Source: an uncultured Actinomycetota bacterium (GTDB lineage Bacteria > Actinomycetota > Acidimicrobiia > Acidimicrobiales > Bog-793). From it: a stretch of DNA of 64,000 nt. Below the pieces are notes generated by a model. It had not been told where the DNA came from. It was given only the letters and a program-made list of their open reading frames with translations, and ran no database searches. A program made the position numbers and the translations under genes. The stretch covers positions 401,958 through 465,957 of the forward strand of contig CAVTJR010000001.1 of the NCBI GenBank assembly GCA_963735115.1, read 5' to 3'. The stretch's first letter is position 1; each line of letters opens with the position of its first letter. Below are positions 1 to 64,000 of the stretch, piece after piece.

Positions 1-119
1 ATCCGGCGTCGATCGACTTCTTCTTCAACGCCGGCCTCGACTACGTGAGCTGCTCGCCCTACCGCGTTCCGATCGCCCGCTTGGCGGCGGCCCAGTCGGT
101 GCTGGCCGCCCGCGGGTAG
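1..119 (+). CDS. ppdK: pyruvate,phosphate dikinase, C-terminal end (5' part outside window)
   Basis: Frame 3 reads [38 protein letters not shown], then TAG at 117-119. The [20 protein letters not shown] tail is the conserved C-terminus of PPDK as I recall it. Confidence 0.6.
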
Positions 120-255
120 GTGGCGGCGGCGGGAGGGGTTTCTCTTCCTCGGGCCGCTCGCCGCAGGTCGTTCTGGGTGGGTGAACGGGACACATGCTGT
201 CCCAAACGACCCGCCAGAATGCCGCCTGCCGTCAGCTGACGGCTCAGCTGACGGC

Positions 256-651
256 TCAGGCCAGGTCGTAGTCGAGAAAGAGCGTGTGGGCGCCGTCGGA
301 GCCGATCTCAATGCGTCCCTCGCCGGAGATGCCCGCCAGCTCGCCCGTGCCCGAACCAGGCGCGATGGGCCACTTCGCCCACGAGCCGGCGGCCGTCATC
401 GTCCCCACGTGCAACAACGCGAAACCCCCCACCTTTCCGTCCACCCTCCCGCTGACCCGCTCGAGGGCGACATAGCCAGCGCCGCCGGCCTCCGCCCGCA
501 CCGAGAGCATCTCCACGGTGCTCGTCGCCTCGATGTCGCCGGTGAAGGTCTTGGTGATCCGGGTGCGCCCGTACTGCACGCCCGAGTCCTCGTGGAAGGG
601 CGGCTCGGCCTCGAACGAGTCGAGCGTGAAGGCGGCGACGGTGTGCTCCAT
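256..651 (-). CDS. DUF3224-like small protein
   Basis: 131-aa ORF. The pattern TKTFTGDIEATSTVEML...GYVALERVSG...GGFALLHVG resembles the DUF3224 family, from memory only. Confidence 0.5.
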   Translation of the reverse strand: MEHTVAAFTLDSFEAEPPFHEDSGVQYGRTRITKTFTGDIEATSTVEMLSVRAEAGGAGYVALERVSGRVDGKVGGFALLHVGTMTAAGSWAKWPIAPGSGTGELAGISGEGRIEIGSDGAHTLFLDYDLA

Positions 652-745
652 GGCGTCACCCTACGCGGTCGGCCACGGCGGACCGGTGCCCTCGTCGGGC
701 GAGGCAGGGTGCCCCGACGTCGAGCCAGGCGTTACCGTGCGCTCG

Positions 746-2569
746 ATGGGCATTCCCGACGAGGACGTGGCGCAGGTTCGGTCGTCGACCGACATCGTGG
801 CACTCATCAGCGAGTACACACCGCTGAAGCGCGTCGGTCGAAGGTTCGTCGGGCTGTGTCCCTTCCACGCCGAGAAGACCGGGTCGTTCAGCGTCAACGG
901 CGAGGAGGGCCTCTATTACTGCTTCGGGTGCCAGGCCTCGGGCGACGCCATCACGTTCCTGCGAGCGATTGAGGGATGCGATTTCGTCGAGGCGGTGGAG
1001 CGCCTGGGCGCCCGCGCCGGCATCACCGTGCGCCAGGAGTCCGGGGGCAAGACCCAGCACGACCGCGACCAGACTGAAGCGCTCAAGGAGGCGATGCGAC
1101 GGGCCGTCGCCTTCTACCATGAGCGCCTCCTCGGCCACGCCGACGCCAACCGCGCCCGTCAGTACCTGCGATCTCGCGGCTACGACGGCGACGTCGTGCG
1201 GCAATTCCGCCTCGGCTGGTCGCCGGAGCGGGGCACCAACCTCGCCAAGGTGCTCGGGATGCCGGCCGCCGTGCTCGCCGCCGCCGGGCTTGCCCACGAG
1301 GGCAACTACGGCCCGCAGGACAGCTTCCGGGGCCGGGTGATGTTCCCCATCTTCGACCCGTCGGGCACGCCGATCGCCCTCGGCGGGCGCATCCTGCCCG
1401 GCAGCGACCAGACCTCCGAAGGGGCCGGCCCCGGTCCGAAGTACCGCAACTCCAAAGAGACCGCCATCTATTCCAAGCGCCGCACCCTCTACGGTCTCAA
1501 CTGGGCGCGCCAGGGGATCGTGCAAGCCGGCGAGATCGTCGTCTGCGAGGGCTACACCGACGTCATCGGCCTCTTCACGGCCGGCATCCCTCGAGCCGTC
1601 GCCACGTGCGGAACGGCCCTCACCGACGAGCACTTTCAGGTGATCGCCCGTTTCGCCAAGCGCGTCGTGCTCGCCTTCGACGCCGACGCCGCCGGGCAGT
1701 CGGCGGCATCGCGCTTTTATGAGTGGGAGCGGCTGCACGACCTCGAGGTGGCCGTGGCGGCGCTGCCGCCGGGAAGCGATCCCGGAGAGCTGGCGCAGAT
1801 CGACCCGGAACGGCTGCAGAAGGCGATCGAGGAGGCGCAGCCGTTTCTCGGCTTCCGGGTGGAGCGGGCACTCTCCTCATGTGACCTGCGATCACCTGAA
1901 GGGCGCGCCCGGGCGGCGGCGGCGGCCGTGGCCATGATCGCCGAGCACCCGAACGAGCTCGTGAGAGACCAATACCTCGTCACGATCGCCGACCGCACCC
2001 ACATCGCGGTGGAGCGACTGCGTCCGTACCTCGATCGCCCGGTGCTCGACCCGAAGACGGTGGCAGCGGCAGCACCGAGGCCGCAGAGAGGCCCGGGCCA
2101 GCGCGCCGCCAGGGACGGTCTCGCCCTCGCAATTCACGCGCCGGCAACGATGGCCGGCCGGCTGGACGAGTCGCTCTTCGCCGACTCCCTGCAGCGTGCC
2201 GCCTATCTCGCCCTCGCCGGCGCCACCAGCCTGCACGAAGCGATCGAAGGCTCCGACGAGGCGGTCGCCGACCTTCTCCGTCAGCTTGCGGTGAGCGAGC
2301 CCGAGGCCGACGCCGATCCCACGATCGTGCAACTCGTGCGAGCGGCGGCCACACGGGCCCTCGGAGATCTCGAGGCCGACGCCCGTACTGCCGAGGCCGA
2401 CGGCGACCAGGAGCGCCTCCTCACCGCCGGCGCCGACATCGCCCTGTTGAAAGCCGAGCTCGAGGTGATGCAAGAACCCGGCGTGAACCAATCGCCGCCC
2501 CAGCCCGTGATCGACGCTGCCGACCGGTTGTTAGGGTGGCTGCGGAGTCGCCGAGGGGAGGGGGCTTGA
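746..2569 (+). CDS. dnaG: DNA primase
   Basis: Zinc ribbon [13 protein letters not shown]...[14 protein letters not shown]-polymerase core and TOPRIM motifs ([18 protein letters not shown]). Start taken at the ATG at 746 ([12 protein letters not shown]); the upstream part of ORF 518.. overlaps the opposite-strand gene. Confidence 0.9.
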
Positions 2570-3615
2570 GCAGTCCAAGCGAACCGATCGACCCGACTGC
2601 CGAGAACGCTCGCTCGGGCGAGGCGCGGCGAGCCCGGATCGCTTCGGCTCTGAGCCTGCGGGACTACAGCGGACCGTCCAGTTCGGGCACGGACCCGGTA
2701 CGGGCCTACCTGAAGGAGATCGGGCGGGTATCCCTCCTCACGCCCGAGCTCGAAGTCCTCTGCGCCCAGCAGATCGAAGCCGGCGTCGAAGCCTCAGCCA
2801 TCTACGAGTCCTGGGAGGCCGAGGGAACCCTCGCCGAGGTGCCCTTCGCCGAACGCCGCAAGGTCGAGCGCGTCATCCGTCAGGGCCAGGACGCCAAGGA
2901 CCTGCTCATCGAAGCCAACCTCCGTCTCGTCGTGTCGATCGCGAAGCGGTACCGCAACCGAGGGATGCCCTTCCTCGACCTCATCCAGGAGGGCAATCTC
3001 GGCCTCATGCGGGCCGTGGAAAAGTTCGACCACCGCCGGGGCTTCAAATTCTCGACGTACGCAACCTGGTGGATACGCCAGGCCATCACCCGAGCCGTCG
3101 CCGACCAGGCCCGAACGATCCGCATCCCGGTCCACCTCGTCGAGACGATCAACAAAGTCACCCGATCGCAGCGCCAGCTGTCTCAGGAGCTGGGGCGGGA
3201 GCCCACGGTCGAAGAGATCGCCGCCCGCATCGAATACCCCGTCGACCGCGTTCGTGAGCTGCAGCGGATCAGCCAGGACACGATCTCCCTCGAACAACCC
3301 CTCGGCGACGAGGAGGATTTCAGCCTCTCGGATCTCCTCGAGGACCAGACGGCCGAGGTCCCGTCGGACGCCGCCACCCGCATCCTCCTCAACGAGGCGG
3401 TCAAGCGCGCCCTCGGAGAGCTGAGCGAGCGGGAGCAGGAAGTCGTGCGATTGCGTTTCGGGTTGGATGACGGCCGCATCCGAACGCTGGAGGAGGTCGG
3501 GCAAATCTTCGGTGTCACGCGTGAGCGCATCCGCCAGATCGAGATGAAGACTTTGGCGAAGCTGCGGCACCCGCAAGTCTCCCGACCCTTGCGCGACTAC
3601 GTCGAAGGCGACTGA
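2536..3615 (+). CDS. sigma-70 family RNA polymerase sigma factor (group 1/2, RpoD/SigA-like)
   Basis: Region 1.2 [12 protein letters not shown]. Region 2 [18 protein letters not shown]...[16 protein letters not shown]. Region 3 and region 4 ([13 protein letters not shown]...[20 protein letters not shown]) are present. It lies directly after dnaG. The GTG start overlaps the dnaG end and is uncertain. Confidence 0.9.
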
Positions 3616-3642
3616 ACGGCGCCAGCACTGCGATCATGTGGC

Positions 3643-4485
3643 ATGTCGGTGACGGTCGAAGCGACACAGAGCGCCTCCGAGGTGCTCGAGCGGGCAGGGA
3701 GGTTTCTGGCGTCGCGCCCGGTTCATCACAACCTCCTCCTCACGCTGCTGCATGAACGGGCAGCCAACCCCGAGCCGGGCAGGTATTGGATCGCTCGGGA
3801 GGAAGCCGACGTCGGCGGAGTCGCCTTCCAGTCACCCCTGGACTTCCCGGCGACGCTGAGCCCCATGAACCCGCACTCCGCCCGCGCCGTGGCGGAGGCG
3901 GCCTCAAGTGCTGGCGCAGAGCTTCCGGGCGTCTCGGGCGAAGCCGCCACGGCGGCGGCCTTCACCGGGCATTGGACCGAGGTCCGAAAGACGAGTGCGC
4001 AACCGATCTCGGGCCAGCGCCTCTACCACCTGGGCGACCTCAGGCTACCGGACGGCGTCAACGGCCGACTCCGTCCCGCCACCGAGGCAGACCACGCCCT
4101 CGTGGCGGCCCTTGTCTCCGAATTCGCCGAGTTCATCGGCGAGTCGCCCCCCAACCCTGCCGTACTGGCGCGCCGGCTCGCGAGCGGCCAGGCCTGGCTG
4201 TGGGTCGACCACGAGCCGGTCACCCTAGCCCTGCACTCCCTGCCCGTTGAAGGCGTCACCCGCATTCACACCGTGTACACGCCGCAGGCGCGGCGACGGC
4301 GCGGTTACGCCAGTGCGTGCGTCGGCCACCTCTCGAAACGCCTGCGCGACGCCGGTCTCGAGTGCGTCCTCTACACCGACCTCGGCAACGCCACGTCCAA
4401 CTCCGTCTATCGAGGACTCGGTTACGAGGCAGTCATGGAGCTGCTGCGGTACGGCTTCACCGGGCCAGAGCCGCCGACTGGCTGA
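3643..4485 (+). CDS. GNAT-family N-acetyltransferase (two-domain type)
   Basis: C-terminal acetyl-CoA binding signature RRRGYASACVGHLSKRLRDAG...SNSVYRGLGYE. Confidence 0.7.
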   Translation: MSVTVEATQSASEVLERAGRFLASRPVHHNLLLTLLHERAANPEPGRYWIAREEADVGGVAFQSPLDFPATLSPMNPHSARAVAEAASSAGAELPGVSGEAATAAAFTGHWTEVRKTSAQPISGQRLYHLGDLRLPDGVNGRLRPATEADHALVAALVSEFAEFIGESPPNPAVLARRLASGQAWLWVDHEPVTLALHSLPVEGVTRIHTVYTPQARRRRGYASACVGHLSKRLRDAGLECVLYTDLGNATSNSVYRGLGYEAVMELLRYGFTGPEPPTG

Positions 4486-4495
4486 GCCGCCCGCG

Positions 4496-4807
4496 CTAAC
4501 TGGGCCGGCGAGGTTGAGCGCCGTTCGCACGCCCGGAGGAAGCGCTCAGCATCTCGCCCATGCGAGCGCGGGCGAGACCGCCGAGAGGGCTCGCAAGGAG
4601 CCCGCTGAACCGATCTCGAGCGAGGTCGCCGAGCGCCCGGACTCTCTCGGCCGTCGCTTCGGCATTGACAGCCTCCGCTCGCGAGCTGGCCACCCGCGGC
4701 CAGTCCGCCCGGGGGTGACCCGATTTCTTGAGCTGCGACGCTTTGGAGGCCGCCCACGCTCCGGCGGCGCATCCGAGAACGAAACCCACCTTGAACCGCA
4801 TCCACAC
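4496..4807 (-). CDS. small hypothetical protein with N-terminal hydrophobic helix
   Basis: 103-aa ORF with MWMRFKVGFVLGCAAGAWAA followed by a charged helical tail. I recognise no family. Confidence 0.4.
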   Translation of the reverse strand: MWMRFKVGFVLGCAAGAWAASKASQLKKSGHPRADWPRVASSRAEAVNAEATAERVRALGDLARDRFSGLLASPLGGLARARMGEMLSASSGRANGAQPRRPS

Positions 4808-4946
4808 CTTCTACCCTTCCGGAGCGCCGCCCGCCACTCGGGACCCTCTGCGACGCGTGCGCAGAACGGCAATCTCGCCGGCTCGAGGCGGGCCGACTAG
4901 GTTGCGACGGGTGATCGCCCCCCCTGCAACTTGCGCTCAGCGCGTG

Positions 4947-6194
4947 ATGGCCCTGACCGCCCGTGGCTTCCTCGCAACCCTCGTGCTCGTGAGCGTCTCC
5001 CTGCTCGGGGCCGCCGACGCATGGGCGGCCGGCAATGCCACGCTCGAGCCCTACATCCTCTCGAACCCGGTACCGGGCTGGACTCCTGCCCCGACCTCGG
5101 TGTCGCAGAGGGTCGACACCGAGGTCTCAGGCCCGCTCGTCGCGAGAACTCACGAGAACGTCACGACGGCGCTCGGGGTTTGGGAAGGGCCCGGCGGCAA
5201 CGGGGTGCTCATCATCATCCTCGTGCGCTTCCCGGGGTCCAGCATCCCAGCTTCATTTTCGAATTCCACCTCGGCCATCAACGGCGTCTGCGGCGGTGCA
5301 GGACAGTCCCCCGGCACGGTGACCCCGATCGCGGGCATTCCCGGAGCCGCCTCTGAGACCTGCCAATCCTCGAGCGGCAATCCGCTCACGGTGGCGGCCT
5401 GGCCGAAGGGAAACGTGGTCGCCTTCGTCGAGGCGGAAGGGCTCGGGGCGACCGAGGTCGACCAGGTAGCCGTGAACGAAGACGACAAGCTGCCAGCCAA
5501 CGGGATCGGTGAAGCCAGCAGCTCGTCCTCGAGCGGGCTCGAGGCTGGAATCGGAGTGGTGGTCGTCGCCGCCGTCGTCATCGGCATCATCGTTGCCCGT
5601 CGACGTTCGAAGGCGCAGGTGGCTCCGGCCGCCGGCGGCCAGTGGGCGCCCCCAGGGGCAGCACCCCCGTGGGGATACGAGGGCGCGCAGGCTGCCTCTC
5701 CGGGCGCTACGCCGTACGGCGGCCCCGGCGGCTATGCGGCTGGGCCGCCCGCTTACCCGGCCGGCGGGTACCCGGCCGGCGGGTACCCGGCCGGTTCGAG
5801 CGTTCCGCCGGCGGGGGCACCGGCCGGCGGCTACGCGGCAGGCTCCGGCGGCTACCCGTCGGGTTCGGGCTTCGACGCAGGTGCTGCGCCAGCGGAAGCA
5901 AGCGGACCCGTGCCCTACCAGCGGCCGCGACCCTCCGAGGGCGGCGATGCCGGGTTCTACGGTGGGACGCAGCCGGCGGCAGCTCCGACCCCTGTCAGGC
6001 AAGCGCCTCCGGTGGTGGGGGGCAACGATGCCACCGTGATCGACGCTCCGCCGCCGGCGGCGGCGCCGGATCACCCTGTCGAAGCGGGCTGGCATGCCGT
6101 CGAGGGCGATCCCAACCGGCAGAGGTATTGGGACGGAACTGCCTGGACCTCCCACCTCCGCTGGGACGGAACCGCCTGGGTGAACGACTCCTGA
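4947..6194 (+). CDS. membrane-anchored protein with Gly/Pro/Tyr-rich linker and C-terminal DUF2510-like repeat
   Basis: Signal-like N-terminus MALTARGFLATLVLVSVSLLGAADAWA at the ATG at 4947. One TM segment (GIGVVVVAAVVIGIIVA). GGYPAGGYPAG repeats. C-terminal GWH..DP..QRYWDGTAWTSH..WDGTAWV motif typical of DUF2510. Confidence 0.65.
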   Translation: MALTARGFLATLVLVSVSLLGAADAWAAGNATLEPYILSNPVPGWTPAPTSVSQRVDTEVSGPLVARTHENVTTALGVWEGPGGNGVLIIILVRFPGSSIPASFSNSTSAINGVCGGAGQSPGTVTPIAGIPGAASETCQSSSGNPLTVAAWPKGNVVAFVEAEGLGATEVDQVAVNEDDKLPANGIGEASSSSSSGLEAGIGVVVVAAVVIGIIVARRRSKAQVAPAAGGQWAPPGAAPPWGYEGAQAASPGATPYGGPGGYAAGPPAYPAGGYPAGGYPAGSSVPPAGAPAGGYAAGSGGYPSGSGFDAGAAPAEASGPVPYQRPRPSEGGDAGFYGGTQPAAAPTPVRQAPPVVGGNDATVIDAPPPAAAPDHPVEAGWHAVEGDPNRQRYWDGTAWTSHLRWDGTAWVNDS

Positions 6195-6251
6195 GGTCCG
6201 TGCGCCAAGAGTAGGATGAGGGCGCCTTCAGGACCGCTAGGGCCGAAGCAT

Positions 6252-6323
6252 TCCGGGGTAGCTCAATGGCAGAGCACGCGGCTGTTAACCGTGTGGTTGA
6301 GAGTTCGAGTCTCTCCCCCGGAG
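6252..6323 (+). tRNA. tRNA-Asn (GTT)
   Basis: Cloverleaf read by eye. Acceptor TCCGGGG/CCCCGGA, D arm GCTC..GAGC, anticodon loop CTGTTAA, T arm GAGAG-TTCGAGT-CTCTC, discriminator G. CCA is not encoded. Confidence 0.9.
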
Positions 6324-6639
6324 CCCATCCGAGTCGAATACCGGCTGCGGTGATGCTGACGGCCGGGTCTCCGTGGGCATGCCAGCTCACCTTTTGCGAG
6401 GGTTAAAAAGGGAGGGCGAAACGCGGAGACCCGGCCGGTCAGCAGGCCTGTGCATGACCATTCGGGGTGGGAAGGTGGTTGTGGTGCGAAAGTGCGTCCC
6501 GTGCCGGCAACTGTGTGCCCAACATGGCGTGCGAACGCACACTCTCGCCACGTTGGGCACACAGTTCGCTCGGGGAACGCGAGGGTGATGAGGCACCGCC
6601 AGATGAGCTCGGCGGGACGCCCGCAGCCGACACGGTTCG

Positions 6640-8070
6640 TCATGACTTGCCCGGATCGGCGACGATGGCATCAGACACGATGGCTCCGGTGGCACGGTCG
6701 CGGATGACGAAGAGGAAGGGATGATCGAAGGAGATCGTCTCGATGTGGCCGTGTTGCAGGGTCGGTCCGCTGCGGACGCCCGAGACAGACGAGGTGTCCG
6801 TGCCCCGCTCGTCGACCGTGAGAGAGTCTGCCTGAGCGATGGCCTGCAGCTGGAGACCGAGGGCTGTCGTGATGCCCGTGTAGTTGGCCCTGAGCCCGAA
6901 CGCCCCGGCGATACCCATGGCTCGCAGGGTTTCATCGAGGTTCGCCTCTGAGGAGATCGAGAACTTCGGCATCGTCAGCGTGACGGAGCCGACGCGGGCG
7001 GAGCTCGCCAGCTTCGTGAGCTCGGCAGAATCCAGCGAGTCCACGACCGAGCTGAGCGAGCCGCCGCGGGCTTCGACAGCGACGGCCTCGAACCCCTCGC
7101 CGGCGTACGGCAGCACGACCGCCTCCAGCCGGTTGGTGGAGACATACGCCAACGAGCTCGATTCGAGCTTCATCATCGTCACGGGCACGCGAGCCCCGCT
7201 GGCGGTGACAAAGGACCCGGGCGTATCGAGGGAGGTCAGGAAGTCGACCTCCGGCGCCCATCGGGCCGCGAAGCGGACGGCGTCGGTCAACACCAGCTCC
7301 GTCATGTAGGGCAAGGGCTCCGCGAAGAGCTGCGGCACGGCACCACGGGTGCTGTTCGCAATCCAGGCGTTGACGGCCGCCGCCGCGTGCGGAGCGGCAA
7401 AGTCGACGCGCTCCAAGCCGGTATCGAAGTACCGCTGGAGGGCGTCCAGATACGCCGGCTTCACCGCCAGGCTCCGTTGCAGGAACAAACACGTCTCGTC
7501 GGTCAGCTGAACGCGGGAGGCAGCCGCGTCCGACTGCAGCCTGGCGACGAGGGCGTCCCAACCGACCGCCTGCGCCGCGGCAGTCGATCGGCCCTCGCCG
7601 AGGGCGCTCGCTATCTCTTGCTGCGTGGCTCCCGCGGCGCCGAGCTCGAGCATCGTGAGCGCCACGCCCAAACTCTCCGGCGAGACGACGATGTTGCTGC
7701 TGCCGGCGCTCGAGAGGAGCCTCTGTGTGAGGGCGAGCGCGAAGCCCTGCTCGGCGTGCTCGACGGCCAACTCAGCCGGAGAACCCGGGGGAACCTGCTC
7801 GAAGGCCGTGCGGCTGACAAGCCGGCTGATCACCGCCTGGCCGCCGACCACCGCCGGCCGCCGTGGGGCCGTCGATGGAAGTGCCAGCGCCGCCACCAGG
7901 GATACAGCCACGATGACGGAGGCTGCCGACCCGACGGCAAGGCGACGTCGGCGAAGACGCCGTTCCGCCCGTCGGCGAATCTCCGCAGGCGGCGTCCACC
8001 CGACTTCAGGCAGGCTCGCGGCGAACCGGACGACGACGTCTCCCCACGGGTCGCTCTGCTGGCTGCTCAT
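6640..8070 (-). CDS. membrane-anchored serpin (short cytoplasmic N-terminus, one TM helix, extracytoplasmic serpin domain)
   Basis: N-terminus ...EIRRRAERRLRRRRLAVGSAASVIVAVSLVAALALP. Serpin core NIVVSPESLGVALTMLELGA... Hinge/RCL DERGTDTSSVSGVRSGPTLQHGH, then the C-terminal FDHPFLFVIRD. GAGG Shine-Dalgarno sits 6 nt before the ATG at 8070. Confidence 0.85.
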   Translation of the reverse strand: MSSQQSDPWGDVVVRFAASLPEVGWTPPAEIRRRAERRLRRRRLAVGSAASVIVAVSLVAALALPSTAPRRPAVVGGQAVISRLVSRTAFEQVPPGSPAELAVEHAEQGFALALTQRLLSSAGSSNIVVSPESLGVALTMLELGAAGATQQEIASALGEGRSTAAAQAVGWDALVARLQSDAAASRVQLTDETCLFLQRSLAVKPAYLDALQRYFDTGLERVDFAAPHAAAAVNAWIANSTRGAVPQLFAEPLPYMTELVLTDAVRFAARWAPEVDFLTSLDTPGSFVTASGARVPVTMMKLESSSLAYVSTNRLEAVVLPYAGEGFEAVAVEARGGSLSSVVDSLDSAELTKLASSARVGSVTLTMPKFSISSEANLDETLRAMGIAGAFGLRANYTGITTALGLQLQAIAQADSLTVDERGTDTSSVSGVRSGPTLQHGHIETISFDHPFLFVIRDRATGAIVSDAIVADPGKS

Positions 8071-8587
8071 TTCGAACCTCCGACTCGCCTGGCAACGTGT
8101 CGTTCATCCGGTCGAGCTCGCTCGCCAGTTGGGTGCGGCCCCGATGCAGCCATGACGTCACGGTCCCAGCGGGAACCGACATCTCGTCGGCCACTTCGCT
8201 CACCGTCAAGCCCACGAGGTGATACAGGATCAGGGCGCGCCTCTGGTCTGGTGTCAGCTGGTCGAGCGCCTGACGAAAGTCCATCATCGACTGCTCGTCT
8301 TCGATCGTGTCGGTGCTGCGTTCCGGTACCTCCGCGCTCGAAACAAGCTGGCGGGCGTGCCGGCGGTGGTTCTTGGCAAGGTTGAAGGCGACGAGCCGTA
8401 CCCACGCCTCCGGGTCCTGCAACGTTCGTAGGCGACGCCAGCGCATCCAGGCCTTCTCGAATGCCTGTTGAACAAGGTCTCGCGCCTCGTTCTCGTCGCC
8501 GGTGAACACGTAGATCTGGCGAATCAAACGGTCGCGACAGGACACGTAGAGGTCGTCGAAGCCCTCGCTGGCCGTCTTCAAGGTCAC
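8006..8587 (-). CDS. ECF-type RNA polymerase sigma factor
   Basis: Region 2 (ARDLVQQAFEKAWMRWRRL..PEAWVRLVAFNLAKNHRR) and region 4 (LTPDQRRALILYHLVGLTVSEVADEMSVPAGTVTSWLHRGR). The 3' end overlaps the serpin gene start by 65 nt. Confidence 0.9.
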   Translation of the reverse strand: MTLKTASEGFDDLYVSCRDRLIRQIYVFTGDENEARDLVQQAFEKAWMRWRRLRTLQDPEAWVRLVAFNLAKNHRRHARQLVSSAEVPERSTDTIEDEQSMMDFRQALDQLTPDQRRALILYHLVGLTVSEVADEMSVPAGTVTSWLHRGRTQLASELDRMNDTLPGESEVRNEQPAERPVGRRRRPVRREPA

Positions 8588-8749
8588 ACCTCACCATTAA
8601 GTAACACACGTGACGGGTGCCTCTGACTGCAGCAAACGCAAAGAAAATCAAGAAACTTTGCCGGGAATGCAGAAGTCTCGACGGCTCGCACGTCGCTCGG
8701 TACGGTCAGCGATGGAGGTACGAAATCCGTCAGTCCTAAAGGGGATGCC

Positions 8750-10072
8750 ATGTCAATGAAATCACAGAGCGCTCACCGCTTCTCGGGCTCCAGGCGGGTG
8801 GTCCTCGCCATCGTTCTCGCCGTGGCCATGACGATCACTTGGGCCGCGGCGGCAAGCGCAAGCAAGGACGTAACCGCCACCGATCACGCCAGGCTAGCCA
8901 CCGCGCTCGTCACGCCGACAGCAAAGCAAGTCTCGGCTCTCATCGTGCCCGCCAGCCAGGGCGACCCGCTGAGCGAACTCCAACTCCATCTGATGTCGAG
9001 GTTCTCCGGCAGCTTCGGCGGAATCTACGTCGACAAGAGCGGTCAGTTCGTGGTTGCCACCGACGGCTCACCGCCTGCTGCGATGCGGCAATCAGTCGAG
9101 GACGGTTTTGCCACCGTGGCGCGCGTCCTGGGTAGCAGGGCAGGTCCGCGACCGTTGCTCCGCGTGGGCTACGCCGACACGGGGGCAACGCTCCAGCACC
9201 TCTATGAGCTGAAGGCTGCAATCCTGGACAACCCCTCCCTCCGCCGCGACGGCATCGATGGGGCGGGTCTCGACGTCGAGCGCGGTCGTGTCGTTGTGAT
9301 GACAGGCCGAGCGAGAGGGGCCGCCGCGGTCAAGGCGGACTACGGCTCTCAAGTCGAGGTGTTGCGCGACTCCGGATCAGCACTCACCGACGGCCGGTAC
9401 AACGACTCACCCGCCTGGAATGGCGGCGACGAGATCGTCACGCCGAGCTACGGGGAGACGACGTGCACTTCCGGCTTCGGCATGCAGGACGCCGAGACAG
9501 GCCAGACGTACTTGCTGACGGCGGGACACTGCGGAAGCGCCACCTGGTACAACACCGGCACGAACGACCCTGTCTACGACAGCGGCACCCTCATCGGAAA
9601 GACGCTGGCCGGTTCGGTGATGACGCGGACGATCGATGCACAGCTGGTCACGACGGACTCGTCGTGCATCTCGTGGGGTGACAAGAGCACGAAGACGTCG
9701 AACGACGTCCGCATCTACGTCTCCGGTTGGGACGACCCACCGCAAGGGGCGGCGATCGAGACGGAGGGAGCCGTGAGCCTCGAGGAGAAAGGCACCGTCG
9801 CCTACTACGACGTCTCGAAGGTGATCGCCGGCGAGAGCCTCGACGACCTCGACCTCGTGACCGCCGTGGGCATCGGCGGTGACTCGGGCGGCCCGCTCAT
9901 CTACCCCACCATCTTCGGCCCGCTCGCCGGCGGAACGGAGGTCGGCTGGTACGAGTCCGGTGACAACTCTTGGGGCGTCTTCCAGCTCATCGACGCCGAG
10001 ATGTACGTGTTCACGGCCCTCACGGGCGACCAGATCGTGCCGGTCACCGCCAGCACCCCCAGCAGCTGCTGA
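8750..10072 (+). CDS. secreted S1-family serine protease (streptogrisin/alpha-lytic type, with pro-region)
   Basis: Signal peptide (VVLAIVLAVAMTITWAAAASA). Long pro-region. Catalytic His in LLTAGHCG and Ser in GIGGDSGGPL. Confidence 0.85.
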   Translation: MSMKSQSAHRFSGSRRVVLAIVLAVAMTITWAAAASASKDVTATDHARLATALVTPTAKQVSALIVPASQGDPLSELQLHLMSRFSGSFGGIYVDKSGQFVVATDGSPPAAMRQSVEDGFATVARVLGSRAGPRPLLRVGYADTGATLQHLYELKAAILDNPSLRRDGIDGAGLDVERGRVVVMTGRARGAAAVKADYGSQVEVLRDSGSALTDGRYNDSPAWNGGDEIVTPSYGETTCTSGFGMQDAETGQTYLLTAGHCGSATWYNTGTNDPVYDSGTLIGKTLAGSVMTRTIDAQLVTTDSSCISWGDKSTKTSNDVRIYVSGWDDPPQGAAIETEGAVSLEEKGTVAYYDVSKVIAGESLDDLDLVTAVGIGGDSGGPLIYPTIFGPLAGGTEVGWYESGDNSWGVFQLIDAEMYVFTALTGDQIVPVTASTPSSC

Positions 10073-10150
10073 ATGCCGGCCGCATTCACCGTCGCCGACC
10101 GGACCACGACTCCGGCGGCGACGGTGGCCTGCTGCCCCGACACCGAGGGC

Positions 10151-10324
10151 TCAGGGGGCCTCCCGCCCGGGCCGCTCACGGTGCTCACGTTCCTCCAGCA
10201 GCCGTCGGAGCTGTTCGAGGACTCCGAGGGCCCTCTCGCGGGACAGCCCCTGCGGAGATTCGGACGGCAGCATCGCCACCGAGCGCCGAAGCCGCTCGAC
10301 TTCCCAAGATGTCAGATCGGCCAT
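10151..10324 (-). CDS. small hypothetical protein (57 aa) behind an SOS box
   Basis: ORF MADLTSWEVERLRRSVAMLPSESPQGLSRERALGVLEQLRRLLEEREHRERPGREAP. Start placed at the ATG at 10324 because the longer ORF would include the palindrome. No family recognised. Confidence 0.4.
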   Translation of the reverse strand: MADLTSWEVERLRRSVAMLPSESPQGLSRERALGVLEQLRRLLEEREHRERPGREAP

Positions 10325-10337
10325 GCGCCCATGGTAG

Positions 10338-10351
10338 CGAACACGTGTTCG
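10338..10351. promoter_or_regulatory. candidate LexA (SOS) box
   Basis: Perfect palindrome CGAACACGTGTTCG. It matches the Gram-positive/actinobacterial GAAC-N4-GTTC box and lies 14 nt upstream of the small minus-strand ORF. Confidence 0.55.
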
Positions 10352-10416
10352 ATTCATCTACTTGAGCCGGACCCAGGCGCACCGCCTCATCAGAGCGACC
10401 GCCGGCGAGGCGGAGC

Positions 10417-10872
10417 TCACTCCTGCTGGGCGTAGACGAGCTCAGCACGCAGATTCAGCAGACCAGCCTCGGTGGGCGTGAAGCCGCAGCTCTCCAGATA
10501 GAAGCCGGCGACCTCGCGGTCGAAGTCTGCGTGCAGCCACTCGCACCCGGATCGGCGCGCCGCCTCCGCCGCCAGCCTGACCAGCTCCGAGCCGATCCCC
10601 TGGTGCCGCTCACCCGGCCGAACCATGGTGTCGAGGAGGACGGCATGCACGCCCCCATCCCAGAGCACGTTGACGAAACCCACCAGCTCCTCGTCCAGTC
10701 GGGCGCACACCCAGCCAAGAGAGTGATTCTCCAGCTGGCGTTGCCACTGCGCGGGCTTCGGCGGATGATCAAACGCCTCGGCGTGAAGCCAGTCGAGCTC
10801 GAGCTCCTCTGCGGCGCCCCGCCACTCGTAGCTGACGGCAGCTTCCGTGATCACGAGAACAGTATTTCGCAC
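10417..10872 (-). CDS. GNAT-family N-acetyltransferase
   Basis: VRPGERHQGIGSELVRLAAEAARRSGCEWLHADF...FYLESCGF, the acetyl-CoA binding motif A. Confidence 0.8.
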   Translation of the reverse strand: MRNTVLVITEAAVSYEWRGAAEELELDWLHAEAFDHPPKPAQWQRQLENHSLGWVCARLDEELVGFVNVLWDGGVHAVLLDTMVRPGERHQGIGSELVRLAAEAARRSGCEWLHADFDREVAGFYLESCGFTPTEAGLLNLRAELVYAQQE

Positions 10873-10932
10873 GCCGGGCCGAAACGTGGTCTTTTGCCGA
10901 GCCGCCTGACCTGCGCCGGGACGGCCGAGCGG

Positions 10933-11142
10933 CTAGCCGCCGGAGGAATCGGACTCGGCACCCTCGGCGTAGTCAAGCGCCCAGCGGGCGGCCGCCTCCG
11001 CCACGTGCTCCTCAGCCTCGCGAAGCTTCTCGAGAAACGGCCCTCGTGGGTTCTCGATGACTTGCTCGACCAGCGCTTGGTAGGAGGCCGATGCCTCGCG
11101 AAGCGCCTGCTGGGCAGCCTTTGCCTTCTCGGAGAGGTTCAT
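10933..11142 (-). CDS. small acidic helical hypothetical protein
   Basis: 69-aa ORF with genome-typical codon usage in an otherwise empty gap. No family recognised. Confidence 0.4.
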   Translation of the reverse strand: MNLSEKAKAAQQALREASASYQALVEQVIENPRGPFLEKLREAEEHVAEAAARWALDYAEGAESDSSGG

Positions 11143-11222
11143 CGTCGACGAGGATACGCCGACATGCCCCGCCGCCCGTGGCGGGGGCGCCGGCAGAGTC
11201 CGGCGCCCCCTCGACGGGTTGC

Positions 11223-13325
11223 TCAGAACTTCGAGAGAGCCCAGATGAAGGCGCCGCCGACGGATCCGAGCCCTGTCATGCTGTCGAACCCGGCAGCGGT
11301 CGTCAGCGTGACGGGACGCGTCGCGCAGTTGCCGGTTCCATCGCAGTAGGTCTCCGGCCCCTGGTAGTCAAAGACGCGAAGGCTGACGATGTATCCGGCC
11401 GAGTTGTTGACGCTGTTGGCGTAGTCGACCCGGATGACGGCGGCCGAGTCCGGGCTGGACGGCGGCACGATGTCGTTGAATGCAGTCGGGTATTCCGAGT
11501 ACGCCTTGTACAGGGTCGGGTTGAGGAACCCCAGGGCTATCCCGGCCGCCTGATCGGCGTCGGCAACGACACCGGCGAGCAGCGGCGAGGCGAGGCTGGT
11601 GCCACCCTCCTTGAATTGGTCGTAGTACACCCCGTCCGGGAACGTCTGCGTCAGCCCGATGAGCATGCCGGTCTGGGCGTCGGCGTCCATGGAGATGTCA
11701 GGTAGCACGCGAAGCGGCACAGGTCCGAAGAGTGGCTCGTTTCTCAGCGCGAGGTCGCTCGGGACCACACTGGCCTGGTAGTAGGGCTGGGTGTAGTAGT
11801 AGCTCGTTCCACCGCCACCGCCTACCTGGAAGGCAAGGGCGCCCGCCGGGGCAGTCGAGGAACCGCAGGAGGTCGTCGATGACGAGGTCTCGCACAGCAC
11901 CTGCTTGCCGGTCGACCAGCCGTACTCGGCCGTCCGAGCGTTCGCCCCGTTGATCTCGAGCGTCGTGCCCCCGACGGCAGTCACGTACGGGCTGCTCGCT
12001 GGGTAATCCGGCGCCGCAATTCCGCTGATGGCGAAGTTGTCCCCGTCGTCGCCACTCGAGAACAGAACGCTCACGCCGGTGACGTCGGCCATCATGAACG
12101 TGTCGTCGAAGGCCGCGTGCGTGGCTGCGTCGTCGAAGAGGTCACCGAGGGTGTCGCCCCACGAGTCGGTGACCACCGACGCCCCGCTCTCAACGGCGGT
12201 CGTCAGAGCGGTGAGGAGGCTCGAGTCAAAGCAGTCCTGCGCTCCCACGAACAAGATGTCGGCCCCCGGGGCCATCGTGTGCGACGCCTCGACGTCAAGG
12301 GCCTGCTCCGGGTACCAACCGCTCCCGTCACACTCCGCCTGGTCGTCGACCGTCGACGGAGGCAGGTTGATGAACTGGCTTGACTTCAGCGGAATCGCCG
12401 GGTCGTTCTGCTGGAAGTACCTGTGGGTGTCGGAGAACAACGTCGGTGAGTCGTAGGCGTCGACGATGGCGATGGCGACGCCACTGCCGTTGTCGCCCGC
12501 CTTGATCTCCCCCGACAGCCCGTAGGCACCCTCGAGCTGAGCCGGCTTGTAGCCGCAGGTGTCGTACGGCAGCGGAGCCGTGTACGGCGCGTACAGCGAG
12601 GAGGCGTCTGCGGTGTCAGTCTTCTGACCCCAGTAGCTCGAGCAGGGCTGCGGGTTGCGGAATCCGGCCGGCGGTGCGGGCTCCTGTGCCGGCTTCGCCT
12701 TCTTCTTGGCTGGAGCCTGCGACTCGAGCGCCAGGTCGGTTGTCGCCAGGTACTGGTTGACGCCGAGCACGCCGGAGACGATGCCGGCAAGCGAGGCGGG
12801 AATCGAGAGGGCGCCGTTGGCGAGACGCACGGTGTGGCCGTTCACGTCGAAGTAGCCAAGAGTGACGCCGAACGCCAGCTCGACCTGCAAGGCCGTGCCC
12901 TTGGCGGACACGAAGAGGCGGTCCTTCGGCACGGAACCGACGACGAAACCTTCCTTGCGCAGCCAGCTCTCGGCTCGCGCCACGTCGGCCCGGCTCGGCG
13001 CGAAGCGGGCGTTCCACTGCGCGTCGCTCAGGTAGTGACGGTAGAGGGCGGAGCCCGGGTCCGAGACGGCCTTGACGAACGCCTCCGCCCCGGAGGCGTT
13101 GCGAAGCGTGAGCAGGAGGTCAAATTTCACCTGGGTGTTCAGTGAGACCTTCCCCCTCGGATGAGCGCGCTCGGCGGCGGGCGCGAGCGATCCGCGCAAC
13201 TCGACACGACGCGGTGCCGATCTGGCGGAGGTGGCGGAGGCGGCGGACGGCACCGCCATTGCCACCACAACGGACACGACCAGCCCTACTGATCCCAGCA
13301 AGGCCCACGATCGGGCAGCTTTCAT
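11223..13325 (-). CDS. S53 (sedolisin/kumamolisin-like) secreted peptidase with pro-domain
   Basis: Signal peptide. Pro-kumamolisin-type activation domain (YRHYLSDAQWNARFAPSRADVARAESWLRKEGF). Catalytic Ser motif GGTSLASPLLAG. Confidence 0.85.
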   Translation of the reverse strand: MKAARSWALLGSVGLVVSVVVAMAVPSAASATSARSAPRRVELRGSLAPAAERAHPRGKVSLNTQVKFDLLLTLRNASGAEAFVKAVSDPGSALYRHYLSDAQWNARFAPSRADVARAESWLRKEGFVVGSVPKDRLFVSAKGTALQVELAFGVTLGYFDVNGHTVRLANGALSIPASLAGIVSGVLGVNQYLATTDLALESQAPAKKKAKPAQEPAPPAGFRNPQPCSSYWGQKTDTADASSLYAPYTAPLPYDTCGYKPAQLEGAYGLSGEIKAGDNGSGVAIAIVDAYDSPTLFSDTHRYFQQNDPAIPLKSSQFINLPPSTVDDQAECDGSGWYPEQALDVEASHTMAPGADILFVGAQDCFDSSLLTALTTAVESGASVVTDSWGDTLGDLFDDAATHAAFDDTFMMADVTGVSVLFSSGDDGDNFAISGIAAPDYPASSPYVTAVGGTTLEINGANARTAEYGWSTGKQVLCETSSSTTSCGSSTAPAGALAFQVGGGGGTSYYYTQPYYQASVVPSDLALRNEPLFGPVPLRVLPDISMDADAQTGMLIGLTQTFPDGVYYDQFKEGGTSLASPLLAGVVADADQAAGIALGFLNPTLYKAYSEYPTAFNDIVPPSSPDSAAVIRVDYANSVNNSAGYIVSLRVFDYQGPETYCDGTGNCATRPVTLTTAAGFDSMTGLGSVGGAFIWALSKF

Positions 13326-13699
13326 CTTTCCTCCTTCGAGCAGCGTTGCTACGAAGATCCCGCCGGTTCAGCGAGTCGATGGGAACCCTACCGACGCTCC
13401 GCCCGGGAGGCAACGGGTGAAAATTCGACGCTTCGCCGCTCGAGGTGACCGACGCTCAGCGAGGCGGTTTCGCGGTGGACAGCTCGAGGATCGCCCATCG
13501 TCCACCTCCCTGCCGAGCGCCCGCCTGTCGCCCGCTTGAGCGCTCAATCTAGGATTTCGGAATCAGCACGCCGCGCCGCCGCCACCTTCAAGACGGCTCC
13601 GAGCCGACCAGGAGCGACCAGCCTGGCGAGCCGCGCAGCCGTCCTGCGCCGCCCGGGGGGGACGAGGGCCCCTTCTCGCCCGACCGATGGGCAAGCCCG

Positions 13700-14893
13700 G
13701 TGCGGGGCCCGTGGCTGACCTCGGTGTTCGGGCTCGTGCTGCTGATCGGCATCCCGATCGAGTTCGTCACAGGGCTTCTCTCCTACGATGCCTACAACCC
13801 GAGGCTGGCCGGTGAGCCCAACCCGAATCACGGGTTGTTCGGGCTCTACCTGTTCAACTGGTTGACGACGCCGAGCTGGTTTTACCGCCTCAACGAGGGC
13901 GTCCACGTGATGCTCGGCCTGGCCCTCGTGCCAGTCGTGCTCGCCAAGCTGTGGTCGGTGATCCCGAAACTGTTCACCTGGCCGCCGTGGCGGTCGGTGG
14001 CACAGCTCTTGGAGCGCGTCAGTCTCGTCCTCGTCGTCGGCGGCATCGTCTTCGAGATGAGCACCGGGATCCTGAACATCGACTACAAGAACCCGATCGA
14101 GTTCTACAGCGGGCACTTCTACGGTGCCTGGGCCTTTATGGCGGGCTTCGTCCTGCACGTCTCCGTGAAGTTCGTAGACATGGTTCGCGCCCTCCGCTCG
14201 AGGCGCTTCAGGACCGAGCTGCGGACCGGGCTGGCCGACACGCTGCCCGAGACGGTCCACGACGATCTCGTGGCGCAGAACCCGGCGGCGCCGACCATCT
14301 CACGCCGGGGGATCCTCGCCTTCGTGGGTGGCACGTCCCTCACCGTCGTGCTGTTGACCGCCGGCGAAACCATCGGCGGCGCCATGCGGCGGTTGGCGCT
14401 CTTCGGCACGCATTACCGCTCACCTGACGTCGGAGCCAACCACTTCCCCGTCAACCACACGGCAGCCTCCCGAGGCATCACGGCCTCGAACACTGGTCCC
14501 GACTGGCGCCTCGTCCTTGTAGGTGGCCGCCGCCTCTCGCTCAGCAGGACGGACCTGTTGGCCATGCCGCTCACGACGGCGGACCTGCCGATTGCCTGCA
14601 CCGAGGGCTGGTCGACAACGCAGCGTTGGACAGGCGTCCCCCTTGCCGACCTCGCTCGCCTCGCCGGTGTCGAGAACCCAGGCACCTTGCAGCTCACGTC
14701 GCTCGACACCGACGTCGTGACCCTGTCGGGTTCACAGGTGTCGGCGCCCGAATCGATGCTGGCTTTGCGGGTGAATGGAGCCGACCTCTCCTTGGACCAC
14801 GGGTTCCCGGCCCGGGTCATCGTCCCGTCGGCGCCCGGGACGCTCAACACCAAATGGATGTCGGAGATTGTCTTCTCCGAAGGGCCGTCCTGA
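13700..14893 (+). CDS. membrane-bound molybdopterin-dependent oxidoreductase (sulfite-oxidase fold)
   Basis: N-terminal TM helices plus a C-terminal Mo-cofactor domain (IACTEGWSTTQRWTGVPLADL...LALRVNGADLSLDHGFPARVIVP). The conserved lead-in FSPDRWASPVRGPWLTS continues upstream without a start codon. It joins ORF 13536.. only across a G7 run, so the N-terminus is probably frame-disrupted. Confidence 0.8.
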   Translation: MRGPWLTSVFGLVLLIGIPIEFVTGLLSYDAYNPRLAGEPNPNHGLFGLYLFNWLTTPSWFYRLNEGVHVMLGLALVPVVLAKLWSVIPKLFTWPPWRSVAQLLERVSLVLVVGGIVFEMSTGILNIDYKNPIEFYSGHFYGAWAFMAGFVLHVSVKFVDMVRALRSRRFRTELRTGLADTLPETVHDDLVAQNPAAPTISRRGILAFVGGTSLTVVLLTAGETIGGAMRRLALFGTHYRSPDVGANHFPVNHTAASRGITASNTGPDWRLVLVGGRRLSLSRTDLLAMPLTTADLPIACTEGWSTTQRWTGVPLADLARLAGVENPGTLQLTSLDTDVVTLSGSQVSAPESMLALRVNGADLSLDHGFPARVIVPSAPGTLNTKWMSEIVFSEGPS

Positions 14894-14894
14894 G

Positions 14895-15365
14895 GTGCAG
14901 TGGCTTCGCCGCCATTACGGAGCGGGCCCCCTCCACCTCGTGGGGGTGCTGGCCTGCTTCGCCGTCGCCGCCTACGCCGTCACCCGCGTCCTGGGCCAAA
15001 GCGGATGGAAGGGAATCTTCTTGTGGTTCGTGGCCTGCCTGATCGGTCACGACCTCATCGGCTGGCCGATCTACTCAGCGGCCGACCGCGCCTTGGTCCG
15101 CATGCAGCGCCGCCGCGAGAGGCGGCGTCCCCTCGTGCCCTGGATCAACCACGTCCGGGTTCCCACCGTCATTTCTGGCGTCCTGCTGGCCATGTTCTTC
15201 CCGCTGATCTTCCGCCTCTCCAACACCTACTATGAAGGCAGCACCGGATTCAGCGAGAACGTCTACCTCGCCAACTGGCTCGTCGTGACCGGGATCCTCT
15301 TCGCCGCATCGGCCCTGATCTACCTACTGCGCCTAGGGCTGGCTCGCAAGCGAGCCCTCGGCTGA
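14895..15365 (+). CDS. integral membrane protein, unknown function
   Basis: GTG at 14895, 2 nt after the upstream stop. About 4 hydrophobic helices (LHLVGVLACFAVAAYAV, FLWFVACLIGHDLIGWPIY...). Confidence 0.5.
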   Translation: MQWLRRHYGAGPLHLVGVLACFAVAAYAVTRVLGQSGWKGIFLWFVACLIGHDLIGWPIYSAADRALVRMQRRRERRRPLVPWINHVRVPTVISGVLLAMFFPLIFRLSNTYYEGSTGFSENVYLANWLVVTGILFAASALIYLLRLGLARKRALG

Positions 15366-15407
15366 GCCGACAGCCCCTCATCCGCGTGATCCGCGCCGAG
15401 GAGAAGG

Positions 15408-16145
15408 CTATGCGGCGTAGTTCACGACGAACTCGGTGCCGCCGACCTTCAGACGCGTTGGCTCGGCGAGCACCTTCCCCTTCGGGGTTGTGGCGTCGAC
15501 CTTGACGAGTGGGTAGCTCCCCAACGACTTGCCATCGACCTTGCTGTCGGAGAACTTGACGTCGCTCCACTTGGGCCCCGAGGCAGCGGCTGGCTCTACG
15601 ACGACACCGACAAGGGTGGCGGTGGCCACGAACCCTGGGCCGGTGAACTTATGGGCGTGGCCCTTGACGGAGACGGTCACGGAACTGCTCGACGCCGTGT
15701 CGGTGATCTTGATGGTGATCTTGTCGCCCGACGCAATTCCCGTCAGGTACTTACCCTTCGTCTGGGGAGGGAAGATGACGAGTGCGATGTATTCGGCGCC
15801 CTTGGCACCGCACGCGCCAATGAACGACACCACCGCGCCCTGCTCCGGCGTGCCGTCGGTGCTCGATTTGCCCACCTCGAGATTCTCGTCAACGAAGCCC
15901 GACGTCGCCTTCGAGCACTTCAGCGCTGGGACCGTAAAAGCTGTTGTGGCGGACGTCACGCCCGACTTCTTCAGCCAGTAACCGGCAAAAATGCTGCCGG
16001 GCAGCGTCTTTGCCGGGGCGATGACGGACGGCGGCTGGCTGGCCGACGCGTGCGCGGCCGATGCCGGGATCGCCGTCGTCGCCAGAGTGCCGAACGCAGC
16101 CAGGACCGTCACCACCCCTGCGGCAACCGCGCGGTTCATGGTCAT
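15408..16145 (-). CDS. secreted protein; weak resemblance to the G1/A4 (eqolisin) peptidase fold
   Basis: Signal peptide MTMNRAVAAGVVTVLAAFGTLATTAIPASA at the ATG at 16145. FAGYWL...TSATTAFTVPAL resembles the NWAG..VTGTFTVP opening of G1 peptidases. No catalytic residues could be assigned. Confidence 0.5.
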   Translation of the reverse strand: MTMNRAVAAGVVTVLAAFGTLATTAIPASAAHASASQPPSVIAPAKTLPGSIFAGYWLKKSGVTSATTAFTVPALKCSKATSGFVDENLEVGKSSTDGTPEQGAVVSFIGACGAKGAEYIALVIFPPQTKGKYLTGIASGDKITIKITDTASSSSVTVSVKGHAHKFTGPGFVATATLVGVVVEPAAASGPKWSDVKFSDSKVDGKSLGSYPLVKVDATTPKGKVLAEPTRLKVGGTEFVVNYAA

Positions 16146-16342
16146 CGCACAGATTGATAGCACCGGACGGCGACCCACTCCAGTCTCGTCACCGTTCGGC
16201 CCTGTTCGACCTCCCCACCGGTCGTGGACGGGCAGATCGGATTGCCGACAGGAGCATGGCGCCTCGAGACGGCTCACCCCGAGCCCGGAGGCTTGGCGGC
16301 AGTGAGCAAGGGTCCGCTCGCCGTCCGTCGGCTTGACGAGCG

Positions 16343-16648
16343 CTAGTCGATGGCGGCGACGAGAAGACGAGACCCTGGCGGAGCAATCTGCTGAAAGTCC
16401 CCCGCCGTCGCTTGTCCTTCAGGAGACCCCAGTGCGCCCCCGAGCGCCTCCTGGTCGGCGAAGTACAGCTCGGCGATACGAAAGTACGGCTGATCCCCTC
16501 CGTCTGCTGCCGCCACCAGTCGCGCGCTCTCCCATCGTTCGAGACCGGGAATCTTCTCAACGAGGGGGGCATGCACAGCGAGATAGTGGCTGTCGAACGC
16601 CTCGGGATCCGCCGGCTGGGTGTAGAGCACTACGAGTTTTATCGTCAT
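16343..16648 (-). CDS. EthD-family protein
   Basis: 101-aa MTIKLVVLYTQPADPEAFDSHYLAVHAPLVEKIPGL...AELYFADQEAL, a typical EthD/TIGR02118 pattern. Confidence 0.7.
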   Translation of the reverse strand: MTIKLVVLYTQPADPEAFDSHYLAVHAPLVEKIPGLERWESARLVAAADGGDQPYFRIAELYFADQEALGGALGSPEGQATAGDFQQIAPPGSRLLVAAID

Positions 16649-16811
16649 GGAGACTCACCGTATTACGTCCGATCTGGCGCGTGAGGGGTCGCGGGCGCCT
16701 CGCCCGCGCGGGACTGACTCGGTGAGCCCGACCGCAAATGACACCGATGAGGGCTGGCTGACGGGATACCCTCTCGGCCGAAACGGCGGAATCGAGAGCG
16801 AGGAGCCTGCG

Positions 16812-18296
16812 ATGACGCGCAATTCGATGATGACAGTGGTGGCGGGAGTGCTCGGCGCAGCGAGTGTGCTCGCACTGGCGTCACCCTCCTCGGCGACCGT
16901 GCGACCCTCGGCGAAGGCGCCCGTGTCGGGTGCCCTCATCGCGGCTGGGGAATCAACCACGCAGGCGTTCGGTTCTGTAGCGACGTCCTCGCCTCATTCG
17001 CTCGGCACGGTGATCAGCGAAGACAGCGACCTGTCCGGTACGGCGTACAGCCCGTCCGGCGCGAACGCGCTCGTGGCGTTGGGCACTGCCGGACTCGAGG
17101 TGATCTCAAACCCGCTCACTAAGCCGAAGATCTCGCGCGTCCTGGATCTGGGCAGCTTCGGAGGCGAGGGCGGGCCCGATTACAGCTTTTACGACTCGGG
17201 CGTCGCCATCGCCGGCACGACCGCCCTGGTCACCGGTGATGAGCAGGGTCTCGTGCAGCTGACAGAGTCTTCGGGCAGCTGGAAGGTCGACACGCGGGTC
17301 CACTCGAAGGGGCTCGCCGACGGCGGCTGGCCGCAGCAGCCGGGATGGATCGCGTTCAAGCTGACCGGGGCCGAGGCGACGACGTTCGACGGGGTCGCAA
17401 TCAGCCCGGTGCGGCTCAAGAGCGGCGGGTACGAGGCGGTCACCATCGATCGAGACTTCTCGAGCGGCGACCCCGGAGCGATCGCCGTGATCACGGGCGT
17501 CGGGACGGCTGACCCCAAGGTCACGGCTATCGCCTCCAGCTTGGCCTTCGGCCGTATCGGCGACGGGGACGTAGGCAACGGCGGCATTGCCTTCTCGCCT
17601 GTGACGCCAACGCGCGCCGTCATCGCCAGCCCGTCGGGTGTGGCGGTGCTCAACCTCGCCAACCCAGCCAACCCCGTCGTTCAGAACACCACGATCGTCG
17701 GCTCAGATGACGACGTCGAGGCGGTGGCAGTGAGTCCCGGCGGTAACGATGTAGCTGTCGCGGAGGGCGACACCGTGGAAGTCCTGAGCGGTGTCCTGCA
17801 GGCCTCAACGACCGCACCACTCGCCGAGGTCGAGACGTTCACGCCGGCGAGCGGCGACGACGTGACCGACCTCGCCTATCTCGCCGACGGCGACCTCGTC
17901 ACCGCGGACGGCGTGCAACTCGAGACTTGGACGGCGACCACGACCCCAACGGCCGCGCTCTTGGGGTCCGTTGCGCTGGCGGGCTCACCGGAAGCTGCGA
18001 ACTCGCTGTCGGTGCGGCCCGCAGAGCCCGGGCCGGCGATCGAGCCCGCGACGCTTCCTGGACCATTCCGCGTCGGAACCAAGGTCGACGACAAGCTCAC
18101 CGTCATCGGACCAGCAGGCACCTACATGTTCTCGGTCTCCTCGGGGCGTCTCCCGGCCGGGCTCAAGCTCGTAAGCAACGCCATCGCTGGCAAGCCGACC
18201 GCCGCAGGCACAAGCAAGGTGACGATCTCCGCCACGAACCAGTACGGCGGGAGCGCGTCAAACGCCTACGTGATCAAGGTGCTCGCCAAGGCCTGA
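16812..18296 (+). CDS. secreted repeat (beta-propeller-like) protein with C-terminal Ig-like domain
   Basis: AGGAG plus the ATG at 16812. Signal peptide MTRNSMMTVVAGVLGAASVLALASPSSA. The C-terminal segment LPAGLKLVSNAIAGKPTAAGTSKVTISATNQYG looks like the 'putative Ig' (He_PIG-like) domain. Confidence 0.65.
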   Translation: MTRNSMMTVVAGVLGAASVLALASPSSATVRPSAKAPVSGALIAAGESTTQAFGSVATSSPHSLGTVISEDSDLSGTAYSPSGANALVALGTAGLEVISNPLTKPKISRVLDLGSFGGEGGPDYSFYDSGVAIAGTTALVTGDEQGLVQLTESSGSWKVDTRVHSKGLADGGWPQQPGWIAFKLTGAEATTFDGVAISPVRLKSGGYEAVTIDRDFSSGDPGAIAVITGVGTADPKVTAIASSLAFGRIGDGDVGNGGIAFSPVTPTRAVIASPSGVAVLNLANPANPVVQNTTIVGSDDDVEAVAVSPGGNDVAVAEGDTVEVLSGVLQASTTAPLAEVETFTPASGDDVTDLAYLADGDLVTADGVQLETWTATTTPTAALLGSVALAGSPEAANSLSVRPAEPGPAIEPATLPGPFRVGTKVDDKLTVIGPAGTYMFSVSSGRLPAGLKLVSNAIAGKPTAAGTSKVTISATNQYGGSASNAYVIKVLAKA

Positions 18297-18485
18297 CGAC
18301 GCCACGGCCTCGGCGGGAGGCAGCGAGCGGACGACGAACTGCTCGAAGTAGTCGCGAACGCCCTGCTGAGGCGCATAGTCGGGCGCCACGTTCCAAGCTT
18401 GCCAACATACGATCTCACCACCATCGTCAATAACTGATCCGTGCGTACGTCCGGTTTACACGGAGGGCTCTTGGAGACCTAGGTT

Positions 18486-18522
18486 TGGGCGCCCTGCAGA
18501 GCCCCGGCCGAGAGACTACAAG
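18486..18522. repeat. possible decayed copy of the tRNA-Met 3' half (outermost att remnant)
   Basis: TGGGCGCCCTGCAGAGCCCCGGCCGAGAGACTACAAG aligns with gaps to TGGGCCCGGCAGGGATCGAACCTGCGACCGAAGGATTATGAG. It is followed by the same conserved flank as the 25.86-kb copy. Confidence 0.35.
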
Positions 18523-18660
18523 TCCCGGCCAGGGAACCGCTTTCCCCTGCTCAGAATGGCGGCGAGTTGCGTCCCTCGCAGGTCATCACGAGTAACCGGC
18601 ACCCGGCCGGATCAAGCCCACAACCGGGTGCGACGAGTTGGAAGGAGAATGCAGGGACGC
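18523..18660. repeat. conserved non-coding module S, copy 1 (partner 25911-26048)
   Basis: Shared blocks GTTGCGTCC(C)TC.CAGGTCAT.A.GAG and CAACCGGGTGCGACGAGTTG.AAGG...GGGACGC. A non-conserved spacer of identical length (28 nt) separates them. Confidence 0.7.
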
Positions 18661-18887
18661 CAGCCGCAAGCATCTCGGCCGCCTCACCGGCGCTACCGGA
18701 ATGGCGAGGACGACTGGGAGATTCGAGTAACCTGTTGTGGCATCCATTACGATTTGGCGGCGTTGGCGTGGACTGGACAAAGCTCCCGACCGCAGACTTA
18801 CTTGACGATCGACACCGAAGGGCTGGATCGGATCCATCGTGGGATTCCATCTGGGAAGACTTTGTTTTTTTCGAGGATTGATTGAAT

Positions 18888-19559
18888 ATGGGCAACGGAC
18901 GACTGGGACAACCCGATCCCGACCCCGAAGGGCTGCTGGCACAAGCCAGAAGGATTGCCAAGATCTCACGAAAAGCTACGGATAGCGTACATGGCAGCTA
19001 CCTCGTCGCAAGGACTGAAGAGCAGTACAAGTATGCTATGGAAGCATTCGATAGCAGACATAGGACTCGGGAAGCAATTGAGACACGTGCAGAGTTGGAA
19101 CAATTTTCCAGGCAATCGGTCTTCATTGTACACGCGCCACTCCTATTAGATAGTTCGTCCTTTAGAAGGTTCTTCGATGCATTAGCAGCTTCCAAGAAGG
19201 TCGGGCGATTCTTCAATGGAACAGACAATGTTGATGAAATAGTGGCTCTCGCCAGAAGGCGTATGGAGAACCTGGACCGCTTACCTGCAGCCGAAGATGC
19301 TAATAGGGCTGCCACATGCATGCTATGGCGTGCCCACAGAGAGGAAGAGGCAATTGTCCTCTATGATGAATACACTGATGCGCTTGTGAGAGATATAATA
19401 GCAAACATTAGTAGAGGTGTTCTTTATCTAGTGGAGGCGAGATCCAAAATAGCAAGAAGACGACTACGATTGACGGGCAGGAAGGATGAAGCTGGTCAAC
19501 TATTCACAGTCGTGTATGAAGCGCTACAACCCCACCCTATGAGCAATTCAGGTTCATGA
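18888..19559 (+). CDS. low-GC orphan protein, all-helical, unknown function
   Basis: GAGGA 10 nt before the ATG at 18888. Its composition is clearly AT-richer than the surroundings. No motif recognised. Confidence 0.5.
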   Translation: MGNGRLGQPDPDPEGLLAQARRIAKISRKATDSVHGSYLVARTEEQYKYAMEAFDSRHRTREAIETRAELEQFSRQSVFIVHAPLLLDSSSFRRFFDALAASKKVGRFFNGTDNVDEIVALARRRMENLDRLPAAEDANRAATCMLWRAHREEEAIVLYDEYTDALVRDIIANISRGVLYLVEARSKIARRRLRLTGRKDEAGQLFTVVYEALQPHPMSNSGS

Positions 19560-19807
19560 CAGCACGCCTCTCGGCACGTTCCGCCTGAACCGCGATGCGG
19601 ACAACCGCCACCCGCAAGTTATTCCGCTGCAGACTAAAGCAGCGCTCCGGCGCGCCGCCGGAGCTCCGCCTGGTCGTGCTGGCCCGGCCGGATGGCCAGA
19701 ACGATGAGGTCTGTGGCGTCGATGGCGAAGAGGAGGCGCGAGCCGACCACAAGGTCACTGAGCGCTGGGAGGGCGGTCGAGCCGACCTCGCGTCTCGGGT
19801 CGCCCAC

Positions 19808-20197
19808 TCAGGCGCCCGGCGATACCACTGAGATCTGGGCGGCCTTTGCGCCGAGGATCATGCGCCCGTCGTAGGTGACGACACCCTCCAAATCGTCGCC
19901 GAACTCGAGGGCCGCCGCCAGATGCAACGCGTCGAGCGAACGAAGCTCTGGCGGTTCCAAGCGACCGGCGGTGAGGAATGTCGAGACGGCCGGCAGGACT
20001 AGCGATACCGCGGCCAACGCTCTTTCAATCGTCGTGTCATCGATCTCCAATCGGCTTGCGGCCCGTAGGGCTTCCGTTCGCAGAAGTTGTGACGACCACA
20101 ATGGTTCGTGGGCAGCGAACCACTCCCGCAGCGCAGTCGTTTCGCCTTCCTGAATGAGCAGTTTCAAGAACGCGGAGGTGTCGAGGTACCAGGTCAC
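19808..20197 (-). CDS. PIN-domain toxin (VapC-like)
   Basis: VTWYLDTSAFLKLL...SQLLRTE...LRSLDALHLAAALEFG...VVTYDGRM contains the PIN acidic residues. GTG start lies 7 nt after the antitoxin stop. Confidence 0.8.
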   Translation of the reverse strand: MTWYLDTSAFLKLLIQEGETTALREWFAAHEPLWSSQLLRTEALRAASRLEIDDTTIERALAAVSLVLPAVSTFLTAGRLEPPELRSLDALHLAAALEFGDDLEGVVTYDGRMILGAKAAQISVVSPGA

Positions 20198-20204
20198 GCC
20201 GGCC

Positions 20205-20468
20205 TCAGCTGTCGTCGCGCAACTCGTTGAGCACCTCACCAGTCCGACGGCGCGCCGCTGCAGGCTTGGGCAGGTCCGCAGCCGAGGACTGGGCAGGCTG
20301 GACGCGCCCCGCTGCGATCAGCGCGCCGACTCCTCCCGCCACCGACGGCGGGGCGAGTATGGCAACGAGTCGACCCCGATCGGTGACACCGAGCGTTTCG
20401 CCGCGCTCGACCCGGCGTAACGCCGCAGACGCTCGCTGCTGTAACTCTCGTACCCCGATAGTTTCCAT
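20205..20468 (-). CDS. Phd/YefM-type antitoxin
   Basis: METIGVRELQQRASAALRRVERGETLGVTDRGRLVAILAP, the classic Phd/YefM N-terminus. Confidence 0.8.
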   Translation of the reverse strand: METIGVRELQQRASAALRRVERGETLGVTDRGRLVAILAPPSVAGGVGALIAAGRVQPAQSSAADLPKPAAARRRTGEVLNELRDDS

Positions 20469-20753
20469 GTGCTGCAAGTGTAGCACATCGGAGACTCTTC
20501 TGGCGTTACCCGCCGACAGAAGCCAGCACGACGAGGGCTCGCCGCCTTTTGACGATCGATTTGTCCGTCTTCCCCACACCGCGCCGCACGATACGCTGCG
20601 GCTGGGCGCCTTCCTCGTCGATGAGCCGCCGGTCGCGAAACAGGTTTGCTCACCCAGTCTCAGCGCGGGGCCGGCGAAGTGGTGGACGTACCTGCAAAGG
20701 TTGGTGGTCAGGGGTTGGTGGCCAGGGCACCAGGAGCTGCGGGCGCAGGTGGC

Positions 20754-21905
20754 TTAGACGTCCCGCTTCATCATCCGACGGGCCCCGATCACACTCCAGG
20801 CCACCAGCCAGCAGACGATCACGAACGCCGCCTCTTTCGTCGTCTCGGGCACCGAGTGACTGACTGCGCCAGGCCCGCCGCCGCCGCCGAATACCGGAAC
20901 GAGGGCTTTAGGCTCGAGATGGGCCGTTGAGACTCCCACGATGGCACGCTGCAGGTTGACGAGGTGCGGTATGGGCGTCCGAGCAACGATCGGGGTCACG
21001 ATGAGTTCGAGGACGATCATCAGGATCACCGACACCGTTCGCTGGCCTATGAGCGAGCCCAACCCTAACCCGATCATGAATCCAGTAAGGGCCTCCAACT
21101 CCACCCACAGTCCGCTCTCAATCATGAGGGACACAGGCGGAACCAAGAAGGTGTTCTTGTAAGAGTCGTAGTTGAACCTGGCGATCTTGACGGCGGCGGC
21201 CTTGTACTCGGCCGTCGGGGTCGTGGTCACGCCACCCGCAGCTGCTCCCGTCGGACTGATCAGGCCGTTCGGCCCGCATGGGAAGTTGCCAAGGTTGCCT
21301 GGATACGGAAAGTCACAGATCACCTCGCTGTAGTGGGCTTCCGCCCATGTCTCGAAACCCGTGACTGACAGACCTTGGGGCACGGCAACGCCCTGGTAGC
21401 TGAGGGTGGTCGGTGCGGCGTAGACGCAGACCACGCACACGATGGCAAACCCGACCGCCACCAAAGGGGCGAATATCGCCGTGCCGGCTGGAATCCGAGC
21501 GAGGTACAACGCTAAGCGAGAGCGGCCTGTCACAACCAAGTGCCTAAAGACGCCATCGGACAAGTCCGAACATCCGGCCGTGCACCCCAAGGTGGCGGCA
21601 ACGATAAACCCGAATACGTACATCAAGTTGCTCACGAGAGGTGTAAAGACGTCGTAGCCGCCAGCAGGACCATAGGACTTCGGGTCTACTGCGTGACTGA
21701 TCAGGCGTACCGCTAGGAAGATAGCCGGAAGCCCGATGTCGACGGCGATGAGGGCGATCATGAGACCCCGCCTCTTGCGCAGTTCCAAGATCTTCGCCGC
21801 GATCATCCTGCCGTTGGGGATCCACGATCCCCGCCGATCTCGTCCGGCGGGCTGCATCCCGGGCATCTGTGGGCCGGCTGGGCTGGCTTCGATTGCGATT
21901 GTCAT
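20754..21905 (-). CDS. ABC-2 type transporter permease
   Basis: Multi-TM protein. Its ATG overlaps the ATPase stop (ATGA), so it pairs with the upstream ATPase. Confidence 0.7.
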   Translation of the reverse strand: MTIAIEASPAGPQMPGMQPAGRDRRGSWIPNGRMIAAKILELRKRRGLMIALIAVDIGLPAIFLAVRLISHAVDPKSYGPAGGYDVFTPLVSNLMYVFGFIVAATLGCTAGCSDLSDGVFRHLVVTGRSRLALYLARIPAGTAIFAPLVAVGFAIVCVVCVYAAPTTLSYQGVAVPQGLSVTGFETWAEAHYSEVICDFPYPGNLGNFPCGPNGLISPTGAAAGGVTTTPTAEYKAAAVKIARFNYDSYKNTFLVPPVSLMIESGLWVELEALTGFMIGLGLGSLIGQRTVSVILMIVLELIVTPIVARTPIPHLVNLQRAIVGVSTAHLEPKALVPVFGGGGGPGAVSHSVPETTKEAAFVIVCWLVAWSVIGARRMMKRDV

Positions 21906-22846
21906 GACTGCGCCCCAAAGCGACTCGTAGCCTCGAGGAACCACGACTCGAGCGACGTCTGCATCGGCTGCACTCGGTAAATCGAAATGCCTCCGTCTGC
22001 GAGATCACGCACAAGCGTGGCGATGACCTCCCGCGACGTCCCGGTTGGGAGTGTCACCCGGATGCCCTCGGGCCCGCTCGTCACCTGGGTCGCCGGCCTC
22101 CCCTGCTCGACGAGTGACCTTGCCTGCTCCGAGTCCGAGCACTCGATCTCGACGACGAGCGAGGAACCCGCAAGCAGTTCCGAGATCGATCCCTGCCGGA
22201 TCACTCGGCCTTTGTCGACTATGGCCACGGCATCGCACGTGCGTTCCACTTCGTCGAGCAAGTGAGACGAGAGAACGACGGTGCGCCCCTCTTCAACCAG
22301 GGACTTGATCATCTCCCGCATGTCTTGCATCCCCGCGGGATCGAGGCCGTTCATCGGCTCGTCGAGCATGAGGAGCTGAGGATCTCCGATCAGGCAAGCC
22401 GCCACACCAAGGCGTTGGCGCATGCCCATTGAGTACTCCGCCACGCGGTCGTCGGCTCGCTGGCTGAGGCCGACCCGCTCGAGTGCCGGGGCGATGCGGC
22501 GGCGCGACTCTGGCTCTCGGGAGGCGGAGAGGATCTCAAGGTTCTGCCTGCCCGTCAGATGGGCGTGAAAGCGAGGTTCGTCGACGATGGCGCCGACCCT
22601 TGCTAGGGCGATATCGCGGTGCTTCGGCACTTCGTGGCCGAGCAGGGACATCGTGCCTGAGTCGACCTCGGTCAAACCGAGCAGGACCCGAATGAGCGTG
22701 GTCTTGCCAGCACCATTCGGGCCTAAGTAGCCGAAGGCACAGCCTCTTGGCACGCGGAGCTCGACGTCGTTCACGGCGACGTTCTGCCCGAAACTCTTTG
22801 TAAGTCCGTGGGTTTCGACTGCCCACTCAGTCCCTGTTGCCGTCAT
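21902..22846 (-). CDS. ABC transporter ATP-binding protein
   Basis: Walker A GPNGAGKTT, signature YSMGMRQRL, Walker B LLMLDEP. GGAGGAG lies before the ATG at 22846. Confidence 0.9.
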   Translation of the reverse strand: MTATGTEWAVETHGLTKSFGQNVAVNDVELRVPRGCAFGYLGPNGAGKTTLIRVLLGLTEVDSGTMSLLGHEVPKHRDIALARVGAIVDEPRFHAHLTGRQNLEILSASREPESRRRIAPALERVGLSQRADDRVAEYSMGMRQRLGVAACLIGDPQLLMLDEPMNGLDPAGMQDMREMIKSLVEEGRTVVLSSHLLDEVERTCDAVAIVDKGRVIRQGSISELLAGSSLVVEIECSDSEQARSLVEQGRPATQVTSGPEGIRVTLPTGTSREVIATLVRDLADGGISIYRVQPMQTSLESWFLEATSRFGAQS

Positions 22847-23574
22847 CCGCTCTCCTCCGTCTGGGACTCTGGCAGTGGTCGACTCCCTGTCATTAGGGTC
22901 GCATTCCAGTGCGTCCGTGTCGTCGGCTCGCGGGAGGTTTCTCGCGTAAGCCGTAGGGGGTAGAGCAGTGGCTGGCGCGTACATCGAGGGGCGTAGCCGC
23001 GACCCCGGAGGCTGACGACGTGGCCCGACTCGTTCTGTAACGTCGAGGGGGTGAGTGGTTCAGAGCAATCAGTGCTGAGTCCGTGGCCGGGGCTCCTCCA
23101 TCGGGTCACGGCACGGCCACTGATTGTCGACTTGGTTCCGGCTGCATAGGCCCCTACCGAATCGGGCCCCACCACCGCCACATGCTCGGAAGGACTCGGA
23201 GGACTTCGGCTCGGCGTTCTGGACGATGCCGACCCCTTGCATCGAGCGGTCGCGCTCGTGGTTGTTGCCTGCCCGCGAACGGGACCTTAGGGACGCTCTC
23301 AGGCAACGGAGCGATCGCAATATTGGGGCAGGAACAGACTTTGCCGAATCAGGACTCTCAAGCGAACCGGCTCTCCGGTGAACCCGGCCCGACGCCGATT
23401 TAGCATGCCTGCCGGCGCAGGCTCCGAGCGTCACTCTGTGACCCCCGACCCCGCGATGGGGGCAGCTGATCACCCGATCACCTTCCGCAATTCGTAATCG
23501 AACTCCCTTGGGTCGATCGGGGCCGACAGCGATGACCGGCCGGTGGGGAGGCCACGCACTAGCTTTTTCTGATT

Positions 23575-24555
23575 GTGGAGGATTCGGCTGATGTGACGAC
23601 CTCTCAAGCCACCACCACGGCGAAGAAGCCGTCCAGCATCGAACGAATTCAGCGGTTGGAGAAGCTTGAGCAGGAGCGCCTCGAAGAGAAGGCGCACAAG
23701 GAGGAACGTCGGCGCCAGGTGATCGCCGGGGCGAAGCCCTCCGGCGGGCGCCACGATCTCGTCGACCGAATCGAACGGATCACGAAGTTCCCGATGACCC
23801 TCCTGGGGGTCGCCTGGCTCGTCCTCGCCATCGTCGTGCTCAGCACTGGCTTCAAAGGTTCGGCCTCTAAAGTCCTCGTCGGCGGCCTTTTCGTGCTCTG
23901 GGTGGTCATGCTGGCGGAGTACCTCGTGCGCCTAGTGGTCACCCCTGACACGCCCGGCTATCTCAGGCGGCGGTGGGTAGAGCCGGCGACCGTGTTGGTG
24001 CCTGTCCTCCAGGGCTGGCACGTCGTAGGAATCGAGAAGATGAGCCTCCTTTTGCATGAGGGGGAGCTGCGAGTGGAGTCCATCCTGAAGCACCACAGCC
24101 TCTTTCGGGTGCTCATCGCCGTCGTCGTAACCCTCCTCCTTGGGGCCTGGCTCGTTCTTCTCTTTGAAGAGAAGGCCAAAGGGAGCAACATCCACGATTA
24201 CCCCGACGCGCTGTGGTGGGCCATCGTTACTGTCACCACCGTGGGTTACGGGGACCGGTTCCCCGTCACCGAAGGTGGACGGGTCGTGGCCGTGATCCTG
24301 ATGCTGGTAGGAATCGGCCTCATCGGCGTGCTGACCGCGACGGTTGCGTCCGTGTTCATCAAGGAACACACCGACGACAACAAGGAAGAGTTCAAGAAGG
24401 GCCACGCCGACCTGGGCCAGCAGCTATCGGTGATCAGCGACCGGCTGGCCGACGTCGAACGCCGGCTCGGCGCCACGCCAGCTGAGGTGGCGGCGGTGGA
24501 TGCGGTCGCAGACGCCGAGGCTGCGGCGAACGGGCCGGTCGAACCAGATCCGTGA
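23575..24555 (+). CDS. potassium channel (6-TM-like, ion_trans_2 pore)
   Basis: Selectivity filter TVTTVGYGD. Several TM helices and a charged coiled N-terminus. The GTG start is uncertain. Confidence 0.85.
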   Translation: MEDSADVTTSQATTTAKKPSSIERIQRLEKLEQERLEEKAHKEERRRQVIAGAKPSGGRHDLVDRIERITKFPMTLLGVAWLVLAIVVLSTGFKGSASKVLVGGLFVLWVVMLAEYLVRLVVTPDTPGYLRRRWVEPATVLVPVLQGWHVVGIEKMSLLLHEGELRVESILKHHSLFRVLIAVVVTLLLGAWLVLLFEEKAKGSNIHDYPDALWWAIVTVTTVGYGDRFPVTEGGRVVAVILMLVGIGLIGVLTATVASVFIKEHTDDNKEEFKKGHADLGQQLSVISDRLADVERRLGATPAEVAAVDAVADAEAAANGPVEPDP

Positions 24556-24787
24556 GCGTCGTCAGTCGGCCCACGGACATCGTCAGAATCAGCTTTTGTG
24601 TTGCTCCTCCGCGACGAGGTTCCTCGAAAGGAGACCGATGCAAGGAGCCAGTGATCCCACATCAATGACGTTGACACAATCCCGTGTGATACTTCTTGGA
24701 CGGTGAGGGAGCTGGGCCTGTTGAATCAGTGAGGTAGCGAAGAGCTTTCTGGAGCGAACGTTAAATCGAAAGGTCGGGAGAAGGGTT

Positions 24788-25165
24788 ATGAGGCGAGGTC
24801 TTACTATCGGCTTGCTGCTTGTCCTAGTTGGTTTCTTAATACTCGTCGTTGTCTTCTGGACTGACTCTGCTCATTGGTTCCTGCGCTACACCGGTGCGGA
24901 TGCCGAGTCGGGAACCTGGTACGGGTTCTGGTCTGGGTTCGGTGGTGCGATTCCTGACTTTCTCATCCTTGGCAGCATCATCACCATCTACCGCCACCAC
25001 AATTGCCACGTTAAGGGATGTCTACGACTTGGGAAGCCGGTCGAAGGCACCCCGTATATTGCTTGCCCGGCGCACCATCCGGCGCACGAAGGCAACAAGA
25101 GATCAGTGTCAGAGGACATCATCAAGCTCGCTCACGAGGCCCACCTCAAGCGAGCGGCGTCGTGA
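24788..25165 (+). CDS. small membrane protein with Cys/His-rich tail, unknown function
   Basis: Low-GC ORF with two TM helices, then HHNCHVKGCLRLGKPVEGTPYIACPAHHP. Confidence 0.45.
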   Translation: MRRGLTIGLLLVLVGFLILVVVFWTDSAHWFLRYTGADAESGTWYGFWSGFGGAIPDFLILGSIITIYRHHNCHVKGCLRLGKPVEGTPYIACPAHHPAHEGNKRSVSEDIIKLAHEAHLKRAAS

Positions 25166-25342
25166 TTCTGAGGACTTTGAGACCCTGGAGTCTGAGCGGC
25201 TGACATGCAAATCGACCAAGGCAGCCAAACTGTCCCGACGAAACGGTGAGAACCATCCACTTCGCATACCCTGGGTGACAGCCTTAGTCATGCTGCAGTT
25301 CTCGAGCACGGACCGAACTCCGTGAGCCCTTGATCGCGCCGC

Positions 25343-25810
25343 TCATTGTGGGGATCCTCCTTGGTCTGACAGCGCGCCGCTCGACTGCCCCTGGCCGCTT
25401 CGCTTCAGCTCGCGATACCAGCGCTCGAGGTCGTAGGAGGACAACGATGCAATGCGGCGCCGTCCGATGTCGTCACGTATGTGGACATCCCAGAGGCTCT
25501 GGTAACGCTTGGTCGTGTACGGACTGAGGTCCTCCCAGCCGTTCGCCTGCCAGGCGGCGAGGGCGTCGTTGAGCGTGGTCGTGGGACCCCAGGTGCGAGG
25601 ACCCTCCTCCGGCATAACGGCGGGCACCGCCTCCTGCTCGGCCACGAGCCGGGCGAGCTGACGCTCGGCAGCTCGCTCGGTACCGCGGAACGTGACACTG
25701 TGATGGCGGATGCGACCGTTGGAGTCGCGGCCGACGAAGACGCGCAATTCCCAGGCATTTGCTCCGCGATCTGCTCCGCGATCCGGGCGCTGTCGGATGC
25801 TGCCAGCCAC
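25343..25810 (-). pseudogene. tyrosine integrase, N-terminal fragment only
   Basis: (V)AGSIRQRPDRG..AWELRVFVGRD...TFRGTERAAERQLARLV...TLNDALAAWQ... is the arm-binding plus SAM-like N-domain of phage-type integrases. The ORF stops before any catalytic R..HxxR..Y region. Its start is about 50 bp from att copy A. Confidence 0.65.
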
Positions 25811-25863
25811 GGCGCCTCCATTCCCCTGCCAGCGGCACTGCATAGGCCGTGAACTGGACTTTT

Positions 25864-25910
25864 AACGGTGGGCCCGGCAGGGATCGAACCTGCGACCGAA
25901 GGATTATGAG
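25864..25910 (-). repeat. att copy A: 47-bp copy of a tRNA-Met 3' half (anticodon loop to 3' end)
   Basis: AACGGTGGGCCCGGCAGGGATCGAACCTGCGACCGAAGGATTATGAG is identical to 28534-28580. No tRNA 5' half is adjacent. Confidence 0.9.
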
Positions 25911-26048
25911 GCCCGGCTGGAGCAGCTCGTTCTTCTGCGCAGACTGGCGCCGGGTTGCGTCCTCACAGGTCATAAAGAGCGCGAGGCGAGCAACAGCGAA
26001 CAGGATGCAACCGGGTGCGACGAGTTGCAAGGTAATTGTCGGGACGCG
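25911..26048. repeat. conserved non-coding module S, copy 2 (partner 18523-18660)
   Basis: See copy 1. It lies immediately inside att copy A. Confidence 0.7.
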
Positions 26049-26116
26049 AGCGACGTCGGCACCACGCGTCCAGGCCGCCGATCGACCTCCAGGGCTTCGC
26101 GAAGACGCCGCCAGGC

Positions 26117-26149
26117 GTTCCATAGTGCTACCATGTAGCACTATGGAAC
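26117..26149. promoter_or_regulatory. candidate antitoxin operator
   Basis: Perfect 14-bp inverted repeat GTTCCATAGTGCTA-ccatg-TAGCACTATGGAAC. The right arm contains the antitoxin ATG (26143). Confidence 0.5.
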
Positions 26150-26409
26150 GGATCGGGGTCAGAGAGCTTCGCCAGCATGCCAGTCGCTACCTTGCCCGGG
26201 TTGCGACGGGAGAGACGATTGAGGTGACCGACCGAGGCCGGCCGGTCGCGCTGCTCGTTCCCACCCACGAAGACCGGTGGCAGGACCTGGTGGCCAGCGG
26301 TCAGGTTCTCGCCGCGACCGGTGAGGGCCATGTGGTCGACGACGCACCAAGCGACTACGGTATCGACGCCTCCGCGCGACTGGCGGCGATGCGCGCGGAG
26401 GAACGATGA
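26143..26409 (+). CDS. Phd/YefM-type antitoxin
   Basis: MERIGVRELRQHASRYLARVATGETIEVTDRGRPVALLVP. It is a paralogue of the gene at 20205-20468. Confidence 0.8.
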   Translation: MERIGVRELRQHASRYLARVATGETIEVTDRGRPVALLVPTHEDRWQDLVASGQVLAATGEGHVVDDAPSDYGIDASARLAAMRAEER

Positions 26410-26804
26410 GGCTCTACCTCGACTCGTCCGCGTTGGTGAAGCTCGTCCAGCGAGAGAAGGAGTCGGACGCTTTGCGACGGTTCCTCCGCCGTCACCGTGC
26501 CGACCAGCTCGTGACGAGCGCACTCGCGCGAGTCGAGGTGGTGAGAGCGGTCCTCATCGGGGGCCCTGCCGCTCTCGCGCAGGCGCGTCGACAGCTCTCC
26601 CGCCTCGACCAGATCCTGCTGAGCACCGAAGTGCTCGACCGCGCCGCGACGTTAGCCCCGAACGTCCAATTGCGAAGTCTCGATGCGATCCATCTTGCAG
26701 CCGCGCAGCTCGTCGGAGGGGACCTGCGAGCTGTCGTCACCTACGACCGTCGGATGGCGAACGCCGCCCAGGATCTTGGCTTTGCGGTCGAGAGGCCAGG
26801 CTGA
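26406..26804 (+). CDS. PIN-domain toxin (VapC-like)
   Basis: MRLYLDSSALVKL...TSALARVE...LRSLDAIHLAAAQLVG...VVTYDRRM. It overlaps the antitoxin stop by 4 nt. Confidence 0.85.
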   Translation: MRLYLDSSALVKLVQREKESDALRRFLRRHRADQLVTSALARVEVVRAVLIGGPAALAQARRQLSRLDQILLSTEVLDRAATLAPNVQLRSLDAIHLAAAQLVGGDLRAVVTYDRRMANAAQDLGFAVERPG

Positions 26805-27074
26805 ACCAACCGGCATGAGGCCGACTTGAGCCGCCTCCGTTCCGGCCGAACCACGGTCACCCTGTTCTTCTCCTCTCTCGCCGGTCCAACCCAGCACGAT
26901 CCGGCGGCTGAAGGCGGGCGGCCGGATCGGTGAGTGATCCCGCCGACAGCGCAGGACCACAGGCTGCGATGACATGGCGCCACTCTGTGGCCGTCGGTTC
27001 GATCAACAACGACGGCCACGGCAACGTCGTCGCCACCACGAGCGCCACGAGCACGACGGCGACGCGGAGCAGGA

Positions 27075-27281
27075 TCAGCAAGAACAAGGGGGAACGCTCT
27101 TGCCAACGTGACCGGCTGTGCGCTGCCGGATGAACCGGGTCTGAGCGAGCGCATACTCGAGGCACTCCGCCACGACGTCGCAGCGCCAACACAATGCCTT
27201 CGCCTGAGTCGTCGAGTCGCCTCTCTCGGCGACGCTTGCCTGAGCAGTGGCTCGTCCTGCCTGCGATGAGCACGTGTTCAT
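27075..27281 (-). CDS. WhiB-like (Wbl) protein, atypical C-terminus
   Basis: Cys pattern C-X26-C-X2-C-X5-C (TCSS...LCWRCDVVAECLEYAL) matches the Wbl Fe-S cluster motif. The usual G[VI]WGG turn is absent. Confidence 0.35.
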   Translation of the reverse strand: MNTCSSQAGRATAQASVAERGDSTTQAKALCWRCDVVAECLEYALAQTRFIRQRTAGHVGKSVPPCSC

Positions 27282-27312
27282 ATCCCACGCTGCCGCGTGC
27301 CGGCAGGAGAGA

Positions 27313-28383
27313 ATGGCCGACATGGACGGTCATCTGATCCTGGTGGACGGCTCCGAGCGCGACGTCACCGCGGAGAACGTCAAAAGCCTGCTTGATTCCT
27401 CAGCCCGCTTTTGGCTGGACTTGGCCGGCCTTGACCAAGAAACCGGAACGGGGTTGCTGCGCGACACCTTCGGGTTTCACCCCCTCGCGGTCGAAGATGC
27501 CGAGCATTTCGGGCAACGCCCAAAGCTCGACTCTTACGATGGGTTCGCACTGCTCGTCGTGTACGGCGCCACGCCGACCGGGCAACTGCTAGAAGTCCAC
27601 TGCTTCTACGCCGAGAACTATCTGGTCACCGTCCACCACGACCCGTGCCTGGACCTGATCGCCCTGGCCGACCGACTGCGACGGCAAGCCGGTCCTCAGC
27701 CGGACCACGTCATGCTTCTCTACCGGGTGGTCGACGCCCTGGTGGACGGCTACTTTCCCGTGCTCGCCAGTCTCGACGACCGGATCGACGAACTGGAAGA
27801 CGAAATCCTCCAGCGACCGACAGAGCAGCAGCTCGGCCAGCTGTTCGACCTGAAGCGGTCCCTGATCGCGCTGCGCAAGGTGGTGACCCCCCAGCGGGAC
27901 ATGTTTGCCACACTGCTGACCGGCGCAGACCTGTTACCGGGTATGACGCCGGACGCCGAGCGCTACTTCCGTGACCTGTACGACCACCTCATTCGGATCA
28001 GCGACCTCGTCGACAGCTACCGCGATCTGACGAGCGGCGCTCTCGACACTCACCTGTCCACAGTCTCCAACCGACTGAACGTGGTCATGAAGCAGCTCAC
28101 CATCATCGCCACCATCTTCCTGCCGATGAGCTTCTTGACCGGGTTCTTCGGCCAGAACTTCACGTGGATGGTCAACCGGCTGAGCTCCGTGCTGGTTTTT
28201 CTTGTGGTTGGCATCGGCTTGCAGCTTGTCACCGCAGCCGCACTGGTCGTCATGTTCCGCCGCCGCGGCTGGCTGACCTCGGACGGCACCGTGCCACCCG
28301 CCACCCCGGCGGACCGACCCCGGGTGGGACACGACCAACGCTGGTACTTGCTCCACCCGCCGAAACGGTCGAATGCGCCCTAG
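27313..28383 (+). CDS. corA: CorA-family divalent cation transporter
   Basis: Cytoplasmic funnel domain plus two C-terminal TM helices. The signature loop is FLPMSFLTGFFGQNF, a GMN-type motif present as GQN. Confidence 0.8.
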   Translation: MADMDGHLILVDGSERDVTAENVKSLLDSSARFWLDLAGLDQETGTGLLRDTFGFHPLAVEDAEHFGQRPKLDSYDGFALLVVYGATPTGQLLEVHCFYAENYLVTVHHDPCLDLIALADRLRRQAGPQPDHVMLLYRVVDALVDGYFPVLASLDDRIDELEDEILQRPTEQQLGQLFDLKRSLIALRKVVTPQRDMFATLLTGADLLPGMTPDAERYFRDLYDHLIRISDLVDSYRDLTSGALDTHLSTVSNRLNVVMKQLTIIATIFLPMSFLTGFFGQNFTWMVNRLSSVLVFLVVGIGLQLVTAAALVVMFRRRGWLTSDGTVPPATPADRPRVGHDQRWYLLHPPKRSNAP

Positions 28384-28533
28384 CGCCACCCCCACGCCTC
28401 GCACTTGGGGGAGTGTTCGGCTCGAGGAGGGACGCATGTGCTCAATGATCCAGCGTACTGGCCGCCGCTCTTGCCGTTCGGCGCCGCTCTATTACCCCTC
28501 GCCGGCTGAGCAAGCGGATTCCACCTGAATTTC

Positions 28534-28580
28534 AACGGTGGGCCCGGCAGGGATCGAACCTGCGACCGAAGGATTATGAG
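28534..28580 (-). repeat. att copy B: 47-bp copy of a tRNA-Met 3' half
   Basis: Identical to 25864-25910. It differs from the intact tRNA at 44697-44769 only by a compensatory T-stem pair change and the trailer. Confidence 0.9.
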
Positions 28581-28598
28581 TGCCGTGGGGGCCATTTC

Positions 28599-28717
28599 GG
28601 TCACCAGCAGATTTTGACGTAAGTCCAGGTCACAGGCCATTTCTGAGTGACCGGTAGTGACCCCTAGAACCCCTCTGTGACCCACCGTTGGGTCACGTTT
28701 GGGTCACGCCGGGTCAC
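28599..28717. repeat. cluster of 8 GGTCAC/GTGACC motifs (candidate integrase arm-type sites)
   Basis: ...TCGGTCACC..CAGGTCACAGG..GAGTGACCGG..TAGTGACCCC..CTGTGACCCA..TTGGGTCACGTTTGGGTCACGCCGGGTCACGCG. The tandem TTGGGTCACGtTTGGGTCACGCC recurs at 44615-44637. Confidence 0.6.
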
Positions 28718-28794
28718 GCGGATGGTGTCCTCCTAGCCGTTGACAGCGCTGATGGCGTCACTCGCACTCTCCGAGCCCAGCTGGAAATGCTCGA

Positions 28795-29070
28795 TCATCT
28801 CCGGTACGCGTCACGCCGGTGGCGAATGGCGGCGACTTGAACCTCGCGGGCGTTGTCGTCGATGAGGTAGAGCACCCGATAGCTCCCCCTCCTCGCCGAC
28901 CAGGCGGGCGCGAGCGGAGGCGCTAGCGGCTTTCCAACCCGATGCGGGTTGTCCAGCAGAGGCCCGGTGATGAACGCGTAGACCGCCACGGCCACCGTCT
29001 CGGGCAATACCTCAGCAAGCGCTCGTGCGGCCGGCCGGGCGATCCGTAGCCGGTAGGGCTCGCCGCTCAC
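28795..29070 (-). CDS. RelE/ParE-family toxin
   Basis: 91 aa, ...RRGSYRVLYLIDDNAREVQVAAIRHRRDAY. It overlaps the upstream antitoxin stop. Confidence 0.8.
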   Translation of the reverse strand: MSGEPYRLRIARPAARALAEVLPETVAVAVYAFITGPLLDNPHRVGKPLAPPLAPAWSARRGSYRVLYLIDDNAREVQVAAIRHRRDAYRR

Positions 29071-29357
29071 TCAGCGGCGGGAAGACGGCCGGCGGCTCTC
29101 ATGACAGAGGTGAGTTCGTCTCTGTCGAGGCTGTCACTCTGGTTCAACGACTCGACACCCACTAGATGGTCACGTAGGAGATCGGCGTCGGCGAGCACGG
29201 CGATCGTCTCGCGTAGGGCGTCGTAGTCGTCGGCGCCGAGGAGCACGGCGACCCTCTGACCGTTCCGAGTGATCTCGAACCTCTCGTGGGTCGATGAGGC
29301 TTCCTCGACCAGCCTCGACAGCTGGGCCCGAGCCTCCGCTACGGGTAAGGTCGTCAT
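29067..29357 (-). CDS. Phd/YefM-family antitoxin
   Basis: MTTLPVAEARAQLSRLVEEASSTHERFEITRNGQRVAVLLGADDYDALRETIAVL. Confidence 0.85.
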   Translation of the reverse strand: MTTLPVAEARAQLSRLVEEASSTHERFEITRNGQRVAVLLGADDYDALRETIAVLADADLLRDHLVGVESLNQSDSLDRDELTSVMRAAGRLPAAE

Positions 29358-29502
29358 GTACAGAATTATAGCGCATCAGAGCTGACCACTGGCTGCTGAG
29401 CCCAGCCAAGACATGCGCAGCGAACAGCTAAACCGGCACTTCGGAATTGGCGGGGGCATGACGATCCACCAGCTCGCCTGAGCCCGCTGCCAGCGTTGGG
29501 CG

Positions 29503-30046
29503 ATGTCCGCCACACGCAAGCTCCCGGCCCGACTTGAGACCGACCCGGCGAAGGCTCTCGAGCTCCTCGTCGGACTGCCGGAGGTGAACGTGCTCGGCAT
29601 CTTCGTCGACAAGGCCCACACCGAGCTGCATGTCGAGACGCGAACCGAGACGGCGGGCTGTCCCGAGTGCGGTGTCGTGGCGAGGTTCAAGGGCTTCCGC
29701 GAGGTACTCCTCACCGACCTGCCTGCCTTCGCCAAGCCGACGAGGCTGCACTGGCACAAGCGGCGCTTCTCCTGTGTGGAGGCTGCCTGCCCAAAGGGGC
29801 ACGTCACCGAGGAGGATCGGCGCATCGCACCACCGCGCATGAAGCTCACCGACAGAGCCGGACGTGCCGCCACCAAGGAGGTGGGGTTCCACGGCCGCAC
29901 GGTCAACGAGGTGGCGACGAGCTTCGGCTGCGACTGGCACACCCTCAACGACGCCGTCATGGCATATGGGCGAGCACTCGTCGATGCGCCCGGCCGCTTC
30001 GGCGAAGTGGAGGCGATCGGTCTCGACGAGGTCGCCTTCGTACGGG
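29503..30046 (+). pseudogene. ISL3-family transposase, 5' fragment (split by IS21 insertion)
   Basis: zf-ISL3-like CPECG and ...KRRFSCVEAACP... The reading frame continues exactly at 36323 once one TACGGG copy is removed (..EVAFVR|AAPYGVTQFSTSIVDV..). Confidence 0.8.
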
Positions 30047-30052
30047 TGTCGA

Positions 30053-30148
30053 CCGTCACGTAATTCCCTCGCTTCTTCGATTCTCCGTCACGTAATTCCC
30101 TCGCTCGCCGTCACGTAATTCCCTGACGCCCCCGTCACGGAATTCCCT
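30053..30148 (+). repeat. IS21 left-end multiple terminal repeats (4 copies of CCGTCACG[TG]AATTCCCT)
   Basis: Copies at 30053, 30085, 30108 and 30132. Two inverted copies lie at the right end (36270-36286, 36294-36310). Multiple subterminal repeats are typical of IS21 ends. Confidence 0.85.
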
Positions 30149-30225
30149 CTGGCGGCGAGGGGACATCCACTCCTCCGGCGGCTGTCCGACCGAGGATTCC
30201 TCCCGTCGAGAGATCGGGAGGGGAG

Positions 30226-31788
30226 ATGGCAAGGAGAACGATGAAAGTGATCGACATCGTCGAGGTCCTCACGCACTGGCATGCCGGGCGGAGGATGGGC
30301 GAGCTCTGCTCGTCGCTCGGCATCGACCCGAAGACCGTGAGGAAGTACACCGCACCGGCCATGGCGGCGGGCATCTCGCCCGGCGGCCCGCCGCTGTCGC
30401 CAGACGAGTGGTCGCAGCTGGCGCGGGGCTGGTTCCCCGAGCTCACCGACGACTCGTCCCGCCAGACGACCTGGCCCGAGATCGAAGGACACGCCGAGCT
30501 GATCAAGTCCTGGCTCGGGCTCGTGACGATCTCGACCATCCATCAACGGCTCCGGGACGATCACGGCCTTGTCGCCTCGGAGTCCTCACTGCGGCGCTAC
30601 CTCGAGGCGAACATGCCCGAGGAGGTGAGACGCGCCCAGGTGACGGTGCTGAGAGAGACGCCTCCGCCCGGCGAAGAGGCACAGGTGGATTACGGCCTGC
30701 TCGGCCGCTGGGTCGACCCGGCCACGGGCAAGGTGCGCCGGGTGTGGGGTTTCATCATGGTGCTCGCCTTCAGCCGCCTCATGTTCGTGCGCCCGGTGCT
30801 GAAGATGGACTCCCGCAACTGGGTCGAGTGCCACGTCGCCGCCTTCGAGTTCCTCGGCGTCGCCCGCCGGATCGTGCCCGACAACCTGAAGACCGGAGTC
30901 GTCAAGCCTGATCTCTACGACCCGCTCATCAACAAGGCCTTCTCCGAGATGGCCGCCCACTACGACTGCCTCATCGACCCCGCCAGGGCTTTGAAGCCGA
31001 AGGACAAGGCACGCGTCGAGCGGCCGGTGCCCTATGTGCGGGACTCGTTCTTCGCCGGGCGATCCGCCGAGTTCGCCGACCTCGAGTCCATGCAGGCCGA
31101 TGCCCTTCGCTGGTGCCGGGCTGTCGGCAACCTGCGCCAGTGCCGGGGACTCGACCGGTTCTCGCCCCAGGCTGTCTACGACACCGAAGAGCGCGACGCC
31201 ATGACGGCCGTGCCCATGCTCCCCTTCGAGATCGCCTCCTGGTCGAAGGTCACGGTCAGGAACGACATCCACGTCAAGGTGGGAAAGGCCATCTACTCCA
31301 TGCCGTGGCGCCTCATCGGCCAACGCCTCGACGTCCGCGAGGGCTACCGGGTCGTCGAGGCCTATCTGGACGGCGTCCTCGTGAAGACCCATGCCCGCAT
31401 CGAGAAGGGCAAGCAGACCGACCCGGCGGACTATCCGCCCGAGAAGATCGCCTTCTCGATGCGATCCGCCGTCTGGTGCAAGAAGCGAGCCGAGGAGGCG
31501 GGCGCCAGTGTGGCGGCGGTGATCGCCGTGCTCTTCGAGGTGAACGCCCTCTACCGCCTCCGCCAGGCACAAGGGGTCATCCGCTTAGGCGAGCTGCACG
31601 GCAACGACCGCCTCGATGCCGCCTGTGCCCGCGCACTTGCCTTTGGTGACCCGAGCTACCGCACCATAAAGGGCATCCTTCGCGCCGGTCTCGAGAACGA
31701 CGGCGCCGATGCGCCACAGGTCCCGGAGGTGCCCGCCCACCTGCACGGGCCGCTCGCCCTGTTCGAGATCGAGGGGGCGGTGTCATGA
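30226..31788 (+). CDS. istA: IS21-family transposase IstA
   Basis: N-terminal HTH (IDIVEVLTHWHAGRRMGELCSSLGIDPKTVRKY), a DDE integrase core and typical length (520 aa). The stop overlaps the istB start. Confidence 0.9.
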   Translation: MARRTMKVIDIVEVLTHWHAGRRMGELCSSLGIDPKTVRKYTAPAMAAGISPGGPPLSPDEWSQLARGWFPELTDDSSRQTTWPEIEGHAELIKSWLGLVTISTIHQRLRDDHGLVASESSLRRYLEANMPEEVRRAQVTVLRETPPPGEEAQVDYGLLGRWVDPATGKVRRVWGFIMVLAFSRLMFVRPVLKMDSRNWVECHVAAFEFLGVARRIVPDNLKTGVVKPDLYDPLINKAFSEMAAHYDCLIDPARALKPKDKARVERPVPYVRDSFFAGRSAEFADLESMQADALRWCRAVGNLRQCRGLDRFSPQAVYDTEERDAMTAVPMLPFEIASWSKVTVRNDIHVKVGKAIYSMPWRLIGQRLDVREGYRVVEAYLDGVLVKTHARIEKGKQTDPADYPPEKIAFSMRSAVWCKKRAEEAGASVAAVIAVLFEVNALYRLRQAQGVIRLGELHGNDRLDAACARALAFGDPSYRTIKGILRAGLENDGADAPQVPEVPAHLHGPLALFEIEGAVS

Positions 31789-32288
31789 CGAGGCCGCACC
31801 AGATCGAAGAGAGCCTGAAGTCACTTCGCCTCTCGGGCATGCTCGAGACCCTCGATGCACGACTCGCCCAGGCCAAGGCGGGCGAACTCGGCCACCTCGA
31901 ACTCCTGCAGGTGCTCTGCGAGGACGAGATCGCACGGCGGGAAGCAGCCGGGCTCGCCAACCGCCTGGCCGCTGCCCGCTTCGAGAAGGCCTGCACCATC
32001 GAGGAGTTCGACTTCTCCTACAACACCAAGGTGCCGGTCGCCCAGATACGCGACCTCGCCACCCTCCGCTTTGTCGAATCGGGCGAGGGGGTGATCATCC
32101 ACGGGCCCGTCGGTGTCGGCAAGACCCACATCGCCCAGGCCCTCGGCCATGCCGCCTGTCGGCGGGGGCACCACGTCATCTTCACCAAGACCTCCCGCCT
32201 GCTCGCCGAGCTCGGCGGCGGCCATGCGGACCGGACTTGGGCCCAGCGCCTCCGGCGCCTCGCCAAGCCGGCTGTGCTGATCCTCGAC
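31785..32288 (+). pseudogene. istB: IS21 helper ATPase IstB, 5' fragment (split by RIT insertion)
   Basis: Walker A GPVGVGKTH. The frame ends at ..PAVLILD, where the RIT inverted repeat begins, and continues at 35692 (DFAMRDFT...). Confidence 0.85.
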
Positions 32289-32439
32289 TAATACCGAGGG
32301 CGAGATAACCCCGACGCGGGAGCGGCGACTCGCGGTCGGCGCTGCTCACGACACGTGGGCGGGCTGCGACACTCGGCATAATCCCACTCGGCCCTGAAGC
32401 CTTGTAGTTGGAGCGCTCTGCTCCGACAAAGGAGGAACG

Positions 32440-33651
32440 ATGGGCAAGGTTTCATGGACACGGGGCGATGGCCCCCTGGCGCCGTTCGCAGAGGGCTTCG
32501 AGTCGGAGCTCCGTCGGCTCGGCCACCCGCCGAGCGCCGCGAGGCATCACATGCACCTGATGGGCCAGCTGAACCGCTGGCTCACGGGCAAACACCTCGG
32601 TGTCGGCGATCTCAACCCCGTTGAGGCCGAGCTGTTCTTCTCATCACTCCGAGCCGCCGGCGTACAGCGAGTGCCGACGCTGGCCAGCTTGGTACCTCTG
32701 TTCGCTTTCCTCAGGCAACAGTGTGCAATTGCGCCGGTGGCGGCCCCAACACGGACACCACGGACGGAACTACTCGATCGCTATCGCCACCACTTGGTCA
32801 ACGACCGTGGCCTGACGCCGGTCACCGTGCGGCGCTACGACACCTTCGCCAGACGCTTCCTCGCGAACAGGGCAGCCGCGCGGGGTGCCGGGATCGGCAC
32901 CGAAGGGCTGTCAATCGCAGAGATCAACGGCTACCTGCTTGACACCTGCTCTCGGTTAGTCGTCGAATCGGCCAAGCGGGAAGCGGCTGACCTGCGTTCG
33001 CTGCTCCGCTTCCTGTACCTAGAGGGGCTCATTGAGACAGACCTCGGGCTCGCCATGGCGCCCGTGGCCACCTGGCGGGGTACCCGTCTGGTACCGACGC
33101 TGAGCGCTGCTGATGTCTCAGCGGTTCTGGCTTCCTGTGATCGTTCGACCGTGAGCGGCCGTCGTGACTACGCGATCTTGATTCTCCTGGCCAGGCTGGG
33201 GCTCCGCTCCGGAGAGGTGGCCGCATTGAGGCTCGCTGACGTTGACTGGCGCGCCGGTCAGCTGCTCGTGCGAGGAAAGGCACGGCGCCAGGATGTGCTC
33301 CCGCTGCCGGTCGAGGTAGGAGAGGCACTGGTGGCCTACTTGGAAGCCGGCCGCCCGTCGTCTCAGTACCCAGAGGTCATACTCACGCTCTACGCACCGC
33401 CGCGCCCGATCCGACCATCCTCGATCACCAACGTCGTCTACCACGCCAGCCAACGAGCTGGGCTCGCTCGCGTTGGTGGGCACCGCCTCCGTCATGCGCT
33501 CGCCAGCGAAATGCTGCGCCAGGGTGGGAACCTGATCGAGATCGCCCAGGCTCTTCGGCAGTCGGATCTCGCCACGACCTCGGGATACGCCAAGGTCGAC
33601 CGCGAAGCCCTGCGGGCGGTCGCTCAGCCGTGGCCGGGAGAAGGCCGATGA
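32440..33651 (+). CDS. tyrosine recombinase, RIT subunit A-like
   Basis: 403 aa. Catalytic region ...GLRSGEVAALRL...HRLRHALASEMLRQGGNLIEIAQALRQSDLATTSGYAKV. Confidence 0.85.
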   Translation: MGKVSWTRGDGPLAPFAEGFESELRRLGHPPSAARHHMHLMGQLNRWLTGKHLGVGDLNPVEAELFFSSLRAAGVQRVPTLASLVPLFAFLRQQCAIAPVAAPTRTPRTELLDRYRHHLVNDRGLTPVTVRRYDTFARRFLANRAAARGAGIGTEGLSIAEINGYLLDTCSRLVVESAKREAADLRSLLRFLYLEGLIETDLGLAMAPVATWRGTRLVPTLSAADVSAVLASCDRSTVSGRRDYAILILLARLGLRSGEVAALRLADVDWRAGQLLVRGKARRQDVLPLPVEVGEALVAYLEAGRPSSQYPEVILTLYAPPRPIRPSSITNVVYHASQRAGLARVGGHRLRHALASEMLRQGGNLIEIAQALRQSDLATTSGYAKVDREALRAVAQPWPGEGR

Positions 33652-34568
33652 CCGAGTTCGCCGTGAGAGCACAGGAATACCTGCGCCTGCGCCGATCGCT
33701 CGGGCACGAACTCGATGACGCCGTTCGCCTCCTTCCCCGCTTCGTCGCCCACCTGGAAGCGATAGGCGCTCCGGCGATCACGACTGAGATCGGGCTCCAG
33801 TGGGCACAGCGCCCTGACGCCGATCCCGCCAGTTCGATCTGGCTGCGACGCATGACGGTTGTCCGAGGCTTCGCCCACTACATGTCGGGCATCGACCCGA
33901 GGACCGAGGTGCCGCCACTCGGGCTGGTGACCTTCCGCCCGCGCTGGCGGCCGCCGTTCATCTACTCCGAGGACGACGTCGTAGCGCTGATGAACGAAGT
34001 CCCACGAGTCGTCCCAACGCCCTTTCGGGCTCTCACGCTCCAAACAATGATCGGCTTGCTGGCTGCGACCGGCATGCGGATCGGCGAGGCCATCGGCTTG
34101 TCGCGGTCCGACGTCGATTGGTCCGACGGCGTCGTGATCGTGCGGGAATCGAAGTTCAACAAGTCAAGAGAGATACCACTGGCCCCGAGCTCGGTAGCCG
34201 CGCTCCGGGTTTACGCCGAGGTGCGTGACGGGAACGTGCCCGAGCCCGGGAGTCCAGCCTTTTTCATCTCGGGTCGCGGAACTCCCGTCATATATGGGGT
34301 CTTCGGCGACATCTTCCGCCGGCTGCTGGCGGCCTCGCGAGTCGGCGAGGACTCGCCGGTTCGGCCGCGGGTTCATGATCTGCGACATTCTTTCGCTGTC
34401 CACACCCTCGTCCGATGGTATCGAGCAGGAGAAGATGTCGGCGCTCTCCTGCCACGACTCTCCACCTACATGGGGCACATCGAGGTGCGGTACACCTATT
34501 GGTACCTCTCGGCTGCCCCGGAGCTGTTGGCTCTAGCGGCCGACCGCCTTGAAAGGGGCGAGAGATGA
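33648..34568 (+). CDS. tyrosine recombinase, RIT subunit B-like
   Basis: ATGA overlap with the upstream gene. GMRIGEAIGL...VHDLRHSFAVHTL...LSTYMGHIEVRYTYWYL. Confidence 0.85.
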   Translation: MTEFAVRAQEYLRLRRSLGHELDDAVRLLPRFVAHLEAIGAPAITTEIGLQWAQRPDADPASSIWLRRMTVVRGFAHYMSGIDPRTEVPPLGLVTFRPRWRPPFIYSEDDVVALMNEVPRVVPTPFRALTLQTMIGLLAATGMRIGEAIGLSRSDVDWSDGVVIVRESKFNKSREIPLAPSSVAALRVYAEVRDGNVPEPGSPAFFISGRGTPVIYGVFGDIFRRLLAASRVGEDSPVRPRVHDLRHSFAVHTLVRWYRAGEDVGALLPRLSTYMGHIEVRYTYWYLSAAPELLALAADRLERGER

Positions 34569-35554
34569 GTTCGGTCGCGCCCACCATGCAGATGTTCTTC
34601 ACCGATCGACTCGCCAAGCAGCGCCAGGTGAGCCCAGCCACTGTGAAGTCCTATCGGAACACCTTCGTGCTCCTGCTGCGCTTTGTGCACGGCCAGACGG
34701 GAAAGGCGCCGTCCACGCTCGACTGGTCGGACCTCGGGGCGGGTGTCATCTCGGACTTCTTGGACCATCTCGAGCACGACAGGCACAACAGCGCCCGCAG
34801 TCGGAACACTCGCCTTGCCGCAGTGCGATCGCTGTTCCGGTATGCGGCACTTCGACATCCCGAGCACGCACACCTGATCCAGCAGGTGCTTGCCATACCG
34901 CAGAAGCGTTACGACCGGACACTGGTTCCCTTTCTGGAGCCGGGCGAGGTCGCCGCGTTGCTTGCCGCTCCGGACCGCAGCCGGTGGGAGGGTCGACGTG
35001 ACCATGCACTGATCTGCTTCGCCGTGCAGACCGGGCTGCGTCTCTCCGAGCTCACAGGCGCCAAGTGTGGCGACATCGAGCTAGGGACTGGGGCGCATGT
35101 GCGCTGCATCGGAAAGGGGCGTAAGGAACGCTGTGTCCCGCTGACTTCAGACACCATCGCCGTCCTGCAGGTCTGGCTACAGGAGCGGGGCGGGCTTCGC
35201 GACGAACCGCTATTCCCGACTCGAACGGGACGTCGCCTCAGCGACGACGCAGTTGAGGCTCGTCTCGGTGTCCACAAACAGACGGCCGCCCGCCTTCTCC
35301 CTTCGATTGGTGCGAAGAAGCTGACGCCGCACGTACTGCGCCACACCTGCGCCATGAACCTCCTTCGAAGCGGCGTCGAGGTCGTTGTCATCAGCCTCTG
35401 GCTTGGCCACGCAGATATCCGTTCCACCCATTGCTATTTGCACGCCGACATGAGCATCAAGGAACGGGCGTTGGCCCGAGCGGCGCCAACCTCATCGAAG
35501 CCGGGACGCTACAAGGCGCCGGACAAGTTGCTCGCCTTCTTGGAGAGTCTGTGA
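34565..35554 (+). CDS. tyrosine recombinase, RIT subunit C-like
   Basis: ATGA overlap. GLRLSELTGAKCGDI...PHVLRHTCAMNLLRSGVEVVVISLWLGHADIRSTHCYLH. Confidence 0.85.
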   Translation: MSSVAPTMQMFFTDRLAKQRQVSPATVKSYRNTFVLLLRFVHGQTGKAPSTLDWSDLGAGVISDFLDHLEHDRHNSARSRNTRLAAVRSLFRYAALRHPEHAHLIQQVLAIPQKRYDRTLVPFLEPGEVAALLAAPDRSRWEGRRDHALICFAVQTGLRLSELTGAKCGDIELGTGAHVRCIGKGRKERCVPLTSDTIAVLQVWLQERGGLRDEPLFPTRTGRRLSDDAVEARLGVHKQTAARLLPSIGAKKLTPHVLRHTCAMNLLRSGVEVVVISLWLGHADIRSTHCYLHADMSIKERALARAAPTSSKPGRYKAPDKLLAFLESL

Positions 35555-35691
35555 TAATCCCGACGGCTTAAGTGTCCCAGCACTGCCGGGCGCCACCGAG
35601 CACTCGGGGCCAGTAGGCCCAACCCTCCGACTATCGGGGTTATCCCGCCCTCGGTATTAGTCGAGTAAACCCGAAGTCGGCTTTACTCGAC

Positions 35692-35934
35692 GATTTCGCC
35701 ATGCGGGACTTCACCGTCGCCCAGGCCGACGACCTCTACGAGCTTGTGACCGAGAGAGCCGGCAAGGCGACGATCTTTACGGCCAACAGGATGGGCCAGG
35801 ACTGGTACGGGCTGTTCCCGAACCCCGTCGTGGCCGAGTCGATCCTCGACCGCATCGTCAACACCGCCCATCACGTCCATATGGACGGCAAGTCCTACCG
35901 ACCGAAGAACCGGCCGAATCGAGCAGGATCGTGA
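35692..35934 (+). pseudogene. istB: IstB, 3' fragment
   Basis: DFAMRDFTVAQADDLYELVTERAGKATIFTANR...WYGLFPNPVVAESILDRIVNTAHHVHMDGKSYR is the conserved IstB C-terminus. Confidence 0.85.
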
Positions 35935-36248
35935 GACGGACCTGCGCGGCAAAGGGGTGCGAGAACGAAGTGCCGCCGAGGAACGGGCGCTTCGGGCGCA
36001 ACCCGATCTACTGCTCGCCCTCGTGTCGAAAGGTCCCGCCGGCGAATCTCCCCGTCGCCGTCGAGATCGCCCACGAGCCGACTGACGATGCTCGTCCCGC
36101 CGGCCGCATCTTCTCGGTGAAGCTCAGCCGCGGCGACAAGACCGTGACGGTCGCCGAGGGACTCGGACGCCCCTCGGCCGAGCACCTCGCCGGTGAGATC
36201 CTCTCGATCCTGGCACCGTCGCGACCGAGAGGAGGAACGATCAGCTAG
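35931..36248 (+). CDS. small Cys-rich (zinc-ribbon-like) protein inside IS21, downstream of istB
   Basis: GTG overlaps the istB stop (GTGA). CAAKGCENEV...IYCSPSC. It ends about 20 bp before the right-end repeats. Confidence 0.4.
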   Translation: MRRTCAAKGCENEVPPRNGRFGRNPIYCSPSCRKVPPANLPVAVEIAHEPTDDARPAGRIFSVKLSRGDKTVTVAEGLGRPSAEHLAGEILSILAPSRPRGGTIS

Positions 36249-36322
36249 ACATGAGTTGCACGCCGGATGAGGGAATTACTTGACGGAATCGTCAGGGAAT
36301 TACGTGACGGTTGACATACGGG

Positions 36323-36770
36323 CGGCCCCCTACGGGGTCACCCAGTTCTCCACCTCCATCGTCGACGTGAGAGCCGGCCAGCTCCTCGACGTCGTGCCCG
36401 GCAGGGGCGGGGCCGAGCCGGCGGCCTGGCTGCGCAGTCGCAGCGAGGACTTCCGCTCCTCGATCCGCTACGGCACCTTGGACCTCTCCGGCGCCTACCG
36501 GGCCGTCTTCGAGGAGGTACTTCCCGGTGCCGTCCTCGTCGCCGACCCGTTTCATGTCGTCAAGCTCGCCAACGAGCGTCTCGACGACTGCCGCCGCCGC
36601 GTGCAGAACGACGTCCTCGGCCACCGCGGACGGAAGGGAGACCCTCTCTACCGGTGCCGTCGCCTGCTCACGCGGGCCGACGAGCGGCTGAGCGACAAAG
36701 GGCGTACCAAGCTCGTCGGGCTGCTGCGGGCCGGCGACCCACACGGCGAGGTGGCCCCTATGCCGAATGC
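36323..36770 (+). pseudogene. ISL3-family transposase, central fragment (3' end missing)
   Basis: AAPYGVTQFSTSIVDVRAGQLLDVVPGRGGAEPAAWL...FHVVKLANERLDDCRRRVQ...RLLTRADERLS...DPHGEV. Similarity to the family ends at about 36765, where composition drops. Confidence 0.7.
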
Positions 36771-37249
36771 TCAACGGGGTTTGCTGTCAACAGCAGTTCG
36801 TTCGGAAATAGGCCGCTACACCTATCAATAGACGTTCAGATTGGTGTGTTTGTAAGATTGTATGAGCAGTTCCGGGGCTCCGGAGCCTCGACCACAGTCA
36901 TGTTCCGGTGACCACCCGAGGTCGCTCGGCAGATGACGCCAACTTTCCGTTACGTCCATCGACGCCACCGTCTGCGCGCACTCAGCCATCAGGCCTTGCA
37001 CGATCCAAGCCGGGTATTCCGCTAGTCCGCGTCTGGGCGCATGCAAACACGCCAAGCTCACCTCCAGCACGTCGAGCCATAACCCTGTCCGCGGCCCCGA
37101 GCGAGCTACAACCGCGGACCGTCAACGGCAGACTAGCGGCGAAGGCTCACGAGCTCCTTGACGCGCCGTTCGCTTGCGCGTACACTCCCAGCGTGAGGCG
37201 GACTGGGATGGTCGGTAAGTAACGGTCTTTATGATCTCCCAGGCGCTTA

Positions 37250-38056
37250 ATGTGCCACTTTCCTCTGCGGTACTCTTGCTCTGGGAAGCTGGGCGAAAGT
37301 CTCAATGTCGGTCAGAACACAGGCAGCTTGTTCGTTGGAATCATTGGTTCACTTACGGCTCCAGGTCCCTCGCAAGTTGATACTTCAGATGATCAGGCGC
37401 TGCTGCTTTGGCTTGGAATGGAAGAGTATTCCACTCCTACGGGTTACTACTGTGACTTGGATGGCGAGCTTACCCATTACTGCTGGACCCAGGTAGGCCT
37501 AGCAATGGGCACGTTCGGAGATCCGTATTGCCCAGGCAATCCGCGGACCACGACTTCGGACACGAGCTACGAGGTCTACTTCGAACGGTACGATATCAAC
37601 GGTTGCGCGGACGTGCTGAGCACTGTCGACATTGATACGAGCGACGCTGTTCCATTTCAAGACAACTGGACAGGCGAGTATATCGATGGAGGCTACCAAT
37701 ACGAATCTCAGGTTGTCGACAGCTCTGACCACTACGTTGAAATCGGCACTGGTGACCTCTACTACCTCGACATTCACGCGGAAGCACAGGCAGAGATTCA
37801 CACTGGGAGCGATACAACCTGTCCCACGCTAACCGGTGGCTCGCCGTATCAGCACTTCGGCGATCAAGTCGATGGTAGCTGGGATGGTGGATCCGCCAAA
37901 CTTCAGGTCGAGAACTCCTCGACCGATACATTCAGTCCGTGGTCGACTGCTGATGGACCCAGTGCTCCCTTCTCGGATAGCCCCTATTGGGTAACTGAAG
38001 GAGGTCATTGGCCAGCTGATTTCCAAACTAACGGCCCAGGGGGTGGACCCCCGTGA
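37250..38056 (+). CDS. low-GC acidic Cys/Tyr/Asp-rich protein, unknown function
   Basis: 268-aa ORF with no recognisable motif. The start is uncertain. Its stop overlaps the next gene's start, which suggests an operon. Confidence 0.45.
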   Translation: MCHFPLRYSCSGKLGESLNVGQNTGSLFVGIIGSLTAPGPSQVDTSDDQALLLWLGMEEYSTPTGYYCDLDGELTHYCWTQVGLAMGTFGDPYCPGNPRTTTSDTSYEVYFERYDINGCADVLSTVDIDTSDAVPFQDNWTGEYIDGGYQYESQVVDSSDHYVEIGTGDLYYLDIHAEAQAEIHTGSDTTCPTLTGGSPYQHFGDQVDGSWDGGSAKLQVENSSTDTFSPWSTADGPSAPFSDSPYWVTEGGHWPADFQTNGPGGGPP

Positions 38057-39327
38057 TTCGAGTTGGATCACCGGACAGGGAGAGGCGTAATAGGCTAGCA
38101 ATTCTGGGTATCGTCTGCCTTTGCGCCGTGACGCTGTCCGCATGTGGAAGAGGGATCGAAACGAGCAACGGTCATTCCCGCATTAGCAAACCACCCAACC
38201 AAGCTGCGTACCGCTATCTCACTCGGTCAACAGTTGTGCCAGCCAACGGACCTTCTTGGTTGCTCCCAGCCGGATTCAGCACTTTGCAGAGCCTGACCGG
38301 TGACCCGAACGGAACTGGCGCCTGGTTCTGGGACAGTACCTCCAACGAAGACGTGATTTTCAACTCAAGCGCAGGCAATATCTCAGAGTGGCCTGTGCTA
38401 TCGGGTAGCAACTTTCAGCAGAGCGAACAGGCGGGCGGGTTGGCAGTCGACCCGCAAGGCAACGTTTGGTTGGCTATTAACCTGACGCTCATCGAGTTGG
38501 ACCCGGCGACGGGAGCCACGGAGACTTGGACAATTCCCACTCCGAGTGCAAATCTCGCGGCTGCTAGCTTCGAACCGTCGGGCGCGGCTGAGATCGCAGT
38601 GACCGGCTTGGCGGCGAGCCCTTTGGGGACGATCGCCATATTGACCAGTAATTCGAGCACAGTTGAGGTATTCGACCCTCGATCGTCCGAATTCGACAGC
38701 ATCTCAATGCCGACCGATGACGACCTTCCGACCGCTGCGGCGTTCTCAGGAGACGGGACCTTGTGCATTGGCTTCTCAGCAGTCGAGGAAGGCACGGGCG
38801 GTACTGCTTCCAACCTGATGATCCTGAGCCCTAATGGTCAAGCCGCAACTTACTCACTTCTCACACCGGGATCAGCCTGGGACATCGCCCCCTTAGGATC
38901 GTCGAGCTTTGTCGTCGGAGATGAATCGCCTGAGTTGGCGACCACTTCTGGAACTATCACGAGCATCAATTCACCGAGTGCCTTGGTGGGAAGCGGGCAG
39001 CCAATGACGCCCCTTGTCGTCGCAGGCGGCGACGTCCTAGTCGGACACGCTCAAGGTGGACTGGTTGCGTTTCCCGACGATGCAAGTTCTGTTGCCCAAG
39101 CTACAGAGGAGTCGACGTTCATTCCGTCGGCCCAGGTTTGCGGCCCCAGCGGAGACGCTCCCGGTCCGGGCACGTCCACCGAGGGGACAGTCTGTGGCGC
39201 GCCTGGATATTTTGATGTCGTTGCCGACGGCGATGGAGACCTCTGGACCGTCGGAAGCGGCGGCGTCTCCGAGGTACCGCCTCAAACGGTTAGCGCTGCC
39301 ATCACGAGGGCCACTAACAGGGCCTGA
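38053..39327 (+). CDS. low-GC lipoprotein, beta-propeller-like repeats, unknown function
   Basis: Lipobox LAILGIVCLCAVTLSAC. Repeated ...G..WF/WL..., ...DPQGNVWLA..., ...DGDLWTV... strands resemble NHL/Vgb-lyase-type propellers. Confidence 0.6.
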   Translation: MIRVGSPDRERRNRLAILGIVCLCAVTLSACGRGIETSNGHSRISKPPNQAAYRYLTRSTVVPANGPSWLLPAGFSTLQSLTGDPNGTGAWFWDSTSNEDVIFNSSAGNISEWPVLSGSNFQQSEQAGGLAVDPQGNVWLAINLTLIELDPATGATETWTIPTPSANLAAASFEPSGAAEIAVTGLAASPLGTIAILTSNSSTVEVFDPRSSEFDSISMPTDDDLPTAAAFSGDGTLCIGFSAVEEGTGGTASNLMILSPNGQAATYSLLTPGSAWDIAPLGSSSFVVGDESPELATTSGTITSINSPSALVGSGQPMTPLVVAGGDVLVGHAQGGLVAFPDDASSVAQATEESTFIPSAQVCGPSGDAPGPGTSTEGTVCGAPGYFDVVADGDGDLWTVGSGGVSEVPPQTVSAAITRATNRA

Positions 39328-39573
39328 CGGATACGGACCCCCTTCACCAGCGGCTGGGCTCGGATGCCGAACCTTGCATGTGACCGTCGAGAACCCTCCC
39401 GCATCGCAGGCGACGAAGTTGCCCACATCCCGCCGCGGCACCGTCGTCGCACAACTGCCAGCCGTCGGGCACAAGTAACTCCGTGGACTGCCGTCGTCCT
39501 TCGAGTGGATGACCCCGCCGGCCAGGGGTCAGTTCCCCGCTGACGATTCTGCACAGCGCAGCCTGAGAAACGG

Positions 39574-42500
39574 CTACAGCCCCGGGCCGAGCTGCGGCCG
39601 CGGCGGCTCGTGATGGGGTGTCGGATCGGGGCGTCGTAGCTGGCGGTTCCCAGCGGGTACGGGTTGGGGAGCTGACCTTCTTCGGATGCCGTCGAGTCGG
39701 TCCCGGTGGGCATCGAGGCCGGCAGCTAGTCCATCGGCGGTCCGACATAGATCCCACGTTCGCTCGCGCGAGAGGCGGGAACGAGCCTCCTGGCGCTCCA
39801 GGCGGGCGGCGAGCCGCTCGACGTCTCCTCGGTGGCGAGCGATCTCGGCGTCGAGACGGGCGGCTTCGGGGACGACGTGAGTCTGCGAGCGCTGCTCGGC
39901 GTCCTTCGCCCGCTCGGCCCAGCTGCCTGCTTCTCTGTTGGCCACACGGCGTTCGCGCCAACGACTCGCGTGCTCTGCTCGCCAGCGTGCCGAGGCCATC
40001 CCAACTGTGGCCTCGGCAAGATCGACGACGGCGCTGCCGGCCTCGGAGTACGCGTAGCTGCCCGAACCTGTGTCCAGATCGGCCCTGGCCTGCTGGGCTT
40101 GGCCCAAGGCAGCTTGAGCCTCGCCGAGGGCCGGGGCGAGATCGGGCGGTCTGATCCTCGCATTGGCCTGGGCGACGATCGTGGTCTCGGCGTGGACGAT
40201 GGCGGCGATCTGGAACTTTTGCTCGTCGCCCATACCGGCGACGGCCTCGGCGGTGAGCTTCTCGTGATCGAGCAGACCGGTGTCGATGGCCCAGGTTGGC
40301 GTGCGCTGCGTCGACCAGTCACGTCTCAGGTCCTCGGCGGCCTGGGCGAGACCGTCGGCAACGGTCCAGGCGTGTGAGGATTCGCGACCGCGGCTCATGG
40401 CCACGTAGGCGAGCTCGCGTCCCTCGCCGTCGGCGAAGAGGTGGGCTCGGGTCACCGTGGCGCCTTGACTGCGGTGAACCGTTGTGGCGTATCCGTAGCC
40501 GAGGCGTTCGGCGCCGGCCTGCTCGCCGGTGAGCCGGACCTCTCGGCCGTCGCTCGTGCGGAGATCGATCGCTCCGGTGGCTGGATGAACGGCATGCACG
40601 ACGGCCCGCTCGGAGGTGACGAGTCTGCCGCCCGGGCCTGGGGCGAGGGTGACCACTTCGTCGCCGGCGCGGTAGGCGTTGCCGCCGGGGCAGACGAGCT
40701 CGGGGCCGGAGAGGCGGGCCGTTGCGTCCATCCAGCTCCTCGCCCGTTCGTTGAGCTCGGAGACGTTCGCCCGTCGCCAGGCGTAGAGGCCGACGTCGTG
40801 CCCCGCTGCGACATCGGCGCTCCAGGCGTCCACGGCTGCCTGCAAGGCTGTTCCTCTATCGGCTTCGGCGTGGATGCGCTCGCGCTCGACATAGAACGAG
40901 ATCGCCTCGGCCACCTCGCCGTCGCGAAGTGCCGCCAGAGCTTGGCGCTCCTCGGGGTCGTGCTGGCGTCGGTTCTCGCTGAGATGATGGACGGCATCCG
41001 GGTGGCGGGATACCAGTGCGCCGAGGGCGCCGCCGGGGCCGACCGGCCCGATCTGATGGTGGTCGCCGACGAGGATCAACTTGGCGCCGGCCGCTTCCAC
41101 ATGGGCTGCCAGGCGGACGAGGTCGACGTCGTCGGTCATCCCCACCTCGTCGAGGATGACGGCCGTTCGTTCGCTGAGGCTGAGTTGATGGTGGTCGAGT
41201 CGCCAGATCAAGCTGGCGAGGGTGCGCGACTCGCCGATCTCGGCTTCGCTCGACAGGGTGCGAGCGGCCTGGCCCGAGGTGGCGGTGCCGAGCACCTGGT
41301 AGCCGGCCTCGGTGAAGGCGGCCGCCACCACCTTCAACATCGTCGTCTTGCCGGCGCCGGCGACTCCCTCGACGAGCTCGGCGCCTCGACCGGAGGTGCA
41401 GATGGCCACGGCCGCCGAGCGCTGCTCCTCCGAGAGCTCGGCCCCGAGGCTCGCCTCGGCCTCGTCGATAGCCGCCTCCGCCTCGACCTCGGTGACCGCC
41501 GGGGCGTCATCGCGTGCGAGTTGGCGCTGCAGGCTCTCGGCGATGGCCGTCTCGCGGGCAAGTACCGAGGCGAGGGAGTACACCTGCTCTCTGGCGCCGC
41601 TCACCCCGACGAGGGGGACGCACTCGGGATCGGCGAGGGCGCGGTCGACGAAGGCGTCGAGGAGGGCCGGTCCCCGCCCGTAGAGGTGGGGAGCAAGGAC
41701 GACGACCACGTGTCGCCGGGAGAACACCTTGCGGCGGGCAAGCTCGCCGTCGTGTCCGAGGACCTCGGACAGGAGCCGGCGGCCATCCTTGGGCGTCAGC
41801 GACCGAACCTCGTCCCGGGCGGCCTCGACCGATGCCAGCAGCCGCTCGACCGGCCAGCCGGCAGCTTCGAGCTCGGCGCGCCAGCGGTCCACCAGCTCCC
41901 TCTCTGCCTCGTGCTCCTTGGAGGACCGGGTGGTGCGGGCGGCGATGCCTCGGGCGCGATAGGACGTCGCGCCGCGGCGCTGGCACTCGGCCTCGATCTC
42001 GGCTGCGCGCTTCGAGTGCAGTGCGAGGACCTCGTCGGGGATGCCGGCGATCCGCCAGTGTCCGAGTTTCCCGGACGGACCCGGATCGGCTTCGATCCCA
42101 TAACCCAGCCCGACGGCTACGCGGGCAGAGGCCACCCGCCCCACCATGGTGGCGGCATGCAGGTGCTCTCGCCACAAGGTCGTGTCGGCTGCCTTCCAGC
42201 CGCCACGGTCGTCCCGCATCTCGACGAGATTGCCCACAAGGACGTGATCGTGCGGGCTGGGATCGCCTGCCCGCGAGGTGGCGTGACGGGTGTGGGCGTA
42301 GATGAGCCCTCCCGTCTGGCTCGCCGTTGCGGCTCTCCCTCGCCGGCCGCCCATCTGACGGGTGACCCGGTCGAGATAGGCCAGGGTGGCGTCTCGCTCG
42401 GCGTCCATGATGGCGTGCATGTCCTCGGCTCGGCCGATCACGCCCAGCTCTGCGACGCTCTTGTGGCCCGAGATGACGAGCTCCATGCCCGGACGGCGGG

Positions 42501-42807
42501 TGGCCACCAGCCGATCCAACGTGGCGGGATGCCGGGCACCACCCGCCCCGAAGACTGCTTCGTAGGACTCGGGCGATACCGACTCGGACAGACCGAGCGA
42601 CATCGCGCCAGAGCCGCCCCACACGAGCGGAGTCTCGCCCCGAGAGGCGTAGTACTGAAGTGCCATGCCGGGAAAGTCGTCGGCGCGTTCGAGCACCGTG
42701 GCCCGGTGGTACTCCACCGACTCGGCCCCCATCATCCGCATCCACGCCACTGCTCTGTCACCACTTCCGTACGACGGTCCGGCCTTTGGCAACCTCAAAG
42801 GTTGCAA
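39574..42807 (-). CDS. MobF-family relaxase/helicase (TrwC/TraA-like)
   Basis: N-terminal TrwC relaxase domain (YYASRGETPLVWGGSGA, histidine cluster HTRHATSRAGDPSPHDHVLVGN). C-terminal RecD-like helicase (Walker A GVAGAGKTT, DEVGM, ...ATTVHRSQGATV). The true start may be M23 (42741). Confidence 0.9.
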   Translation of the reverse strand: MQPLRLPKAGPSYGSGDRAVAWMRMMGAESVEYHRATVLERADDFPGMALQYYASRGETPLVWGGSGAMSLGLSESVSPESYEAVFGAGGARHPATLDRLVATRRPGMELVISGHKSVAELGVIGRAEDMHAIMDAERDATLAYLDRVTRQMGGRRGRAATASQTGGLIYAHTRHATSRAGDPSPHDHVLVGNLVEMRDDRGGWKAADTTLWREHLHAATMVGRVASARVAVGLGYGIEADPGPSGKLGHWRIAGIPDEVLALHSKRAAEIEAECQRRGATSYRARGIAARTTRSSKEHEAERELVDRWRAELEAAGWPVERLLASVEAARDEVRSLTPKDGRRLLSEVLGHDGELARRKVFSRRHVVVVLAPHLYGRGPALLDAFVDRALADPECVPLVGVSGAREQVYSLASVLARETAIAESLQRQLARDDAPAVTEVEAEAAIDEAEASLGAELSEEQRSAAVAICTSGRGAELVEGVAGAGKTTMLKVVAAAFTEAGYQVLGTATSGQAARTLSSEAEIGESRTLASLIWRLDHHQLSLSERTAVILDEVGMTDDVDLVRLAAHVEAAGAKLILVGDHHQIGPVGPGGALGALVSRHPDAVHHLSENRRQHDPEERQALAALRDGEVAEAISFYVERERIHAEADRGTALQAAVDAWSADVAAGHDVGLYAWRRANVSELNERARSWMDATARLSGPELVCPGGNAYRAGDEVVTLAPGPGGRLVTSERAVVHAVHPATGAIDLRTSDGREVRLTGEQAGAERLGYGYATTVHRSQGATVTRAHLFADGEGRELAYVAMSRGRESSHAWTVADGLAQAAEDLRRDWSTQRTPTWAIDTGLLDHEKLTAEAVAGMGDEQKFQIAAIVHAETTIVAQANARIRPPDLAPALGEAQAALGQAQQARADLDTGSGSYAYSEAGSAVVDLAEATVGMASARWRAEHASRWRERRVANREAGSWAERAKDAEQRSQTHVVPEAARLDAEIARHRGDVERLAARLERQEARSRLSRERTWDLCRTADGLAAGLDAHRDRLDGIRRRSAPQPVPAGNRQLRRPDPTPHHEPPRPQLGPGL
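42789..42805. promoter_or_regulatory. inverted repeat GCAACCT-caa-AGGTTGC just upstream of (or in the first codons of) the relaxase gene; oriT-type hairpin candidate
   Basis: Perfect 7-bp arms with a 3-nt loop, positioned next to the relaxase start. Confidence 0.3.
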
Positions 42808-42839
42808 TCGTGTTCTGCTCTAGTTGGGTATATAGGAGC

Positions 42840-42950
42840 TGGTGAGGGATGTAAAGGGGTTGATTTGTGAGCGGTAAGTAGCGGTGAGTAATGGTAAATG
42901 ATGGTGAGGAAGAAGTGGTGGGATTGGTGATGGCGGGTGGCTGCTGGGGC
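42840..42950 (+). repeat. C-depleted G/T/A-rich tract with phased GGTRA repeats
   Basis: Only 3 C in about 110 nt on the + strand. GGTAA/GGTGA occurs at 42873, 42883, 42893 and 42903 (exact 10-bp phase), with further copies at 42841, 42917 and 42926. Confidence 0.7.
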
Positions 42951-43138
42951 TGGGGCAGTGAGCAAGGAGCTGAGCCGGTCGCGCAGATAGCTTGGATGTG
43001 CCATCGCGCAGTAATTGTAGGACCGAGGCGACTGACGGCTCCTGCCGGGCCGCCATCGGTCCATATGTGGAGCGGCACACGGTCATGCGTCAGAGCCGTC
43101 GGGCAGCGGCGGACAAACCGTCATCAAAGGAGTCAGCC

Positions 43139-43342
43139 ATGACCGCGCCAGACCCGCTTCCTCACCTCCTCACCATCGACGAGCTCGCCGACCACCTCGG
43201 CGTGAATGTCCGCCACATCCGCCGGCTCATCGCCGAACGCCGCGTGCCGTACTTCAAGGTCGGTCGACTGATTCGCTTCGACCCGGCCGACGTGGCCAGC
43301 TGGCTCGCTCGGACTCGGGTCGATGGGCACCGCAGCGCCTGA
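43139..43342 (+). CDS. xis: excisionase-family HTH DNA-binding protein
   Basis: AAAGGAG plus the ATG at 43139. LLTIDELADHLGVNVRHIRRLIAERRVPYFKVGRLIRFDPADVASWL is a typical Xis/MerR-type winged HTH upstream of int. Confidence 0.85.
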   Translation: MTAPDPLPHLLTIDELADHLGVNVRHIRRLIAERRVPYFKVGRLIRFDPADVASWLARTRVDGHRSA

Positions 43343-43449
43343 CCGGCTGACACAGCCGCGGACTACGGTGGTGCCCACATCGCAGACCTCTCACGACGGT
43401 CAGCCCGTAGCAACCAGTCCTCACAGCACTACGCACGGGAGGTATCTCC

Positions 43450-44673
43450 ATGGGTCGCCGCCTCTCCGGATCGGTTGACCGACTGCCCTCCGGCCGTTGG
43501 AGAGCTCGCTACCGCGGGCCCGACGGTCACCGCCATACCAGTGGGTTTCGAACGAAGGCAGATGCCGACGCGTGGCTGGCGGCCCAGCAGACTGATCGCC
43601 GGCGCGGCGCATGGATGGATCCGAGGCTTGGACAAATCACCATCGCCGATTGGGCCGGCGCATGGATGCAGACAACGGTGCACCTGCGTCCCTCGACCCG
43701 TGCGGGGTACGAGGGCAAGCTGCGAGCCCACGTGTTGCCGCGGTTGGGCGGCGTTCCGGTCATCAGCCTCGACACGCCGGCGATTCGCCGCTTCGTGGCC
43801 GAGATGGCCGCCGACGGGGTCAGCCCTGCGACCATCCTCGGCGTGCGAGCCGTGCTTCGGCTGCTGCTCGGGACGGCGGTCGAGGCCGGCGCCATCGTCG
43901 TCAATCCCTGCGCTGGCATCAAGGTGCAACGACCGAAACGCCTGGAGATGCACTTCCTCACGGCCGACCAAGTAGAGGACCTGGCCGAGACCATTGCCGT
44001 CCCCGCGCCCAAGACCGCCGGCCATGGCGCCGGACCACACTGGCGCACCGATCTCCCGGAGTACGGGCTATTGATCCGGTTCGCCGCCTACACCGGTCTC
44101 AGGGCGGGCGAGATCGGCGCCCTGCGGGTCGGGAGGCTCGACTTCCTCCGCTCCACCGTGGAAGTCGCAGAATCGGCGACCGAGGTCAACGGCCAGCTCG
44201 TCTACGGGCCAACCAAGAACTATCACCGGCGTGCCGTGCCGCTCCCTCCGTTCCTTAGGGACGACCTCGCCGCTCTCCTCCGGACCCGACCGCACGATCC
44301 GGACAGCTTCGTCTTCGCCGCACCTGAGGGTGGTCCGCTGCGGCACAACAACTTCTACCGCCGCCACTTCAAGCCCGCAGTGCTGCAAGCGGGCCTCCCG
44401 GCGGATTTGCGGTTTCATGACCTCAGACATTCCTTTACGGGATTCCTCATCGCTCAGGGAGCCCACCCGAGGGCGATCATGGAGCGACTCGGGCACTCCT
44501 CGATCCAGGTCACACTCGGCACCTACGGCCACCTCCTGCCGGGCATCGACGAGCGCCTCACAGTCGGTCTCGACGACCTCGGACGAGCCGCTCGCGCCGC
44601 CTCATCCGATTCCCGTGGGTCACGCTTGGGTCACGCCCCCGTGACGACCCTGCCGGTGGCTTCACATAAATAG
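43450..44673 (+). CDS. int: tyrosine-type site-specific integrase
   Basis: N-terminal arm-binding/SAM-like domains. Catalytic GLRAGEIGALR...FHDLRHSFTGFLIAQGAHPRAIMERLGHSSIQVTLGTYGH. The stop lies 24 bp from the tRNA 3' end. Confidence 0.95.
   Translation: MGRRLSGSVDRLPSGRWRARYRGPDGHRHTSGFRTKADADAWLAAQQTDRRRGAWMDPRLGQITIADWAGAWMQTTVHLRPSTRAGYEGKLRAHVLPRLGGVPVISLDTPAIRRFVAEMAADGVSPATILGVRAVLRLLLGTAVEAGAIVVNPCAGIKVQRPKRLEMHFLTADQVEDLAETIAVPAPKTAGHGAGPHWRTDLPEYGLLIRFAAYTGLRAGEIGALRVGRLDFLRSTVEVAESATEVNGQLVYGPTKNYHRRAVPLPPFLRDDLAALLRTRPHDPDSFVFAAPEGGPLRHNNFYRRHFKPAVLQAGLPADLRFHDLRHSFTGFLIAQGAHPRAIMERLGHSSIQVTLGTYGHLLPGIDERLTVGLDDLGRAARAASSDSRGSRLGHAPVTTLPVASHK
44615..44637 (+). repeat. tandem TGGGTCACG motif inside the int 3' end (partner 28688-28710)
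   Basis: GTGGGTCACGCTTGGGTCACGCC versus TTGGGTCACGTTTGGGTCACGCC at the opposite end of the element, in the same orientation. Confidence 0.6.
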
Positions 44674-44696
44674 CCACTGAACTGGGCTTTATTGCG

Positions 44697-44769
44697 TGGG
44701 CCCGGTGGGGATCGAACCCACGACCGAAGGATTATGAGTCCTCTGCTCTAACCACTGAGCTACGGGCCC
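44697..44769 (-). tRNA. tRNA-Met (CAT) (elongator type; Ile2-lysidine type cannot be excluded)
   Basis: Reverse complement GGGCCCG-TA-GCTC-AGTGGTTA-GAGC-A-GAGGA-CTCATAA-TCCTT-CGGTC-GTGGG-TTCGATC-CCCAC-CGGGCCC-A forms a full cloverleaf. Confidence 0.9.
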
Positions 44770-45007
44770 TGCCTGGACATCTCGGGTTTCGATGTACGTC
44801 ACCCTTGTCCATCCACGACTGGCCGTGCTGAGAGGTCCCAGGCGTCAGGCCGGCCAAGAGTCGGAGAACTTCGAGTGTACGCAGACCATGACTGAGGCGA
44901 CGGGCGTACCTACGTTCGGGGCCGACCGGCGTAGGTCATCAGGTGGACCCGCCCACGGCCTCACCGATGCTAACCGTGACAGTGTCGCACCACGACCGTG
45001 GCGTCGT

Positions 45008-45892
45008 TCAAGACTGCCACCTCGACGATGTGACGCTCGTCAGTGGAATGACCGACGTGCTCTCGGTCCGATGCAGAGCGCTGACCCCCGCCACTGCCAC
45101 GATTGCGCTCGCCGTCGCCCGCACTTCGGCGACGATGTCACGATGGGTGCGACTGACCTTGCGTTGCCGAATCGAGAGCGTCAGCTGTGAGGTCAACACG
45201 GCGCCATCGGCCCCGATCTCTCGCGTGCGCGACCCCAGTTGATGACGAGCATCCTGCCGTGCCGCTTGCACGAGCTGGCTGACTCCGAGAACCTCGCACG
45301 ATGACCTCAACCGGGCACGTGCGCGGCGCTCCCGGAACGTGTCGTGCCGTATGGCGAATGACAACCCGAGCACGATTGACGCTGGCATCCATCCGGCCGT
45401 CATGAGCTTGGCGACGTCACTACCCGAAAGCGTCGTCGTGAACGGGGACCGCAAATGAGTCATTGCTTTCGAGCGCACGGCCGTGCCGGTCACGATGAAC
45501 TCGCGTACTTCGGCCTTGGCGCGCTTCTCCGTCAGCACGACATCGACGACTCCGTCAGCTCCGAGGCTCGACGCTTCCAGCACCATCCGGTCGATGGCGG
45601 AGCGCCAGGCGGAGTAGGCGGGGGCTGCGTAACTGACGTGACTCGGTGCGAGAATCGGACCGCCCTTGGCCGAGGCCACGAAGCCGCAGCCGACCTCTCC
45701 AAGACCGAACTCTCCCCAGTCCAACCACTTCGCGGCGCATCCGACGACGGGACCGATCGGTTCAAGACCGCAGGACTCAACAGCGAGGTGGCCCGCTGCC
45801 GGCAACGGACTGAAGCGAAAGCCGGACTCGGTCGCTGTCCGGATGCGGGCGAGCGCGGACGGAGGAAGGCCTGATCCGAGCCATTCAGCCAC
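45008..45892 (-). CDS. tandem YbjQ/UPF0145-like domain protein
   Basis: Two repeats of the pattern ...GADGVVDV.../...REFIVTGTAV... seen in UPF0145 proteins. From memory, moderate. Confidence 0.45.
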   Translation of the reverse strand: MAEWLGSGLPPSALARIRTATESGFRFSPLPAAGHLAVESCGLEPIGPVVGCAAKWLDWGEFGLGEVGCGFVASAKGGPILAPSHVSYAAPAYSAWRSAIDRMVLEASSLGADGVVDVVLTEKRAKAEVREFIVTGTAVRSKAMTHLRSPFTTTLSGSDVAKLMTAGWMPASIVLGLSFAIRHDTFRERRARARLRSSCEVLGVSQLVQAARQDARHQLGSRTREIGADGAVLTSQLTLSIRQRKVSRTHRDIVAEVRATASAIVAVAGVSALHRTESTSVIPLTSVTSSRWQS

Positions 45893-46050
45893 GGCCGATC
45901 ACCCTCGCCCGGTGAGGAAAGAACTCGCCACAACTTCGAGCTAATCACAGCTCCCCCAAAGGTGTGGGCGATGACTGCGCACCGCTTCGGAGGCGCAGAC
46001 CGCCTTCGGCGTCGTCACCTCTCCGAGCGGTCCCCCTACGATGAAGCGAG

Positions 46051-47784
46051 ATGATCGCGAGTCCGGACCGCTACAAGTGGGTCGCCTTGTCGAACACGAC
46101 CCTGGGCGTGCTCATGGCGACGATCGACACGTCCATCATGCTCATCGCGCTGCCGGACGTCTTCCGGGGCATCGGGATCGACCCCTTGCTCCCGGGCAAC
46201 AGCTTCTACCTGCTCTGGATGATCCTCAGCTTCATGGTCGTCACGAGCGTGCTCGTCGTCAGCCTCGGGCGCCTCGGCGACATGTTCGGCCGAGTCCGGA
46301 TCTACAACCTCGGTTTCGCCGTCTACACATTCTTCTCCCTGCTCCTGACCGTGACGTGGATGTCGGGGAGCAGCGCCGCCATCTACCTCGTCGTGATGCG
46401 GGTGTTCCAGGGTGTGGGGGCGGCAATGCTCATCGCCAACTCGGCCGCCATCCTCACCGACGCCTTCCCGGAGGACCAGCGCGGCATGGCGCTCGGTATC
46501 AACCAGGTAGCAGGCATCAGCGGCTCATTCATCGGACTCGTGCTTGGGGGCCTTCTCGGACCGATCCAATGGCGGCTCATCTTCCTCGTCTCGGTTCCCA
46601 TCGGCCTCTTCGGCACCGTCTGGGCTTACAAGAAGCTGCGGGAGCTCCCCCGGAAGCTCGACACGCACATCGACTGGCCCGGGAACGTGACGTTCGCACT
46701 TGGCCTGGTGGCCGTGATGGCAGGCATCACGTATGGCATCCAGCCGTATGGCCACCGCACGATGGGCTGGACGAGCCCGATGGTGCTGTCGTTTCTCGGA
46801 TCGGGTGTCGTGTTGCTCGTGGCCTTCTGTTTCATCGAGATCCACTCACCGGACCCGATGTTCCGGCTGCCGTTGTTCCGGATCCGGGCCTTCACCGCCG
46901 GCAGCCTCTCGAGCCTGCTGGCGTCGATTGGACGCGGCGGTCTCATGTTCATGCTGATCATCTGGTTACAGGGGATCTGGCTACCACTGCACGGCTACGA
47001 CTTCGCCCGCACCCCGCTCTGGGCTGGCATCTACATGCTGCCACTGACGGCAGGGTTTCTCATCGCCGGGCCGATCTCCGGCTACCTCTCCGACCACTTC
47101 GGGTCGCGACCATTCGCCACGGGCGGCATGCTCGCTGCCGCCGTCTCGTTCGGCTTGCTCGAGCTGCTGCCCGTGAACTTCGGCTATCCGGTCTTCGCCA
47201 GCCTGCTGCTCTTGAACGGGCTATCCATGGGGGCATTCGCCGCCCCCAACCGGGCCGGCGTCATGAACAGCCTCCCGCCGCAGCACCGCGGCGTCGGGTC
47301 GGGCATGAACTCGACGTTCCAGAACTCCGGACAGGTCTTGTCGATCGGCGTCTTCTTCACGCTGATGATCATCGGGCTCTCCGCCACGCTCCCGTCGGCC
47401 CTCTACCACGGGCTGCTGGCACATGGCGTGCCGGCTGCGGCCGCCCACCGAGCGGCCGGGCTGCCGCCCGTGTCGACGCTGTTCGCGGCGTTTCTCGGAT
47501 ACAGCCCCGTGAGCCATCTCCTTGGCCCAGGCGTCCTCTCCCATCTTCCGGCGGCTCAGCAACGACTGCTGAACGGTCGGAGCTTCTTCCCCTCACTCAT
47601 CAGCCAGCCGTTCCACCACGGACTGCATGAGGCCTTCGACTTCTCCATCATCGCCTGCCTCGTGGCAGCGGCAGCCTCCTGGCTCCGGGGCGGCAGGTTC
47701 GTCTACCACGACCCCGAAGAGGCACGCACCAGCGATGAGGCGCCTGGGCTCGTCAGCACCACGGTCGCCGCCGCCGAGCGGTAA
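46051..47784 (+). CDS. MFS transporter, 14-TMS DHA2 (EmrB/QacA-like)
   Basis: ALSNTTLGVLMATIDTSIMLIALP opening. Motif A GRLGDMFGRVRIY. Length and helix count fit DHA2. Confidence 0.85.
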   Translation: MIASPDRYKWVALSNTTLGVLMATIDTSIMLIALPDVFRGIGIDPLLPGNSFYLLWMILSFMVVTSVLVVSLGRLGDMFGRVRIYNLGFAVYTFFSLLLTVTWMSGSSAAIYLVVMRVFQGVGAAMLIANSAAILTDAFPEDQRGMALGINQVAGISGSFIGLVLGGLLGPIQWRLIFLVSVPIGLFGTVWAYKKLRELPRKLDTHIDWPGNVTFALGLVAVMAGITYGIQPYGHRTMGWTSPMVLSFLGSGVVLLVAFCFIEIHSPDPMFRLPLFRIRAFTAGSLSSLLASIGRGGLMFMLIIWLQGIWLPLHGYDFARTPLWAGIYMLPLTAGFLIAGPISGYLSDHFGSRPFATGGMLAAAVSFGLLELLPVNFGYPVFASLLLLNGLSMGAFAAPNRAGVMNSLPPQHRGVGSGMNSTFQNSGQVLSIGVFFTLMIIGLSATLPSALYHGLLAHGVPAAAAHRAAGLPPVSTLFAAFLGYSPVSHLLGPGVLSHLPAAQQRLLNGRSFFPSLISQPFHHGLHEAFDFSIIACLVAAAASWLRGGRFVYHDPEEARTSDEAPGLVSTTVAAAER

Positions 47785-47824
47785 CGGCGCTTATGGGATG
47801 CGGCCGGCGGTCCAGGGCGCCCGG

Positions 47825-47998
47825 TTACAGCCCGAAGACGCGAAGGACCTTACGAATCCCGGAGTTGCCCTTGCGATAGGCGGCGCGGCGCGCCACGCGC
47901 TTGCCGTACGCACCGGGGCCCTTGGCGGCAGCTTGCACGTTGCCGAGGTCACGGGCCGCCCGATACAACTGTCCGCGCATGCTCTTCCGTCTCGGCAT
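47825..47998 (-). CDS. small basic conserved hypothetical protein (57 aa)
   Basis: GGAGGG precedes the ATG at 47998. MPRRKSMRGQLYRAARDLGNVQAAAKGPGAYGKRVARRAAYRKG... is a motif I recall from actinobacterial genomes, function unknown. Confidence 0.5.
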   Translation of the reverse strand: MPRRKSMRGQLYRAARDLGNVQAAAKGPGAYGKRVARRAAYRKGNSGIRKVLRVFGL

Positions 47999-48071
47999 CG
48001 AAAGCCCTCCACTCAATGAAGCCCTCACGACATCGTACGGGTCGATGCACGAGCGAGGGCAGGTGCGGGCC

Positions 48072-48503
48072 TCAGTCGGCGGGATCGAGGACGACGACGG
48101 GGATTTGTCGGTCCGTCTTCGTCTGGTAGGAGCCGTAGTTCGGGTGTGCGGCCGACAGCCGTTTCCAGAGGTCGGCGCGCTCGTCTCCGGTGGCGATCCG
48201 CGCGACCATCTTCCGGGTCCGACTCCCGATGGTGGCCTCCACCTCCGGCTGGTCACGAAGATTGAGGAACCAGGCCGGATGACGGTCGTCACCACCGAAG
48301 GAGGCGACGAGCACGAAGGAGTCCCCGAGCTCGAGCGGCGTCGTCAGCATCGAGCGGCGTGTCTTGCCGCTCTTGCGGCCAGTCGTCGTCAACATCACGA
48401 CCGGCATGCCGACGAGCCTGCCGGCCAGGCGGCCGCGCGAGGAGACGAACAACAGACGGTGGAAGTCGGTAAACCCTTTGAAGTAGAGGTCTTTGAAGGC
48501 CAC
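48072..48503 (-). CDS. deazaflavin (F420)-dependent nitroreductase-family protein (DDN-like)
   Basis: TTGRKSGKTRRSMLT...GGDDRHPAWFLNLRDQPEVEATIG...ERADLWKRL...YQTKTDRQIPVVVL is the typical DDN/PPOX-split-barrel signature. Confidence 0.8.
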   Translation of the reverse strand: MAFKDLYFKGFTDFHRLLFVSSRGRLAGRLVGMPVVMLTTTGRKSGKTRRSMLTTPLELGDSFVLVASFGGDDRHPAWFLNLRDQPEVEATIGSRTRKMVARIATGDERADLWKRLSAAHPNYGSYQTKTDRQIPVVVLDPAD

Positions 48504-48690
48504 GACCGCCCCTTGTCGCCGGAGGCCCGAAGCTTAGGCGGCAACCGTCCCGCACGGGCAGCCAGGCAGCCTGCAGCTGGGCGGGCCAGAGGGCTGGCCG
48601 AGGCTCGTTGAGCATGCGGGCGTCCGCCGCTGGGCAGAGCCACGGTGCGAGGTGTAAGGCTCGGGCTCCACACGACAAGGAGCAGAGCTG

Positions 48691-49698
48691 ATGCCCGAAG
48701 CGAACCGCCGAATCGTTCTAGCCGCCCGCCCCACGGGCATGGTCGATGAGGCGACTGTGCGTCTCGAGACCGACCCCCGCCCGGAGCCGGCGCCGGGAGA
48801 GGCACTCGTGCGGGTGAACCACCTCTCGATCGATCCGACGATCCGCACCTGGATGAACGACTCCCCCGGCTACCTGCCGCCTATCGGCATCGGGGACGTC
48901 ATCCGCAGCGGGGGCATCGGCGAGGTCGTCGAAACGAAGAGCGATCGCTACCGGCTCGGCGATCTCGTCTTCGGGATGACAGGTTGGCAGGAGTATGCCA
49001 TCGCCGACGAGGCCGACCGCTCGATGCAGCCGATCCCGGAAGGGCTCGACCCGCCGACGGCACTCAACCTGTTCGGCATCAACGGCATGACGGCGTACTT
49101 CGGCCTGCTTGACGTCGGAGCGCTGCAGGAGAAGGACACCGTCGTCGTCTCGGGCGCCGCCGGCGCCACGGGCTCGACGGTGGGCCAGATCGCCAAGCTG
49201 AAGGGGGCATCGAAGGTCGTCGGCATCGCAGGCGGGCCGGAGAAGTGCGCCTACGTGGTCGACGAGCTGGGCTTCGACGGGGCCGTGGACTACCGGGCAC
49301 CGAGCCTTGGCGCCAGGCTGCACGAGCAGTGCCCGGCCGGGATCGACGTCTACTTCGACAACGTAGGCGGGACCATCCTCAACACGGCGCTCGCGCAGCT
49401 GGCAATGCGCGGTCGCGTCGTGCTGTGCGGGGCGATCGCTGCCTACAACGCCACCGAGCCCGTGCCCGGACCTGGCAACTACGTCAACCTCATACGGCGG
49501 CGGGGCCGCATGGAGGGCTTTATCATCCTCGACTACGCCAGCCGGTTCCCGCAGGCCCAACGGGAGATCTTCGCCTGGCTGCTGGAGGGCAAGCTCAAGC
49601 ACGCGGAGCACATCGTCGAAGGCCTCGAGCACGCTCCCGAGGCGCTCAACCTCCTCTTCACGGGTGGCAACACCGGCAAGGTGGTCGTGAAGCTATGA
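48691..49698 (+). CDS. NADP-dependent medium-chain oxidoreductase (YncB/PTGR1-like)
   Basis: RIVLAARPTG...LSIDPTIRTWM...VVVSGAAGATGSTVGQIAKLKGA...GKLK..EHIVEGLE.APEAL..LFTGGNTGKVVVK. Confidence 0.8.
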   Translation: MPEANRRIVLAARPTGMVDEATVRLETDPRPEPAPGEALVRVNHLSIDPTIRTWMNDSPGYLPPIGIGDVIRSGGIGEVVETKSDRYRLGDLVFGMTGWQEYAIADEADRSMQPIPEGLDPPTALNLFGINGMTAYFGLLDVGALQEKDTVVVSGAAGATGSTVGQIAKLKGASKVVGIAGGPEKCAYVVDELGFDGAVDYRAPSLGARLHEQCPAGIDVYFDNVGGTILNTALAQLAMRGRVVLCGAIAAYNATEPVPGPGNYVNLIRRRGRMEGFIILDYASRFPQAQREIFAWLLEGKLKHAEHIVEGLEHAPEALNLLFTGGNTGKVVVKL

Positions 49699-50672
49699 GC
49701 GACCCAGAGCGCCATCGCGACTTCGAGCACGACGGCATCACCATCCATGCGGTCTCACAGGGCGAGGGCCCGATCGTCCTGCTGGTGCACGGCTACCCCG
49801 AAACCTCTCACTCCTGGCGGCACCAGCTGCCGGTGCTGGCGGCAGCTGGCTATCAGGCGGTCGCCATCGACGTTCGCGGTTACGGAAGGTCGTCGCGGCC
49901 CAACGCCATCGAGGACTACTCCATGGGGCGTCTCGTCGCCGACAACGTCCGCATCGCCGAAGCCCTCGGAGCTGACGAGGTCGTGATCGTCGGGCACGAC
50001 TGGGGCGCTCCGATCGCCTGGTGCTCCGCACTGCTGCGCCCGGATCTCTTCTCGGCCCTCGTCATGCTGAGCGTGCCCTACGCACCCCCGAGCGTGCAGC
50101 AACCGACGAAGGTGTTCGCCAAGCTATTCGGGCCGGATGCCGAGTTCTACATGACGTACTTCCAGGAGCCAGGCCGTGCCGAGGCGGAGGCGGAGTCCGA
50201 CGTGCGGGCGTGGCTGTTGGGTTTCTATTACGGAGCTGCCGCCGGCGCTCCTCCCGAAGCCACCCGCTTCGCCGTCGTACCGAAGGGCCAGCGGATGAAG
50301 GACCTCCTCGTTCAACCAGAAGGCGAGCTTTCCTGGCTGCCGACGGCCGACCTCGACCACTACGTGACCGAGTTCGAGCGCTCCGGGTTCAGGGGAGGCT
50401 TGAACCGCTATCGCAACCTCGACCGCGACTGGTCAGACCTGGCGGCGTTTCGCGGCCGGCCGATCACGGTGCCGGCGTTGTTCATCGGCGGTGACAAGGA
50501 CGGGCCTACGCAGTGGGGCGCCGGTGCGATCGCCCGCTTCGGCGAGACCTTGCCTCGTTTGCGGGGCTCGCACATCCTCGAGGACTGCGGACACTGGGTG
50601 CAGCAGGAGAAACCGGACGAGGTCAATGCCCTGCTGCTCGGCTTCCTCGGCGAGGTTCGGCCGCTCGGCTGA
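49695..50672 (+). CDS. alpha/beta hydrolase (epoxide-hydrolase-like)
   Basis: ATGA overlap with the upstream gene. LLVHGYPETSHSWRHQ, nucleophile elbow GHDWGA, C-terminal ..CGHWVQQEKPDEVN. Confidence 0.85.
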   Translation: MSDPERHRDFEHDGITIHAVSQGEGPIVLLVHGYPETSHSWRHQLPVLAAAGYQAVAIDVRGYGRSSRPNAIEDYSMGRLVADNVRIAEALGADEVVIVGHDWGAPIAWCSALLRPDLFSALVMLSVPYAPPSVQQPTKVFAKLFGPDAEFYMTYFQEPGRAEAEAESDVRAWLLGFYYGAAAGAPPEATRFAVVPKGQRMKDLLVQPEGELSWLPTADLDHYVTEFERSGFRGGLNRYRNLDRDWSDLAAFRGRPITVPALFIGGDKDGPTQWGAGAIARFGETLPRLRGSHILEDCGHWVQQEKPDEVNALLLGFLGEVRPLG

Positions 50673-50724
50673 GCTCGCTACCGGCCGGCGGGCGGGTCCT
50701 GGAGGTCCTGGAGGTCCTGGGGGC

Positions 50725-53086
50725 TCAGCTGGGCTCGCCGTCGCGAGACTCCCCCGCGGCCACCGTGACGGCGAGCGTCTCCGGCACCTGCGAGCCCGCT
50801 GCCCCGGGGTAACCCATCCCCGCCTCCACCTGCCGAGGCCACCAGTTCCAACGGCCGAGGAGCGCCACGGTCGAAGGAACGAGCAGCGTACGCACGAGGA
50901 AGGTGTCCATCAGGATGCCCGCGGCCAGCCCGGACCCGATGTCTCGGATTCTGGCTGCCGCCGGAACCGCTCGAGCCCGCATACGTCAACACGGCGAAGG
51001 TCCCGGCAAGCACGAGTCCGGCCGACGTGATCGCCGGCCCCGTGAACCCGACCGCTCGGACGACGGCCTCCTTGAGCGTGTGGTCGTGCGCCTCCTCACG
51101 GATGCGCGTCATGACGAGGATGTTGTAGTCCTCGCCGAGGGCTAAGAGGAAGATGAACATCAAGAAGGGTAAGAGGAACGTCAGGCCTCCGCTGTGGCCC
51201 AGCACGATGAACACGAACGAAGCGAGGCCGAGGGCTGCGAGGTAGCTGAGTACGACGCTGGCGATCAGGTAGAAGGGCGCCACGGCGCTGCGAAGAACGA
51301 GCGCCAGCAGAATCGCGATGGCGATCACGGCAAGCGGGATGATGTGCACGAGGTCGCTGTCCGAGGTGGCGCTGATGTCGTAGAGGGCGGGCGCCTCACC
51401 GGCGACGCCATCGGCCGTGGCACCGGACGCGGTCGCCGCTTTGGCAACGACCGTGCGGATCAAGGGCACGGCGTCGAGAGCGGCCGTACTCCCAGGGTTG
51501 CCGTTGCCGGCTTTCAGGGTCGCTTCGAACTGCACGATCCGGCCCGAGGAGCTCACGAACAACGCTTCGGCTCGATATTCCTCGTAGGAGGCGAGCGAGA
51601 CCCCTTTTGGCGGCGTCGGTGACAGGGTCTTCGGTGCTCCGAATCGGGTGTGCAACTGCTGCAACTCGGCGGGCGTGAAGGGAGCGCCCCCGGGTGACAG
51701 CGGTCCGTCGATCGAGAGAAACTGACCGGAGGACCGAAGCGACTGCTCGGCGCGAACGAGGACGGACGGGTCGTTCCAGACCGAGTTCGGGTATTCGAAG
51801 ATGAGGTTCGTCGGGTTCGTGGAGGCGTGCGGGAAGTGGGCGGCGATGAGCTGGTCGCCCTGGGCGGCCTCGGTGCCAGCAGGGGCGCTTGTCGCCCCTC
51901 CGAAACCGGCCGGTTTGTAGAACGCCACCCCCGTCGCCAGCGCCCCGAACGCCACGAGACCGATCAGCAGGGTCGGCACGGGGTGCTGCACGATGCGCCC
52001 TGCCACCCGTCCCCAGGCGCCGCCCTGTGCCTGCCCGGGCCGAGGACGAGACGGCCAGAAGACTGCCCGACCGAGGATGGCCAGCAAGGCCGGCAGCAGC
52101 GTGAGACCTGCCAGCAGCATCGTGGCGATCCCGATCGCCAACGGGATGCCGAGGTCGTGATAGATGCCGAAGGAGGCGAACAGCAAGCTCAGCAATGCCA
52201 GGATGACGGTGCCGGCCGAGGCCGTGATCGATTCCCCGACACGGGCGACGGCGAGAGAGACGGCCTCCCTCGGGTCGAGGCCGTCCCGGAACCCCTCACG
52301 CACTCGGAATACGAGGAAGAGCCCGTAGTCCGTTCCCGCCCCGAGCACGATGACGATGAGGAGCAGCTGGGAGATCTGTGACACCTGCAAGCCGGCGTGA
52401 GTGCCCAGCTCGCCGATGATGGACCCGGAGAGCTCGAGGACCACGATGGCGGGCAGCAGCGTGACGAACGGGGCCAGCGCTGATCGGAAGATGAGCAGCA
52501 GGAGCACGAGGATGAACAGGATCGAGAGATCCTGGGTCTTGTTGCCGGTCGAGTTGGACTGCTTGTTCTGGTAGACGGCGTCGGCCACCTGCCCACCGAG
52601 ATAGAAGTGGAGACCCGGGGGTGGGTTCACCTTGACGAAGGTGCCTAGGAGTGCGTTCACGGTGTTCTCCGCCTTGACGGGGCTGAAACCCGCTACGTCG
52701 GCGAGCGCTGACAGCTGGATTGCCTTGTGGTCGGATGAGATGCCGACGAATTGCACGCGCTGGACGTTTTGCACCCCGCGCGCAAGGGCCGCTTCCCGCT
52801 CGATGGCGGCGAGGTCGGTGGCCGTCAGCTGGGCGTTCTTCTCATAGGCGTAGGCAACAATGGCAACGGGCTCGAGATTCTCCGTGCCGCCGAGCGGCGC
52901 CGCCAGGTTGGTGGCCCTCACGTCGGGGGCGTTCGCGGGCAGGAACGCCGTGTTGTTGTTGTTCACGACGCTCCCGAGCGAGGGGAGGAAGTAGGTGGCG
53001 AGGAATGTCCCGAGCAACCAGACGACGACGAGCACCCAGCGGAAGCGAACGGAGAAGCGACCGAGGGCCGCGAAGAAGGCGTGCAT
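50725..53086 (-). pseudogene. MMPL/RND-superfamily transporter with an apparent +1 frame disruption near the 3' end
   Basis: Starts at MHAFFAALGRFSVRFRWVLVVVWLLG (TAATG overlap with the GNAT gene). The conserved C-terminal IGSGLAAGILMDTFLVRTLLVPSTVALLGRWNWWP is only in the other frame (ORF 50725-50982). The frames switch around 50945-50955. Confidence 0.75.
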
Positions 53087-53571
53087 TACCCCGAGCCTGC
53101 CTCGCGGAGCACCGCCTCGTAAAAGCGGGCAGTTGGCAGCGGGTTGTGTCGGTACGGCTCGATCTCCACGAAGCCGACCTTGCGGTACACCTCCACGGCT
53201 TCGATCATGTCCGCCACCGTGTCGAGGCGGACTCGCTCGTAGCCGAGCCGAGCGGCAGCCTCGAGCGCACCCTCGGCCAGCTCCCGTCCGAGCCCTCGCC
53301 CGCGCGCCTGCGGCCGCAGGTACATCCGCTTCAGCTCGGCGACCACCGGCGGCTCCAGCGGGCGGATGCCGACGCACCCGACGGGCGCACCGGCCACTTC
53401 GGCCAGCAGGGCCGCCCCGGCGGGGGGGCCGTACTCGTCCTCGAGGGCCGCCAGCTCCCGGTCGATGTCCTGGAAGTCGAGTGCGAAGGGGAGCGATGCC
53501 ACGTACTCGCGAACAAGCGTGCCGAAAGCTGTGTAGTCGTCCCCCGTGGTGGCGAGGCGGATAGAAGCCAC
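53086..53571 (-). CDS. GNAT-family N-acetyltransferase
   Basis: LRPQARGRGLGRELAEGALEAAARLGYERVRLDT...VYRKVGF. Confidence 0.8.
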   Translation of the reverse strand: MASIRLATTGDDYTAFGTLVREYVASLPFALDFQDIDRELAALEDEYGPPAGAALLAEVAGAPVGCVGIRPLEPPVVAELKRMYLRPQARGRGLGRELAEGALEAAARLGYERVRLDTVADMIEAVEVYRKVGFVEIEPYRHNPLPTARFYEAVLREAGSG

Positions 53572-53682
53572 GCCCTGCAGTGTTGCAGCAGCTACACGCG
53601 GGTGCCCTTCCCTCGCCGGCGCCTCAAGGTGCTTCGGCGTTCTGCCGATAGGGAACTGTTACCGCACGAAGGTGAGGGCGTG

Positions 53683-54774
53683 ATGGCGGAAGCAACCGAG
53701 GCGAGTGGGACGCGTGTGTCCTCCGTCAGCCGGTGGAAGCGATTTGGCAGGGATCGGCTGTACGTCAACGCCTCCGACGGGCGCTCGATCGGTTGGCTCG
53801 ACCTCACCACCGGAGAATGCGTCCTCGAGCGGCCAGCCATGCTGCCGGCCTTCGAGGAGGCGATCGAGCGCTGGAGGGCTGCGCAGCTCATCAAGTCGGC
53901 GGGCGCCGACACCGTCGGGACTGGGCCGAGGTCGGCGGGCGCCCCGCCTGACCCGGACGGGGCGAGCATCCTCCAGTTTGCGACTCGCGAGCACGAAACC
54001 AGCGCCGACGAAAGCGAGCGGGACGGCGCCCCGATCGTCAGCATGAAACGGCGACGGCTCCACGCCATGCCGGGACGCTACGAAACGCCGCCCGAGGTGA
54101 CCCCTGGCGGATCGGTCGCCTTCCAGCCATTGACGGTGGTCCCTCCCGCAGGCGAGGAGTCGAATGACGTTGCAGCCAGCCTCGCCGGCCAACCTGTCCC
54201 GCCGACCTCCGAACCACGACAGCAAGCTGCGCCGGCACGGACGTGGCTGGCCCGCCTCTTCGGCCTGAGCGTCGCCGAGCGGGGCTGGCACTCCGGCGCG
54301 ACAGGTGACTCCACCCTCGCAAACGAGCTCTCCAGGCTGGGGAGCGGATGGCACGTGCTGCACTCCGTCCCGATCGGTCACCGCGGTGCCGACATCGACC
54401 ACGTCGTGATCGGGCCTGCGGGCGTCTTCACCGTCAACGTCAAGCACCATCCCAACGCCAAGGTGTGGGTCGCCGAGGACACGATCCTCGTGAACGGCTA
54501 CAGGAAGTTCTACGTTCGCAACAGCCGTCACGAAGCGGGCAGGGCGAGTCGGCTCCTTTCGGCCGCCTGCCGCTTCCCGATTCCGGCCACTGGAGTGGTC
54601 GTCTTCGTCAACGCGGGTGGCTTCACGGTCAAAGCCGAACCGAGAGACGTGCAGGTGATCAACCGGCTGGCGTTCGTGCCCTGGCTGCGATCGCTGCCGC
54701 GCCGGCTCAGCGCCGACGAGATCGGAACCATCTTCGACGCCGCCCGGCAGTCGTCGACCTGGAAGGAGACGTAG
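53683..54774 (+). CDS. NERD-domain protein
   Basis: Start at the ATG at 53683 after GAAGGTGAGGG. The C-terminal GWHVLHSVPIGHRGADIDHVVIGPAGVFTVNVKHH...VNGY is the NERD nuclease-like core. The long upstream extension of ORF 52720.. is antisense to the MMPL and GNAT genes. Confidence 0.75.
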   Translation: MAEATEASGTRVSSVSRWKRFGRDRLYVNASDGRSIGWLDLTTGECVLERPAMLPAFEEAIERWRAAQLIKSAGADTVGTGPRSAGAPPDPDGASILQFATREHETSADESERDGAPIVSMKRRRLHAMPGRYETPPEVTPGGSVAFQPLTVVPPAGEESNDVAASLAGQPVPPTSEPRQQAAPARTWLARLFGLSVAERGWHSGATGDSTLANELSRLGSGWHVLHSVPIGHRGADIDHVVIGPAGVFTVNVKHHPNAKVWVAEDTILVNGYRKFYVRNSRHEAGRASRLLSAACRFPIPATGVVVFVNAGGFTVKAEPRDVQVINRLAFVPWLRSLPRRLSADEIGTIFDAARQSSTWKET

Positions 54775-54848
54775 CCCTCGCCAAGTTGCCCGCGCGAGCC
54801 GGCCGCGACATGCTCGGCGGGGGCAGCCCTCTCCTGAAAGGACAGATC

Positions 54849-55331
54849 ATGGCGATCGCAGTTGGTGACCTCATCCCTGACGTCGAGGTGCAGACAATGA
54901 CTGAACGAGGGCCGAAGCCGGTTCGCACGGGCGAGGTGCTCGGCAAGGGCAAAACGGTGCTCTTCGCCGTACCGGGAGCGTTCACTCCGACGTGCTCTGA
55001 CTACCACTTGCCGGGTTTCGTGCGCCGTGCCGAGGACTTGAGGGCCAAGGGCGTCGACACCATCGCCTGCATCTCTGTCAATGACGCTTTCGTCATGGGC
55101 GCATGGGGCCGGGACCAGAACGTGGGGTCGAGCGTCCTCATGCTCGCCGACGGCAACGGTGCCTTCACGAAGGCGGTCGGCCTCGAGATGGACGGCAGCG
55201 GCTTCGGCCTCGGCCAGCGGTCGCAGCGGTACGCCCTCGTCATCGATGACGGCATCGTCAGCCACGTCCTCGTGGAGCCCAAGGGCGGCCTCGACGTCAG
55301 CTCGGCTGACTCGGTCCTCGCCTCCCTCTGA
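54849..55331 (+). CDS. peroxiredoxin (Prx5/atypical 2-Cys type)
   Basis: VLFAVPGAFTPTCS peroxidatic Cys motif. 160 aa. Confidence 0.85.
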   Translation: MAIAVGDLIPDVEVQTMTERGPKPVRTGEVLGKGKTVLFAVPGAFTPTCSDYHLPGFVRRAEDLRAKGVDTIACISVNDAFVMGAWGRDQNVGSSVLMLADGNGAFTKAVGLEMDGSGFGLGQRSQRYALVIDDGIVSHVLVEPKGGLDVSSADSVLASL

Positions 55332-55406
55332 GCGCCCTCGCCTACGGCGCCGCGGCCCCCGGCCGACGCAGGGCGAACGCGCACCCCCTGAGTATCCTCA
55401 CGGCTC

Positions 55407-56072
55407 ATGGCGATGGACTTCGGGCTGGTGCCGTCCTGGCGCGCGGTCGAGCCACGTCCTGCCGGCATACCGGAGGACATCGCCGCTCGATACGTCTCTC
55501 GGGAGTGGCGCAACGCCATCGCCGTCCTCCGAGGCGCCTATCCCGGCGAATGGGACGATCTCCTTTCTGTGCTGCGCGACTTCAGACTGTGCCGCACGGC
55601 CCTTCAGACAGGAGGCGGTAACAAGACCGAGATCGCCAGGTCTATCGACGAGCACTTCAGAGCACTCGGTTGGCAGGAGACCGACTTCGACACCCGCGTG
55701 TCGGTTCGCCAGCACCCGAACGTGGGCTCGGAGGAGGTATTCGAGTACAAGAGCCCGACGCACAAGGTCGACAGCTTCAAGAACCATGTCGGTGTCGAAG
55801 TGGAGTGGAACAATAAGGACACGTTCTTCGATCGCGACCTGAACAACTTCCGCCTGCTCTTCGAGCTGCGGGTGATCGGAGTGGGAGTCATCATCACGAG
55901 AGGCGAGGACGTCCGCGACTTGGCGATCGCTCTGGGGCGAAGCCCCGGGACATATGGAGCGACTACGACGCGCTGGAGCACCCTCGTGCCGAGGATGGAA
56001 GGCGGCGGCGGGGGCGGTTGCCCGCTGCTCGCTTTTGCGATCACGAAGGACTGCTATGACCCGGACTGCTGA
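55407..56072 (+). CDS. type II restriction endonuclease, BglII/BstYI-like fold
   Basis: THKVDSFKNHVGVEVEWNNKDTFFDRDLNNFRLLFELRVIGVGVIITRG resembles the D...(E/Q)V(E/Q)-x-N core of the BglII family. It sits adjacent to a methylase. Confidence 0.55.
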   Translation: MAMDFGLVPSWRAVEPRPAGIPEDIAARYVSREWRNAIAVLRGAYPGEWDDLLSVLRDFRLCRTALQTGGGNKTEIARSIDEHFRALGWQETDFDTRVSVRQHPNVGSEEVFEYKSPTHKVDSFKNHVGVEVEWNNKDTFFDRDLNNFRLLFELRVIGVGVIITRGEDVRDLAIALGRSPGTYGATTTRWSTLVPRMEGGGGGGCPLLAFAITKDCYDPDC

Positions 56073-56670
56073 GCAGTCGCTGCTCGAGCTGCCGGGAGGC
56101 CCGTTTGCGACCGTGCTGGCTGACCCGCCCTGGCGGTTCCAGAACCGGACCGGCAAGGTTGCACCTGAGCACCGGCGGCTCTCGCGCTACGACACGATGA
56201 CGGCGAAGGAGATCGCTTCCCTGCCAGTAGCCGAGATCGCCTCCCCGCGGAGCCACCTCTACCTCTGGGTGCCCAACGCCCTCCTGGCAGATGGCCTGAT
56301 GGTCCTCGAGGAGTGGGGTTTCACCTACAAGGCCAACCTCGTCTGGCACAAAGTGCGCAAGGACGGTGGATCAGATGGGCGGGGTGTGGGCTTCTATTTC
56401 CGCAACGTCACCGAGATCGTGCTTTTCGGCGTGCGGGGCACGATGCGGACGCTGCCTCCGGGACGCAGCCAGGTCAACCTGTTGGCAACGCGAAAGCGCG
56501 AGCACTCCCGCAAGCCCGATGAGCAGTACGGGATCATCGAGAGCTGCTCACCCGGTCCCTACCTCGAGCTGTTCGCCCGTTACCCGCGCCCGGGGTGGTC
56601 CGCCTGGGGCCACGAAGCGGACGGCGAGATCACGCCCCGTGGGAGGCTGCACAAGGGCTACGGCGGCTAG
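56056..56670 (+). CDS. MT-A70-family DNA N6-adenine methyltransferase
   Basis: Catalytic DPPW (VLADPPWRF). SHLYLWVPN...EWGF. HSRKPDE near the C-terminus. It overlaps the endonuclease 3' end by 17 nt. Confidence 0.8.
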   Translation: MTRTAEQSLLELPGGPFATVLADPPWRFQNRTGKVAPEHRRLSRYDTMTAKEIASLPVAEIASPRSHLYLWVPNALLADGLMVLEEWGFTYKANLVWHKVRKDGGSDGRGVGFYFRNVTEIVLFGVRGTMRTLPPGRSQVNLLATRKREHSRKPDEQYGIIESCSPGPYLELFARYPRPGWSAWGHEADGEITPRGRLHKGYGG

Positions 56671-56745
56671 CGGTCGGCGCTCTCGCCCCGCTGCAGCGAC
56701 GTCGGCTCGTTGTGATGTGAGCGTCCTTGCCCTTCTGGAGGGGTT

Positions 56746-56768
56746 AAAGGGTCGCATACCGTCCCTTT
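56746..56768. terminator. candidate bidirectional hairpin between convergent genes
   Basis: AAAGGG-tcgcataccgt-CCCTTT followed by TT. The stem is weak and the loop long. Confidence 0.3.
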
Positions 56769-56821
56769 TTGCTTCCAGAATCGGACCAACCGGCGTCGGG
56801 TCGAGGCCGGCTCCGTCGCAT

Positions 56822-59800
56822 TCAGCGGTAATCCCTCGACGGCGTGACGGCGAGCACGCAGTCGACCTCCTCCAGGTACTCGGCCACCAGGTTCGCCCCT
56901 GAGGGTGCCTCCGGATGGGCTCCGGTCGCTCGCTCGAGGCGTCCCCGCACCAGCATCACGACTGCCGAACGAGCTGCCCGTCGGTAGCGCACCCACAGTC
57001 CCGCCGAGCAGATGACATTGACAAGGCCGGTCTCGTCCTCGATGTTCAAGAACGTGACTCCGCCGGCCGTTGCCGGCCGTTGCCGGTGGGTGACGATCCC
57101 GGCGATCGTGACCTTTGCGCCATCAGGCACGTCCATGAGCGCCGAGATGGGGACGGCTCCCCTGCGATCGAGCTCTGCCCTGGCAAAGCTCATCGGCGAC
57201 GAGTGCGGCGACAGGCCAAGTGTCTGCAGATCGGCTGCCATCTCCTCGGCCGAGCTCATGGGCGGCAGCGGAGGCGCGTCGGTCCCTAGGATCACACCCG
57301 GGATCCGGTCAGGACGGGACTCAGCGGCTGCACCAGCCGCCCAGAGCGCCTCACGCCGGCCGTAGCCGGGAACCCTCACGTCCGCACCAGGACTCGCCGA
57401 GGAATCGTCGAGGGCGCTGACGGCTCCGGCCGTCGCCAGCGACTCGAGCACCGTCCGGTTGGCTCCGGTCCGCCGTGCGAGATCCTCCAGATCGCCATAC
57501 GGCCGGCCGGCGGCGATCTCCTCGGCCAGCTCGTTCCCAATGCCCTTTATGGAGTTGAGACCGAGACGTACGACGAGCGTGGGCTCGGCACGATCCACCT
57601 CCAGCGATGCCACTGCCTCGCTCCGGTTCACGTCCGGGCCGAGCACGCTCACCCCATGGCGGCGGGCGTCGGCCACGAGCGTGTGCGGCGCCCAGAAACC
57701 CATCGGCTGCGAGTTCAACAGCGCCGCCAGGAATTCTGCCGGGTACCGCAGTTTCAGCCAGGCGCTCACATAGACGAGATAGGCGAAGGAGACCGAGTGG
57801 CTCTCGGGGAAGCCGAAGCTGGCGAAAGCCCGCAGCTTGTCCCAGATCTCCTCGGCAACCTCGCCGGTGATGCCTCGTTCAGCCATGCCTCCGAACAGGC
57901 GGGCGCGGAGGCGTTCCATGCGGTCCGCCGAGCGTTTCGATCCCATGGCTTGACGTAGCTGATCGGCTTCGGCCGCCGAGAAACCCGCCGCATCGATCGC
58001 CATTTCCATCAATTGCTCCTGGAACAACGGCACGCCGAGGGTCTTGGCGAGGCAGCGCTCGAAGATGGGATGCAGGTACGTCACCGGCTCCAGGCCGTTC
58101 CGCCGCCTGATGTACGGGTGCACCGATCCCCCTTGAATCGGCCCCGGACGGATGAGAGCGACCTCGACGACGAGGTCGTAGAAGCATCTCGGCTGCAGCC
58201 TCGGCAGCGTCGCCATCTGCGCCCGGCTCTCGACCTGGAAGACGCCCACCGAGTCGCCCCGGCAGAGCATCTCGTAGACAGCCTCCTCCTGCGGGATCGT
58301 GGCGAGCTCGAGCTCGACTCCATGGTGGGCCTTCACGAGATCGACGGCTCGATGGATCGCCTCGAGCATCCCGAGGCCGAGGAGATCGAACTTCACAAGG
58401 CCGACGGCGGCGCAGTCGTCCTTGTCCCACTGAAGGACAGTGCGACCTTCCATGCGCGCCCACTCGACCGGGCACACCTCCGAGACGGGACGATCGCAGA
58501 TCACCATTCCGCCGGGGTGAATCCCGAGGTGCCGGGGGAAGCCTTCGAGCTCGGTCGCCGTGGCGAGCACCGCCGGCGGGATGCCGAGCTCGTTGTCACC
58601 TCGGCTGGCCGTGCCACCGGCAGGAGAGCCCGTCGTCCACGGCATCGGCTCGGGGGCGACGTCGTCACGGCCCGGAAGCTCGGGCCCATCGGGGGCTGTT
58701 GACTTGCGGGTCTTGCCGGACTTGCGCGCCGCCTCCCGCTCGGCGAGGTCACGCGCCACCGCCCCGCTCCACCACGACCAGTGCCCACTCCGGCCCCCGG
58801 TATTGACCGGTCGGTGGCCGCCGAGACCGCTCCAACGGTCGATCTGTTTCGACCATTTGTCCACCTGGCCCTGCGGGTGCCCGAAGGCCTTGCCCGTGTC
58901 CCGCACCGCCGACCGTGCCCGGTAGGTCACGACTACGGCGACGAGTGCCGCTTGCTCACGGCCGTAGCGCTCGTAGACGTATTGGATGACCTCCTCCCGC
59001 CGTCCGCTCTCGATGTCGACGTCGATGTCGGGCGGCCCGTCACGCTCGGGCGACAGGAACCGCTCGAACAGCAGGCCGAGGGTGACGGCGTCGGCATTCG
59101 TGATGCCGAGGACGTAGCAGACCGCTGAGCTGGCGGCCGAGCCCCGGCCCTGGCAGAAGATGTTGCTCCGACGGCAGAACTCGACGATGTCGAAGACGAC
59201 GAGGAAGTACCCCGGGAAACCCAGCTCCTCGATCAAGCTCATCTCGTGATCCAGCTGCTGCCAAGCGCCGGGCACCCGCTCGGCGTGGCGTGGGCCGTAG
59301 CGGATCGCCCCACGCACTTCGACGAGAGAGCGGAGGTAGCCCATCTCCGTCTCGCCGGCGGGGACGGGAAAGTCAGGCAACCGCGGGGCGACGAGCTTCA
59401 GGTCGAAAGCGCACGCTCGCCCGAGCTCGCCGGCGAGCTCGACGGCTCCGGGGTAACGGGCGAACCGCCTCGCTTGCTCGGCCCCGGACCGCAGATGGGC
59501 CATCCCGGCGGCCGGCAACCAGCCGTCGAGGTCATCGAGCGGCTTGCCTGATCGCACCGCTGCCAGCACCGTCGCCATCCTGCGGTTGGCCGGGACGGCA
59601 TAGTGCACGACGTTCGTGGCGACGATCCCGACACCGCGACGAGCGGCGATCTCGGCGAGGGCATCGTTGCGGGCTCCGTCGAGTGGGTCGCCGTGATCCC
59701 ACAGTTCGACCACGACGTTGTCCTGCCCGAAGATCGCCACCAGCTTGTCCAGCTCCCGTGCCGCCGCTGCGGGGCCCGCATCGACAAGAGCGGCCGGGAC

Positions 59801-60334
59801 AGTCCCCTTCCGGCACCCGGATAGGACGAGGAAGTGGCCGCCCGAGAGCTCCCCCAGCCGGAAGAGGTCGTGACGAGGCCTCCCCTTCTCCCCTCCGGCA
59901 AGGTGCGCCTCGCTGAGAGCGCGGGCAAGGCGTGTGTAGCCCTCCGGGTCGCGGGCGAGCACGACGAGGTGGGCACCCTGCGGGTCGGGGATGCGGGTCC
60001 GCGCCGGTGCCGGTGCCGGTGCCGGTGTTGCTGGTGCCGGTGCCGGTGCCGGTGCCGGTGTTGCCGGTCCTGCTGGGCCTGACCCCGTTGCTGGCGCCAG
60101 CGTCAGCTCCGAACCGAAGACGGTGCGCACCCCGAGCTCCCGTGCCGCCTCGAAGAAACGCACCACCCCATACAGCCCGTCATGGTCCGTCAGGGCTAAG
60201 GCCGCGAGCTGGAGGCGTGCCGCCTCGGCGACGAGCTCGTCAGGGTGTGAAGCTCCGTCTAGGAAGCTGAAGCTCGAGTGGCAGTGCAGCTCGGCGTACG
60301 GAGTAGGGGCCTTGACCGTCCCCCTCGGTGTCAC
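56822..60334 (-). CDS. dnaE2: error-prone DNA polymerase III alpha-like subunit
   Basis: PHP domain opening YAELHCHSSFSFLDGASHPDELV. Pol III alpha core and OB fold, about 1170 aa. An SOS box lies upstream. GTG start at 60334. Confidence 0.85.
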   Translation of the reverse strand: MTPRGTVKAPTPYAELHCHSSFSFLDGASHPDELVAEAARLQLAALALTDHDGLYGVVRFFEAARELGVRTVFGSELTLAPATGSGPAGPATPAPAPAPAPATPAPAPAPARTRIPDPQGAHLVVLARDPEGYTRLARALSEAHLAGGEKGRPRHDLFRLGELSGGHFLVLSGCRKGTVPAALVDAGPAAAARELDKLVAIFGQDNVVVELWDHGDPLDGARNDALAEIAARRGVGIVATNVVHYAVPANRRMATVLAAVRSGKPLDDLDGWLPAAGMAHLRSGAEQARRFARYPGAVELAGELGRACAFDLKLVAPRLPDFPVPAGETEMGYLRSLVEVRGAIRYGPRHAERVPGAWQQLDHEMSLIEELGFPGYFLVVFDIVEFCRRSNIFCQGRGSAASSAVCYVLGITNADAVTLGLLFERFLSPERDGPPDIDVDIESGRREEVIQYVYERYGREQAALVAVVVTYRARSAVRDTGKAFGHPQGQVDKWSKQIDRWSGLGGHRPVNTGGRSGHWSWWSGAVARDLAEREAARKSGKTRKSTAPDGPELPGRDDVAPEPMPWTTGSPAGGTASRGDNELGIPPAVLATATELEGFPRHLGIHPGGMVICDRPVSEVCPVEWARMEGRTVLQWDKDDCAAVGLVKFDLLGLGMLEAIHRAVDLVKAHHGVELELATIPQEEAVYEMLCRGDSVGVFQVESRAQMATLPRLQPRCFYDLVVEVALIRPGPIQGGSVHPYIRRRNGLEPVTYLHPIFERCLAKTLGVPLFQEQLMEMAIDAAGFSAAEADQLRQAMGSKRSADRMERLRARLFGGMAERGITGEVAEEIWDKLRAFASFGFPESHSVSFAYLVYVSAWLKLRYPAEFLAALLNSQPMGFWAPHTLVADARRHGVSVLGPDVNRSEAVASLEVDRAEPTLVVRLGLNSIKGIGNELAEEIAAGRPYGDLEDLARRTGANRTVLESLATAGAVSALDDSSASPGADVRVPGYGRREALWAAGAAAESRPDRIPGVILGTDAPPLPPMSSAEEMAADLQTLGLSPHSSPMSFARAELDRRGAVPISALMDVPDGAKVTIAGIVTHRQRPATAGGVTFLNIEDETGLVNVICSAGLWVRYRRAARSAVVMLVRGRLERATGAHPEAPSGANLVAEYLEEVDCVLAVTPSRDYR
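60003..60068. repeat. 2 x 33-bp tandem repeat ((GCCGGT)4 GTTGC[TC]GGT) inside dnaE2
   Basis: It encodes the PATPAPAPAPA PATPAPAPAPA insertion in the PHP region. Confidence 0.85.
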
Positions 60335-60357
60335 TCAAACAAGGATAGCCTCTTTCA

Positions 60358-60371
60358 CGAACGCTTGTTCG
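60358..60371. promoter_or_regulatory. candidate LexA (SOS) box upstream of dnaE2
   Basis: CGAACGCTTGTTCG (GAAC-N4-GTTC palindrome), 24 nt upstream of the dnaE2 start. Confidence 0.6.
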
Positions 60372-60532
60372 TAGACCGTAACCCGGCTACGCCTCCCGCC
60401 CTCTACCCGGTCGCCGACCCCTCACTCTCGGCGACTCGAGCCGTTCACGCCGAACTGGTAGCGGATTGGGACGCCCGCCGTCCCAAACTGCTACCAGAAC
60501 CTCGCCGGCGGCGGCGACCAACGCCGATGGCG

Positions 60533-62345
60533 CTACTCGGCGACCTCGGCCGGGCTGGCAGCGTCGGCTGCATCGTTGCCGGGGGCCGGCGTGGCGGACG
60601 TCGCCGGAGTCACCGGTTCGGCCGGCTCAGCCGGCTGGGGCGGGGCGGGCGAGGCCGGCGGGGCGGGCGAGGCCGGCGGAGCGGGCGAGGCCGGCGGAGC
60701 GGCGGGGAACTCGACGACGAAGGTGGCTCCTCCCCCAGGCGTCTGGCGGATCGCCACCTCACCCCCGTGGGCCGCCACGACGGCGGCGACGATGGAGAGC
60801 CCGAGACCGGTACCCCCGCTCGACCGCTGGCGCGACTGGTCCGCCCGCCAGAAGCGCTCGAACACGTACGGCATCTCCTCAGAAGGGATGCCAGGCCCGT
60901 GATCGATCACGGAGACCGCCACCCGGGTTCCTTGCCACATGGAGCTATCGGCCGTGACCGGCGAAGCACCGACCCCGCCAGCAGCTGTCCCGTTCTCCTG
61001 ACCAGCGCCATCGCGATCCCCGACGACGAGATCGGACGCACCCAGCGGTCGCACGGGCTGACCCTGGGAGTCGGTCGGTCCATACGGTCGAGCCGAGCGG
61101 CTGAGGCGACCGAACACGCCGACCGTCGGAAGGGTCGGGGCCCCCGGCAACCCGGTGACGTCCACTGGTGCCCGATCCAGGTGGATCGCCACCTCGATCG
61201 GTGACCCTGCCGGTGTGTAGGTCATGGCGTTCATGATGAGGTTGCTCAGCACCTGACGAAGTCGCTGTTCGTCGCCGATGACGAAGCACGGCCCCGTCGA
61301 GACGAGGCGGATCGAACGGGCCGGCTCCACGACGCCGGCGTCCTGCACGGCATCGGCCGCGAGCTGGGCGAGATCCACCCGGTCGTGCCCGAGTGGCCGG
61401 CCTTGATCGAGCCGTGCCAGCAGCAGGAGGTCGTCCACGAGGCCGCCCATGCGGGCCGACTCGCTCTCGATACGACTGAGCGCCGCCGCCAGGTCCTCCG
61501 GGCGCCCGATAGGGCCGTTCTTGAACAGCTCGGCGTAGCCGCGGATAGAGGTGAGCGGCGTTCGCAGCTCGTGAGAGGCATCGCCCACGAAGCGCCGTAA
61601 CCGCTCCTCCGATGCTTGTCTCTCCCGGAAAGCTCGTTCGATCTGGGTCAACATGGCGTTCAGGGCCGCCCCCAACTGCCCGACCTCGGTGCGTTCGTCG
61701 GTGTCCTCGACGCGACGCGACAGAATCTCCCGCTGCGATCTCACCTGCGGTCTGGGCCATCTTTTCAAGCGGACGCAGGCCGAGCCACACGAGCGCGCCG
61801 GTTGCAAGGACGAGGGCTAGCAGGACGAGGAGACTGACGATGAGGTCGACGGTCCGGTGGTGATTGAGGGTGGTGTCGACTGCTGTCAGGGGCACACCGA
61901 AGGCCACGACGGGAAATGGCGCATTGAGCTCCGATCCCGGCTCGACAAGGACCCGGTAGCTCTGACCGCGTTGATCGACGCTCGTGAAGACCACCCGGTT
62001 GCCCGCAAACGCCTCCGTGAGGGCCCAGGCTGGGATGTTCGGCGCGTACCCGCTGTTCTGATTGCAGACAACCTGAATGGCGGCGGTCAAAGTCGAGGTC
62101 GGGCTCTGTTCATAGGCCCGTGCGAAGGTGTTCAGCTGGATCCCGTCGCAGGCGTCCGGGGGCGCCTCCCCGCGTATCGCTCCAATGACGACGTGGTTGA
62201 GCGAGACGGCGCTCTGTTGCAGACCCTGGTCAGTCTGAGAGATGAGGGAGGACTTGAGGGAGCTGTACGTGATGGCGTCAGTGACGAAGAGAGCCGCCGC
62301 TCCGAGAACGACGAGAAGCAGGATGAGTCGTGTGCGGAGGGGCAC
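60533..62345 (-). pseudogene. sensor histidine kinase (MprB/MtrB-like) with a single-base frame disruption after the HAMP region
   Basis: N-terminal half in one frame (two TM helices, ..LRPLEKMAQTAGEIAAGD). H-box SHELRTPLTSIRGYAEL and the ATPase domain (GGTGLGLSIV) in another. The frames join only if one T of GGAGATTCTGTCG (61721-61730 on the + strand) is removed. Confidence 0.8.
60643..60696. repeat. 3 x 18-bp tandem repeat in the kinase 3' end
   Basis: GGGCGGGCGAGGCCGGCG x3 (last copy has 1 mismatch). It encodes PPASPA x3. Confidence 0.85.
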
Positions 62346-62367
62346 GGTCGGCCTTCGCCCGCCGGCT

Positions 62368-63075
62368 TAGTCCCGCGGCGGGCGCAGCACGTAGCCGACG
62401 CCGCGCACGGTGTGGATGAGATGCGGCTCGACGAAGTCGACTTTCTTGCGGAGGTAGCTCACGTAGGTCTCGAGGACGCCGGCGTCGCCGCCGAAGTCGT
62501 AGCTCCAGACGTGATCGAGGAGCTGCGCCCGCGTCGAGCACGCGACGAGCGTTCACCAGCAGGTAGTGGAGCAGGCGGTACTCCGTCGCCGTCAAGTCGA
62601 TGAGCTGTCCGGCGCGTCGGACCTCGTGGGCGTCATCGTCCATCTCTAGGTCGGCGAGGACGAGCTTGTGGGCCGCCTCGCCGTGTCCGGTGCGTCGCAG
62701 GACGGCGTGGATGCGGGCGACGAGCTCGGCGACGCTGAAGGGTTTCGTGACGTAGTCGTCACCGCCGATCGTGAGTCCGCGGACCTTGTCCTCGGTTCCA
62801 TCCCGGGCAGTGAGGAACAGGACGGGAACGTCGTGGCGGTCCCGCCGCACACGCTCGGCGATGCTGAAGCCGTCGAGGTCGGGCAGCATCACGTCGAGCA
62901 CGAGCAGGTCCGGGCGGAAGTCCTCCAGCCGCTGGAGCGCCGGGTAGCCGGCGTTCGCCGTCTCAACCGTGAAACCCTCGTACCGCAGGGCCATCGCCAC
63001 GAGCTCGGTGATCGACTCCTCGTCGTCCACCACGAGCACGCGGCGGCCATTTCCTTGGCCTTCGGCGAGCATCAC
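62368..63075 (-). pseudogene. OmpR-family response regulator (MprA-like) with a frame disruption in the DNA-binding domain
   Basis: Receiver domain intact (VLVVDDEESI..DLLVLDVMLPDLDG..LTARD..KPF). After ..LLHYLLVNARRVL the conserved RAQLLDHVWSYDFGGDAGVLETYVSYLRKKVD...VRGVGYVLRPP continues in another frame to the TAA at 62368. The shift is near 62531-62545. Confidence 0.8.
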
Positions 63076-63163
63076 CCTCTCAATTTGCCAGGAAAAGCTG
63101 TGAGATTGCTGAGAATAGCTGGAGAGCCGTCGCAGATACTGGTCGCAAGGTAGCCAGCTCGCC

Positions 63164-64000
63164 TCAGGGCGCCGGCCCGTCGATGAGGCGAACCGTCACG
63201 GTCCGCGTGCCTGCCGGCCCGTCGAAGGTGACCTTCGCCGTCTCGCCGGGTCGTTCCGCCGTGACGAGGGACCTCAAGACGAAGACCGTCGCTGTTGGCG
63301 TGCCGTTGAAGTCGACGATGACGTCGCCTGGCTCGATGCCGGCTCGGGCGGCGGGGTCGCCGAGCACGATCCGGGTCACGGGAACTCCCGTCGTGGCGTC
63401 CCCGGACTCCGGCGGCTGCCCCACGACCCCAAGAAACGCCGGCAGCCCGAGCACCACGCCGGCCCCGCTGTGTCGCTCTTCGATGGCGCCGGCGATGGTC
63501 GAGACGCGGTTGATCGGCAGTGCGAAGCTCACCAAGCCGTCGGCCGCGACCGCCGTGTTCATTCCGATGACCTGGGCGTCATCGTCCACAAGGGGCCCAC
63601 CGGAATTGCCGGCTCTGATCGTGGCGTCGGTTTGAATGAGGCCGCTGAGCTGCTCCGGCCTCGAGATGAGCTCGTCGCTGGCAGAGATCGAGCGTCCGAG
63701 GGCGGTGACGGCTCCGGTCGTCACGGCGGGTGTGCCGCCACGCCCGAGGGCGTTGCCGATGGCGACGACGGTGGTGCCGATGGCGACCGTTGCCGAATCG
63801 CCGAAGTGGACTGTCGGCAACCCGCCCAGTCCGCCCACCTTGATGACCGCAACGTCGGCGGACGGGTCAGCTCCGACGAAGGACGCCGCGTAGGGAGTCT
63901 GGTGACCGTCGATCGACACCTTGATGCTCGTGGCGTCTTCGACGACGTGGTTGTTCGTCACGATGTAGCCGTCGCTCGAGACGATCATCCCTGTCGCCGC
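63164..64000 (-). CDS. HtrA/PepD-like S1C serine protease with PDZ domain (5' end outside window)
   Basis: GYIVTNNHVV, catalytic GNSGGPLVD and a C-terminal PDZ (GIEPGDVIVDFNG). Confidence 0.85.
   Translation of the reverse strand, partial: AATGMIVSSDGYIVTNNHVVEDATSIKVSIDGHQTPYAASFVGADPSADVAVIKVGGLGGLPTVHFGDSATVAIGTTVVAIGNALGRGGTPAVTTGAVTALGRSISASDELISRPEQLSGLIQTDATIRAGNSGGPLVDDDAQVIGMNTAVAADGLVSFALPINRVSTIAGAIEERHSGAGVVLGLPAFLGVVGQPPESGDATTGVPVTRIVLGDPAARAGIEPGDVIVDFNGTPTATVFVLRSLVTAERPGETAKVTFDGPAGTRTVTVRLIDGPAP

Follow-up and report, generated by a model that had tools for sequence, protein, structure and literature searches.

An ECF sigma factor gene paired with the gene for a membrane-anchored serpin in uncultured Actinomycetota

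Described sigma/anti-sigma pairs and bacterial serpins

RsiV of B. subtilis is an anti-sigma factor that serves as a direct receptor for lysozyme. In the sigmaV-RsiV and sigmaP-RsiP systems of B. subtilis, in sigmaW-RsiW and in sigmaE-RseA of E. coli, the genes for a sigma factor and a single-pass anti-sigma factor are co-transcribed, and the same layout, with a cytoplasmic N-terminus, an extracytoplasmic sensor and an autoregulated AAC/CGT-type promoter, is predicted for the locus described here, which lies in a 64-kb stretch of DNA (hereafter the window). Like RsiV, it would have a sensor that interacts directly with a hostile enzyme; unlike the sensors of all four systems, however, this one is a serpin, and the signal would be covalent and irreversible while also neutralising the enzyme. 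Class I (ZAS) anti-sigma domains are helical, comprise ~80 aa and often carry an HxxxCxxC zinc motif (Pfam zf-HC2, RskA). In contrast to known pairs controlled by regulated intramembrane proteolysis, where the anti-sigma factor is cut first at site 1 and then at site 2, the cytoplasmic segment of the window protein is ~43 aa long, far shorter than a class I domain, and has neither a ZAS motif nor a class I anti-sigma signature.

A second comparison is offered by the SigE-family (TIGR02983) ECF sigma factors with one-TM partners whose ectodomains vary, in the clade around ECF38/39/51/222 (Casas-Pastor et al. 2021, PMC7826278). According to this study, one anti-sigma type is common to several groups of the clade; its main text mentions no serpin partner. 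The window sigma factor (193 aa) shows Sigma70_r2 at residues 13-79 and r4_2 at residues 103-154, with r3 and r1 absent according to Pfam, that is, the sigma2-plus-sigma4-only architecture and size (~160-200 aa) of an ECF sigma factor. It scores 90.5 against TIGR02937 (cutoff 42.9) and is 45-80% identical to its orthologues; its relatives carry the NCBI name 'SigE family'. As in the SigE-family clade, TIGR02983 fits best among the NCBIfam models, non-serpin partners have the same N-terminal module as this partner, and the promoter belongs to the GCAACC/CGTG type, which L113, a non-serpin relative, has too. The TIGR02983 score of 125.3 bits is nevertheless below the curated cutoff of 141.55, and the window sigma factor is therefore best placed, by profile score, as a divergent sister group of the actinobacterial SigE family and not as a certified member.

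Serpins are stoichiometric, single-use inhibitors, and miropin is a surface lipoprotein. The window serpin has the fold, and in part the inhibitory-type hinge, of the Bifidobacterium longum/breve serpins, miropin, thermopin, tengpin and siropins, and would share surface tethering with the B. longum serpin and miropin. PMC8012564 describes the B. longum serpin as N-terminally membrane-anchored and, citing Alvarez-Martin 2012, the expression of the Bifidobacterium breve serpin as protease-induced via a two-component system. This inducible expression provides a precedent for the sensing logic. The known bacterial serpins are nevertheless output only, the sensing in B. breve being done by the two-component system, whereas the serpin of the window is joined to a presumed sigma-partner module and would do the sensing itself. 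The preliminary description had regarded bacterial serpins as soluble inhibitors, which has to be corrected, since membrane-anchored ones are already known (B. longum, PMC8012564, and lipoprotein serpins of the same clade as ours). According to it, a serpin is not known as the ectodomain of an ECF-linked membrane protein, and the searchable literature likewise connects serpins with neither ECF sigma factors nor anti-sigma factors. The pairing is thus apparently unreported so far, and would represent a conserved variant of ECF signalling in which the cell may sense protease attack via the inhibitor itself.

Conservation of the sigma-serpin pair

The sigma and serpin ORFs share 65 nt (8006-8070), and 162 bp separate the sigma gene from the divergent protease gene. 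A check of the ORFs returned all three, with the coordinates, overlap and spacing given previously, and the strings quoted at that time (RRRAERRLRRRR, NIVVSPESL..., FDHPFLFVIRD, GTDTSSVSG, TAGHCG and GDSGGP) were all found in the sequence. The ATG start of the serpin gene is supported by a GGAGG at 8077-8081, 6 nt 5' of it; the real start of the sigma gene is probably the TTG at 8581. The serpin protein begins with a short segment rich in Arg and continues through one TM helix and a linker into a complete serpin domain (Table 1).

Table 1. Features of the sigma-serpin locus and the divergent protease gene (positions in the window).
Feature	Position	Strand	Details
Serpin-protein gene	6640-8070	-	476 aa, ATG start
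Cytoplasmic N-terminal module, residues 1-43	7942-8070	-	conserved in coupled serpins; profile finds non-serpin proteins
Single TM helix, residues 44-62	7885-7941	-	mean Kyte-Doolittle 2.36; K/R bias
Extracytoplasmic juxtamembrane linker, residues 63-99	7774-7884	-	semi-conserved 'LV(A/S)xV' strand; AF2
Serpin domain, residues ~100-476	6640-7773	-	stop codon included; Pfam PF00079, AF2, Foldseek
Reactive-centre loop	6742-6810	-	E421 (P17), G423 (P15), T424 (P14), DTSSVSG hinge, P436 (P2), T437 (P1), L438 (P1'), H440-G441 (P3'-P4')
ECF (group 4) sigma factor gene	8006-8587	-	193 aa ORF; Pfam Sigma70_r2 + r4_2; best NCBIfam TIGR02983
Candidate ECF-type autoregulatory promoter of the sigma gene	8605-8631	-	TGCAGTC-N14-CGTGTG
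Candidate housekeeping-type (sigma-A-like) promoter of the protease gene	8678-8706	+	TCGACG-N17-TACGGT
Pre-pro S1E (streptogrisin/alpha-lytic-type) serine protease gene	8750-10072	+	440 aa; triad, profile, AF2

A gene-neighbourhood survey recovered ~31 distinct sigma-serpin loci (serpin identity 26-78%), and the proposed syntenic arrangement of ECF sigma and serpin genes thus recurs beyond chance. The hosts are uncultured Actinomycetota of soil and peat, represented by MAGs from Acidimicrobiales, Jatrophihabitantaceae (Jatrophihabitans-type), Streptosporangiaceae and further lineages of the phylum. The sigma gene is followed by the serpin gene in all 15 metagenome relatives with at least 41% identity and a long enough contig, as well as in three of three arbitrarily chosen relatives at 46-50% identity, and the called overlaps across related loci range from 4 to 32 nt. 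After clustering, these two genes are the only ones conserved in all 26 representative loci. The pairing with a serpin is therefore essentially obligatory for this sigma clade. Sigma and serpin divergence are correlated (r=0.85 over 325 pairs), which would also be expected from vertical co-inheritance of neighbours alone.

The N-terminal module and predicted membrane topology

The module of the window protein comprises a short helix, the motif W25-x2-P28-x-E-I-R and an Arg-rich run; AF2 places helices at residues 8-19 and 28-63, the first short and the second long and running into the TM segment. Throughout the family, the helix, the W-x2-P-x-E-[ILV]-R motif, the Arg-rich run and one TM helix are kept, while the linker is not conserved. 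Residues 1-43 hold no Cys or His motif, and the N-terminus matched none of the Pfam and NCBIfam anti-sigma families, even at E<=10. A profile search with the module returned non-serpin proteins with PknH_C-like, WD40, FtsX_ECD or unknown ectodomains, and the two of them that lie on long contigs both directly follow, and overlap, an ECF sigma gene. Of these two sigma factors, that of L113 (148 bits) exceeds the TIGR02983 cutoff, and its gene has a GCAACC-N16-GCGTGAC promoter. A module carried on varied ectodomains after ECF sigma genes is the pattern expected of an anti-sigma domain whose sensor can be exchanged, and residues 1-43 are presumed to be the sigma-binding (anti-sigma) segment.

The TM helix is preceded by nine K/R in 20 residues and followed by two in the next 20, a bias that predicts an N-in/C-out orientation. 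The positive-inside bias is found in all 31 distinct coupled proteins, in agreement with the earlier placement of the serpin outside the membrane. This predicted topology, the conserved overlapping pair and the module common to non-serpin ECF partners together support the earlier view that the ORF after the sigma gene encodes an anti-sigma-like partner. In the AF2 model, linker residues 63-78 are disordered and a strand follows at residues 81-83 (pLDDT 74-84); its 'LV(A/S)xV' sequence recurs both among coupled serpins and among the clade's lipoprotein serpins. Since the serpins of this clade without a linked sigma gene are lipoproteins with a lipobox, surface tethering is probably ancestral and the cytoplasmic module the addition.

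Could the serpin be a mere membrane-tethered inhibitor that protects the envelope, perhaps against the cell's own S1E protease, with the co-transcribed sigma factor regulated otherwise and the N-terminus a plain anchor? Membrane- or lipid-anchored bacterial serpins do exist, as the B. longum protein (PMC8012564) and the lipobox serpins illustrate, the N-terminus resembles no curated anti-sigma family, and L033 is a TM serpin with the same N-terminus next to which no sigma gene lies. However, a plain anchor would have no need of a conserved W-x2-P-x-E-I-R motif and Arg-rich cytoplasmic run, the lipoprotein relatives are anchored without the module, the module also occurs on unrelated ectodomains after ECF sigma genes, and the pairing is near-obligatory for the sigma clade, with overlapping reading frames. 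We consequently regard a plain anchor as quite improbable.

Reactive loop, promoters and proposed mechanism

The serpin domain, earlier described as complete, is so according to Pfam (PF00079, E=3.8e-67, residues 106-468) and to fold, the AF2 model (mean pLDDT 83.5) reaching a Foldseek TM of up to 0.91 to serpin structures; sequence matches in the PDB include PAI-2 (7.6e-34). Loop positions were counted from P17 and cross-checked on the PAI-2 alignment. Inhibitory serpins (MEROPS I4), which form an SDS-stable acyl-enzyme complex with the target protease, have a loop of this length class: 17 residues from P17 to P1, Gly at P15, Thr or Ser at P14 and small, uncharged residues at P12-P9. The window loop, E421-R-G-T-D-T-S-S-V-S-G-V-R-S-G-P-T437, likewise has 17 residues from P17 to P1, with Gly at P15, Thr at P14, and small but polar residues at P12 (Thr) and P10 (Ser); pLDDT is below 50 at residues 431-443. 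The small-residue hinge (GTDTSSVSG) noted previously appears compatible with loop insertion. P14 Thr is invariant in the family, P2 Pro and P1 Thr/Ser/Leu recur, and most coupled members carry the canonical hinge GT(E/D/T)AAA(A/V)TG, from which the window sub-lineage departs with Asp at P13, Thr at P12 and Ser at P10.

It is established from serpin genetics that a polar residue at P12 or P10 tips a serpin towards acting as a substrate rather than as an inhibitor. As tengpin shows, an N-terminal extension can determine whether a serpin passes from the native to the latent state, and non-inhibitory serpins can bind non-protease ligands. The protein might thus be an anti-sigma factor in which the serpin is not a protease trap but a bait or substrate, a sensor of heat, pH or envelope damage through spontaneous transition or polymerisation, or a binder of a non-protease ligand. 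The non-canonical hinge of the window sub-lineage, the Gln and Leu within the hinge of L004-type proteins and the tengpin precedent fit such a role, as does the preference of AF2 for the loop-inserted state; cleaved PAI-1 is the structure that fits the model best (rmsd 2.3 A), and latent tengpin (2pef) is also among the matches. Against this, most coupled members combine a textbook inhibitory hinge with a P2 Pro/P1 Thr-Ser-Leu bait, P14 Thr never varies, and an S1E protease gene was recruited beside the module in one lineage. A non-trap role is, in our judgement, unlikely.

Upstream of the sigma gene, an ECF-type motif (family consensus TGCAACC-N16-[CG]GTGT[CG]) lies at a constant distance from the start in the majority of the 35 distinct upstream regions compared, while the surrounding intergenic DNA is unalignable. 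The candidate at 8605-8631 is the sole strict match in the window (0.37 expected) and appears to combine an AAC-type -35 with a CGT-type -10, as in ECF promoters. A scan narrower than whole genomes found no regulon members beyond the sigma-serpin operon.

Taken with a moderate degree of confidence, these data suggest that the two genes form a sigma/anti-sigma pair in which protease attack on the serpin loop frees the sigma factor, which then drives its own operon. Sigma binding, the protease trigger with the ensuing sigma release, the proteolytic relay and the regulon are what we infer from the sequences and their conservation. At rest, the 43-residue cytoplasmic N-terminus of the single-pass protein would keep the ECF sigma factor inactive, and a metastable inhibitor-type serpin would be displayed at the cell surface. 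A chymotrypsin-, elastase- or subtilisin-like serine protease would then attack the reactive loop at its bait sequence (...G-P-T437|L438... in the window, V-I-P-(T/S/L) in most relatives); once cut, the serpin would insert its loop and trap the protease, or be spent as a substrate. After removal of the spent ectodomain, the stub left in the membrane would be processed, presumably along the regulated intramembrane proteolysis route known from other ECF systems, and the sigma factor would be freed. Since the serpin body stays on the membrane after reactive-loop cleavage, the model needs an extra trimming step before a site-2 protease could act. The free sigma factor would transcribe its own operon from the TGCAACC-N16-CGTGTC-type promoter, and consumption of a single-use inhibitor would thereby be coupled to its resynthesis.

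The linker allows a different relay, a threshold device of inverted logic, in which the serpin would shield its own anti-sigma factor from a protease acting on the linker (site 1), and the sigma factor would be freed once proteases outnumber surface serpins. The disordered, Pro/Arg-containing residues 63-78 adjoin the membrane, serpin inhibition is stoichiometric and single-use, and a protease is linked in the window lineage; yet the disordered part of the linker has no conserved cleavage motif, and the sequence data fit this device and the loop-attack model alike. We consider it very improbable.

Under the loop-attack model, the divergent S1E protease would be a plausible cognate target in the window sub-lineage, expressed from its own housekeeping-type promoter. 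Most of the family has no linked protease gene, and the general signal is therefore probably ambient or foreign protease activity. The preliminary description had offered this neighbour or a foreign protease as the trigger; the neighbouring gene falls outside the conserved module, being linked in just one Acidimicrobiales sub-lineage and absent from most sigma-serpin loci. Of the 16 distinct protease-linked loci compared, the window among them, 13 keep TCGACG-N17-TACGGT in both sequence and position, with an N16 spacer in one case; the motif is missing from L007, L013 and L018, which are more distant. The protease promoter contains no ECF motif. The element GAAAC-N18-GTCT, previously offered as a possible ECF promoter, is indeed present at 8652-8678, but as such it is unconserved across related loci, which lends this reading no support, and its 'GTCT' is overlapped by the housekeeping-type candidate.

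The protease itself was correctly recognised as a pre-pro S1 enzyme of the streptogrisin/alpha-lytic type. It comprises a signal peptide, a pro-region of ~160-180 aa (modelled by AF2 at residues 58-206) and a protease domain from about residue 223 (nt ~9416-10072); of the triad residues, H260 and S379 never vary, and D296 is nearly invariant. Pfam Trypsin matches weakly (E=0.005) and Pfam assigns no domain, while a profile of 25 sequences retrieves S1E enzymes, including 2sfa (5e-14), SGPB (6e-12), alpha-lytic protease (1e-8), TFPA and NAPase, and the AF2 model resembles alpha-lytic protease 2lpr (Foldseek E=4e-12, TM 0.79). Triad, fold (TM 0.74-0.79) and pre-pro architecture are shared with alpha-lytic protease, streptogrisin B, S. 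fradiae SFase-2, TFPA and NAPase, although identity to solved S1E structures is just ~20-24%. The family is small, with 35 clusters that are nearly all annotated as hypothetical, and, unlike known S1E enzymes, it carries extra conserved Cys residues, including a C-terminal one.

The sigma-serpin gene pair and its occurrence

The three ORFs of the preliminary description, namely an ECF sigma gene, a serpin gene overlapping it by 65 nt and a divergent protease gene, are all present at the locus (see the table below). Pfam assigned the sigma and serpin domains with confidence and the Trypsin family only marginally to the protease ORF as a single sequence (E=0.005). The ATG taken as start of the serpin ORF is credible, since a GGAGG lies 6 nt 5' of it and since the N-terminal peptide is kept at the protein level in relatives whose gene callers had shortened it. 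The best NCBIfam model for the window sigma was TIGR02983 (actinobacterial SigE family), with 125 bits, just below the cutoff of 141.55. This sigma phylogenetically adjoins those actinobacterial SigE-family ECFs with one-TM partners. In the window and in two related loci, L009 and L092, sigma has a C-terminal Arg-rich stretch of ~20 additional aa (193 vs ~170 aa), while its relatives stop earlier.

Coordinates of the features at the window locus and at the related loci (L handles)
Locus	Feature	Position	Strand	Remarks
Window	ECF sigma gene	8006-8587	-	Pfam Sigma70_r2 and r4_2
Window	Arg-rich C-terminal extension of sigma	8006-8070	-	encoded in the stretch overlapping the serpin start
Window	serpin protein gene (476 aa)	6640-8070	-	Pfam Serpin full-length, residues 106-468, E=3.8e-67
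Window	serpin reactive loop	from E421 (P17)		P15 G423, P14 T424, then D-T-S-S-V-S-G; P2 P436; P1-P1' T437-L438; P3'-P4' conserved H-G
Window	protease gene (440 aa)	8750-10072	+	divergent, 162 bp away
Window	ECF-type element upstream of sigma	8605-8631	-	
Window	TCGACG-N17-TAC(G/C)GT element upstream of the protease gene	8678-8706		
Window	membrane protein gene (488 aa)	4728-6194	+	Pro/Gly/Ala-rich, DUF2510 C-terminal
Window	tRNA-Asn (GTT) gene	6251-6327	+	just past the 3' end of the serpin gene
Window	sedolisin/kumamolisin-type peptidase gene (700 aa)	11223-13325	-	Pro-kuma_activ 1e-29, Peptidase_S8 4e-12
L017	serpin with second ECF type	5532-7458		
L023	serpin with second ECF type	5285-7383		
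L024	serpin with second ECF type	5232-7173		
L033	orphan TM serpin	1993-3426		
L087	coupled serpin in two ORFs, with a further ECF sigma gene and its one-TM partner directly upstream	5779-7304 and 3340-5297		
L113	non-serpin module protein after a SigE-family-like ECF sigma gene	2014-3298		Catellatospora vulcania; ectodomain without Pfam assignment
L114	non-serpin module protein after a SigE-family-like ECF sigma gene	2010-3796		ectodomain without Pfam assignment

Homologues of the serpin protein at 34-67% identity retain its N-terminal segment, and the contigs of close relatives show the same order of divergent protease gene, sigma gene and overlapping serpin gene, with varying flanks. For a wider view, the serpin profile was searched against GTDB species genomes and the sigma profile against JGI metagenomes, followed by local HMM searches of all six-frame ORFs. 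This survey of ECF sigma genes followed by serpin genes, which the preliminary description had proposed, yielded ~31 distinct pairs, so that the arrangement is not a one-off. Their hosts are Acidimicrobiales, Jatrophihabitantaceae/Jatrophihabitans, Streptosporangiaceae and unclassified Actinomycetota MAGs, with peat and soil as the main sources. The sigma has 18 relatives in the metagenomes (identity of 41% or higher), and a serpin follows in all 15 loci where the contig continues; an overlapping serpin gene of ~480 aa also follows each of three relatives chosen arbitrarily from a list of 120 clusters (43-50% identity). Neighbour clustering of 26 representative loci left sigma and serpin alone as common to all. 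Sigma and serpin divergence are correlated (r=0.85), which is compatible with inheritance as a unit and is also what vertical descent alone would yield.

In Chloroflexota, Bacteroidota, Dormibacterota and other phyla, the serpins have a signal or lipobox sequence at the N-terminus, and no sigma gene lies next to them; in Chloroflexota/Anaerolineae MAGs, tandem serpin gene pairs occur in four loci (L052, L053, L059 and L078) with no linked sigma gene. Since lipoprotein forms and sigma-coupled TM forms interleave in the actinobacterial serpin clade, surface tethering is probably ancestral and the cytoplasmic module an addition. In L017, L023 and L024, the partner of the serpin is a second, distant ECF type (profile score 56-72 vs at least 160 in the main clade) and the cytoplasmic N-terminus of the serpin is also unlike that of the main clade; here, a serpin may have been recruited independently as ECF partner. 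Two further loci depart from the common arrangement. L033 encodes an orphan TM serpin that shares the W-x2-P-x-x-V-R/Arg-rich motif at its N-terminus and has no upstream sigma gene. In L087, the coupled serpin is split by a frameshift, pseudogenization or an assembly error, and directly upstream lies a further ECF sigma gene with a one-TM partner, whose large unannotated ectodomain is rich in 'TDGG..W' repeats.

The N-terminal module and predicted membrane topology

All 31 distinct coupled proteins contain a single hydrophobic segment, preceded by 5-10 K/R within 20 residues and followed by 0-4. From this charge bias, the N-terminus is predicted to lie in the cytoplasm and the serpin outside, in agreement with the topology proposed initially. 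The cytoplasmic 40-50 residues comprise a short amphipathic helix, the motif W-x2-P-x-(E/D/Q)-(I/L/V)-(R/K) and an Arg-rich run into the TM helix; in the AF2 model of the window protein, they form a helix at 8-19 and the beginning of a long one at 28-63. Beyond the membrane, AF2 gave a disordered linker (63-78) and a short strand of moderate confidence (81-83) inside a semi-conserved LV(A/S)xV.

The N-terminal 105 aa matched no anti-sigma family in Pfam and NCBIfam at E<=10, where noise alone was returned (OppC_N, DUF3040, CU044_5270), and the module is without a zinc motif; it is not of the class I/ZAS kind. Residues 1-105 were made into a profile, which, run against 1.84 billion representatives, matched serpins and also proteins with unrelated ectodomains (weak sub-threshold PknH_C-like, WD40 repeats, FtsX_ECD and unknown domains). 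The matches to non-serpin proteins are individually weak (E 1e-6 to 1e-3), as would be anticipated with a motif of 45 aa. Two non-serpin carriers have long contigs, P0189 (Catellatospora vulcania) and P0198, and in both the gene directly follows and overlaps an ECF sigma gene; a third, P0200, lies on a contig too short to show its neighbours. The Catellatospora sigma (L113) is 38% identical to that of the window, scores above the TIGR02983 cutoff and has GCAACC-N16-GCGTGAC upstream. About 1.2 kb upstream of this sigma gene, a gene for a 1077-aa S8 peptidase was also seen.

Such sharing is the pattern that an anti-sigma module with an exchangeable sensor would give. One anti-sigma type is common across the groups of the ECF38/39/51/222 clade (PMC7826278). 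The conserved pairing and the module on non-serpin ECF partners thus favour the initial proposal that the ORF behind the sigma gene encodes its likely anti-sigma partner, which would bind sigma through this segment. We consider it highly probable, from these sequence comparisons, that the two genes encode a sigma/anti-sigma pair with a serpin as sensor domain.

The reactive loop and the neighbouring S1E protease

P14 Thr is universal across the family, and most members without a linked protease have the textbook hinge GT(E/D/T)AAA(A/V)TG. In the Acidimicrobiales sub-lineage with the divergent protease gene, to which the window belongs, the hinge has a more polar character (P13 Asp/Asn, P12 Thr/Ala/Val, P10 Ser/Ala/Gln). 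In the hinge of small residues described at the outset for the window, P15 Gly, P14 Thr and the loop length agree with an inhibitory serpin, P13 is Asp, and P12 Thr and P10 Ser are small but polar. Substitutions at P12 and P10 are known from antithrombin and C1-inhibitor variants in serpin genetics and, by analogy, the polar hinge could shift the sub-lineage toward the substrate pathway.

The majority of the family has P2 Pro and P1 Thr, Ser or Leu, and P1 is never Arg or Lys, which points to targets of the elastase, chymotrypsin, S1E or subtilisin type, not trypsin-like ones. This leans on the known preferences of S1E proteases and subtilisins. In an alignment with PAI-2, the P1 Arg of PAI-2 falls one residue off from our loop count. 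In the AF2 model of the serpin (pLDDT 83.5), residues 423-429 lie in a strand, i.e., in the loop-inserted state. The top PDB matches were cleaved PAI-1 (3eox; rmsd 2.3 A, TM 0.91), a cleaved tick serpin, latent antithrombin, conserpin and tengpin, with no native serpin among them. All that can be read from the model is that a loop of this sequence could insert.

The protease ORF gave no match in a PDB search as a single sequence (phmmer) and a weak result with a 4-sequence profile. A 25-sequence profile matched 2sfa (S. fradiae protease, 5e-14), streptogrisin B (6e-12) and alpha-lytic protease (1e-8), as well as TFPA and NAPase. The triad H260 (TAGHCG), D296 and S379 (GDSGGP) is retained in the orthologues, and in the AF2 model (pLDDT 70.5), a pro-region (58-206) is joined by a stretch of low confidence to the protease domain, which begins at ~226; a fold search aligned the model with alpha-lytic protease (TM 0.79). 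Given the triad, profile and fold match, the product is a divergent pre-pro S1E protease; the streptogrisin/alpha-lytic-type assignment made at the outset was decided by the larger profile and the fold search. The gene is limited to the Acidimicrobiales sub-lineage holding the window. In protease-less loci, neither a search for S1/S8 active-site motifs nor all-against-all neighbour clustering revealed another protease nearby.

Candidate promoter elements and a proposed model of protease sensing

Simple consensus scans for promoters and terminators were uninformative in this high-GC DNA. We aligned the intergenic regions and, in a second step, the full set of 35 distinct regions upstream of sigma, which revealed a conserved TGCAACC-N16-(C/G)GTGT(C/G), ~55 nt before the sigma start codon, a candidate ECF-type AAC/CGT promoter; its form in the sub-lineage of the window is TGCAGTC/TGCAATC ... 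GTGTGT. The window copy is the sole strict match in 64 kb (0.37 expected). In the window and ~430 kb of related loci, sigma promoters and background accounted for all hits: 20 lay elsewhere than immediately before a called sigma start, vs 20 after shuffling, and several of the former 20 are sigma promoters with over-extended ORF starts. No further regulon member emerged from the window or the ~430 kb.

The region upstream of the protease gene is without this motif. It has instead TCGACG-N17-TAC(G/C)GT, found in 13 of the 16 distinct protease-linked loci (window counted; one N16 variant) and missing in the more distant L007, L013 and L018. The actinobacterial housekeeping consensus is a TTGACA-like -35 and a TANNNT -10, and the element fits it. 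The GAAAC-N18-GTCT string, tentatively read before as an ECF promoter of the protease gene, is present, but its GAAAC is not conserved in position; what is conserved is the overlapping housekeeping-like element, and the ECF reading was rejected. With an ECF-type element upstream of sigma and none at the protease gene, sigma appears to drive its own operon, giving more sigma and more serpin. We found no sequence evidence for sigma driving the protease gene.

From the observed pairing, module sharing, topology prediction, loop features and promoter footprint, we infer a model of sigma binding, trigger, proteolytic relay and regulon. At rest, the TM serpin would keep sigma at the membrane via its N-terminal module. 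A serine protease would attack the exposed reactive loop, and the serpin would go through its irreversible transition, with the enzyme trapped or not. The spent ectodomain would then be cleared and the stub processed, freeing sigma for transcription of the sigma-serpin operon. Since serpins are consumed one-for-one, this circuit would couple consumption to resynthesis. Its weak point is that loop cleavage alone leaves the ectodomain unshortened, so that an extra trimming step must be assumed. On balance, we lean slightly toward this full model of protease-triggered sigma release. In the window lineage, the adjacent, independently transcribed S1E protease would be the candidate cognate partner, and the module could report self-protection or the successful export and activation of the protease; in loci without a linked protease, the input is probably ambient protease activity. 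It is possible, if somewhat less probable, that this large Actinomycetota family uses a suicide inhibitor as signalling receptor in the strict sense that every protease molecule reacting with a serpin on the surface would use up one anti-sigma for good and free one sigma, so that attacks would be counted stoichiometrically and exactly the consumed inhibitor replaced.

The arrangement resembles ECF systems in which the anti-sigma makes direct contact with an enzyme or the target of a drug, as RsiV does with lysozyme and RsiP with PBPs. Membrane anchoring is known among bacterial serpins, and in B. breve serpin expression is protease-induced via a two-component system (PMC8012564), so neither anchoring nor protease-responsive expression is new. 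New is the fusion of a serpin to a sigma-partner module, with the inhibitor itself as presumptive receptor. A full-text literature search for serpin with anti-sigma, ECF or extracytoplasmic function returned unrelated papers only, and the main text of the ECF re-classification (PMC7826278) does not mention serpins; as the preliminary description had supposed, a serpin as ECF-partner sensor is unreported in these sources. The members found all come from MAGs, which may explain why the family went unnoticed.

Among the major routes of transmembrane signalling in bacteria are the ECF sigma/anti-sigma systems, and, to our knowledge, the input signal is unknown for most ECF groups. Because the chemistry of a serpin sensor is known and highly specific (an irreversible reaction with serine proteases), the input would here be directly testable. 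If true, the strict receptor reading would mean that ECF systems can perceive signals by a principle new to them and that serpins have a biological role not seen before. If the full model holds, the conformational switch of a serpin would be a transmembrane signal in bacteria, in parallel to animals, where receptors recognise spent serpin-protease complexes. The model would also explain how soil and peat Actinomycetota match a single-use inhibitor to the surrounding protease load, and would give a compact protease-responsive switch of two genes and one promoter, with a specificity reprogrammable via the reactive loop.

The surroundings of the locus show some further features. A second secreted protease, of the sedolisin/kumamolisin type, is encoded 1.1 kb from the S1E gene and is not conserved in the related loci L001, L004 and L007. 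On the other side, a tRNA-Asn gene and a gene for a DUF2510 membrane protein lie past the serpin gene; in L001, a phage-type integrase is found ~2 kb past it.

Follow-up and report, generated by a model that had tools for sequence, protein, structure and literature searches.

Probable serial accretion of three site-specific integrative elements at one tRNA(CAT) gene of an uncultured Acidimicrobiales bacterium

Tandem accretion of ICE, IME and CIME elements is known from streptococci, with ICESt1/ICESt3-related elements of Streptococcus thermophilus and the IME_Sag2603_tRNAlys composite as examples (reviewed in PMC5704250). The Islander survey counts a tandem only if each member has its own integrase, and lists 125 doubles and only four triples among 3919 islands (PMC4383910). 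Here, we analyzed a window of 64,000 nucleotides (the whole stretch of DNA under study) from an uncultured Acidimicrobiales (Actinomycetota) bacterium from peat, in which positions 18486-44769 very probably represent three site-specific integrative elements lined up in tandem, all inserted into the 3' half of one tRNA(CAT) gene. These are referred to as units A (18523-25863), B (25911-28533) and C (28581-44695). In the elements pSAM2 and SLP1, attP lies at the end of the integrase gene, which converges on the tRNA 3' end, and the excisionase gene is located upstream. Judging by its title, one study reports att-mediated stacking of islands in actinobacteria as well; its target, cargo and host class appear different from ours, and transfer was presumably shown.

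The array is delimited by the intact tRNA gene and displaced copies of its 3' half:

44697-44769, minus strand: intact tRNA(CAT), integration target and attL of unit C; T stem GTGGG/CCCAC (ARAGORN and Rfam)
28534-28580, minus strand: copy 2 of the displaced tRNA 3' half (attR for C, attL for B), with GCAGG/CCTGC as T stem
25864-25910, minus strand: copy 1 of the displaced tRNA 3' half (attR for B, attL for A), with GCAGG/CCTGC as T stem
18486-18522, minus strand: putative attR of A, the outermost copy of the 3' half in strongly decayed form, assigned by positional homology

ARAGORN called a tRNA(CAT) at 44696-44769 (minus strand), and the Rfam tRNA model matched 44697-44769 on the same strand with 75 bits. 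A preliminary description of this DNA had taken the gene for a tRNA-Met. However, an E. coli gene annotated as tRNA-Ile with a CAT anticodon is nearer (62/73 positions identical) than the elongator tRNA-Met (53/74), and E. coli genes with this annotation match over the full length at 82%; the gene is probably a tRNA-Ile2 (CAU, lysidine type) and not a tRNA-Met.

The two inner copies are identical over 47 nt (96% identity over 54 nt), and the tRNA 5' half is absent at both. About 42 of the 47 nt, spanning anticodon loop to discriminator, are derived from the tRNA, and the final 5 nt lie past the tRNA end. Their 44-nt core, GGTGGGCCCGGCAGGGATCGAACCTGCGACCGAAGGATTATGAG, has just two exact occurrences (25867-25910 and 28537-28580), both in the same orientation as the tRNA gene, with no match in 100 shuffles. 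Alignment of the intact gene with the copies revealed four differing positions (44706/44707 and 44719/44720), which form two adjacent T-stem base pairs, whereas CTCATAATCCTTCGGTCG is common to all three without change. ARAGORN, Rfam, exact matching and the shuffles thus confirm the intact tRNA and the identical 47-mers without a 5' half reported previously, and the alignment agrees with the compensatory T-stem double change and the identity through CTCATAATCCTTCGGTCG noted at the time.

The decayed third copy suggested earlier at 18486-18522 is less clear: a 3'-half profile (nhmmer) missed it even at E<=100, and it has a 7-nt gap. In its favor, it directly adjoins 18523-18694, a segment with homology to the arm next to copy 1 (25864-25910). 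The copy is thus weak on its own, and the third, outer boundary is placed only by this arm homology.

Unit C adjoins the intact gene and comprises the following features:

44600-44696: integrase-proximal (P') arm, two GGGTCACG repeats (44617-44635) and an inverted CGTGAC
43450-44673, plus strand: IntC, intact tyrosine integrase, convergent with the tRNA (Pfam Phage_integrase, 8e-23; PDB matches)
43139-43342, plus strand: HTH_17 protein of 67 aa, candidate excisionase (Pfam HTH_17, 1.9e-13)
39574-42807, minus strand: MobF/TrwC relaxase-helicase (Pfam TrwC, 6e-48; AAA_30, 6e-52)
37250-39327, plus strand: low-GC cargo, two genes (268 aa and 424 aa), GC 0.56-0.58
28795-29357, minus strand: Phd/ParE toxin-antitoxin pair at the distal end (Pfam)
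28581-28760: distal (P) arm, three tandem GGGTCACG repeats (28690-28718) and further GTGAC/GTCAC motifs

The IntC translation contains an N-terminal arm-binding-type domain and the motifs LRAGE, TKNY, HDLRH and LGTYGH. An identical protein is encoded on 21 contigs, the HTH_17 gene adjoins IntC in every contig, and the closest annotated relative in the phage collection is intM of pMLP1 (Micromonospora; 34% identity). The relaxase reached 142.7 bits with the NCBIfam MobF model (cut-off 100) and is 28-30% identical to MobF proteins of actinobacterial plasmids; no mating-pore or coupling-protein genes were found in unit C. Five of the nine GGGTCACG sites in the 64 kb lie within the two short clusters at 28690-28718 and 44617-44635, and the repeats at both unit ends are candidate IntC arm sites. 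The Phd/ParE pair occupies the same position in C-like relatives (L029/L042). For the low-GC cargo, which accompanies unit C in both junction contexts described below, PADLOC and NCBIfam searches gave no match, and the 424-aa gene showed a weak Pfam match to the SGL beta-propeller. With its predicted integrase, HTH_17 excisionase, MobF relaxase, Phd/ParE addiction module and candidate arm repeats at both ends, unit C is, as judged from sequence, an intact integrative mobilizable element. It would be excised by its own Int/Xis and would borrow the conjugation machinery of another element.

Three insertions are nested inside unit C:

29503-36831, plus strand: ISL3-family transposase gene, split (29503-30063 and 36280-36831; Pfam Zn_ribbon_ISL3, DDE_Tnp_ISL3)
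30047-36316, plus strand: IS21-family element (istA 30226-31788; istB split, 31785-32291 and 35701-35934)
32265-35683, plus strand: tyrosine recombinase trio (genes 32440-35554), 50-nt terminal inverted repeats, inserted in istB

The ISL3 transposase gene is broken by the IS21 element and unbroken (350 aa) in L001. As is typical of IS21, the latter combines istA/istB with terminal repeats (TGTCRACCGTCACGTAATTCCC) and a 6-bp target duplication (TACGGG); it is strain-variable and missing from L001, L005 and L006. We take the three-recombinase layout to be that of recombinase-in-trio (RIT) elements, in which three adjacent tyrosine recombinase genes likewise lie between long inverted repeats. The RIT and IS21 insertions are passengers within unit C and stand outside the att system. 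Across the array, all of the integrase genes or fragments, toxin-antitoxin pairs (three), IS elements and low-GC patches listed in the preliminary description were recovered.

Units A and B differ from C in carrying what is left of a second, E-type family:

28434-28533, minus strand: remnant (~100 nt) of the P' arm and of the 5' region of an E-type integrase, at the end of unit B nearest the tRNA (weak alignment to 25755-25866)
27247-28383, plus strand: CorA-type Mg2+ transporter, unit B cargo (Pfam CorA, 5e-63)
26143-26804, plus strand: Phd/PIN toxin-antitoxin pair of unit B (Pfam)
25911-26090: distal (P) arm of unit B, E-type arm family, motifs GTTGCGTCCTCGCAGGTCAT and CAATTGTYGGGACGCG
25343-25843, minus strand: truncated E-type integrase of unit A (Pfam SAM_3, weak; ~125 N-terminal residues homologous, then an unrelated tail)
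23575-24555, plus strand: K+ channel, unit A cargo (Pfam)
20754-22984, minus strand: 396-aa protein and ABC/AAA_21-type ATPase, unit A cargo (Pfam; partial PADLOC matches for the ATPase)
19808-20486, minus strand: PIN/Phd pair, unit A cargo (Pfam)
18523-18694: distal (P) arm of unit A, E-type (blastn and alignment)

In this family, the integrase gene starts ~20 nt beyond the tRNA end and reads away from the tRNA; a 22-nt motif common to the family also occurs in the unit C P' arm (44671-44692). The distal arm is kept in six elements from different genomes (six-element alignment; nhmmer 4e-43 for the unit B arm), with 80% identity between unit B and L001, and blastn aligned the arms of units A and B (18505-18664 vs 25893-26051) at 69.6% identity (E 7e-9). 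The unit A integrase remnant, an N-terminal third of the protein, is 85% identical to an integrase located beside an intact tRNA in L054, and tblastn with the C-terminal domain of the latter found no E-type catalytic domain in the window. A palindrome (26116-26150, self-match) lies just upstream of the unit B Phd/PIN pair. From these predicted features, including the distal arm common to both, units A and B are remnants of the E-type family; they would be older than C. The middle unit had been regarded as cis-mobilizable, and this stands structurally because unit B lacks a recombinase and has att copies on both sides. Its actual cis-mobilization in this genome is, however, doubtful: no intact E-type integrase for it is present in the window, and the GGGTCACG repeats are absent beside its outer att copy.

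Related loci provided further insight into the use of this target. In L001, L006, L009 and L010, unit C can be followed from window position 29355 up to 44741; across 39788-44705 (~5 kb) it matches the window at every base but the four in the T stem, and it adjoins a 3'-half fragment joined to a different E-type arm and sugar-metabolism genes. Unit C hence occupies a second junction context in other peat metagenomes. Its distal arm adjoins a 3'-half fragment in L026 and L027, too, and in L026 both are joined to unrelated DNA. C-family relatives were found at the same tRNA, intact or fragmentary, in L030 (Int 50%, TrwC 71%), L035, L036 and L029/L042, and L054, which also has an HTH_17 gene, and L032 carry E-type integrases next to the intact tRNA; the same tRNA is occupied by both element families in relatives, including other Acidimicrobiales. 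The right-hand MFS gene is kept in five sister species at 81-86% nucleotide identity (L048, L050, L054, L058, L061), and the four of them without an E-type integrase showed no IntC/IntE homologues in the 0 to 2.7 kb available downstream. The preliminary description had proposed looking for an empty tRNA site and for excision products. Relatives yielded no empty site and are not syntenic with the window left of 18486. Among the contigs examined there was no circular attP junction (excised circle) or repaired junction, nor any presence/absence polymorphism of unit C at this locus, as IntC lies beside the tRNA in every contig with the right-hand neighbor gene.

Four other explanations were weighed against serial integration. 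A dispersed 47-mer repeat without relation to the tRNA, a refuting alternative named beforehand, has virtually no probability and nothing in its favor: scans refuted it, with only three sites in the window and with 41 loci matching a 43-nt pattern in the metagenome and genome collections. Each of the 41 is either a tRNA gene or a 3'-half fragment, and about half adjoin a recognisable C- or E-family arm; the repeat therefore does not form a dispersed family independent of the tRNA. If the tRNA region had instead undergone local duplication or homologous recombination, and mobile genes had been inserted later, the copies would not be integrase-made att sites; slippage can give short direct repeats, and no excision product was observed. 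This origin is highly improbable, as each copy spans the anticodon loop to the tRNA end as expected of att sites (Islander criteria, PMC4383910), lies next to arms that are specific to a family and recur in other genomes, and has an integrase or integrase remnant at the expected side.

It is also unlikely that only two bounded elements exist, a reading in which 18486-18522 would not derive from an att site and unit A would have an undefined left end or one situated elsewhere. Against this, the 170 nt next to it are of the arm family which, in five other elements, directly adjoins a 3'-half copy with unchanged register and orientation, and homology to the relative L074 ends at the He_PIG stop codon (18296); on the other side stand the missed profile match, the lack of an empty site and the He_PIG gene left of the array, which is itself rare (two homologues), so that the island might extend further left. 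Somewhat more credible, yet still a minority reading, is the arrival of the array, or at least of A and B, as one pre-assembled composite island and not by three integrations in this lineage. Transfer of accreted composites is documented in other systems (PMC5704250), A and B occur together in every contig covering them (L027), and the two inner copies are identical with flanks alike over 54 nt. However, C occurs without adjoining B (L026) and in the other junction context (L001 type), and the A and B arms are only ~70% identical and therefore not recent duplicates; moreover, a composite would alter the place of accretion, not the mechanism.

Serial site-specific accretion at one tRNA gene, as originally proposed, is thus upheld by the completeness of unit C with its arm repeats, its second junction context and the E-type arm shared by A and B, a family whose integrase is found intact beside the intact tRNA in sister species. 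By analogy with established tRNA-targeting tyrosine integrases, an incoming circle would carry an attP with a tRNA copy from the anticodon loop to the 3' end, and recombination with the gene would rebuild a complete tRNA and displace the previous 3' half outward, so that the newest element would adjoin the intact gene and the oldest lie furthest away. The order of arrival would be A, then B, then C, and the apparent decay gradient fits this order: the outermost fragment is degenerate, the A integrase truncated, that of B gone and C intact. Decay took place by deletion and nested insertion (ISL3, interrupted by IS21, interrupted by the three-recombinase element). Like the order of arrival, any present-day ability to excise and the exact crossover position are inferred. 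A crossover near the anticodon loop, leaving element sequence in the resident gene, had been proposed and agrees with the tRNA of seven sister species, which carries GCAGG/CCTGC and is otherwise identical to that of the window. In L001, L006, L009 and L010, however, the same IntC arm adjoins a GCAGG/CCTGC fragment, and therefore one fixed anticodon-loop crossover for all elements does not account for every junction.

Overall, the array illustrates clearly, though in no unusual way, how genomic islands accumulate. As in Islander-type islands (PMC4383910), the island ends are recognisable by an intact tDNA and by displaced, directly oriented 3' fragments that start at the anticodon loop, the 'A' subsite pattern. 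Only unit C has an intact integrase, so Islander would score the array as one island or a double. The integrase/excisionase layout of unit C is the same as in AICEs of the pSAM2/SLP1/pMLP1 type. Unlike AICEs, unit C lacks both an FtsK/TraB-type translocase and a replication gene; with a MobF relaxase in their place, it is not an AICE by gene content. In common with the streptococcal ICE/IME/CIME accretions, older members are reduced to remnants that keep flanking att sites but no recombination genes, and the integrases are only distantly related while the target is shared. The present array differs from them in its Acidimicrobiales host, its tRNA(CAT) target, the MobF relaxase on the mobilizable member and its description from sequence alone.

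The array is built against a single tRNA gene with the anticodon CAT, from which two displaced copies of the 3' half separate three units.

Target gene and displaced copies (window positions)
44697-44769 (−), intact tRNA, anticodon CAT (ARAGORN; Rfam, 75 bits)
25864-25910, displaced 3'-half copy 1, orientation of the tRNA, 47 nt identical to copy 2
28534-28580, displaced 3'-half copy 2, orientation of the tRNA, 47 nt identical to copy 1

A 44-nt core of the gene matched exactly at 25867-25910 and 28537-28580 (0/100 shuffles matched), the two copies share 96% identity over 54 nt, and the 5' half of the tRNA is attached to neither of them. The gene differs from the copies only at 44706/44707 and 44719/44720, i.e. 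in two adjacent T-stem pairs, which read GTGGG/CCCAC in the intact gene and GCAGG/CCTGC in the copies. The gene, the perfect copies and the compensatory double change had all been recorded in the preliminary description, and each held up. Since the tRNA reads towards lower coordinates, the integrated DNA lies below 44697. An intact tDNA accompanied by directly oriented fragments of itself, here two exact 3'-half copies, is what Islander uses to recognise a tRNA island. Searches with a 43-nt degenerate pattern of the 3' half returned 25 metagenome and 16 genome loci (genome titles Acidimicrobiales, Microthrixaceae or Actinomycetota); every one was either an intact tRNA(CAT) gene or a 3'-half fragment, which rules out the 47-mer as a repeat dispersed without relation to the tRNA.

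The isotype of the target was revised. The gene had been labelled tRNA-Met, and ARAGORN names tRNAs by anticodon only. Full-length matches in E. coli genomes were restricted to genes annotated as tRNA-Ile with a CAT anticodon (82% identity). Because global identity is 62/73 to the E. coli tRNA-Ile (CAT) gene, compared with 53/74 to elongator tRNA-Met and 47 to the initiator, the integration target is more probably a tRNA-Ile2 gene (lysidine type) than tRNA-Met.

Unit C, the element nearest the intact tRNA, is the most complete of the three.

Features of unit C
28581-44695, unit C
43450-44673 (+), IntC, intact tyrosine integrase with catalytic motifs, convergent with the tRNA
43139-43342, 67-aa HTH_17 protein, Xis-like
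39574-42807 (−), MobF/TrwC relaxase-helicase (NCBIfam MobF 142.7, cut-off 100)
37250-39327, two low-GC genes without assigned function
within 29503-36831, ISL3 transposase gene, split by IS21
30047-36316, IS21 element with terminal repeats and the 6-bp target duplication TACGGG
32440-35554, three tyrosine recombinase genes inside istB of the IS21 element
32265-32314 and 35634-35683, 50-nt inverted repeats bounding the recombinase trio
28795-29357 (−), Phd/ParE pair at the distal end

This unit combines its own integrase, an excisionase candidate and att sites with a relaxase above the curated cut-off, and none of its ORFs scanned against Pfam matched a mating-pore or coupling-protein family (VirB4, VirD4) or an FtsK-type family, as is characteristic of an IME; transfer of such an element would depend on a helper. 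It is also the only unit with an integrase within its interval in the sense of Islander. The N-terminus of IntC has a domain of the arm-binding type. Of nine occurrences of GGGTCACG in the window, three form a tandem run at 28690-28718 and two fall at 44617-44635, so that both unit C arms carry these candidate arm-type sites for IntC. Mobile DNA is nested in this unit at three levels, with the ISL3 gene split by IS21 and istB in turn split by the segment 32265-35683, whose three consecutive tyrosine recombinase genes and bounding inverted repeats make it a recombinase-in-trio element. The IS21-plus-trio insertion is missing from the related metagenome contigs L001, L005 and L006 and is therefore polymorphic in the population.

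On excision, the circle junction of unit C would be expected to read (window + orientation) ...GGGCTTTATTGC / GTGGGCCCGG-YR-GGGATCGAACC-YR-CGACCGAAGGATTATGAG / TGCCGTGGGGGCCATTTCGG..., and the repaired site left after its loss ...CCTGAATTTCAACG / 3' half / TCCTCTGCTCTAACC... Excised circles and repaired junctions, which had been suggested as a check, were searched for among all contigs matching the 43-nt pattern, and none was found.

Exact-protein look-ups place the window in a peat metagenome/MAG population of uncultured bacteria, with contigs 99.8-99.9% identical. Four contigs (L001, L006, L009, L010) are identical to the window over 39788-44705 save for the four T-stem bases: they carry the same IntC and arm, followed by a 3'-half fragment instead of the intact tRNA, which is joined to the arm of another element, with some 10 kb of sugar-metabolism genes beyond it. 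An identical unit C segment of about 5 kb is thus present in two junction contexts. In L026, the distal arm of unit C and a fragment are joined to unrelated DNA. More distant relatives of unit C occupy the same tRNA in other species, including L030 (Int 50%, TrwC 71%), L035 (92%) and L036 (97% over part of Int), and in L029 and L042, which have Phd/ParE at the same end. In these two (L029 921-992, L042 1561-1632), tRNA identity spans the whole anticodon stem, and fragment plus element arm scores as a weak tRNA by Rfam (31.4 bits, threshold 29). We also considered whether L001 holds a different distal part of unit C and rejected this, as the break at 29355 is due to a group II intron inserted where the contig ends; in this other sample the intron (L001 1-112; Rfam RF02003, 70.7 bits) sits at the start of the unit C Phd/ParE operon and the contig ends inside it.

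The two outer units lack an intact integrase.

Features of units A and B and the left flank
25911-28533, unit B: Phd/PIN (26143-26804), one ORF without assignment, CorA (27247-28383)
18523-25863, unit A: truncated integrase, K+ channel, ABC/AAA_21-type ATPase with a 396-aa partner, PIN/Phd
25343-25843 (−), 166-aa ORF of unit A next to the 25864 copy; its first ~125 residues are an integrase N-terminus
16647-18296, He_PIG gene, left neighbour of the array

An integrase at the locus L054 matches, over its N-terminal part, the truncated integrase of unit A at 85% identity; it lies directly beside an intact tRNA and is followed by an HTH_17 gene, and L032 is arranged alike. A continuation of the unit A gene in another frame was rejected, since the catalytic half of the L054-type integrase has no counterpart anywhere in the window, other frames included. 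About 170 nt beside the 18486 and 25864 copies form one arm family, found also beside fragments in L001, L034, L036 and L039, and about 100 nt on the tRNA-proximal side of unit B align weakly to the start of the unit A integrase region. Judged by this shared arm family, the truncated integrase in A and the weak integrase-region remnant in B, the two units are diverged (~70%), defective members of a second family, which we call E-type.

Unit B retains exact att copies on both sides (25864-25910 and 28534-28580), and its genes include no recombinase and no integration or transfer genes. Together with a clear distal E-type arm and the weak integrase remnant, which point to origin by deletion, this makes it a CIME by structure. 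The preliminary description had seen in it a cis-mobilizable element; its att copies and gene content agree with that view, but the window encodes no intact E-type integrase and GGGTCACG is absent from 25911-26100, beside the outer att copy, so that mobilization by a neighbouring integrase in the present genome is doubtful.

Several further observations concern this family. Most of the homologues of the unit A integrase fragment (P0001-P0033) are short (93-277 aa) with differing end points, some of them on contigs of 0.2-0.5 Mb, which suggests either that E-type integrases decay often or that assemblies break at the tRNA. In another strain (L027 5115-7583, window 25942-25950), a further IS21-family element (istA 484 aa, istB 256 aa) is inserted in the unit B distal arm. 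A 35-nt palindrome (91%) at 26116-26150, immediately upstream of Phd/PIN in unit B, is probably the operator of that operon. Defence-system models run against cargo without assigned function returned only generic partial ATPase matches. In unit A, the ATPase (20754-22984) gave partial PADLOC matches to mad3 (1e-23) and AriA (1e-11), and the adjacent 396-aa protein has no family match; they could be an uncharacterised defence pair.

The simplest account of the array is repeated recombination by an integrase between an element attP and the tRNA gene, each integration rebuilding the gene and pushing the earlier 3' half outward. Such behaviour of tRNA-targeting tyrosine integrases is established (summarised in PMC4383910). 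Serial accretion at one tRNA gene, the core of the preliminary reading, is supported by the intact unit C, the arms of a single second family in A and B and the att copies between units; the integrase genes or fragments, toxin-antitoxin pairs, IS elements and low-GC patches described for the intervals likewise agree with their gene content. The state of decay (outermost fragment degenerate, A integrase truncated, B integrase deleted, C intact and with a second junction context) fits the order A, then B, then C. A toxin-antitoxin pair is present in every unit: in B and C it lies at most about 250 nt from the distal arm, in A about 1.3 kb from it. This agrees with the stabilisation of islands for which such modules are known.

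The outer end of the array is less sharply marked. A decayed third copy had been proposed at 18486-18522; this stretch is strongly degenerate, with a 7-nt gap. It adjoins 18523-18694, which is homologous to the sequence beside the 25864 copy (69.6% identity, E 7e-9), and by this position it qualifies as a putative third copy, although the 3'-half profile missed it even at E ≤ 100. A profile search of the rest of the window gave no additional E-type arms and no further hidden copies of the 3' half. The right flank of the tRNA is conserved in eight loci (L022, L028, L031, L048, L050, L054, L058, L061), with an MFS gene at 81-86% nucleotide identity in most and 93% over 234 nt in L028. An E-type integrase lies beside the tRNA in L054 and L032, and no IntC or E-type integrase homologue was found in the 1.9-2.7 kb downstream of the tRNA in L048, L050 and L058. 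In all the sister contigs (the eight loci except L054), the sequence that follows the tRNA downstream shows no relation to the window left of 18486. For the He_PIG gene, the protein collection contains only two homologues; in a relative at 76.6% nucleotide identity, homology ends exactly at the stop codon and the last 174 nt contain no tRNA. A precise empty site was thus not recovered among the sister contigs and the He_PIG relative, and the outer boundary of the array is inferred.

Elsewhere in the window, homologues of the genes at 745-3611, which lie 41 kb from the tRNA here, adjoin the 5' side of the same tRNA in more distant Actinomycetota MAGs (L052, L053, L056, L059, L060, L062), suggesting a rearrangement that had an end point close to the tRNA. 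The stretch 6251-10072 may be another old island: it opens with a tRNA-Asn (6251-6327) and continues with a serpin gene (6640-8070, −), a GC dip at 8-9 kb and a trypsin-like gene; an integrase-like match at 8263-8412 is very weak (E 0.25).

The position of strand exchange has to be reconciled with the two T-stem alleles. It had been proposed that crossover occurs near the anticodon loop and that the resident gene now carries element-derived sequence, which would include the T arm. In favour of this, the identity block starts at the anticodon loop in both families, seven sister species have GCAGG/CCTGC in a tRNA otherwise identical to that of the window, and GTGGG/CCCAC recurs beside a C-family arm in L036. 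If all exchanges took place in the loop, T stem and integrase-proximal arm would always move together; yet in the contigs of L001 type, GCAGG/CCTGC adjoins an identical IntC arm. Since this arm occurs with either allele, uniform anticodon-loop crossover was rejected as a full explanation. Were crossover instead uniformly 3' of the T stem (Islander's 'J' subsite; PMC4383910), the native tRNA of this species would have to differ from those of the seven sisters by two compensated pairs. As far as can be read from the alleles, the pattern would fit exchange 3' of the T stem in one family and in the anticodon loop in the other, or a short conversion.

The two families share a 22-nt motif, AWAAGyCCAGTTCAnnGGCTAT, 5-26 nt beyond the tRNA end (window 44671-44692 and 25843-25863; also L035, L036, L054 and L032), despite opposite integrase orientation; the integrase gene of one family ends at this motif and that of the other starts there. 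Unoccupied sister sites lack it. We consider it possible, if rather unlikely, that the two families, which have opposite integrase orientation but one tRNA target and this motif in common, differ in strand-exchange position, one cutting in the anticodon loop and the other 3' of the T stem. Their successive integrations would then shuffle T-stem alleles in what is probably an essential gene, tRNA-Ile2. This would explain both GTGGG/CCCAC here against GCAGG/CCTGC in the seven sisters and the otherwise identical unit C beside either allele. If true, mobile elements would be rewriting a compensated pair of base pairs of a core translation gene at population scale. Separately, the JGI contig L015, which shares its sample of origin with L006 and L027, begins (position 1, window 44721) exactly one base past the variable T-stem position, which hints that both alleles are linked to an intact 5' half in that sample.

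We know of no mobile elements characterised in peat Acidimicrobiales, a group known here from metagenome-assembled genomes only, and the array documents IMEs and their decay products there. Searches for islands in such genomes could draw on the two element families, now defined together with their att arms and candidate arm sites, and the two T-stem alleles offer a natural marker for the cut position of each integrase.

In streptococcal ICE/IME systems, among others, elements are described as accreting in tandem and decaying to remnants still flanked by att sites (CIMEs), and integrases that are only distantly related but share one specificity as stacking (PMC5704250). The Islander collection of 3919 islands includes 125 tandem pairs and four triples, each member having its own integrase (PMC4383910), a rule from which the present array departs in unit A, with ~125 N-terminal integrase residues, and in unit B, with none. 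An AICE requires an FtsK/TraB-type translocase and a replication gene; such domains are absent from the ORFs of A, B and C, and unit C is therefore not an AICE. The best annotated relative of IntC in the phage collection is intM of the Micromonospora element pMLP1 (34% identity), and the unit C relaxase is 28-30% identical to MobF proteins of actinobacterial plasmids. That islands stack and decay and carry addiction modules at their ends is already well established elsewhere; the array is a tidy example from a lineage that has been little studied, and its T-stem alleles pose one small puzzle.

Follow-up and report, generated by a model that had tools for sequence, protein, structure and literature searches.

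What kind of mobile element lies beside the tRNA-Met gene in this DNA from an uncultured Actinomycetota bacterium, and by what route would it move? The window is the whole 64-kb stretch that was analyzed, and the element together with the tRNA-Met gene takes up positions 28538–44769. A preliminary description had read this part of the window as its youngest unit, a mobilizable element with genes for an excisionase (xis), an integrase (int) and a MobF relaxase and with matching repeat arrays at both ends. Judged from sequence comparison, the stretch is likely an integrative mobilizable element (IME) that inserted site-specifically into the 3' half of the tRNA-Met gene. Its host group is probably Acidimicrobiia.

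Results

Anatomy of the island and its passenger DNA

The island is ~16 kb long and has a small backbone, comprising a distal arm, a ParE/Phd pair, a MobF relaxase-helicase, an oriT, an excisionase, an integrase and a proximal arm (Table 1). Its anatomy, conservation, covariation and protein domain content are observed directly. The label of youngest unit is reasonable: the island is tRNA-proximal and intact, and the T-stem of its half-tRNA is unlike those of two older copies. Older degraded units adjoin the island. The parts named in the preliminary description are present, and its inventory now gains a nested ISL3::IS21::RIT insertion, a low-GC cargo block and a conserved oriT.

Table 1. Positions of the island's features, counted from the first nucleotide of the window.
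Feature	Position	Strand	Remarks
Att copy B, displaced tRNA-Met 3' half, core of the integrase-distal junction	28538–28581		40/44 nt match 44696–44739
Integrase-distal arm, eight GGTCAC sites	28599–28717	+	two forward, then three inverted, then three forward
Putative distal tandem arm-type sites	28689–28718	+	two TGGGTCACG units, period 11 bp, followed by CGGGTCACG at 28710
ParE-family toxin	28795–29070	minus	PF05016, E 1e-6
Phd/YefM antitoxin	29067–29357	minus	PF02604, E 3e-18
ISL3 transposase, 5' part, split by IS21	29503–30046	+	Zn_ribbon_ISL3
IS21-family element	30047–36316	+	istA 30226–31788; istB pieces 31785–32288 and ~35693–35934
RIT-like 3.4-kb insertion, three tandem tyrosine recombinases	32289–35692	+	32440–33651, 33630–34568, 34565–35554
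ISL3 transposase, middle part	36317–36755	+	DDE_Tnp_ISL3 profile positions 16–140 of 240
Low-GC cargo block (56–58%)	36756–39400	+	orf268 37250–38056; orf424 38053–39327
MobF relaxase fused to SF1B helicase	39574–42741	minus	NF041492, TrwC and AAA_30 domains
Candidate oriT	42789–42815	+	hairpin GCAACCT-caa-AGGTTGC (42789–42805), then AATCGTGTTC
Four GGTRAR repeats, ~10–11 bp period	42867–42909	+	between oriT and xis; kept in relatives as ...ACC repeats
Excisionase (recombination directionality factor), 67 aa	43139–43342	+	HTH_17; TIGR01764 49.7 bits, cut-off 28.8
Tyrosine integrase	43450–44673	+	N-terminal arm-binding-like, core-binding and catalytic domains
Putative integrase-proximal arm-type pair	44616–44637	+	within non-conserved C-terminal tail of the integrase ORF
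Conserved box, consensus CYCTGACCWGSnCTTTTA	44674–44695	+	between arm pair and core
tRNA-Met(CAT)	44696–44769	minus	its 3' 44 nt (44696–44739) form the integrase-proximal att core

Junk in the form of the nested insertion makes up ~7.3 kb, or ~45% of the element. Its outermost layer is a truncated ISL3 element; an IS21 element lies within it and in turn contains a RIT-like unit of three recombinases, and the low-GC block adjoins. The RIT-like unit has 50-nt terminal inverted repeats and entered at the Walker B codons of istB; removing it in silico restored a 248-aa IstB. Likewise, the ISL3 reading frame was restored on removal of the IS21 element, for which multiple terminal repeats and the target duplication TACGGG were identified. 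ISL3 is truncated near 36755, the point where G+C falls. The low-GC block beyond it, in which transfer-related families had zero matches, probably encodes two secreted proteins; orf268 is acidic, and in orf424 a lipoprotein signal was recognized, along with a weak match to a beta-propeller. Profile searches of the unassigned ORFs for transfer functions, proposed in the preliminary description, gave nothing with PHROGs, PADLOC and NCBIfam (orf268, orf424, orf104 and the IS21 orf105). In the addiction pair the Phd assignment stands, and the toxin, previously called RelE, is of the ParE type. Since the interior has taken at least three insertions and one truncation, the present copy of the island may be decaying.

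The tRNA-Met 3' half marks both ends

A 44-nt repeat, 28538–28581 and 44696–44739, flanks the island and its integrase gene, the arrangement of recombinase and att sites expected of an IME. Three half-tRNA copies are present; the third, at 25868–25911, has 5 mismatches to the 3' 44 nt of the tRNA gene, and the island lies between copy B and the intact gene. In a shuffle control on the att core pattern, 3 matches were never reached. Copy B differs from the tRNA gene by 4 mismatches: the last 23 nt, on the anticodon side, are identical and the T-stem differences are compensating.

Loci with a 91% identical integrase narrow the crossover. In these, the relative is joined to a whole tRNA-Met gene (L163) or to a leftover half-tRNA (L161, L162). 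The T-stem moves together with the element; the repeat's last base stays with the target. This comparison places the predicted crossover in 18 nt on the anticodon side of the half-tRNA. The ends of L161 showed no terminal overlap of the kind that marks a circular contig. No far-end att copies were found inside the fetched flanks of the relaxase-relative loci L085–L135, and the close relatives are therefore not delimited as complete elements. Since the recovered flanks of the closest relatives stop short of their left ends, the island may have lost a conserved gene that once lay between distal arm and relaxase. The conserved box between arm pair and core recurs in nearly all loci of the integrase family, whichever tRNA is the target, and our guess is that it is a site for Xis or a host factor.

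GGTCACG repeats as probable arm-type sites of the integrase

Excisionase and integrase read toward the tRNA as described earlier; the integrase stop lies 22 bp before the tRNA 3' end, rather than 24 bp. The excisionase starts at ATG 43139, and a scan of 42600–44800 for sigma-70 promoters and terminators returned nothing. The catalytic residues R218, K256, H323, R326, H349 and Y359 (the R-K-H-R-H-Y set) are invariant in a 65-sequence alignment. The AF2 model of the integrase (mean pLDDT 88) has strands at residues 7–11, 17–22 and 28–33, followed by a helix at 36–52; this three-stranded sheet plus helix (residues 7–52, pLDDT 87–96) resembles the arm-binding domain of lambda Int in this model. 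The model aligned with full-length lambda Int over 376 columns, vs ~300 for lambda Int 75–356. The Pfam family Arm-DNA-bind_4 was below threshold (E 0.012, 15.7 bits vs 22.3), and PF26003 (Integrase_N_phage) was found in relatives of the integrase.

Our count confirmed eight GGTCAC/GTGACC motifs within 119 bp just inside the half-tRNA copy, on the plus strand at 28599, 28628, 28691, 28702 and 28712 and on the minus strand at 28647, 28657 and 28677. The window contains 77 such motifs in total, at ~67 per kb in the array vs ~1 per kb elsewhere; related loci have 0.7–1.3 per kb, and the motif is thus not common at a similar density. By our own Poisson estimate, at least eight in any 119-bp stretch are expected with a probability of ~1e-12 per stretch. 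The window has exactly two copies of the 22-nt tandem TGGGTCACG[T/C]TTGGGTCACGCC, at 28689 and 44616. The recurrence in the same orientation noted earlier is therefore real, with one correction: at the right end, the sequence of the first unit is GTGGGTCACG instead of TTGGGTCACG. Within the window, the 22-mer TGGGTCACGYTTGGGTCACGCC was found only at 28689–28710 and 44616–44637, both on the plus strand, and in shuffled sequences never.

The same layout recurs in relatives with different motifs. Around 30 related integrase loci, mostly metagenome-assembled genomes (MAGs) of Acidimicrobiia and with many tRNA targets, have a tandem pair of 11-bp period 55–80 bp from the tRNA; here the proximal pair lies 59–80 bp from the tRNA 3' end. 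The motif varies by integrase subfamily (GGTCACG, CTRCACG, CGCGGCCTG, TGTGGTGCA, TATTGCACG and others). In four to five independent elements, a matching pair stands ~100–135 bp inside the far att copy. The distal tandem sites of the island are 108–130 bp inside att copy B and their equivalents in L049, L052 and L075 98–134 bp inside the far copy of those loci; L041 also has a far-side pair, with its att copy undetected. The two pairs are the sole occurrences of their motif in L049, L052 and L041, and L075 has the site order of the distal arm here, with the inverted sites degenerate. As for a heterobivalent integrase, the arm repeats flank the core on both sides and are unrelated to it, with other motifs in L041, L049, L052 and L075. 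The N-terminal 70 aa of the integrase track the motif class: those of L073 and L075 are 54% identical, vs 33% overall. A scan of viral contigs for the tandem motif yielded mostly unrelated contigs, and only L167 had two pairs beside a distant integrase. The related-locus comparison and the structure model strongly support the reading of the GGTCACG repeats as putative arm-type sites for the integrase N-domain, as the preliminary description had proposed.

The MobF relaxase and a candidate oriT

The relaxase meets the NCBIfam MobF model NF041492 at 142.4 bits (cut-off 100), which assigns it to the MOBF family. In alignments with F TraI and R388 TrwC, it has the tyrosine motifs VEYH and QYY, and its histidine triad H..ATSR...PHDH aligns with H-x-DTSR...HTH of F TraI. 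The TrwC-type relaxase/helicase assignment thus stands; the length of 1077 aa would require a start at TTG 42807, and the probable start is ATG 42741, giving 1055 aa. With relatives of 1058–1080 aa, the protein is full length, keeps its tyrosines, histidine triad and helicase motifs, and looks intact from its sequence. Its closest plasmid relaxases in PLSDB are at most 30% identical, and its own clade numbers ~80 loci at 50–87% identity. One related clade has a primase-like protein directly after the relaxase.

Upstream of the relaxase gene is a hairpin followed by a near-invariant 14-nt box. Of the 80 relaxase-relative loci, 58 carry an exact copy of the box TTGCAATCGTGTTC, one per locus and always upstream of the relaxase. 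The hairpin stem covaries among the relatives, as found by per-sequence stem analysis with a shuffle control; MAFFT with RNAalifold was dropped, having mis-aligned the stems of unequal length and recovered only 4 pairs. In silico the island thus has its own relaxase, above the HMM cut-off, and a cognate oriT in the form of this box and covarying hairpin. The conservation suggests that 42789–42815 is likely the oriT of the MobF relaxase, with a nick predicted near 42813–42815 on the plus strand. The GGTRAR repeats between oriT and xis are possibly sites for an accessory factor or regulator.

No transfer machinery in the island or around its relatives

The reported lack of a coupling protein, FtsK-like translocase and replication gene held in four profile libraries. 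There were no matches to T4CP, VirB4, FtsK/TraB or Rep families in the element and the 64-kb window (Pfam) or in the element's proteins (PHROGs, NCBIfam, PADLOC), as for an IME, which has no coupling-protein or mating-pore genes. The FtsK/SpoIIIE-type Tra and Rep (RepSA, Prim-Pol) of an AICE are missing, with no ORF matching PF01580 or Rep, and so are the VirD4-like coupling protein and VirB4-like ATPase of a T4SS-type ICE, in element and window alike. Classification as an AICE or ICE was dropped because these defining genes are absent. The three points on which the preliminary reading might have failed, namely a motif common elsewhere, a defective relaxase and transfer genes in the element, were all decided in its favor.

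The relatives give the same picture. The surroundings of the ~80 relaxase relatives yielded neither a coupling protein nor a VirB4 or FtsK-like gene. In a set of 43 neighboring ORFs, 45 Pfam families were matched, and the 25 most frequent ones include no transfer machinery; in clusters of large ORFs Walker A occurred in 1/33, which is EF-G. The relaxase/oriT/xis-int module recurs with integrases 29–59% identical, with a tRNA next to it where the contig extends far enough. No helper conjugative element was found within the 64-kb window, and we know of none for this lineage.

Discussion

For the proposed cycle, we infer protein binding, nick position, helper requirement and present-day activity. 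The integrase would act heterobivalently, its N-domain on the GGTCACG arm sites and its core-binding and catalytic domains on the anticodon stem-loop part of the half-tRNA. On the integrase side it would occupy a single tandem pair, on the far side the tandem triple and five more sites, with strand exchange inside CGACCGAAGGATTATGAG (44721–44738). Together with the 67-aa excisionase, it would release a 16.1-kb circle, with tandem pairs ~230 bp apart around the core. The relaxase would then bind the hairpin at 42789–42805 and nick the plus strand in or just past AATCGTGTTC, and the strand would leave via the coupling protein and mating pore of another conjugative element. The first genes to reach the recipient would be xis and int, the last the relaxase gene, and re-integration there into tRNA-Met would rebuild the gene from the element's own half-tRNA.

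Could the repeats belong instead to Xis, the toxin-antitoxin pair, a Rep or some other protein? The distal arm has eight sites in both orientations where most relatives have only the tandem pair, and part of the eight could be Xis sites. Yet the array is downstream of the ParE stop codon, away from the toxin-antitoxin promoter, a Rep gene is absent, the excisionases remain similar as the motif changes along with the integrase N-domain, and the site positions relative to the core are fixed across unrelated cargo contexts. Position and covariation with the integrase led us to reject a toxin-antitoxin operator and iterons, and operators or iterons of any such protein in place of arm sites are extremely improbable. 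Somewhat less remote, though still unlikely, is that the island is an immobile remnant of a self-transmissible T4SS-type ICE or AICE that lost its mating genes by IS-mediated deletion. The truncation of ISL3 at ~36755 beside a foreign low-GC block, cargo without anything common to relatives and the neighboring older degraded units fit such a history; against it, the ~80 relaxase relatives and their flanks are without T4CP, VirB4 or FtsK genes, the closest relatives carry the same minimal relaxase-xis-int module, and this island retains integrase, xis, relaxase, oriT box and both arms in intact form.

The relaxase might instead have its main role in maintaining the excised circle, by initiating rolling-circle replication, with hairpin and box as the replication origin. 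NicK of ICEBs1 is a relaxase that maintains its excised circle by rolling-circle replication. Relaxases are able to double as replication initiators (PMC3218068), no separate Rep gene is present, and the primase-like protein in one related clade would suit this role. However, the protein is a bona fide member of MobF, a conjugation family, with a TraA-type helicase domain, and transfer would still be possible, both roles coexisting in known elements; we consider a mainly replicative function improbable. Similarly doubtful is that no member of the clade is ever associated with a coupling protein or mating pore and that these Acidimicrobiia elements move with no dedicated T4SS, for example through a chromosomal translocase or secretion system. 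If true, this would be a relaxase-only mode of conjugation, beyond simple piracy of a conjugative helper.

As an IME, the island combines traits of several known systems. It shares with lambda Int and L5 Int the three-domain integrase with an N-terminal three-strand-plus-helix domain, arm sites on both core sides and a small excisionase. L5 Xis binds between arm pair and core, where the island has its conserved box. It differs from lambda in identity (~18%), in its target, the tRNA anticodon stem-loop, and in that arm binding is predicted here. The relaxase resembles R388 TrwC and F TraI in its two N-terminal tyrosine motifs, histidine triad and fused SF1B helicase, and the predicted nicked strand likewise makes the relaxase gene enter last. 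In the oriTs of R388 and F, as in the island, a single-stranded, conserved nick region with TGT lies directly 3' of an inverted repeat. Unlike R388 and F, the island has no adjoining TrwA/TraY-type accessory gene or TrwB coupling protein, and the box AATCGTGTTC is specific to its relaxase clade.

With pSAM2 and pACPL the island shares xis-int reading toward the tRNA 3' end, an identity segment of ~43–44 nt and tandem direct repeats on both sides. The arm sites GTCACCCAG of these two elements resemble the reverse complement of the island motif, GTGACCCA, and the pACPL repeat GTCACCCAG-TTA-GTTACCCAG that of the island repeat, CGTGACCCA (PMC3364876). In contrast, pSAM2 and pACPL are AICEs with FtsK-like Tra and RepSA that transfer dsDNA, whereas the island lacks both genes and has MobF and oriT. 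MOBF IMEs of Mesorhizobium (traACD type) also insert at tRNA genes, including tRNA-Met, with a relaxase-linked RDF gene and no mating pore (PMC8627217). They are alphaproteobacterial and have TraC and TraD accessory factors, whereas the island stems from an actinobacterial lineage of high GC, and beside its relaxase there is only the HTH_17 excisionase. In kind the element is ordinary and its concept known: like canonical IMEs, which have their own integrase and canonical relaxase, no coupling protein or MPF genes and commonly toxin-antitoxin modules (Guedon et al., 2017; PMC5704250), the island combines an integrase and relaxase of its own with a toxin-antitoxin pair and has no coupling protein or MPF gene, and it is a member of that class. 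That review contains zero canonical IMEs of the MobF type and one actinobacterial IME (ATE-1, MobV) (PMC5704250).

A literature search on relaxases or IMEs in Acidimicrobiia found nothing. MobF relaxase-only islands are common in this little-studied actinobacterial class. The comparison provides an attP map for a large Acidimicrobiia integrase family, with its arm pairs, crossover region and conserved box, and the oriT signature, a hairpin followed by TTGCAATCGTGTTC, could serve to search soil and peat metagenomes for such islands and for their helpers.

The integration site and its att copies

The candidate integrative mobilizable element (28538-44769; the element) occupies the 3' half of a tRNA-Met gene, in a window of high G+C content (about 67%). 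The preliminary description was right that the integrase reads toward this tRNA, but the integrase stop lies 22 bp rather than 24 bp from its 3' end. Two displaced tRNA-Met 3' halves, copy A and copy B, lie to the left, copy B being the integrase-distal att core; no additional window copy of the 3' 44 nt was found at up to 12 mismatches. The T-stem of the functional tRNA-Met reads GTGGGG/CCCAC, whereas copies A and B carry GCAGGG/CCTGC. This difference would be expected had the element come in from elsewhere and remade the tRNA-Met with its own half.

Features of the element and its surroundings, and paired arm repeats in related integrase loci
Feature	Position	Strand	Remarks
Copy A, repeat of the tRNA-Met 3' 44 nt	25868-25911		5 mismatches
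Copy B, repeat of the tRNA-Met 3' 44 nt	28538-28581		4 mismatches
ParE and Phd	left end of element
ISL3 transposase split by IS21	29503-36755
IS21	30047-36316		multiple terminal repeats; TACGGG target duplication
3.4-kb unit, RIT-like	within Walker B codons of istB		three tandem tyrosine recombinases; 50-nt terminal inverted repeats
Candidate oriT	42789-42815	plus	hairpin and conserved box
Integrase ORF	43450-44673		407 codons; directed at tRNA-Met 3' end
tRNA-Met(CAT)	44696-44769	minus
Locus L041, CGCGGCCTG	184/195 and 6248/6259		sole four copies in locus
Locus L049, TGTGCCAT	6022/6033 and 10937/10948		sole four copies in 20.9 kb
Locus L052, CGCGTCCA	742/753 and 11070/11081
Locus L075, GGTCAC	3790/3801		also in integrase-proximal arm

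Immediately left of copy A (25343-25867, minus strand) is the truncated N-terminus of an integrase of another family. Two copies of TGCTCCGCGATC in tandem accompany it (about 25759-25785), and after them come 44 nt with homology to the end of the integrase-proximal arm in the element type studied here. These degraded remains suggest an older occupant of the same site. The unit between copies A and B (25912-28537) encodes a Phd-like antitoxin domain and a CorA Mg2+ transporter, and contains neither an integrase nor GGTCAC arm sites; it is a remnant lacking an integrase or else a cis-mobilizable unit.

Gene content and passenger DNA

The interior of the element is damaged. The region 29503-36755 is a three-level nested insertion, with the 3.4-kb unit inside IS21 and IS21 inside the ISL3 gene; when each insert is removed in silico, IstB is whole again at 248 aa and the ISL3 frame is continuous. 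That frame ends abruptly near 36755, where G+C drops to 56-58%. This low-GC block encodes two proteins: one of 268 aa, acidic and without a Pfam match, and one of 424 aa, which carries a lipoprotein signal and matches a beta-propeller weakly in Pfam; neither belongs to a family in PHROGs, NCBIfam or PADLOC, and across the four libraries neither matched a transfer function. Beyond this block come, in order, the relaxase gene on the minus strand, 400 bp of intergenic DNA, and the genes for a 67-aa excisionase (TIGR01764) and the integrase. Phd stands from the RelE/Phd pair proposed previously, but Pfam assigns the toxin to ParE.

A third small ORF follows istB in IS21 (35931-36248); its 105-aa product has a cysteine-rich N-terminus and no family match. 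In all, the searches left four ORFs of the element unassigned. The chromosomal flank carries a BglII-like restriction endonuclease beside an MT-A70 methyltransferase (55407-56670).

GGTCAC repeats as predicted arm-type integrase sites

Eight GGTCAC/GTGACC hexamers fall within 28599-28717, compared to 77 in the entire 64 kb, and the window has exactly two copies of the 22-mer TGGGTCACGYTTGGGTCACGCC (28689 and 44616), both oriented alike, whereas shuffled sequence has none. The hexamer cluster and the paired 22-mer with its null shuffles are therefore real and far beyond chance. Both the eight-motif cluster inside copy B and the same-orientation tandem at both arms, as first described, are thus borne out, and within the window the motif is concentrated at the cluster rather than equally dense elsewhere. 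The distal pair lies 108-130 bp inside copy B and the proximal pair 59-80 bp from the tRNA.

We scanned one genome per species for integrase relatives, which returned 80 loci (33-70% identity), nearly all from Acidimicrobiia MAGs. In about 30 of these, the integrase is directed at a tRNA 100-150 bp away, with targets that vary widely (Arg, Met, Thr, Ala, Pro, Val, Lys, Gly, and others). Essentially all of these tRNA-facing loci carry, 55-80 bp from the tRNA 3' end, a tandem direct repeat of 11-bp period that varies in sequence by integrase subfamily: GGTCACG in ten loci, and CT[A/G]CACG, CGCGGCCTG, TGTGGTGCA, TATTGCACG, CGCGTCCA or TGCGACCC in other subfamilies. As the preliminary description proposed, we looked for att arms in other genomes and, among loci that reach the far end of the element, found same-orientation pairs at both ends in four (L041, L049, L052, and L075). 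The far pair lies 98-134 bp inside the far att copy in the latter three; in L041, a search for a far att copy detected none. The arm spacing of the window agrees with this pattern on both sides, and L075 repeats the site order of the window's distal arm, i.e., forward, inverted (degenerate), and forward tandem.

The N-terminal 70 residues of the integrase track motif class rather than overall relatedness. For example, the integrases of L073 and L075, which both use GGTCACG, are 33% identical overall and 54% identical in this region. An AlphaFold model built from 65 homologues (mean pLDDT 88) places strands at residues 7-11, 17-22 and 28-33 and a helix at 36-52; the core-binding and catalytic domains follow. 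Full-length lambda Int aligns over 376 columns, compared to about 300 for a construct without the arm-binding domain. The match to Pfam Arm-DNA-bind_4 was sub-threshold, and PF26003 (Integrase_N_phage) was found in relatives. On the basis of the comparative loci, the tracking of motif by N-domain and the integrase model, we conclude that the GGTCAC repeats are arm-type sites at which integrase binding is predicted, in keeping with the original reading. The arm repeats of pACPL (GTCACCCAG-TTA-GTTACCCAG), said to resemble the integrase-bound repeats of pSAM2, are near the reverse complement of the element's motif (PMC3364876).

Other conserved sequences accompany these arms. Nearly all of the related integrase loci (most of L001-L078) contain a box of consensus CYCTGACCWGSnCTTTTA (window 44674-44695), 5-8 bp outside the tRNA 3' end; it is present whatever the tRNA or arm motif, also lies left of all three window att copies, and may be an excisionase or host-factor site. 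In L002 (11110-11376; 66% identical integrase, tRNA-Met), about seven CTCCGGTT copies precede the GGTCAC pair between integrase and tRNA and might serve as a second group of sites for protein binding.

Crossover position and a secondary att site

Three loci (L161, L162, and L163) contain a relative whose integrase, identical among them as a protein, is 91% identical to that of the element, with DNA 83% identical across 4.86 kb. This relative abuts a whole tRNA-Met in L163; in L161 (4893-5121) and L162, it abuts a half-tRNA followed by sequence homologous to the copy A flank (window 25824-26048). The T-stem variant goes with the element in both contexts and the final repeat base (T or G) goes with the target; since this is so, the predicted strand exchange must fall inside CGACCGAAGGATTATGAG, on the anticodon stem-loop side. 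The presence of the same element at a whole tRNA-Met and at a leftover half-tRNA indicates that integration in L161 and L162 took place at a secondary att site that an earlier event had left behind, as happens in tandem accretion.

Relaxase and candidate oriT

The relaxase scores 142 bits on the NCBIfam MobF model (cut-off 100) and aligns to the relaxase domains of F TraI and R388 TrwC. Its histidine triad, N-terminal tyrosine motifs and all helicase motifs are retained, and the protein is thus predicted to be neither truncated nor inactive. The closest plasmid relaxases in PLSDB are at most 30% identical. A metagenome scan returned 80 loci with relaxase relatives (50-87% identity). Apart from L086 and L087, all loci of sufficient length show a stem-loop followed by AATCGTGTTC or a near-match, situated upstream of the relaxase start and on the opposite strand from the gene. 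Exact copies of the 14-mer TTGCAATCGTGTTC were found in 58 of the 80 loci, one per locus. A stem of at least 6 bp ends exactly at the box in 38/40 distinct sequences, compared to 2.75% of shuffles; stem pairs 1-4 (GCAA/TTGC) are almost invariant, and pairs 5-7 alternate C-G, G-C and T-A (15/21, 20/18 and 4/13/12 sequences). In the nick regions of R388 and F, the conserved single-stranded segment, which contains TGT, has a hairpin adjoining it on the 5' side, and the candidate oriT likewise has its hairpin directly 5' of a TGT-containing conserved segment. A plus-strand nick here would send xis and int first into the recipient and the relaxase gene last.

Four GGTRAR repeats of about 10-11-bp period lie between oriT and xis (42867-42909); relaxase relatives conserve them along with two short blocks nearer the nick box (CTTTAC and ATA). 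The GGTRAR repeats may be regulator or accessory-factor sites.

A minimal backbone and its relation to known systems

We searched the element proteins against four profile libraries and the main ORFs elsewhere in the window against Pfam; neither search detected a coupling protein, VirB4, FtsK/TraB or Rep, in agreement with the earlier report that coupling protein, FtsK-like translocase and replication genes are lacking. The element is not an AICE, because it has neither an FtsK-like Tra protein nor Rep, nor a T4SS ICE, because it has neither VirD4 nor VirB4; we rejected both identities.

A less probable reading is that this copy lost transfer genes by decay. The module of relaxase, oriT and xis-int, then a tRNA where the contig extends that far, recurs among relatives (L081, L082, L089, L093, L120, L123, L135, and L148). 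Their integrases are only 29-59% identical, which indicates that integration modules have been exchanged among relaxase relatives. The 43 ORFs adjoining close relatives, whose recovered sequence leaves out their left ends, match 45 Pfam families; the 25 families hit most often are those of regulators, ABC transporters, toxin-antitoxin components and the like, and none of them is a transfer family. Among clusters of large ORFs (at least 380 aa) in all 80 relaxase loci, Walker A was present in 1/33, which is EF-G. Given these flanks and the recurring module, a minimal backbone seems to be the norm rather than a decay accident of this copy.

Two variants were observed among the loci. In L096 (4913-7996) and five similar loci (relaxase 56-59% identity), the relaxase gene is followed by one for a primase-like protein of 1028 aa with a CHC2 zinc finger and Toprim. 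In L005 (11230-17386), a 71% identical relaxase and the same divergent HTH_17 gene lie beyond a tRNA-Arg, with a PIN-type toxin module inserted between them; this relaxase adjoins an unrelated, differently oriented integrase (27% identical).

A single actinobacterial IME, and none of MobF type, appeared in a review of 2017 (PMC5704250); MOBF IMEs were later reported from Mesorhizobium (PMC8627217), and our literature search yielded nothing on relaxases or IMEs in Acidimicrobiia. We infer all functions of the element from sequence. It would work like a canonical IME (PMC5704250), with an integration module like those of pSAM2 and lambda and a DNA-processing module of MOBF type. Useful by-products are a family-wide attP map and an oriT signature.
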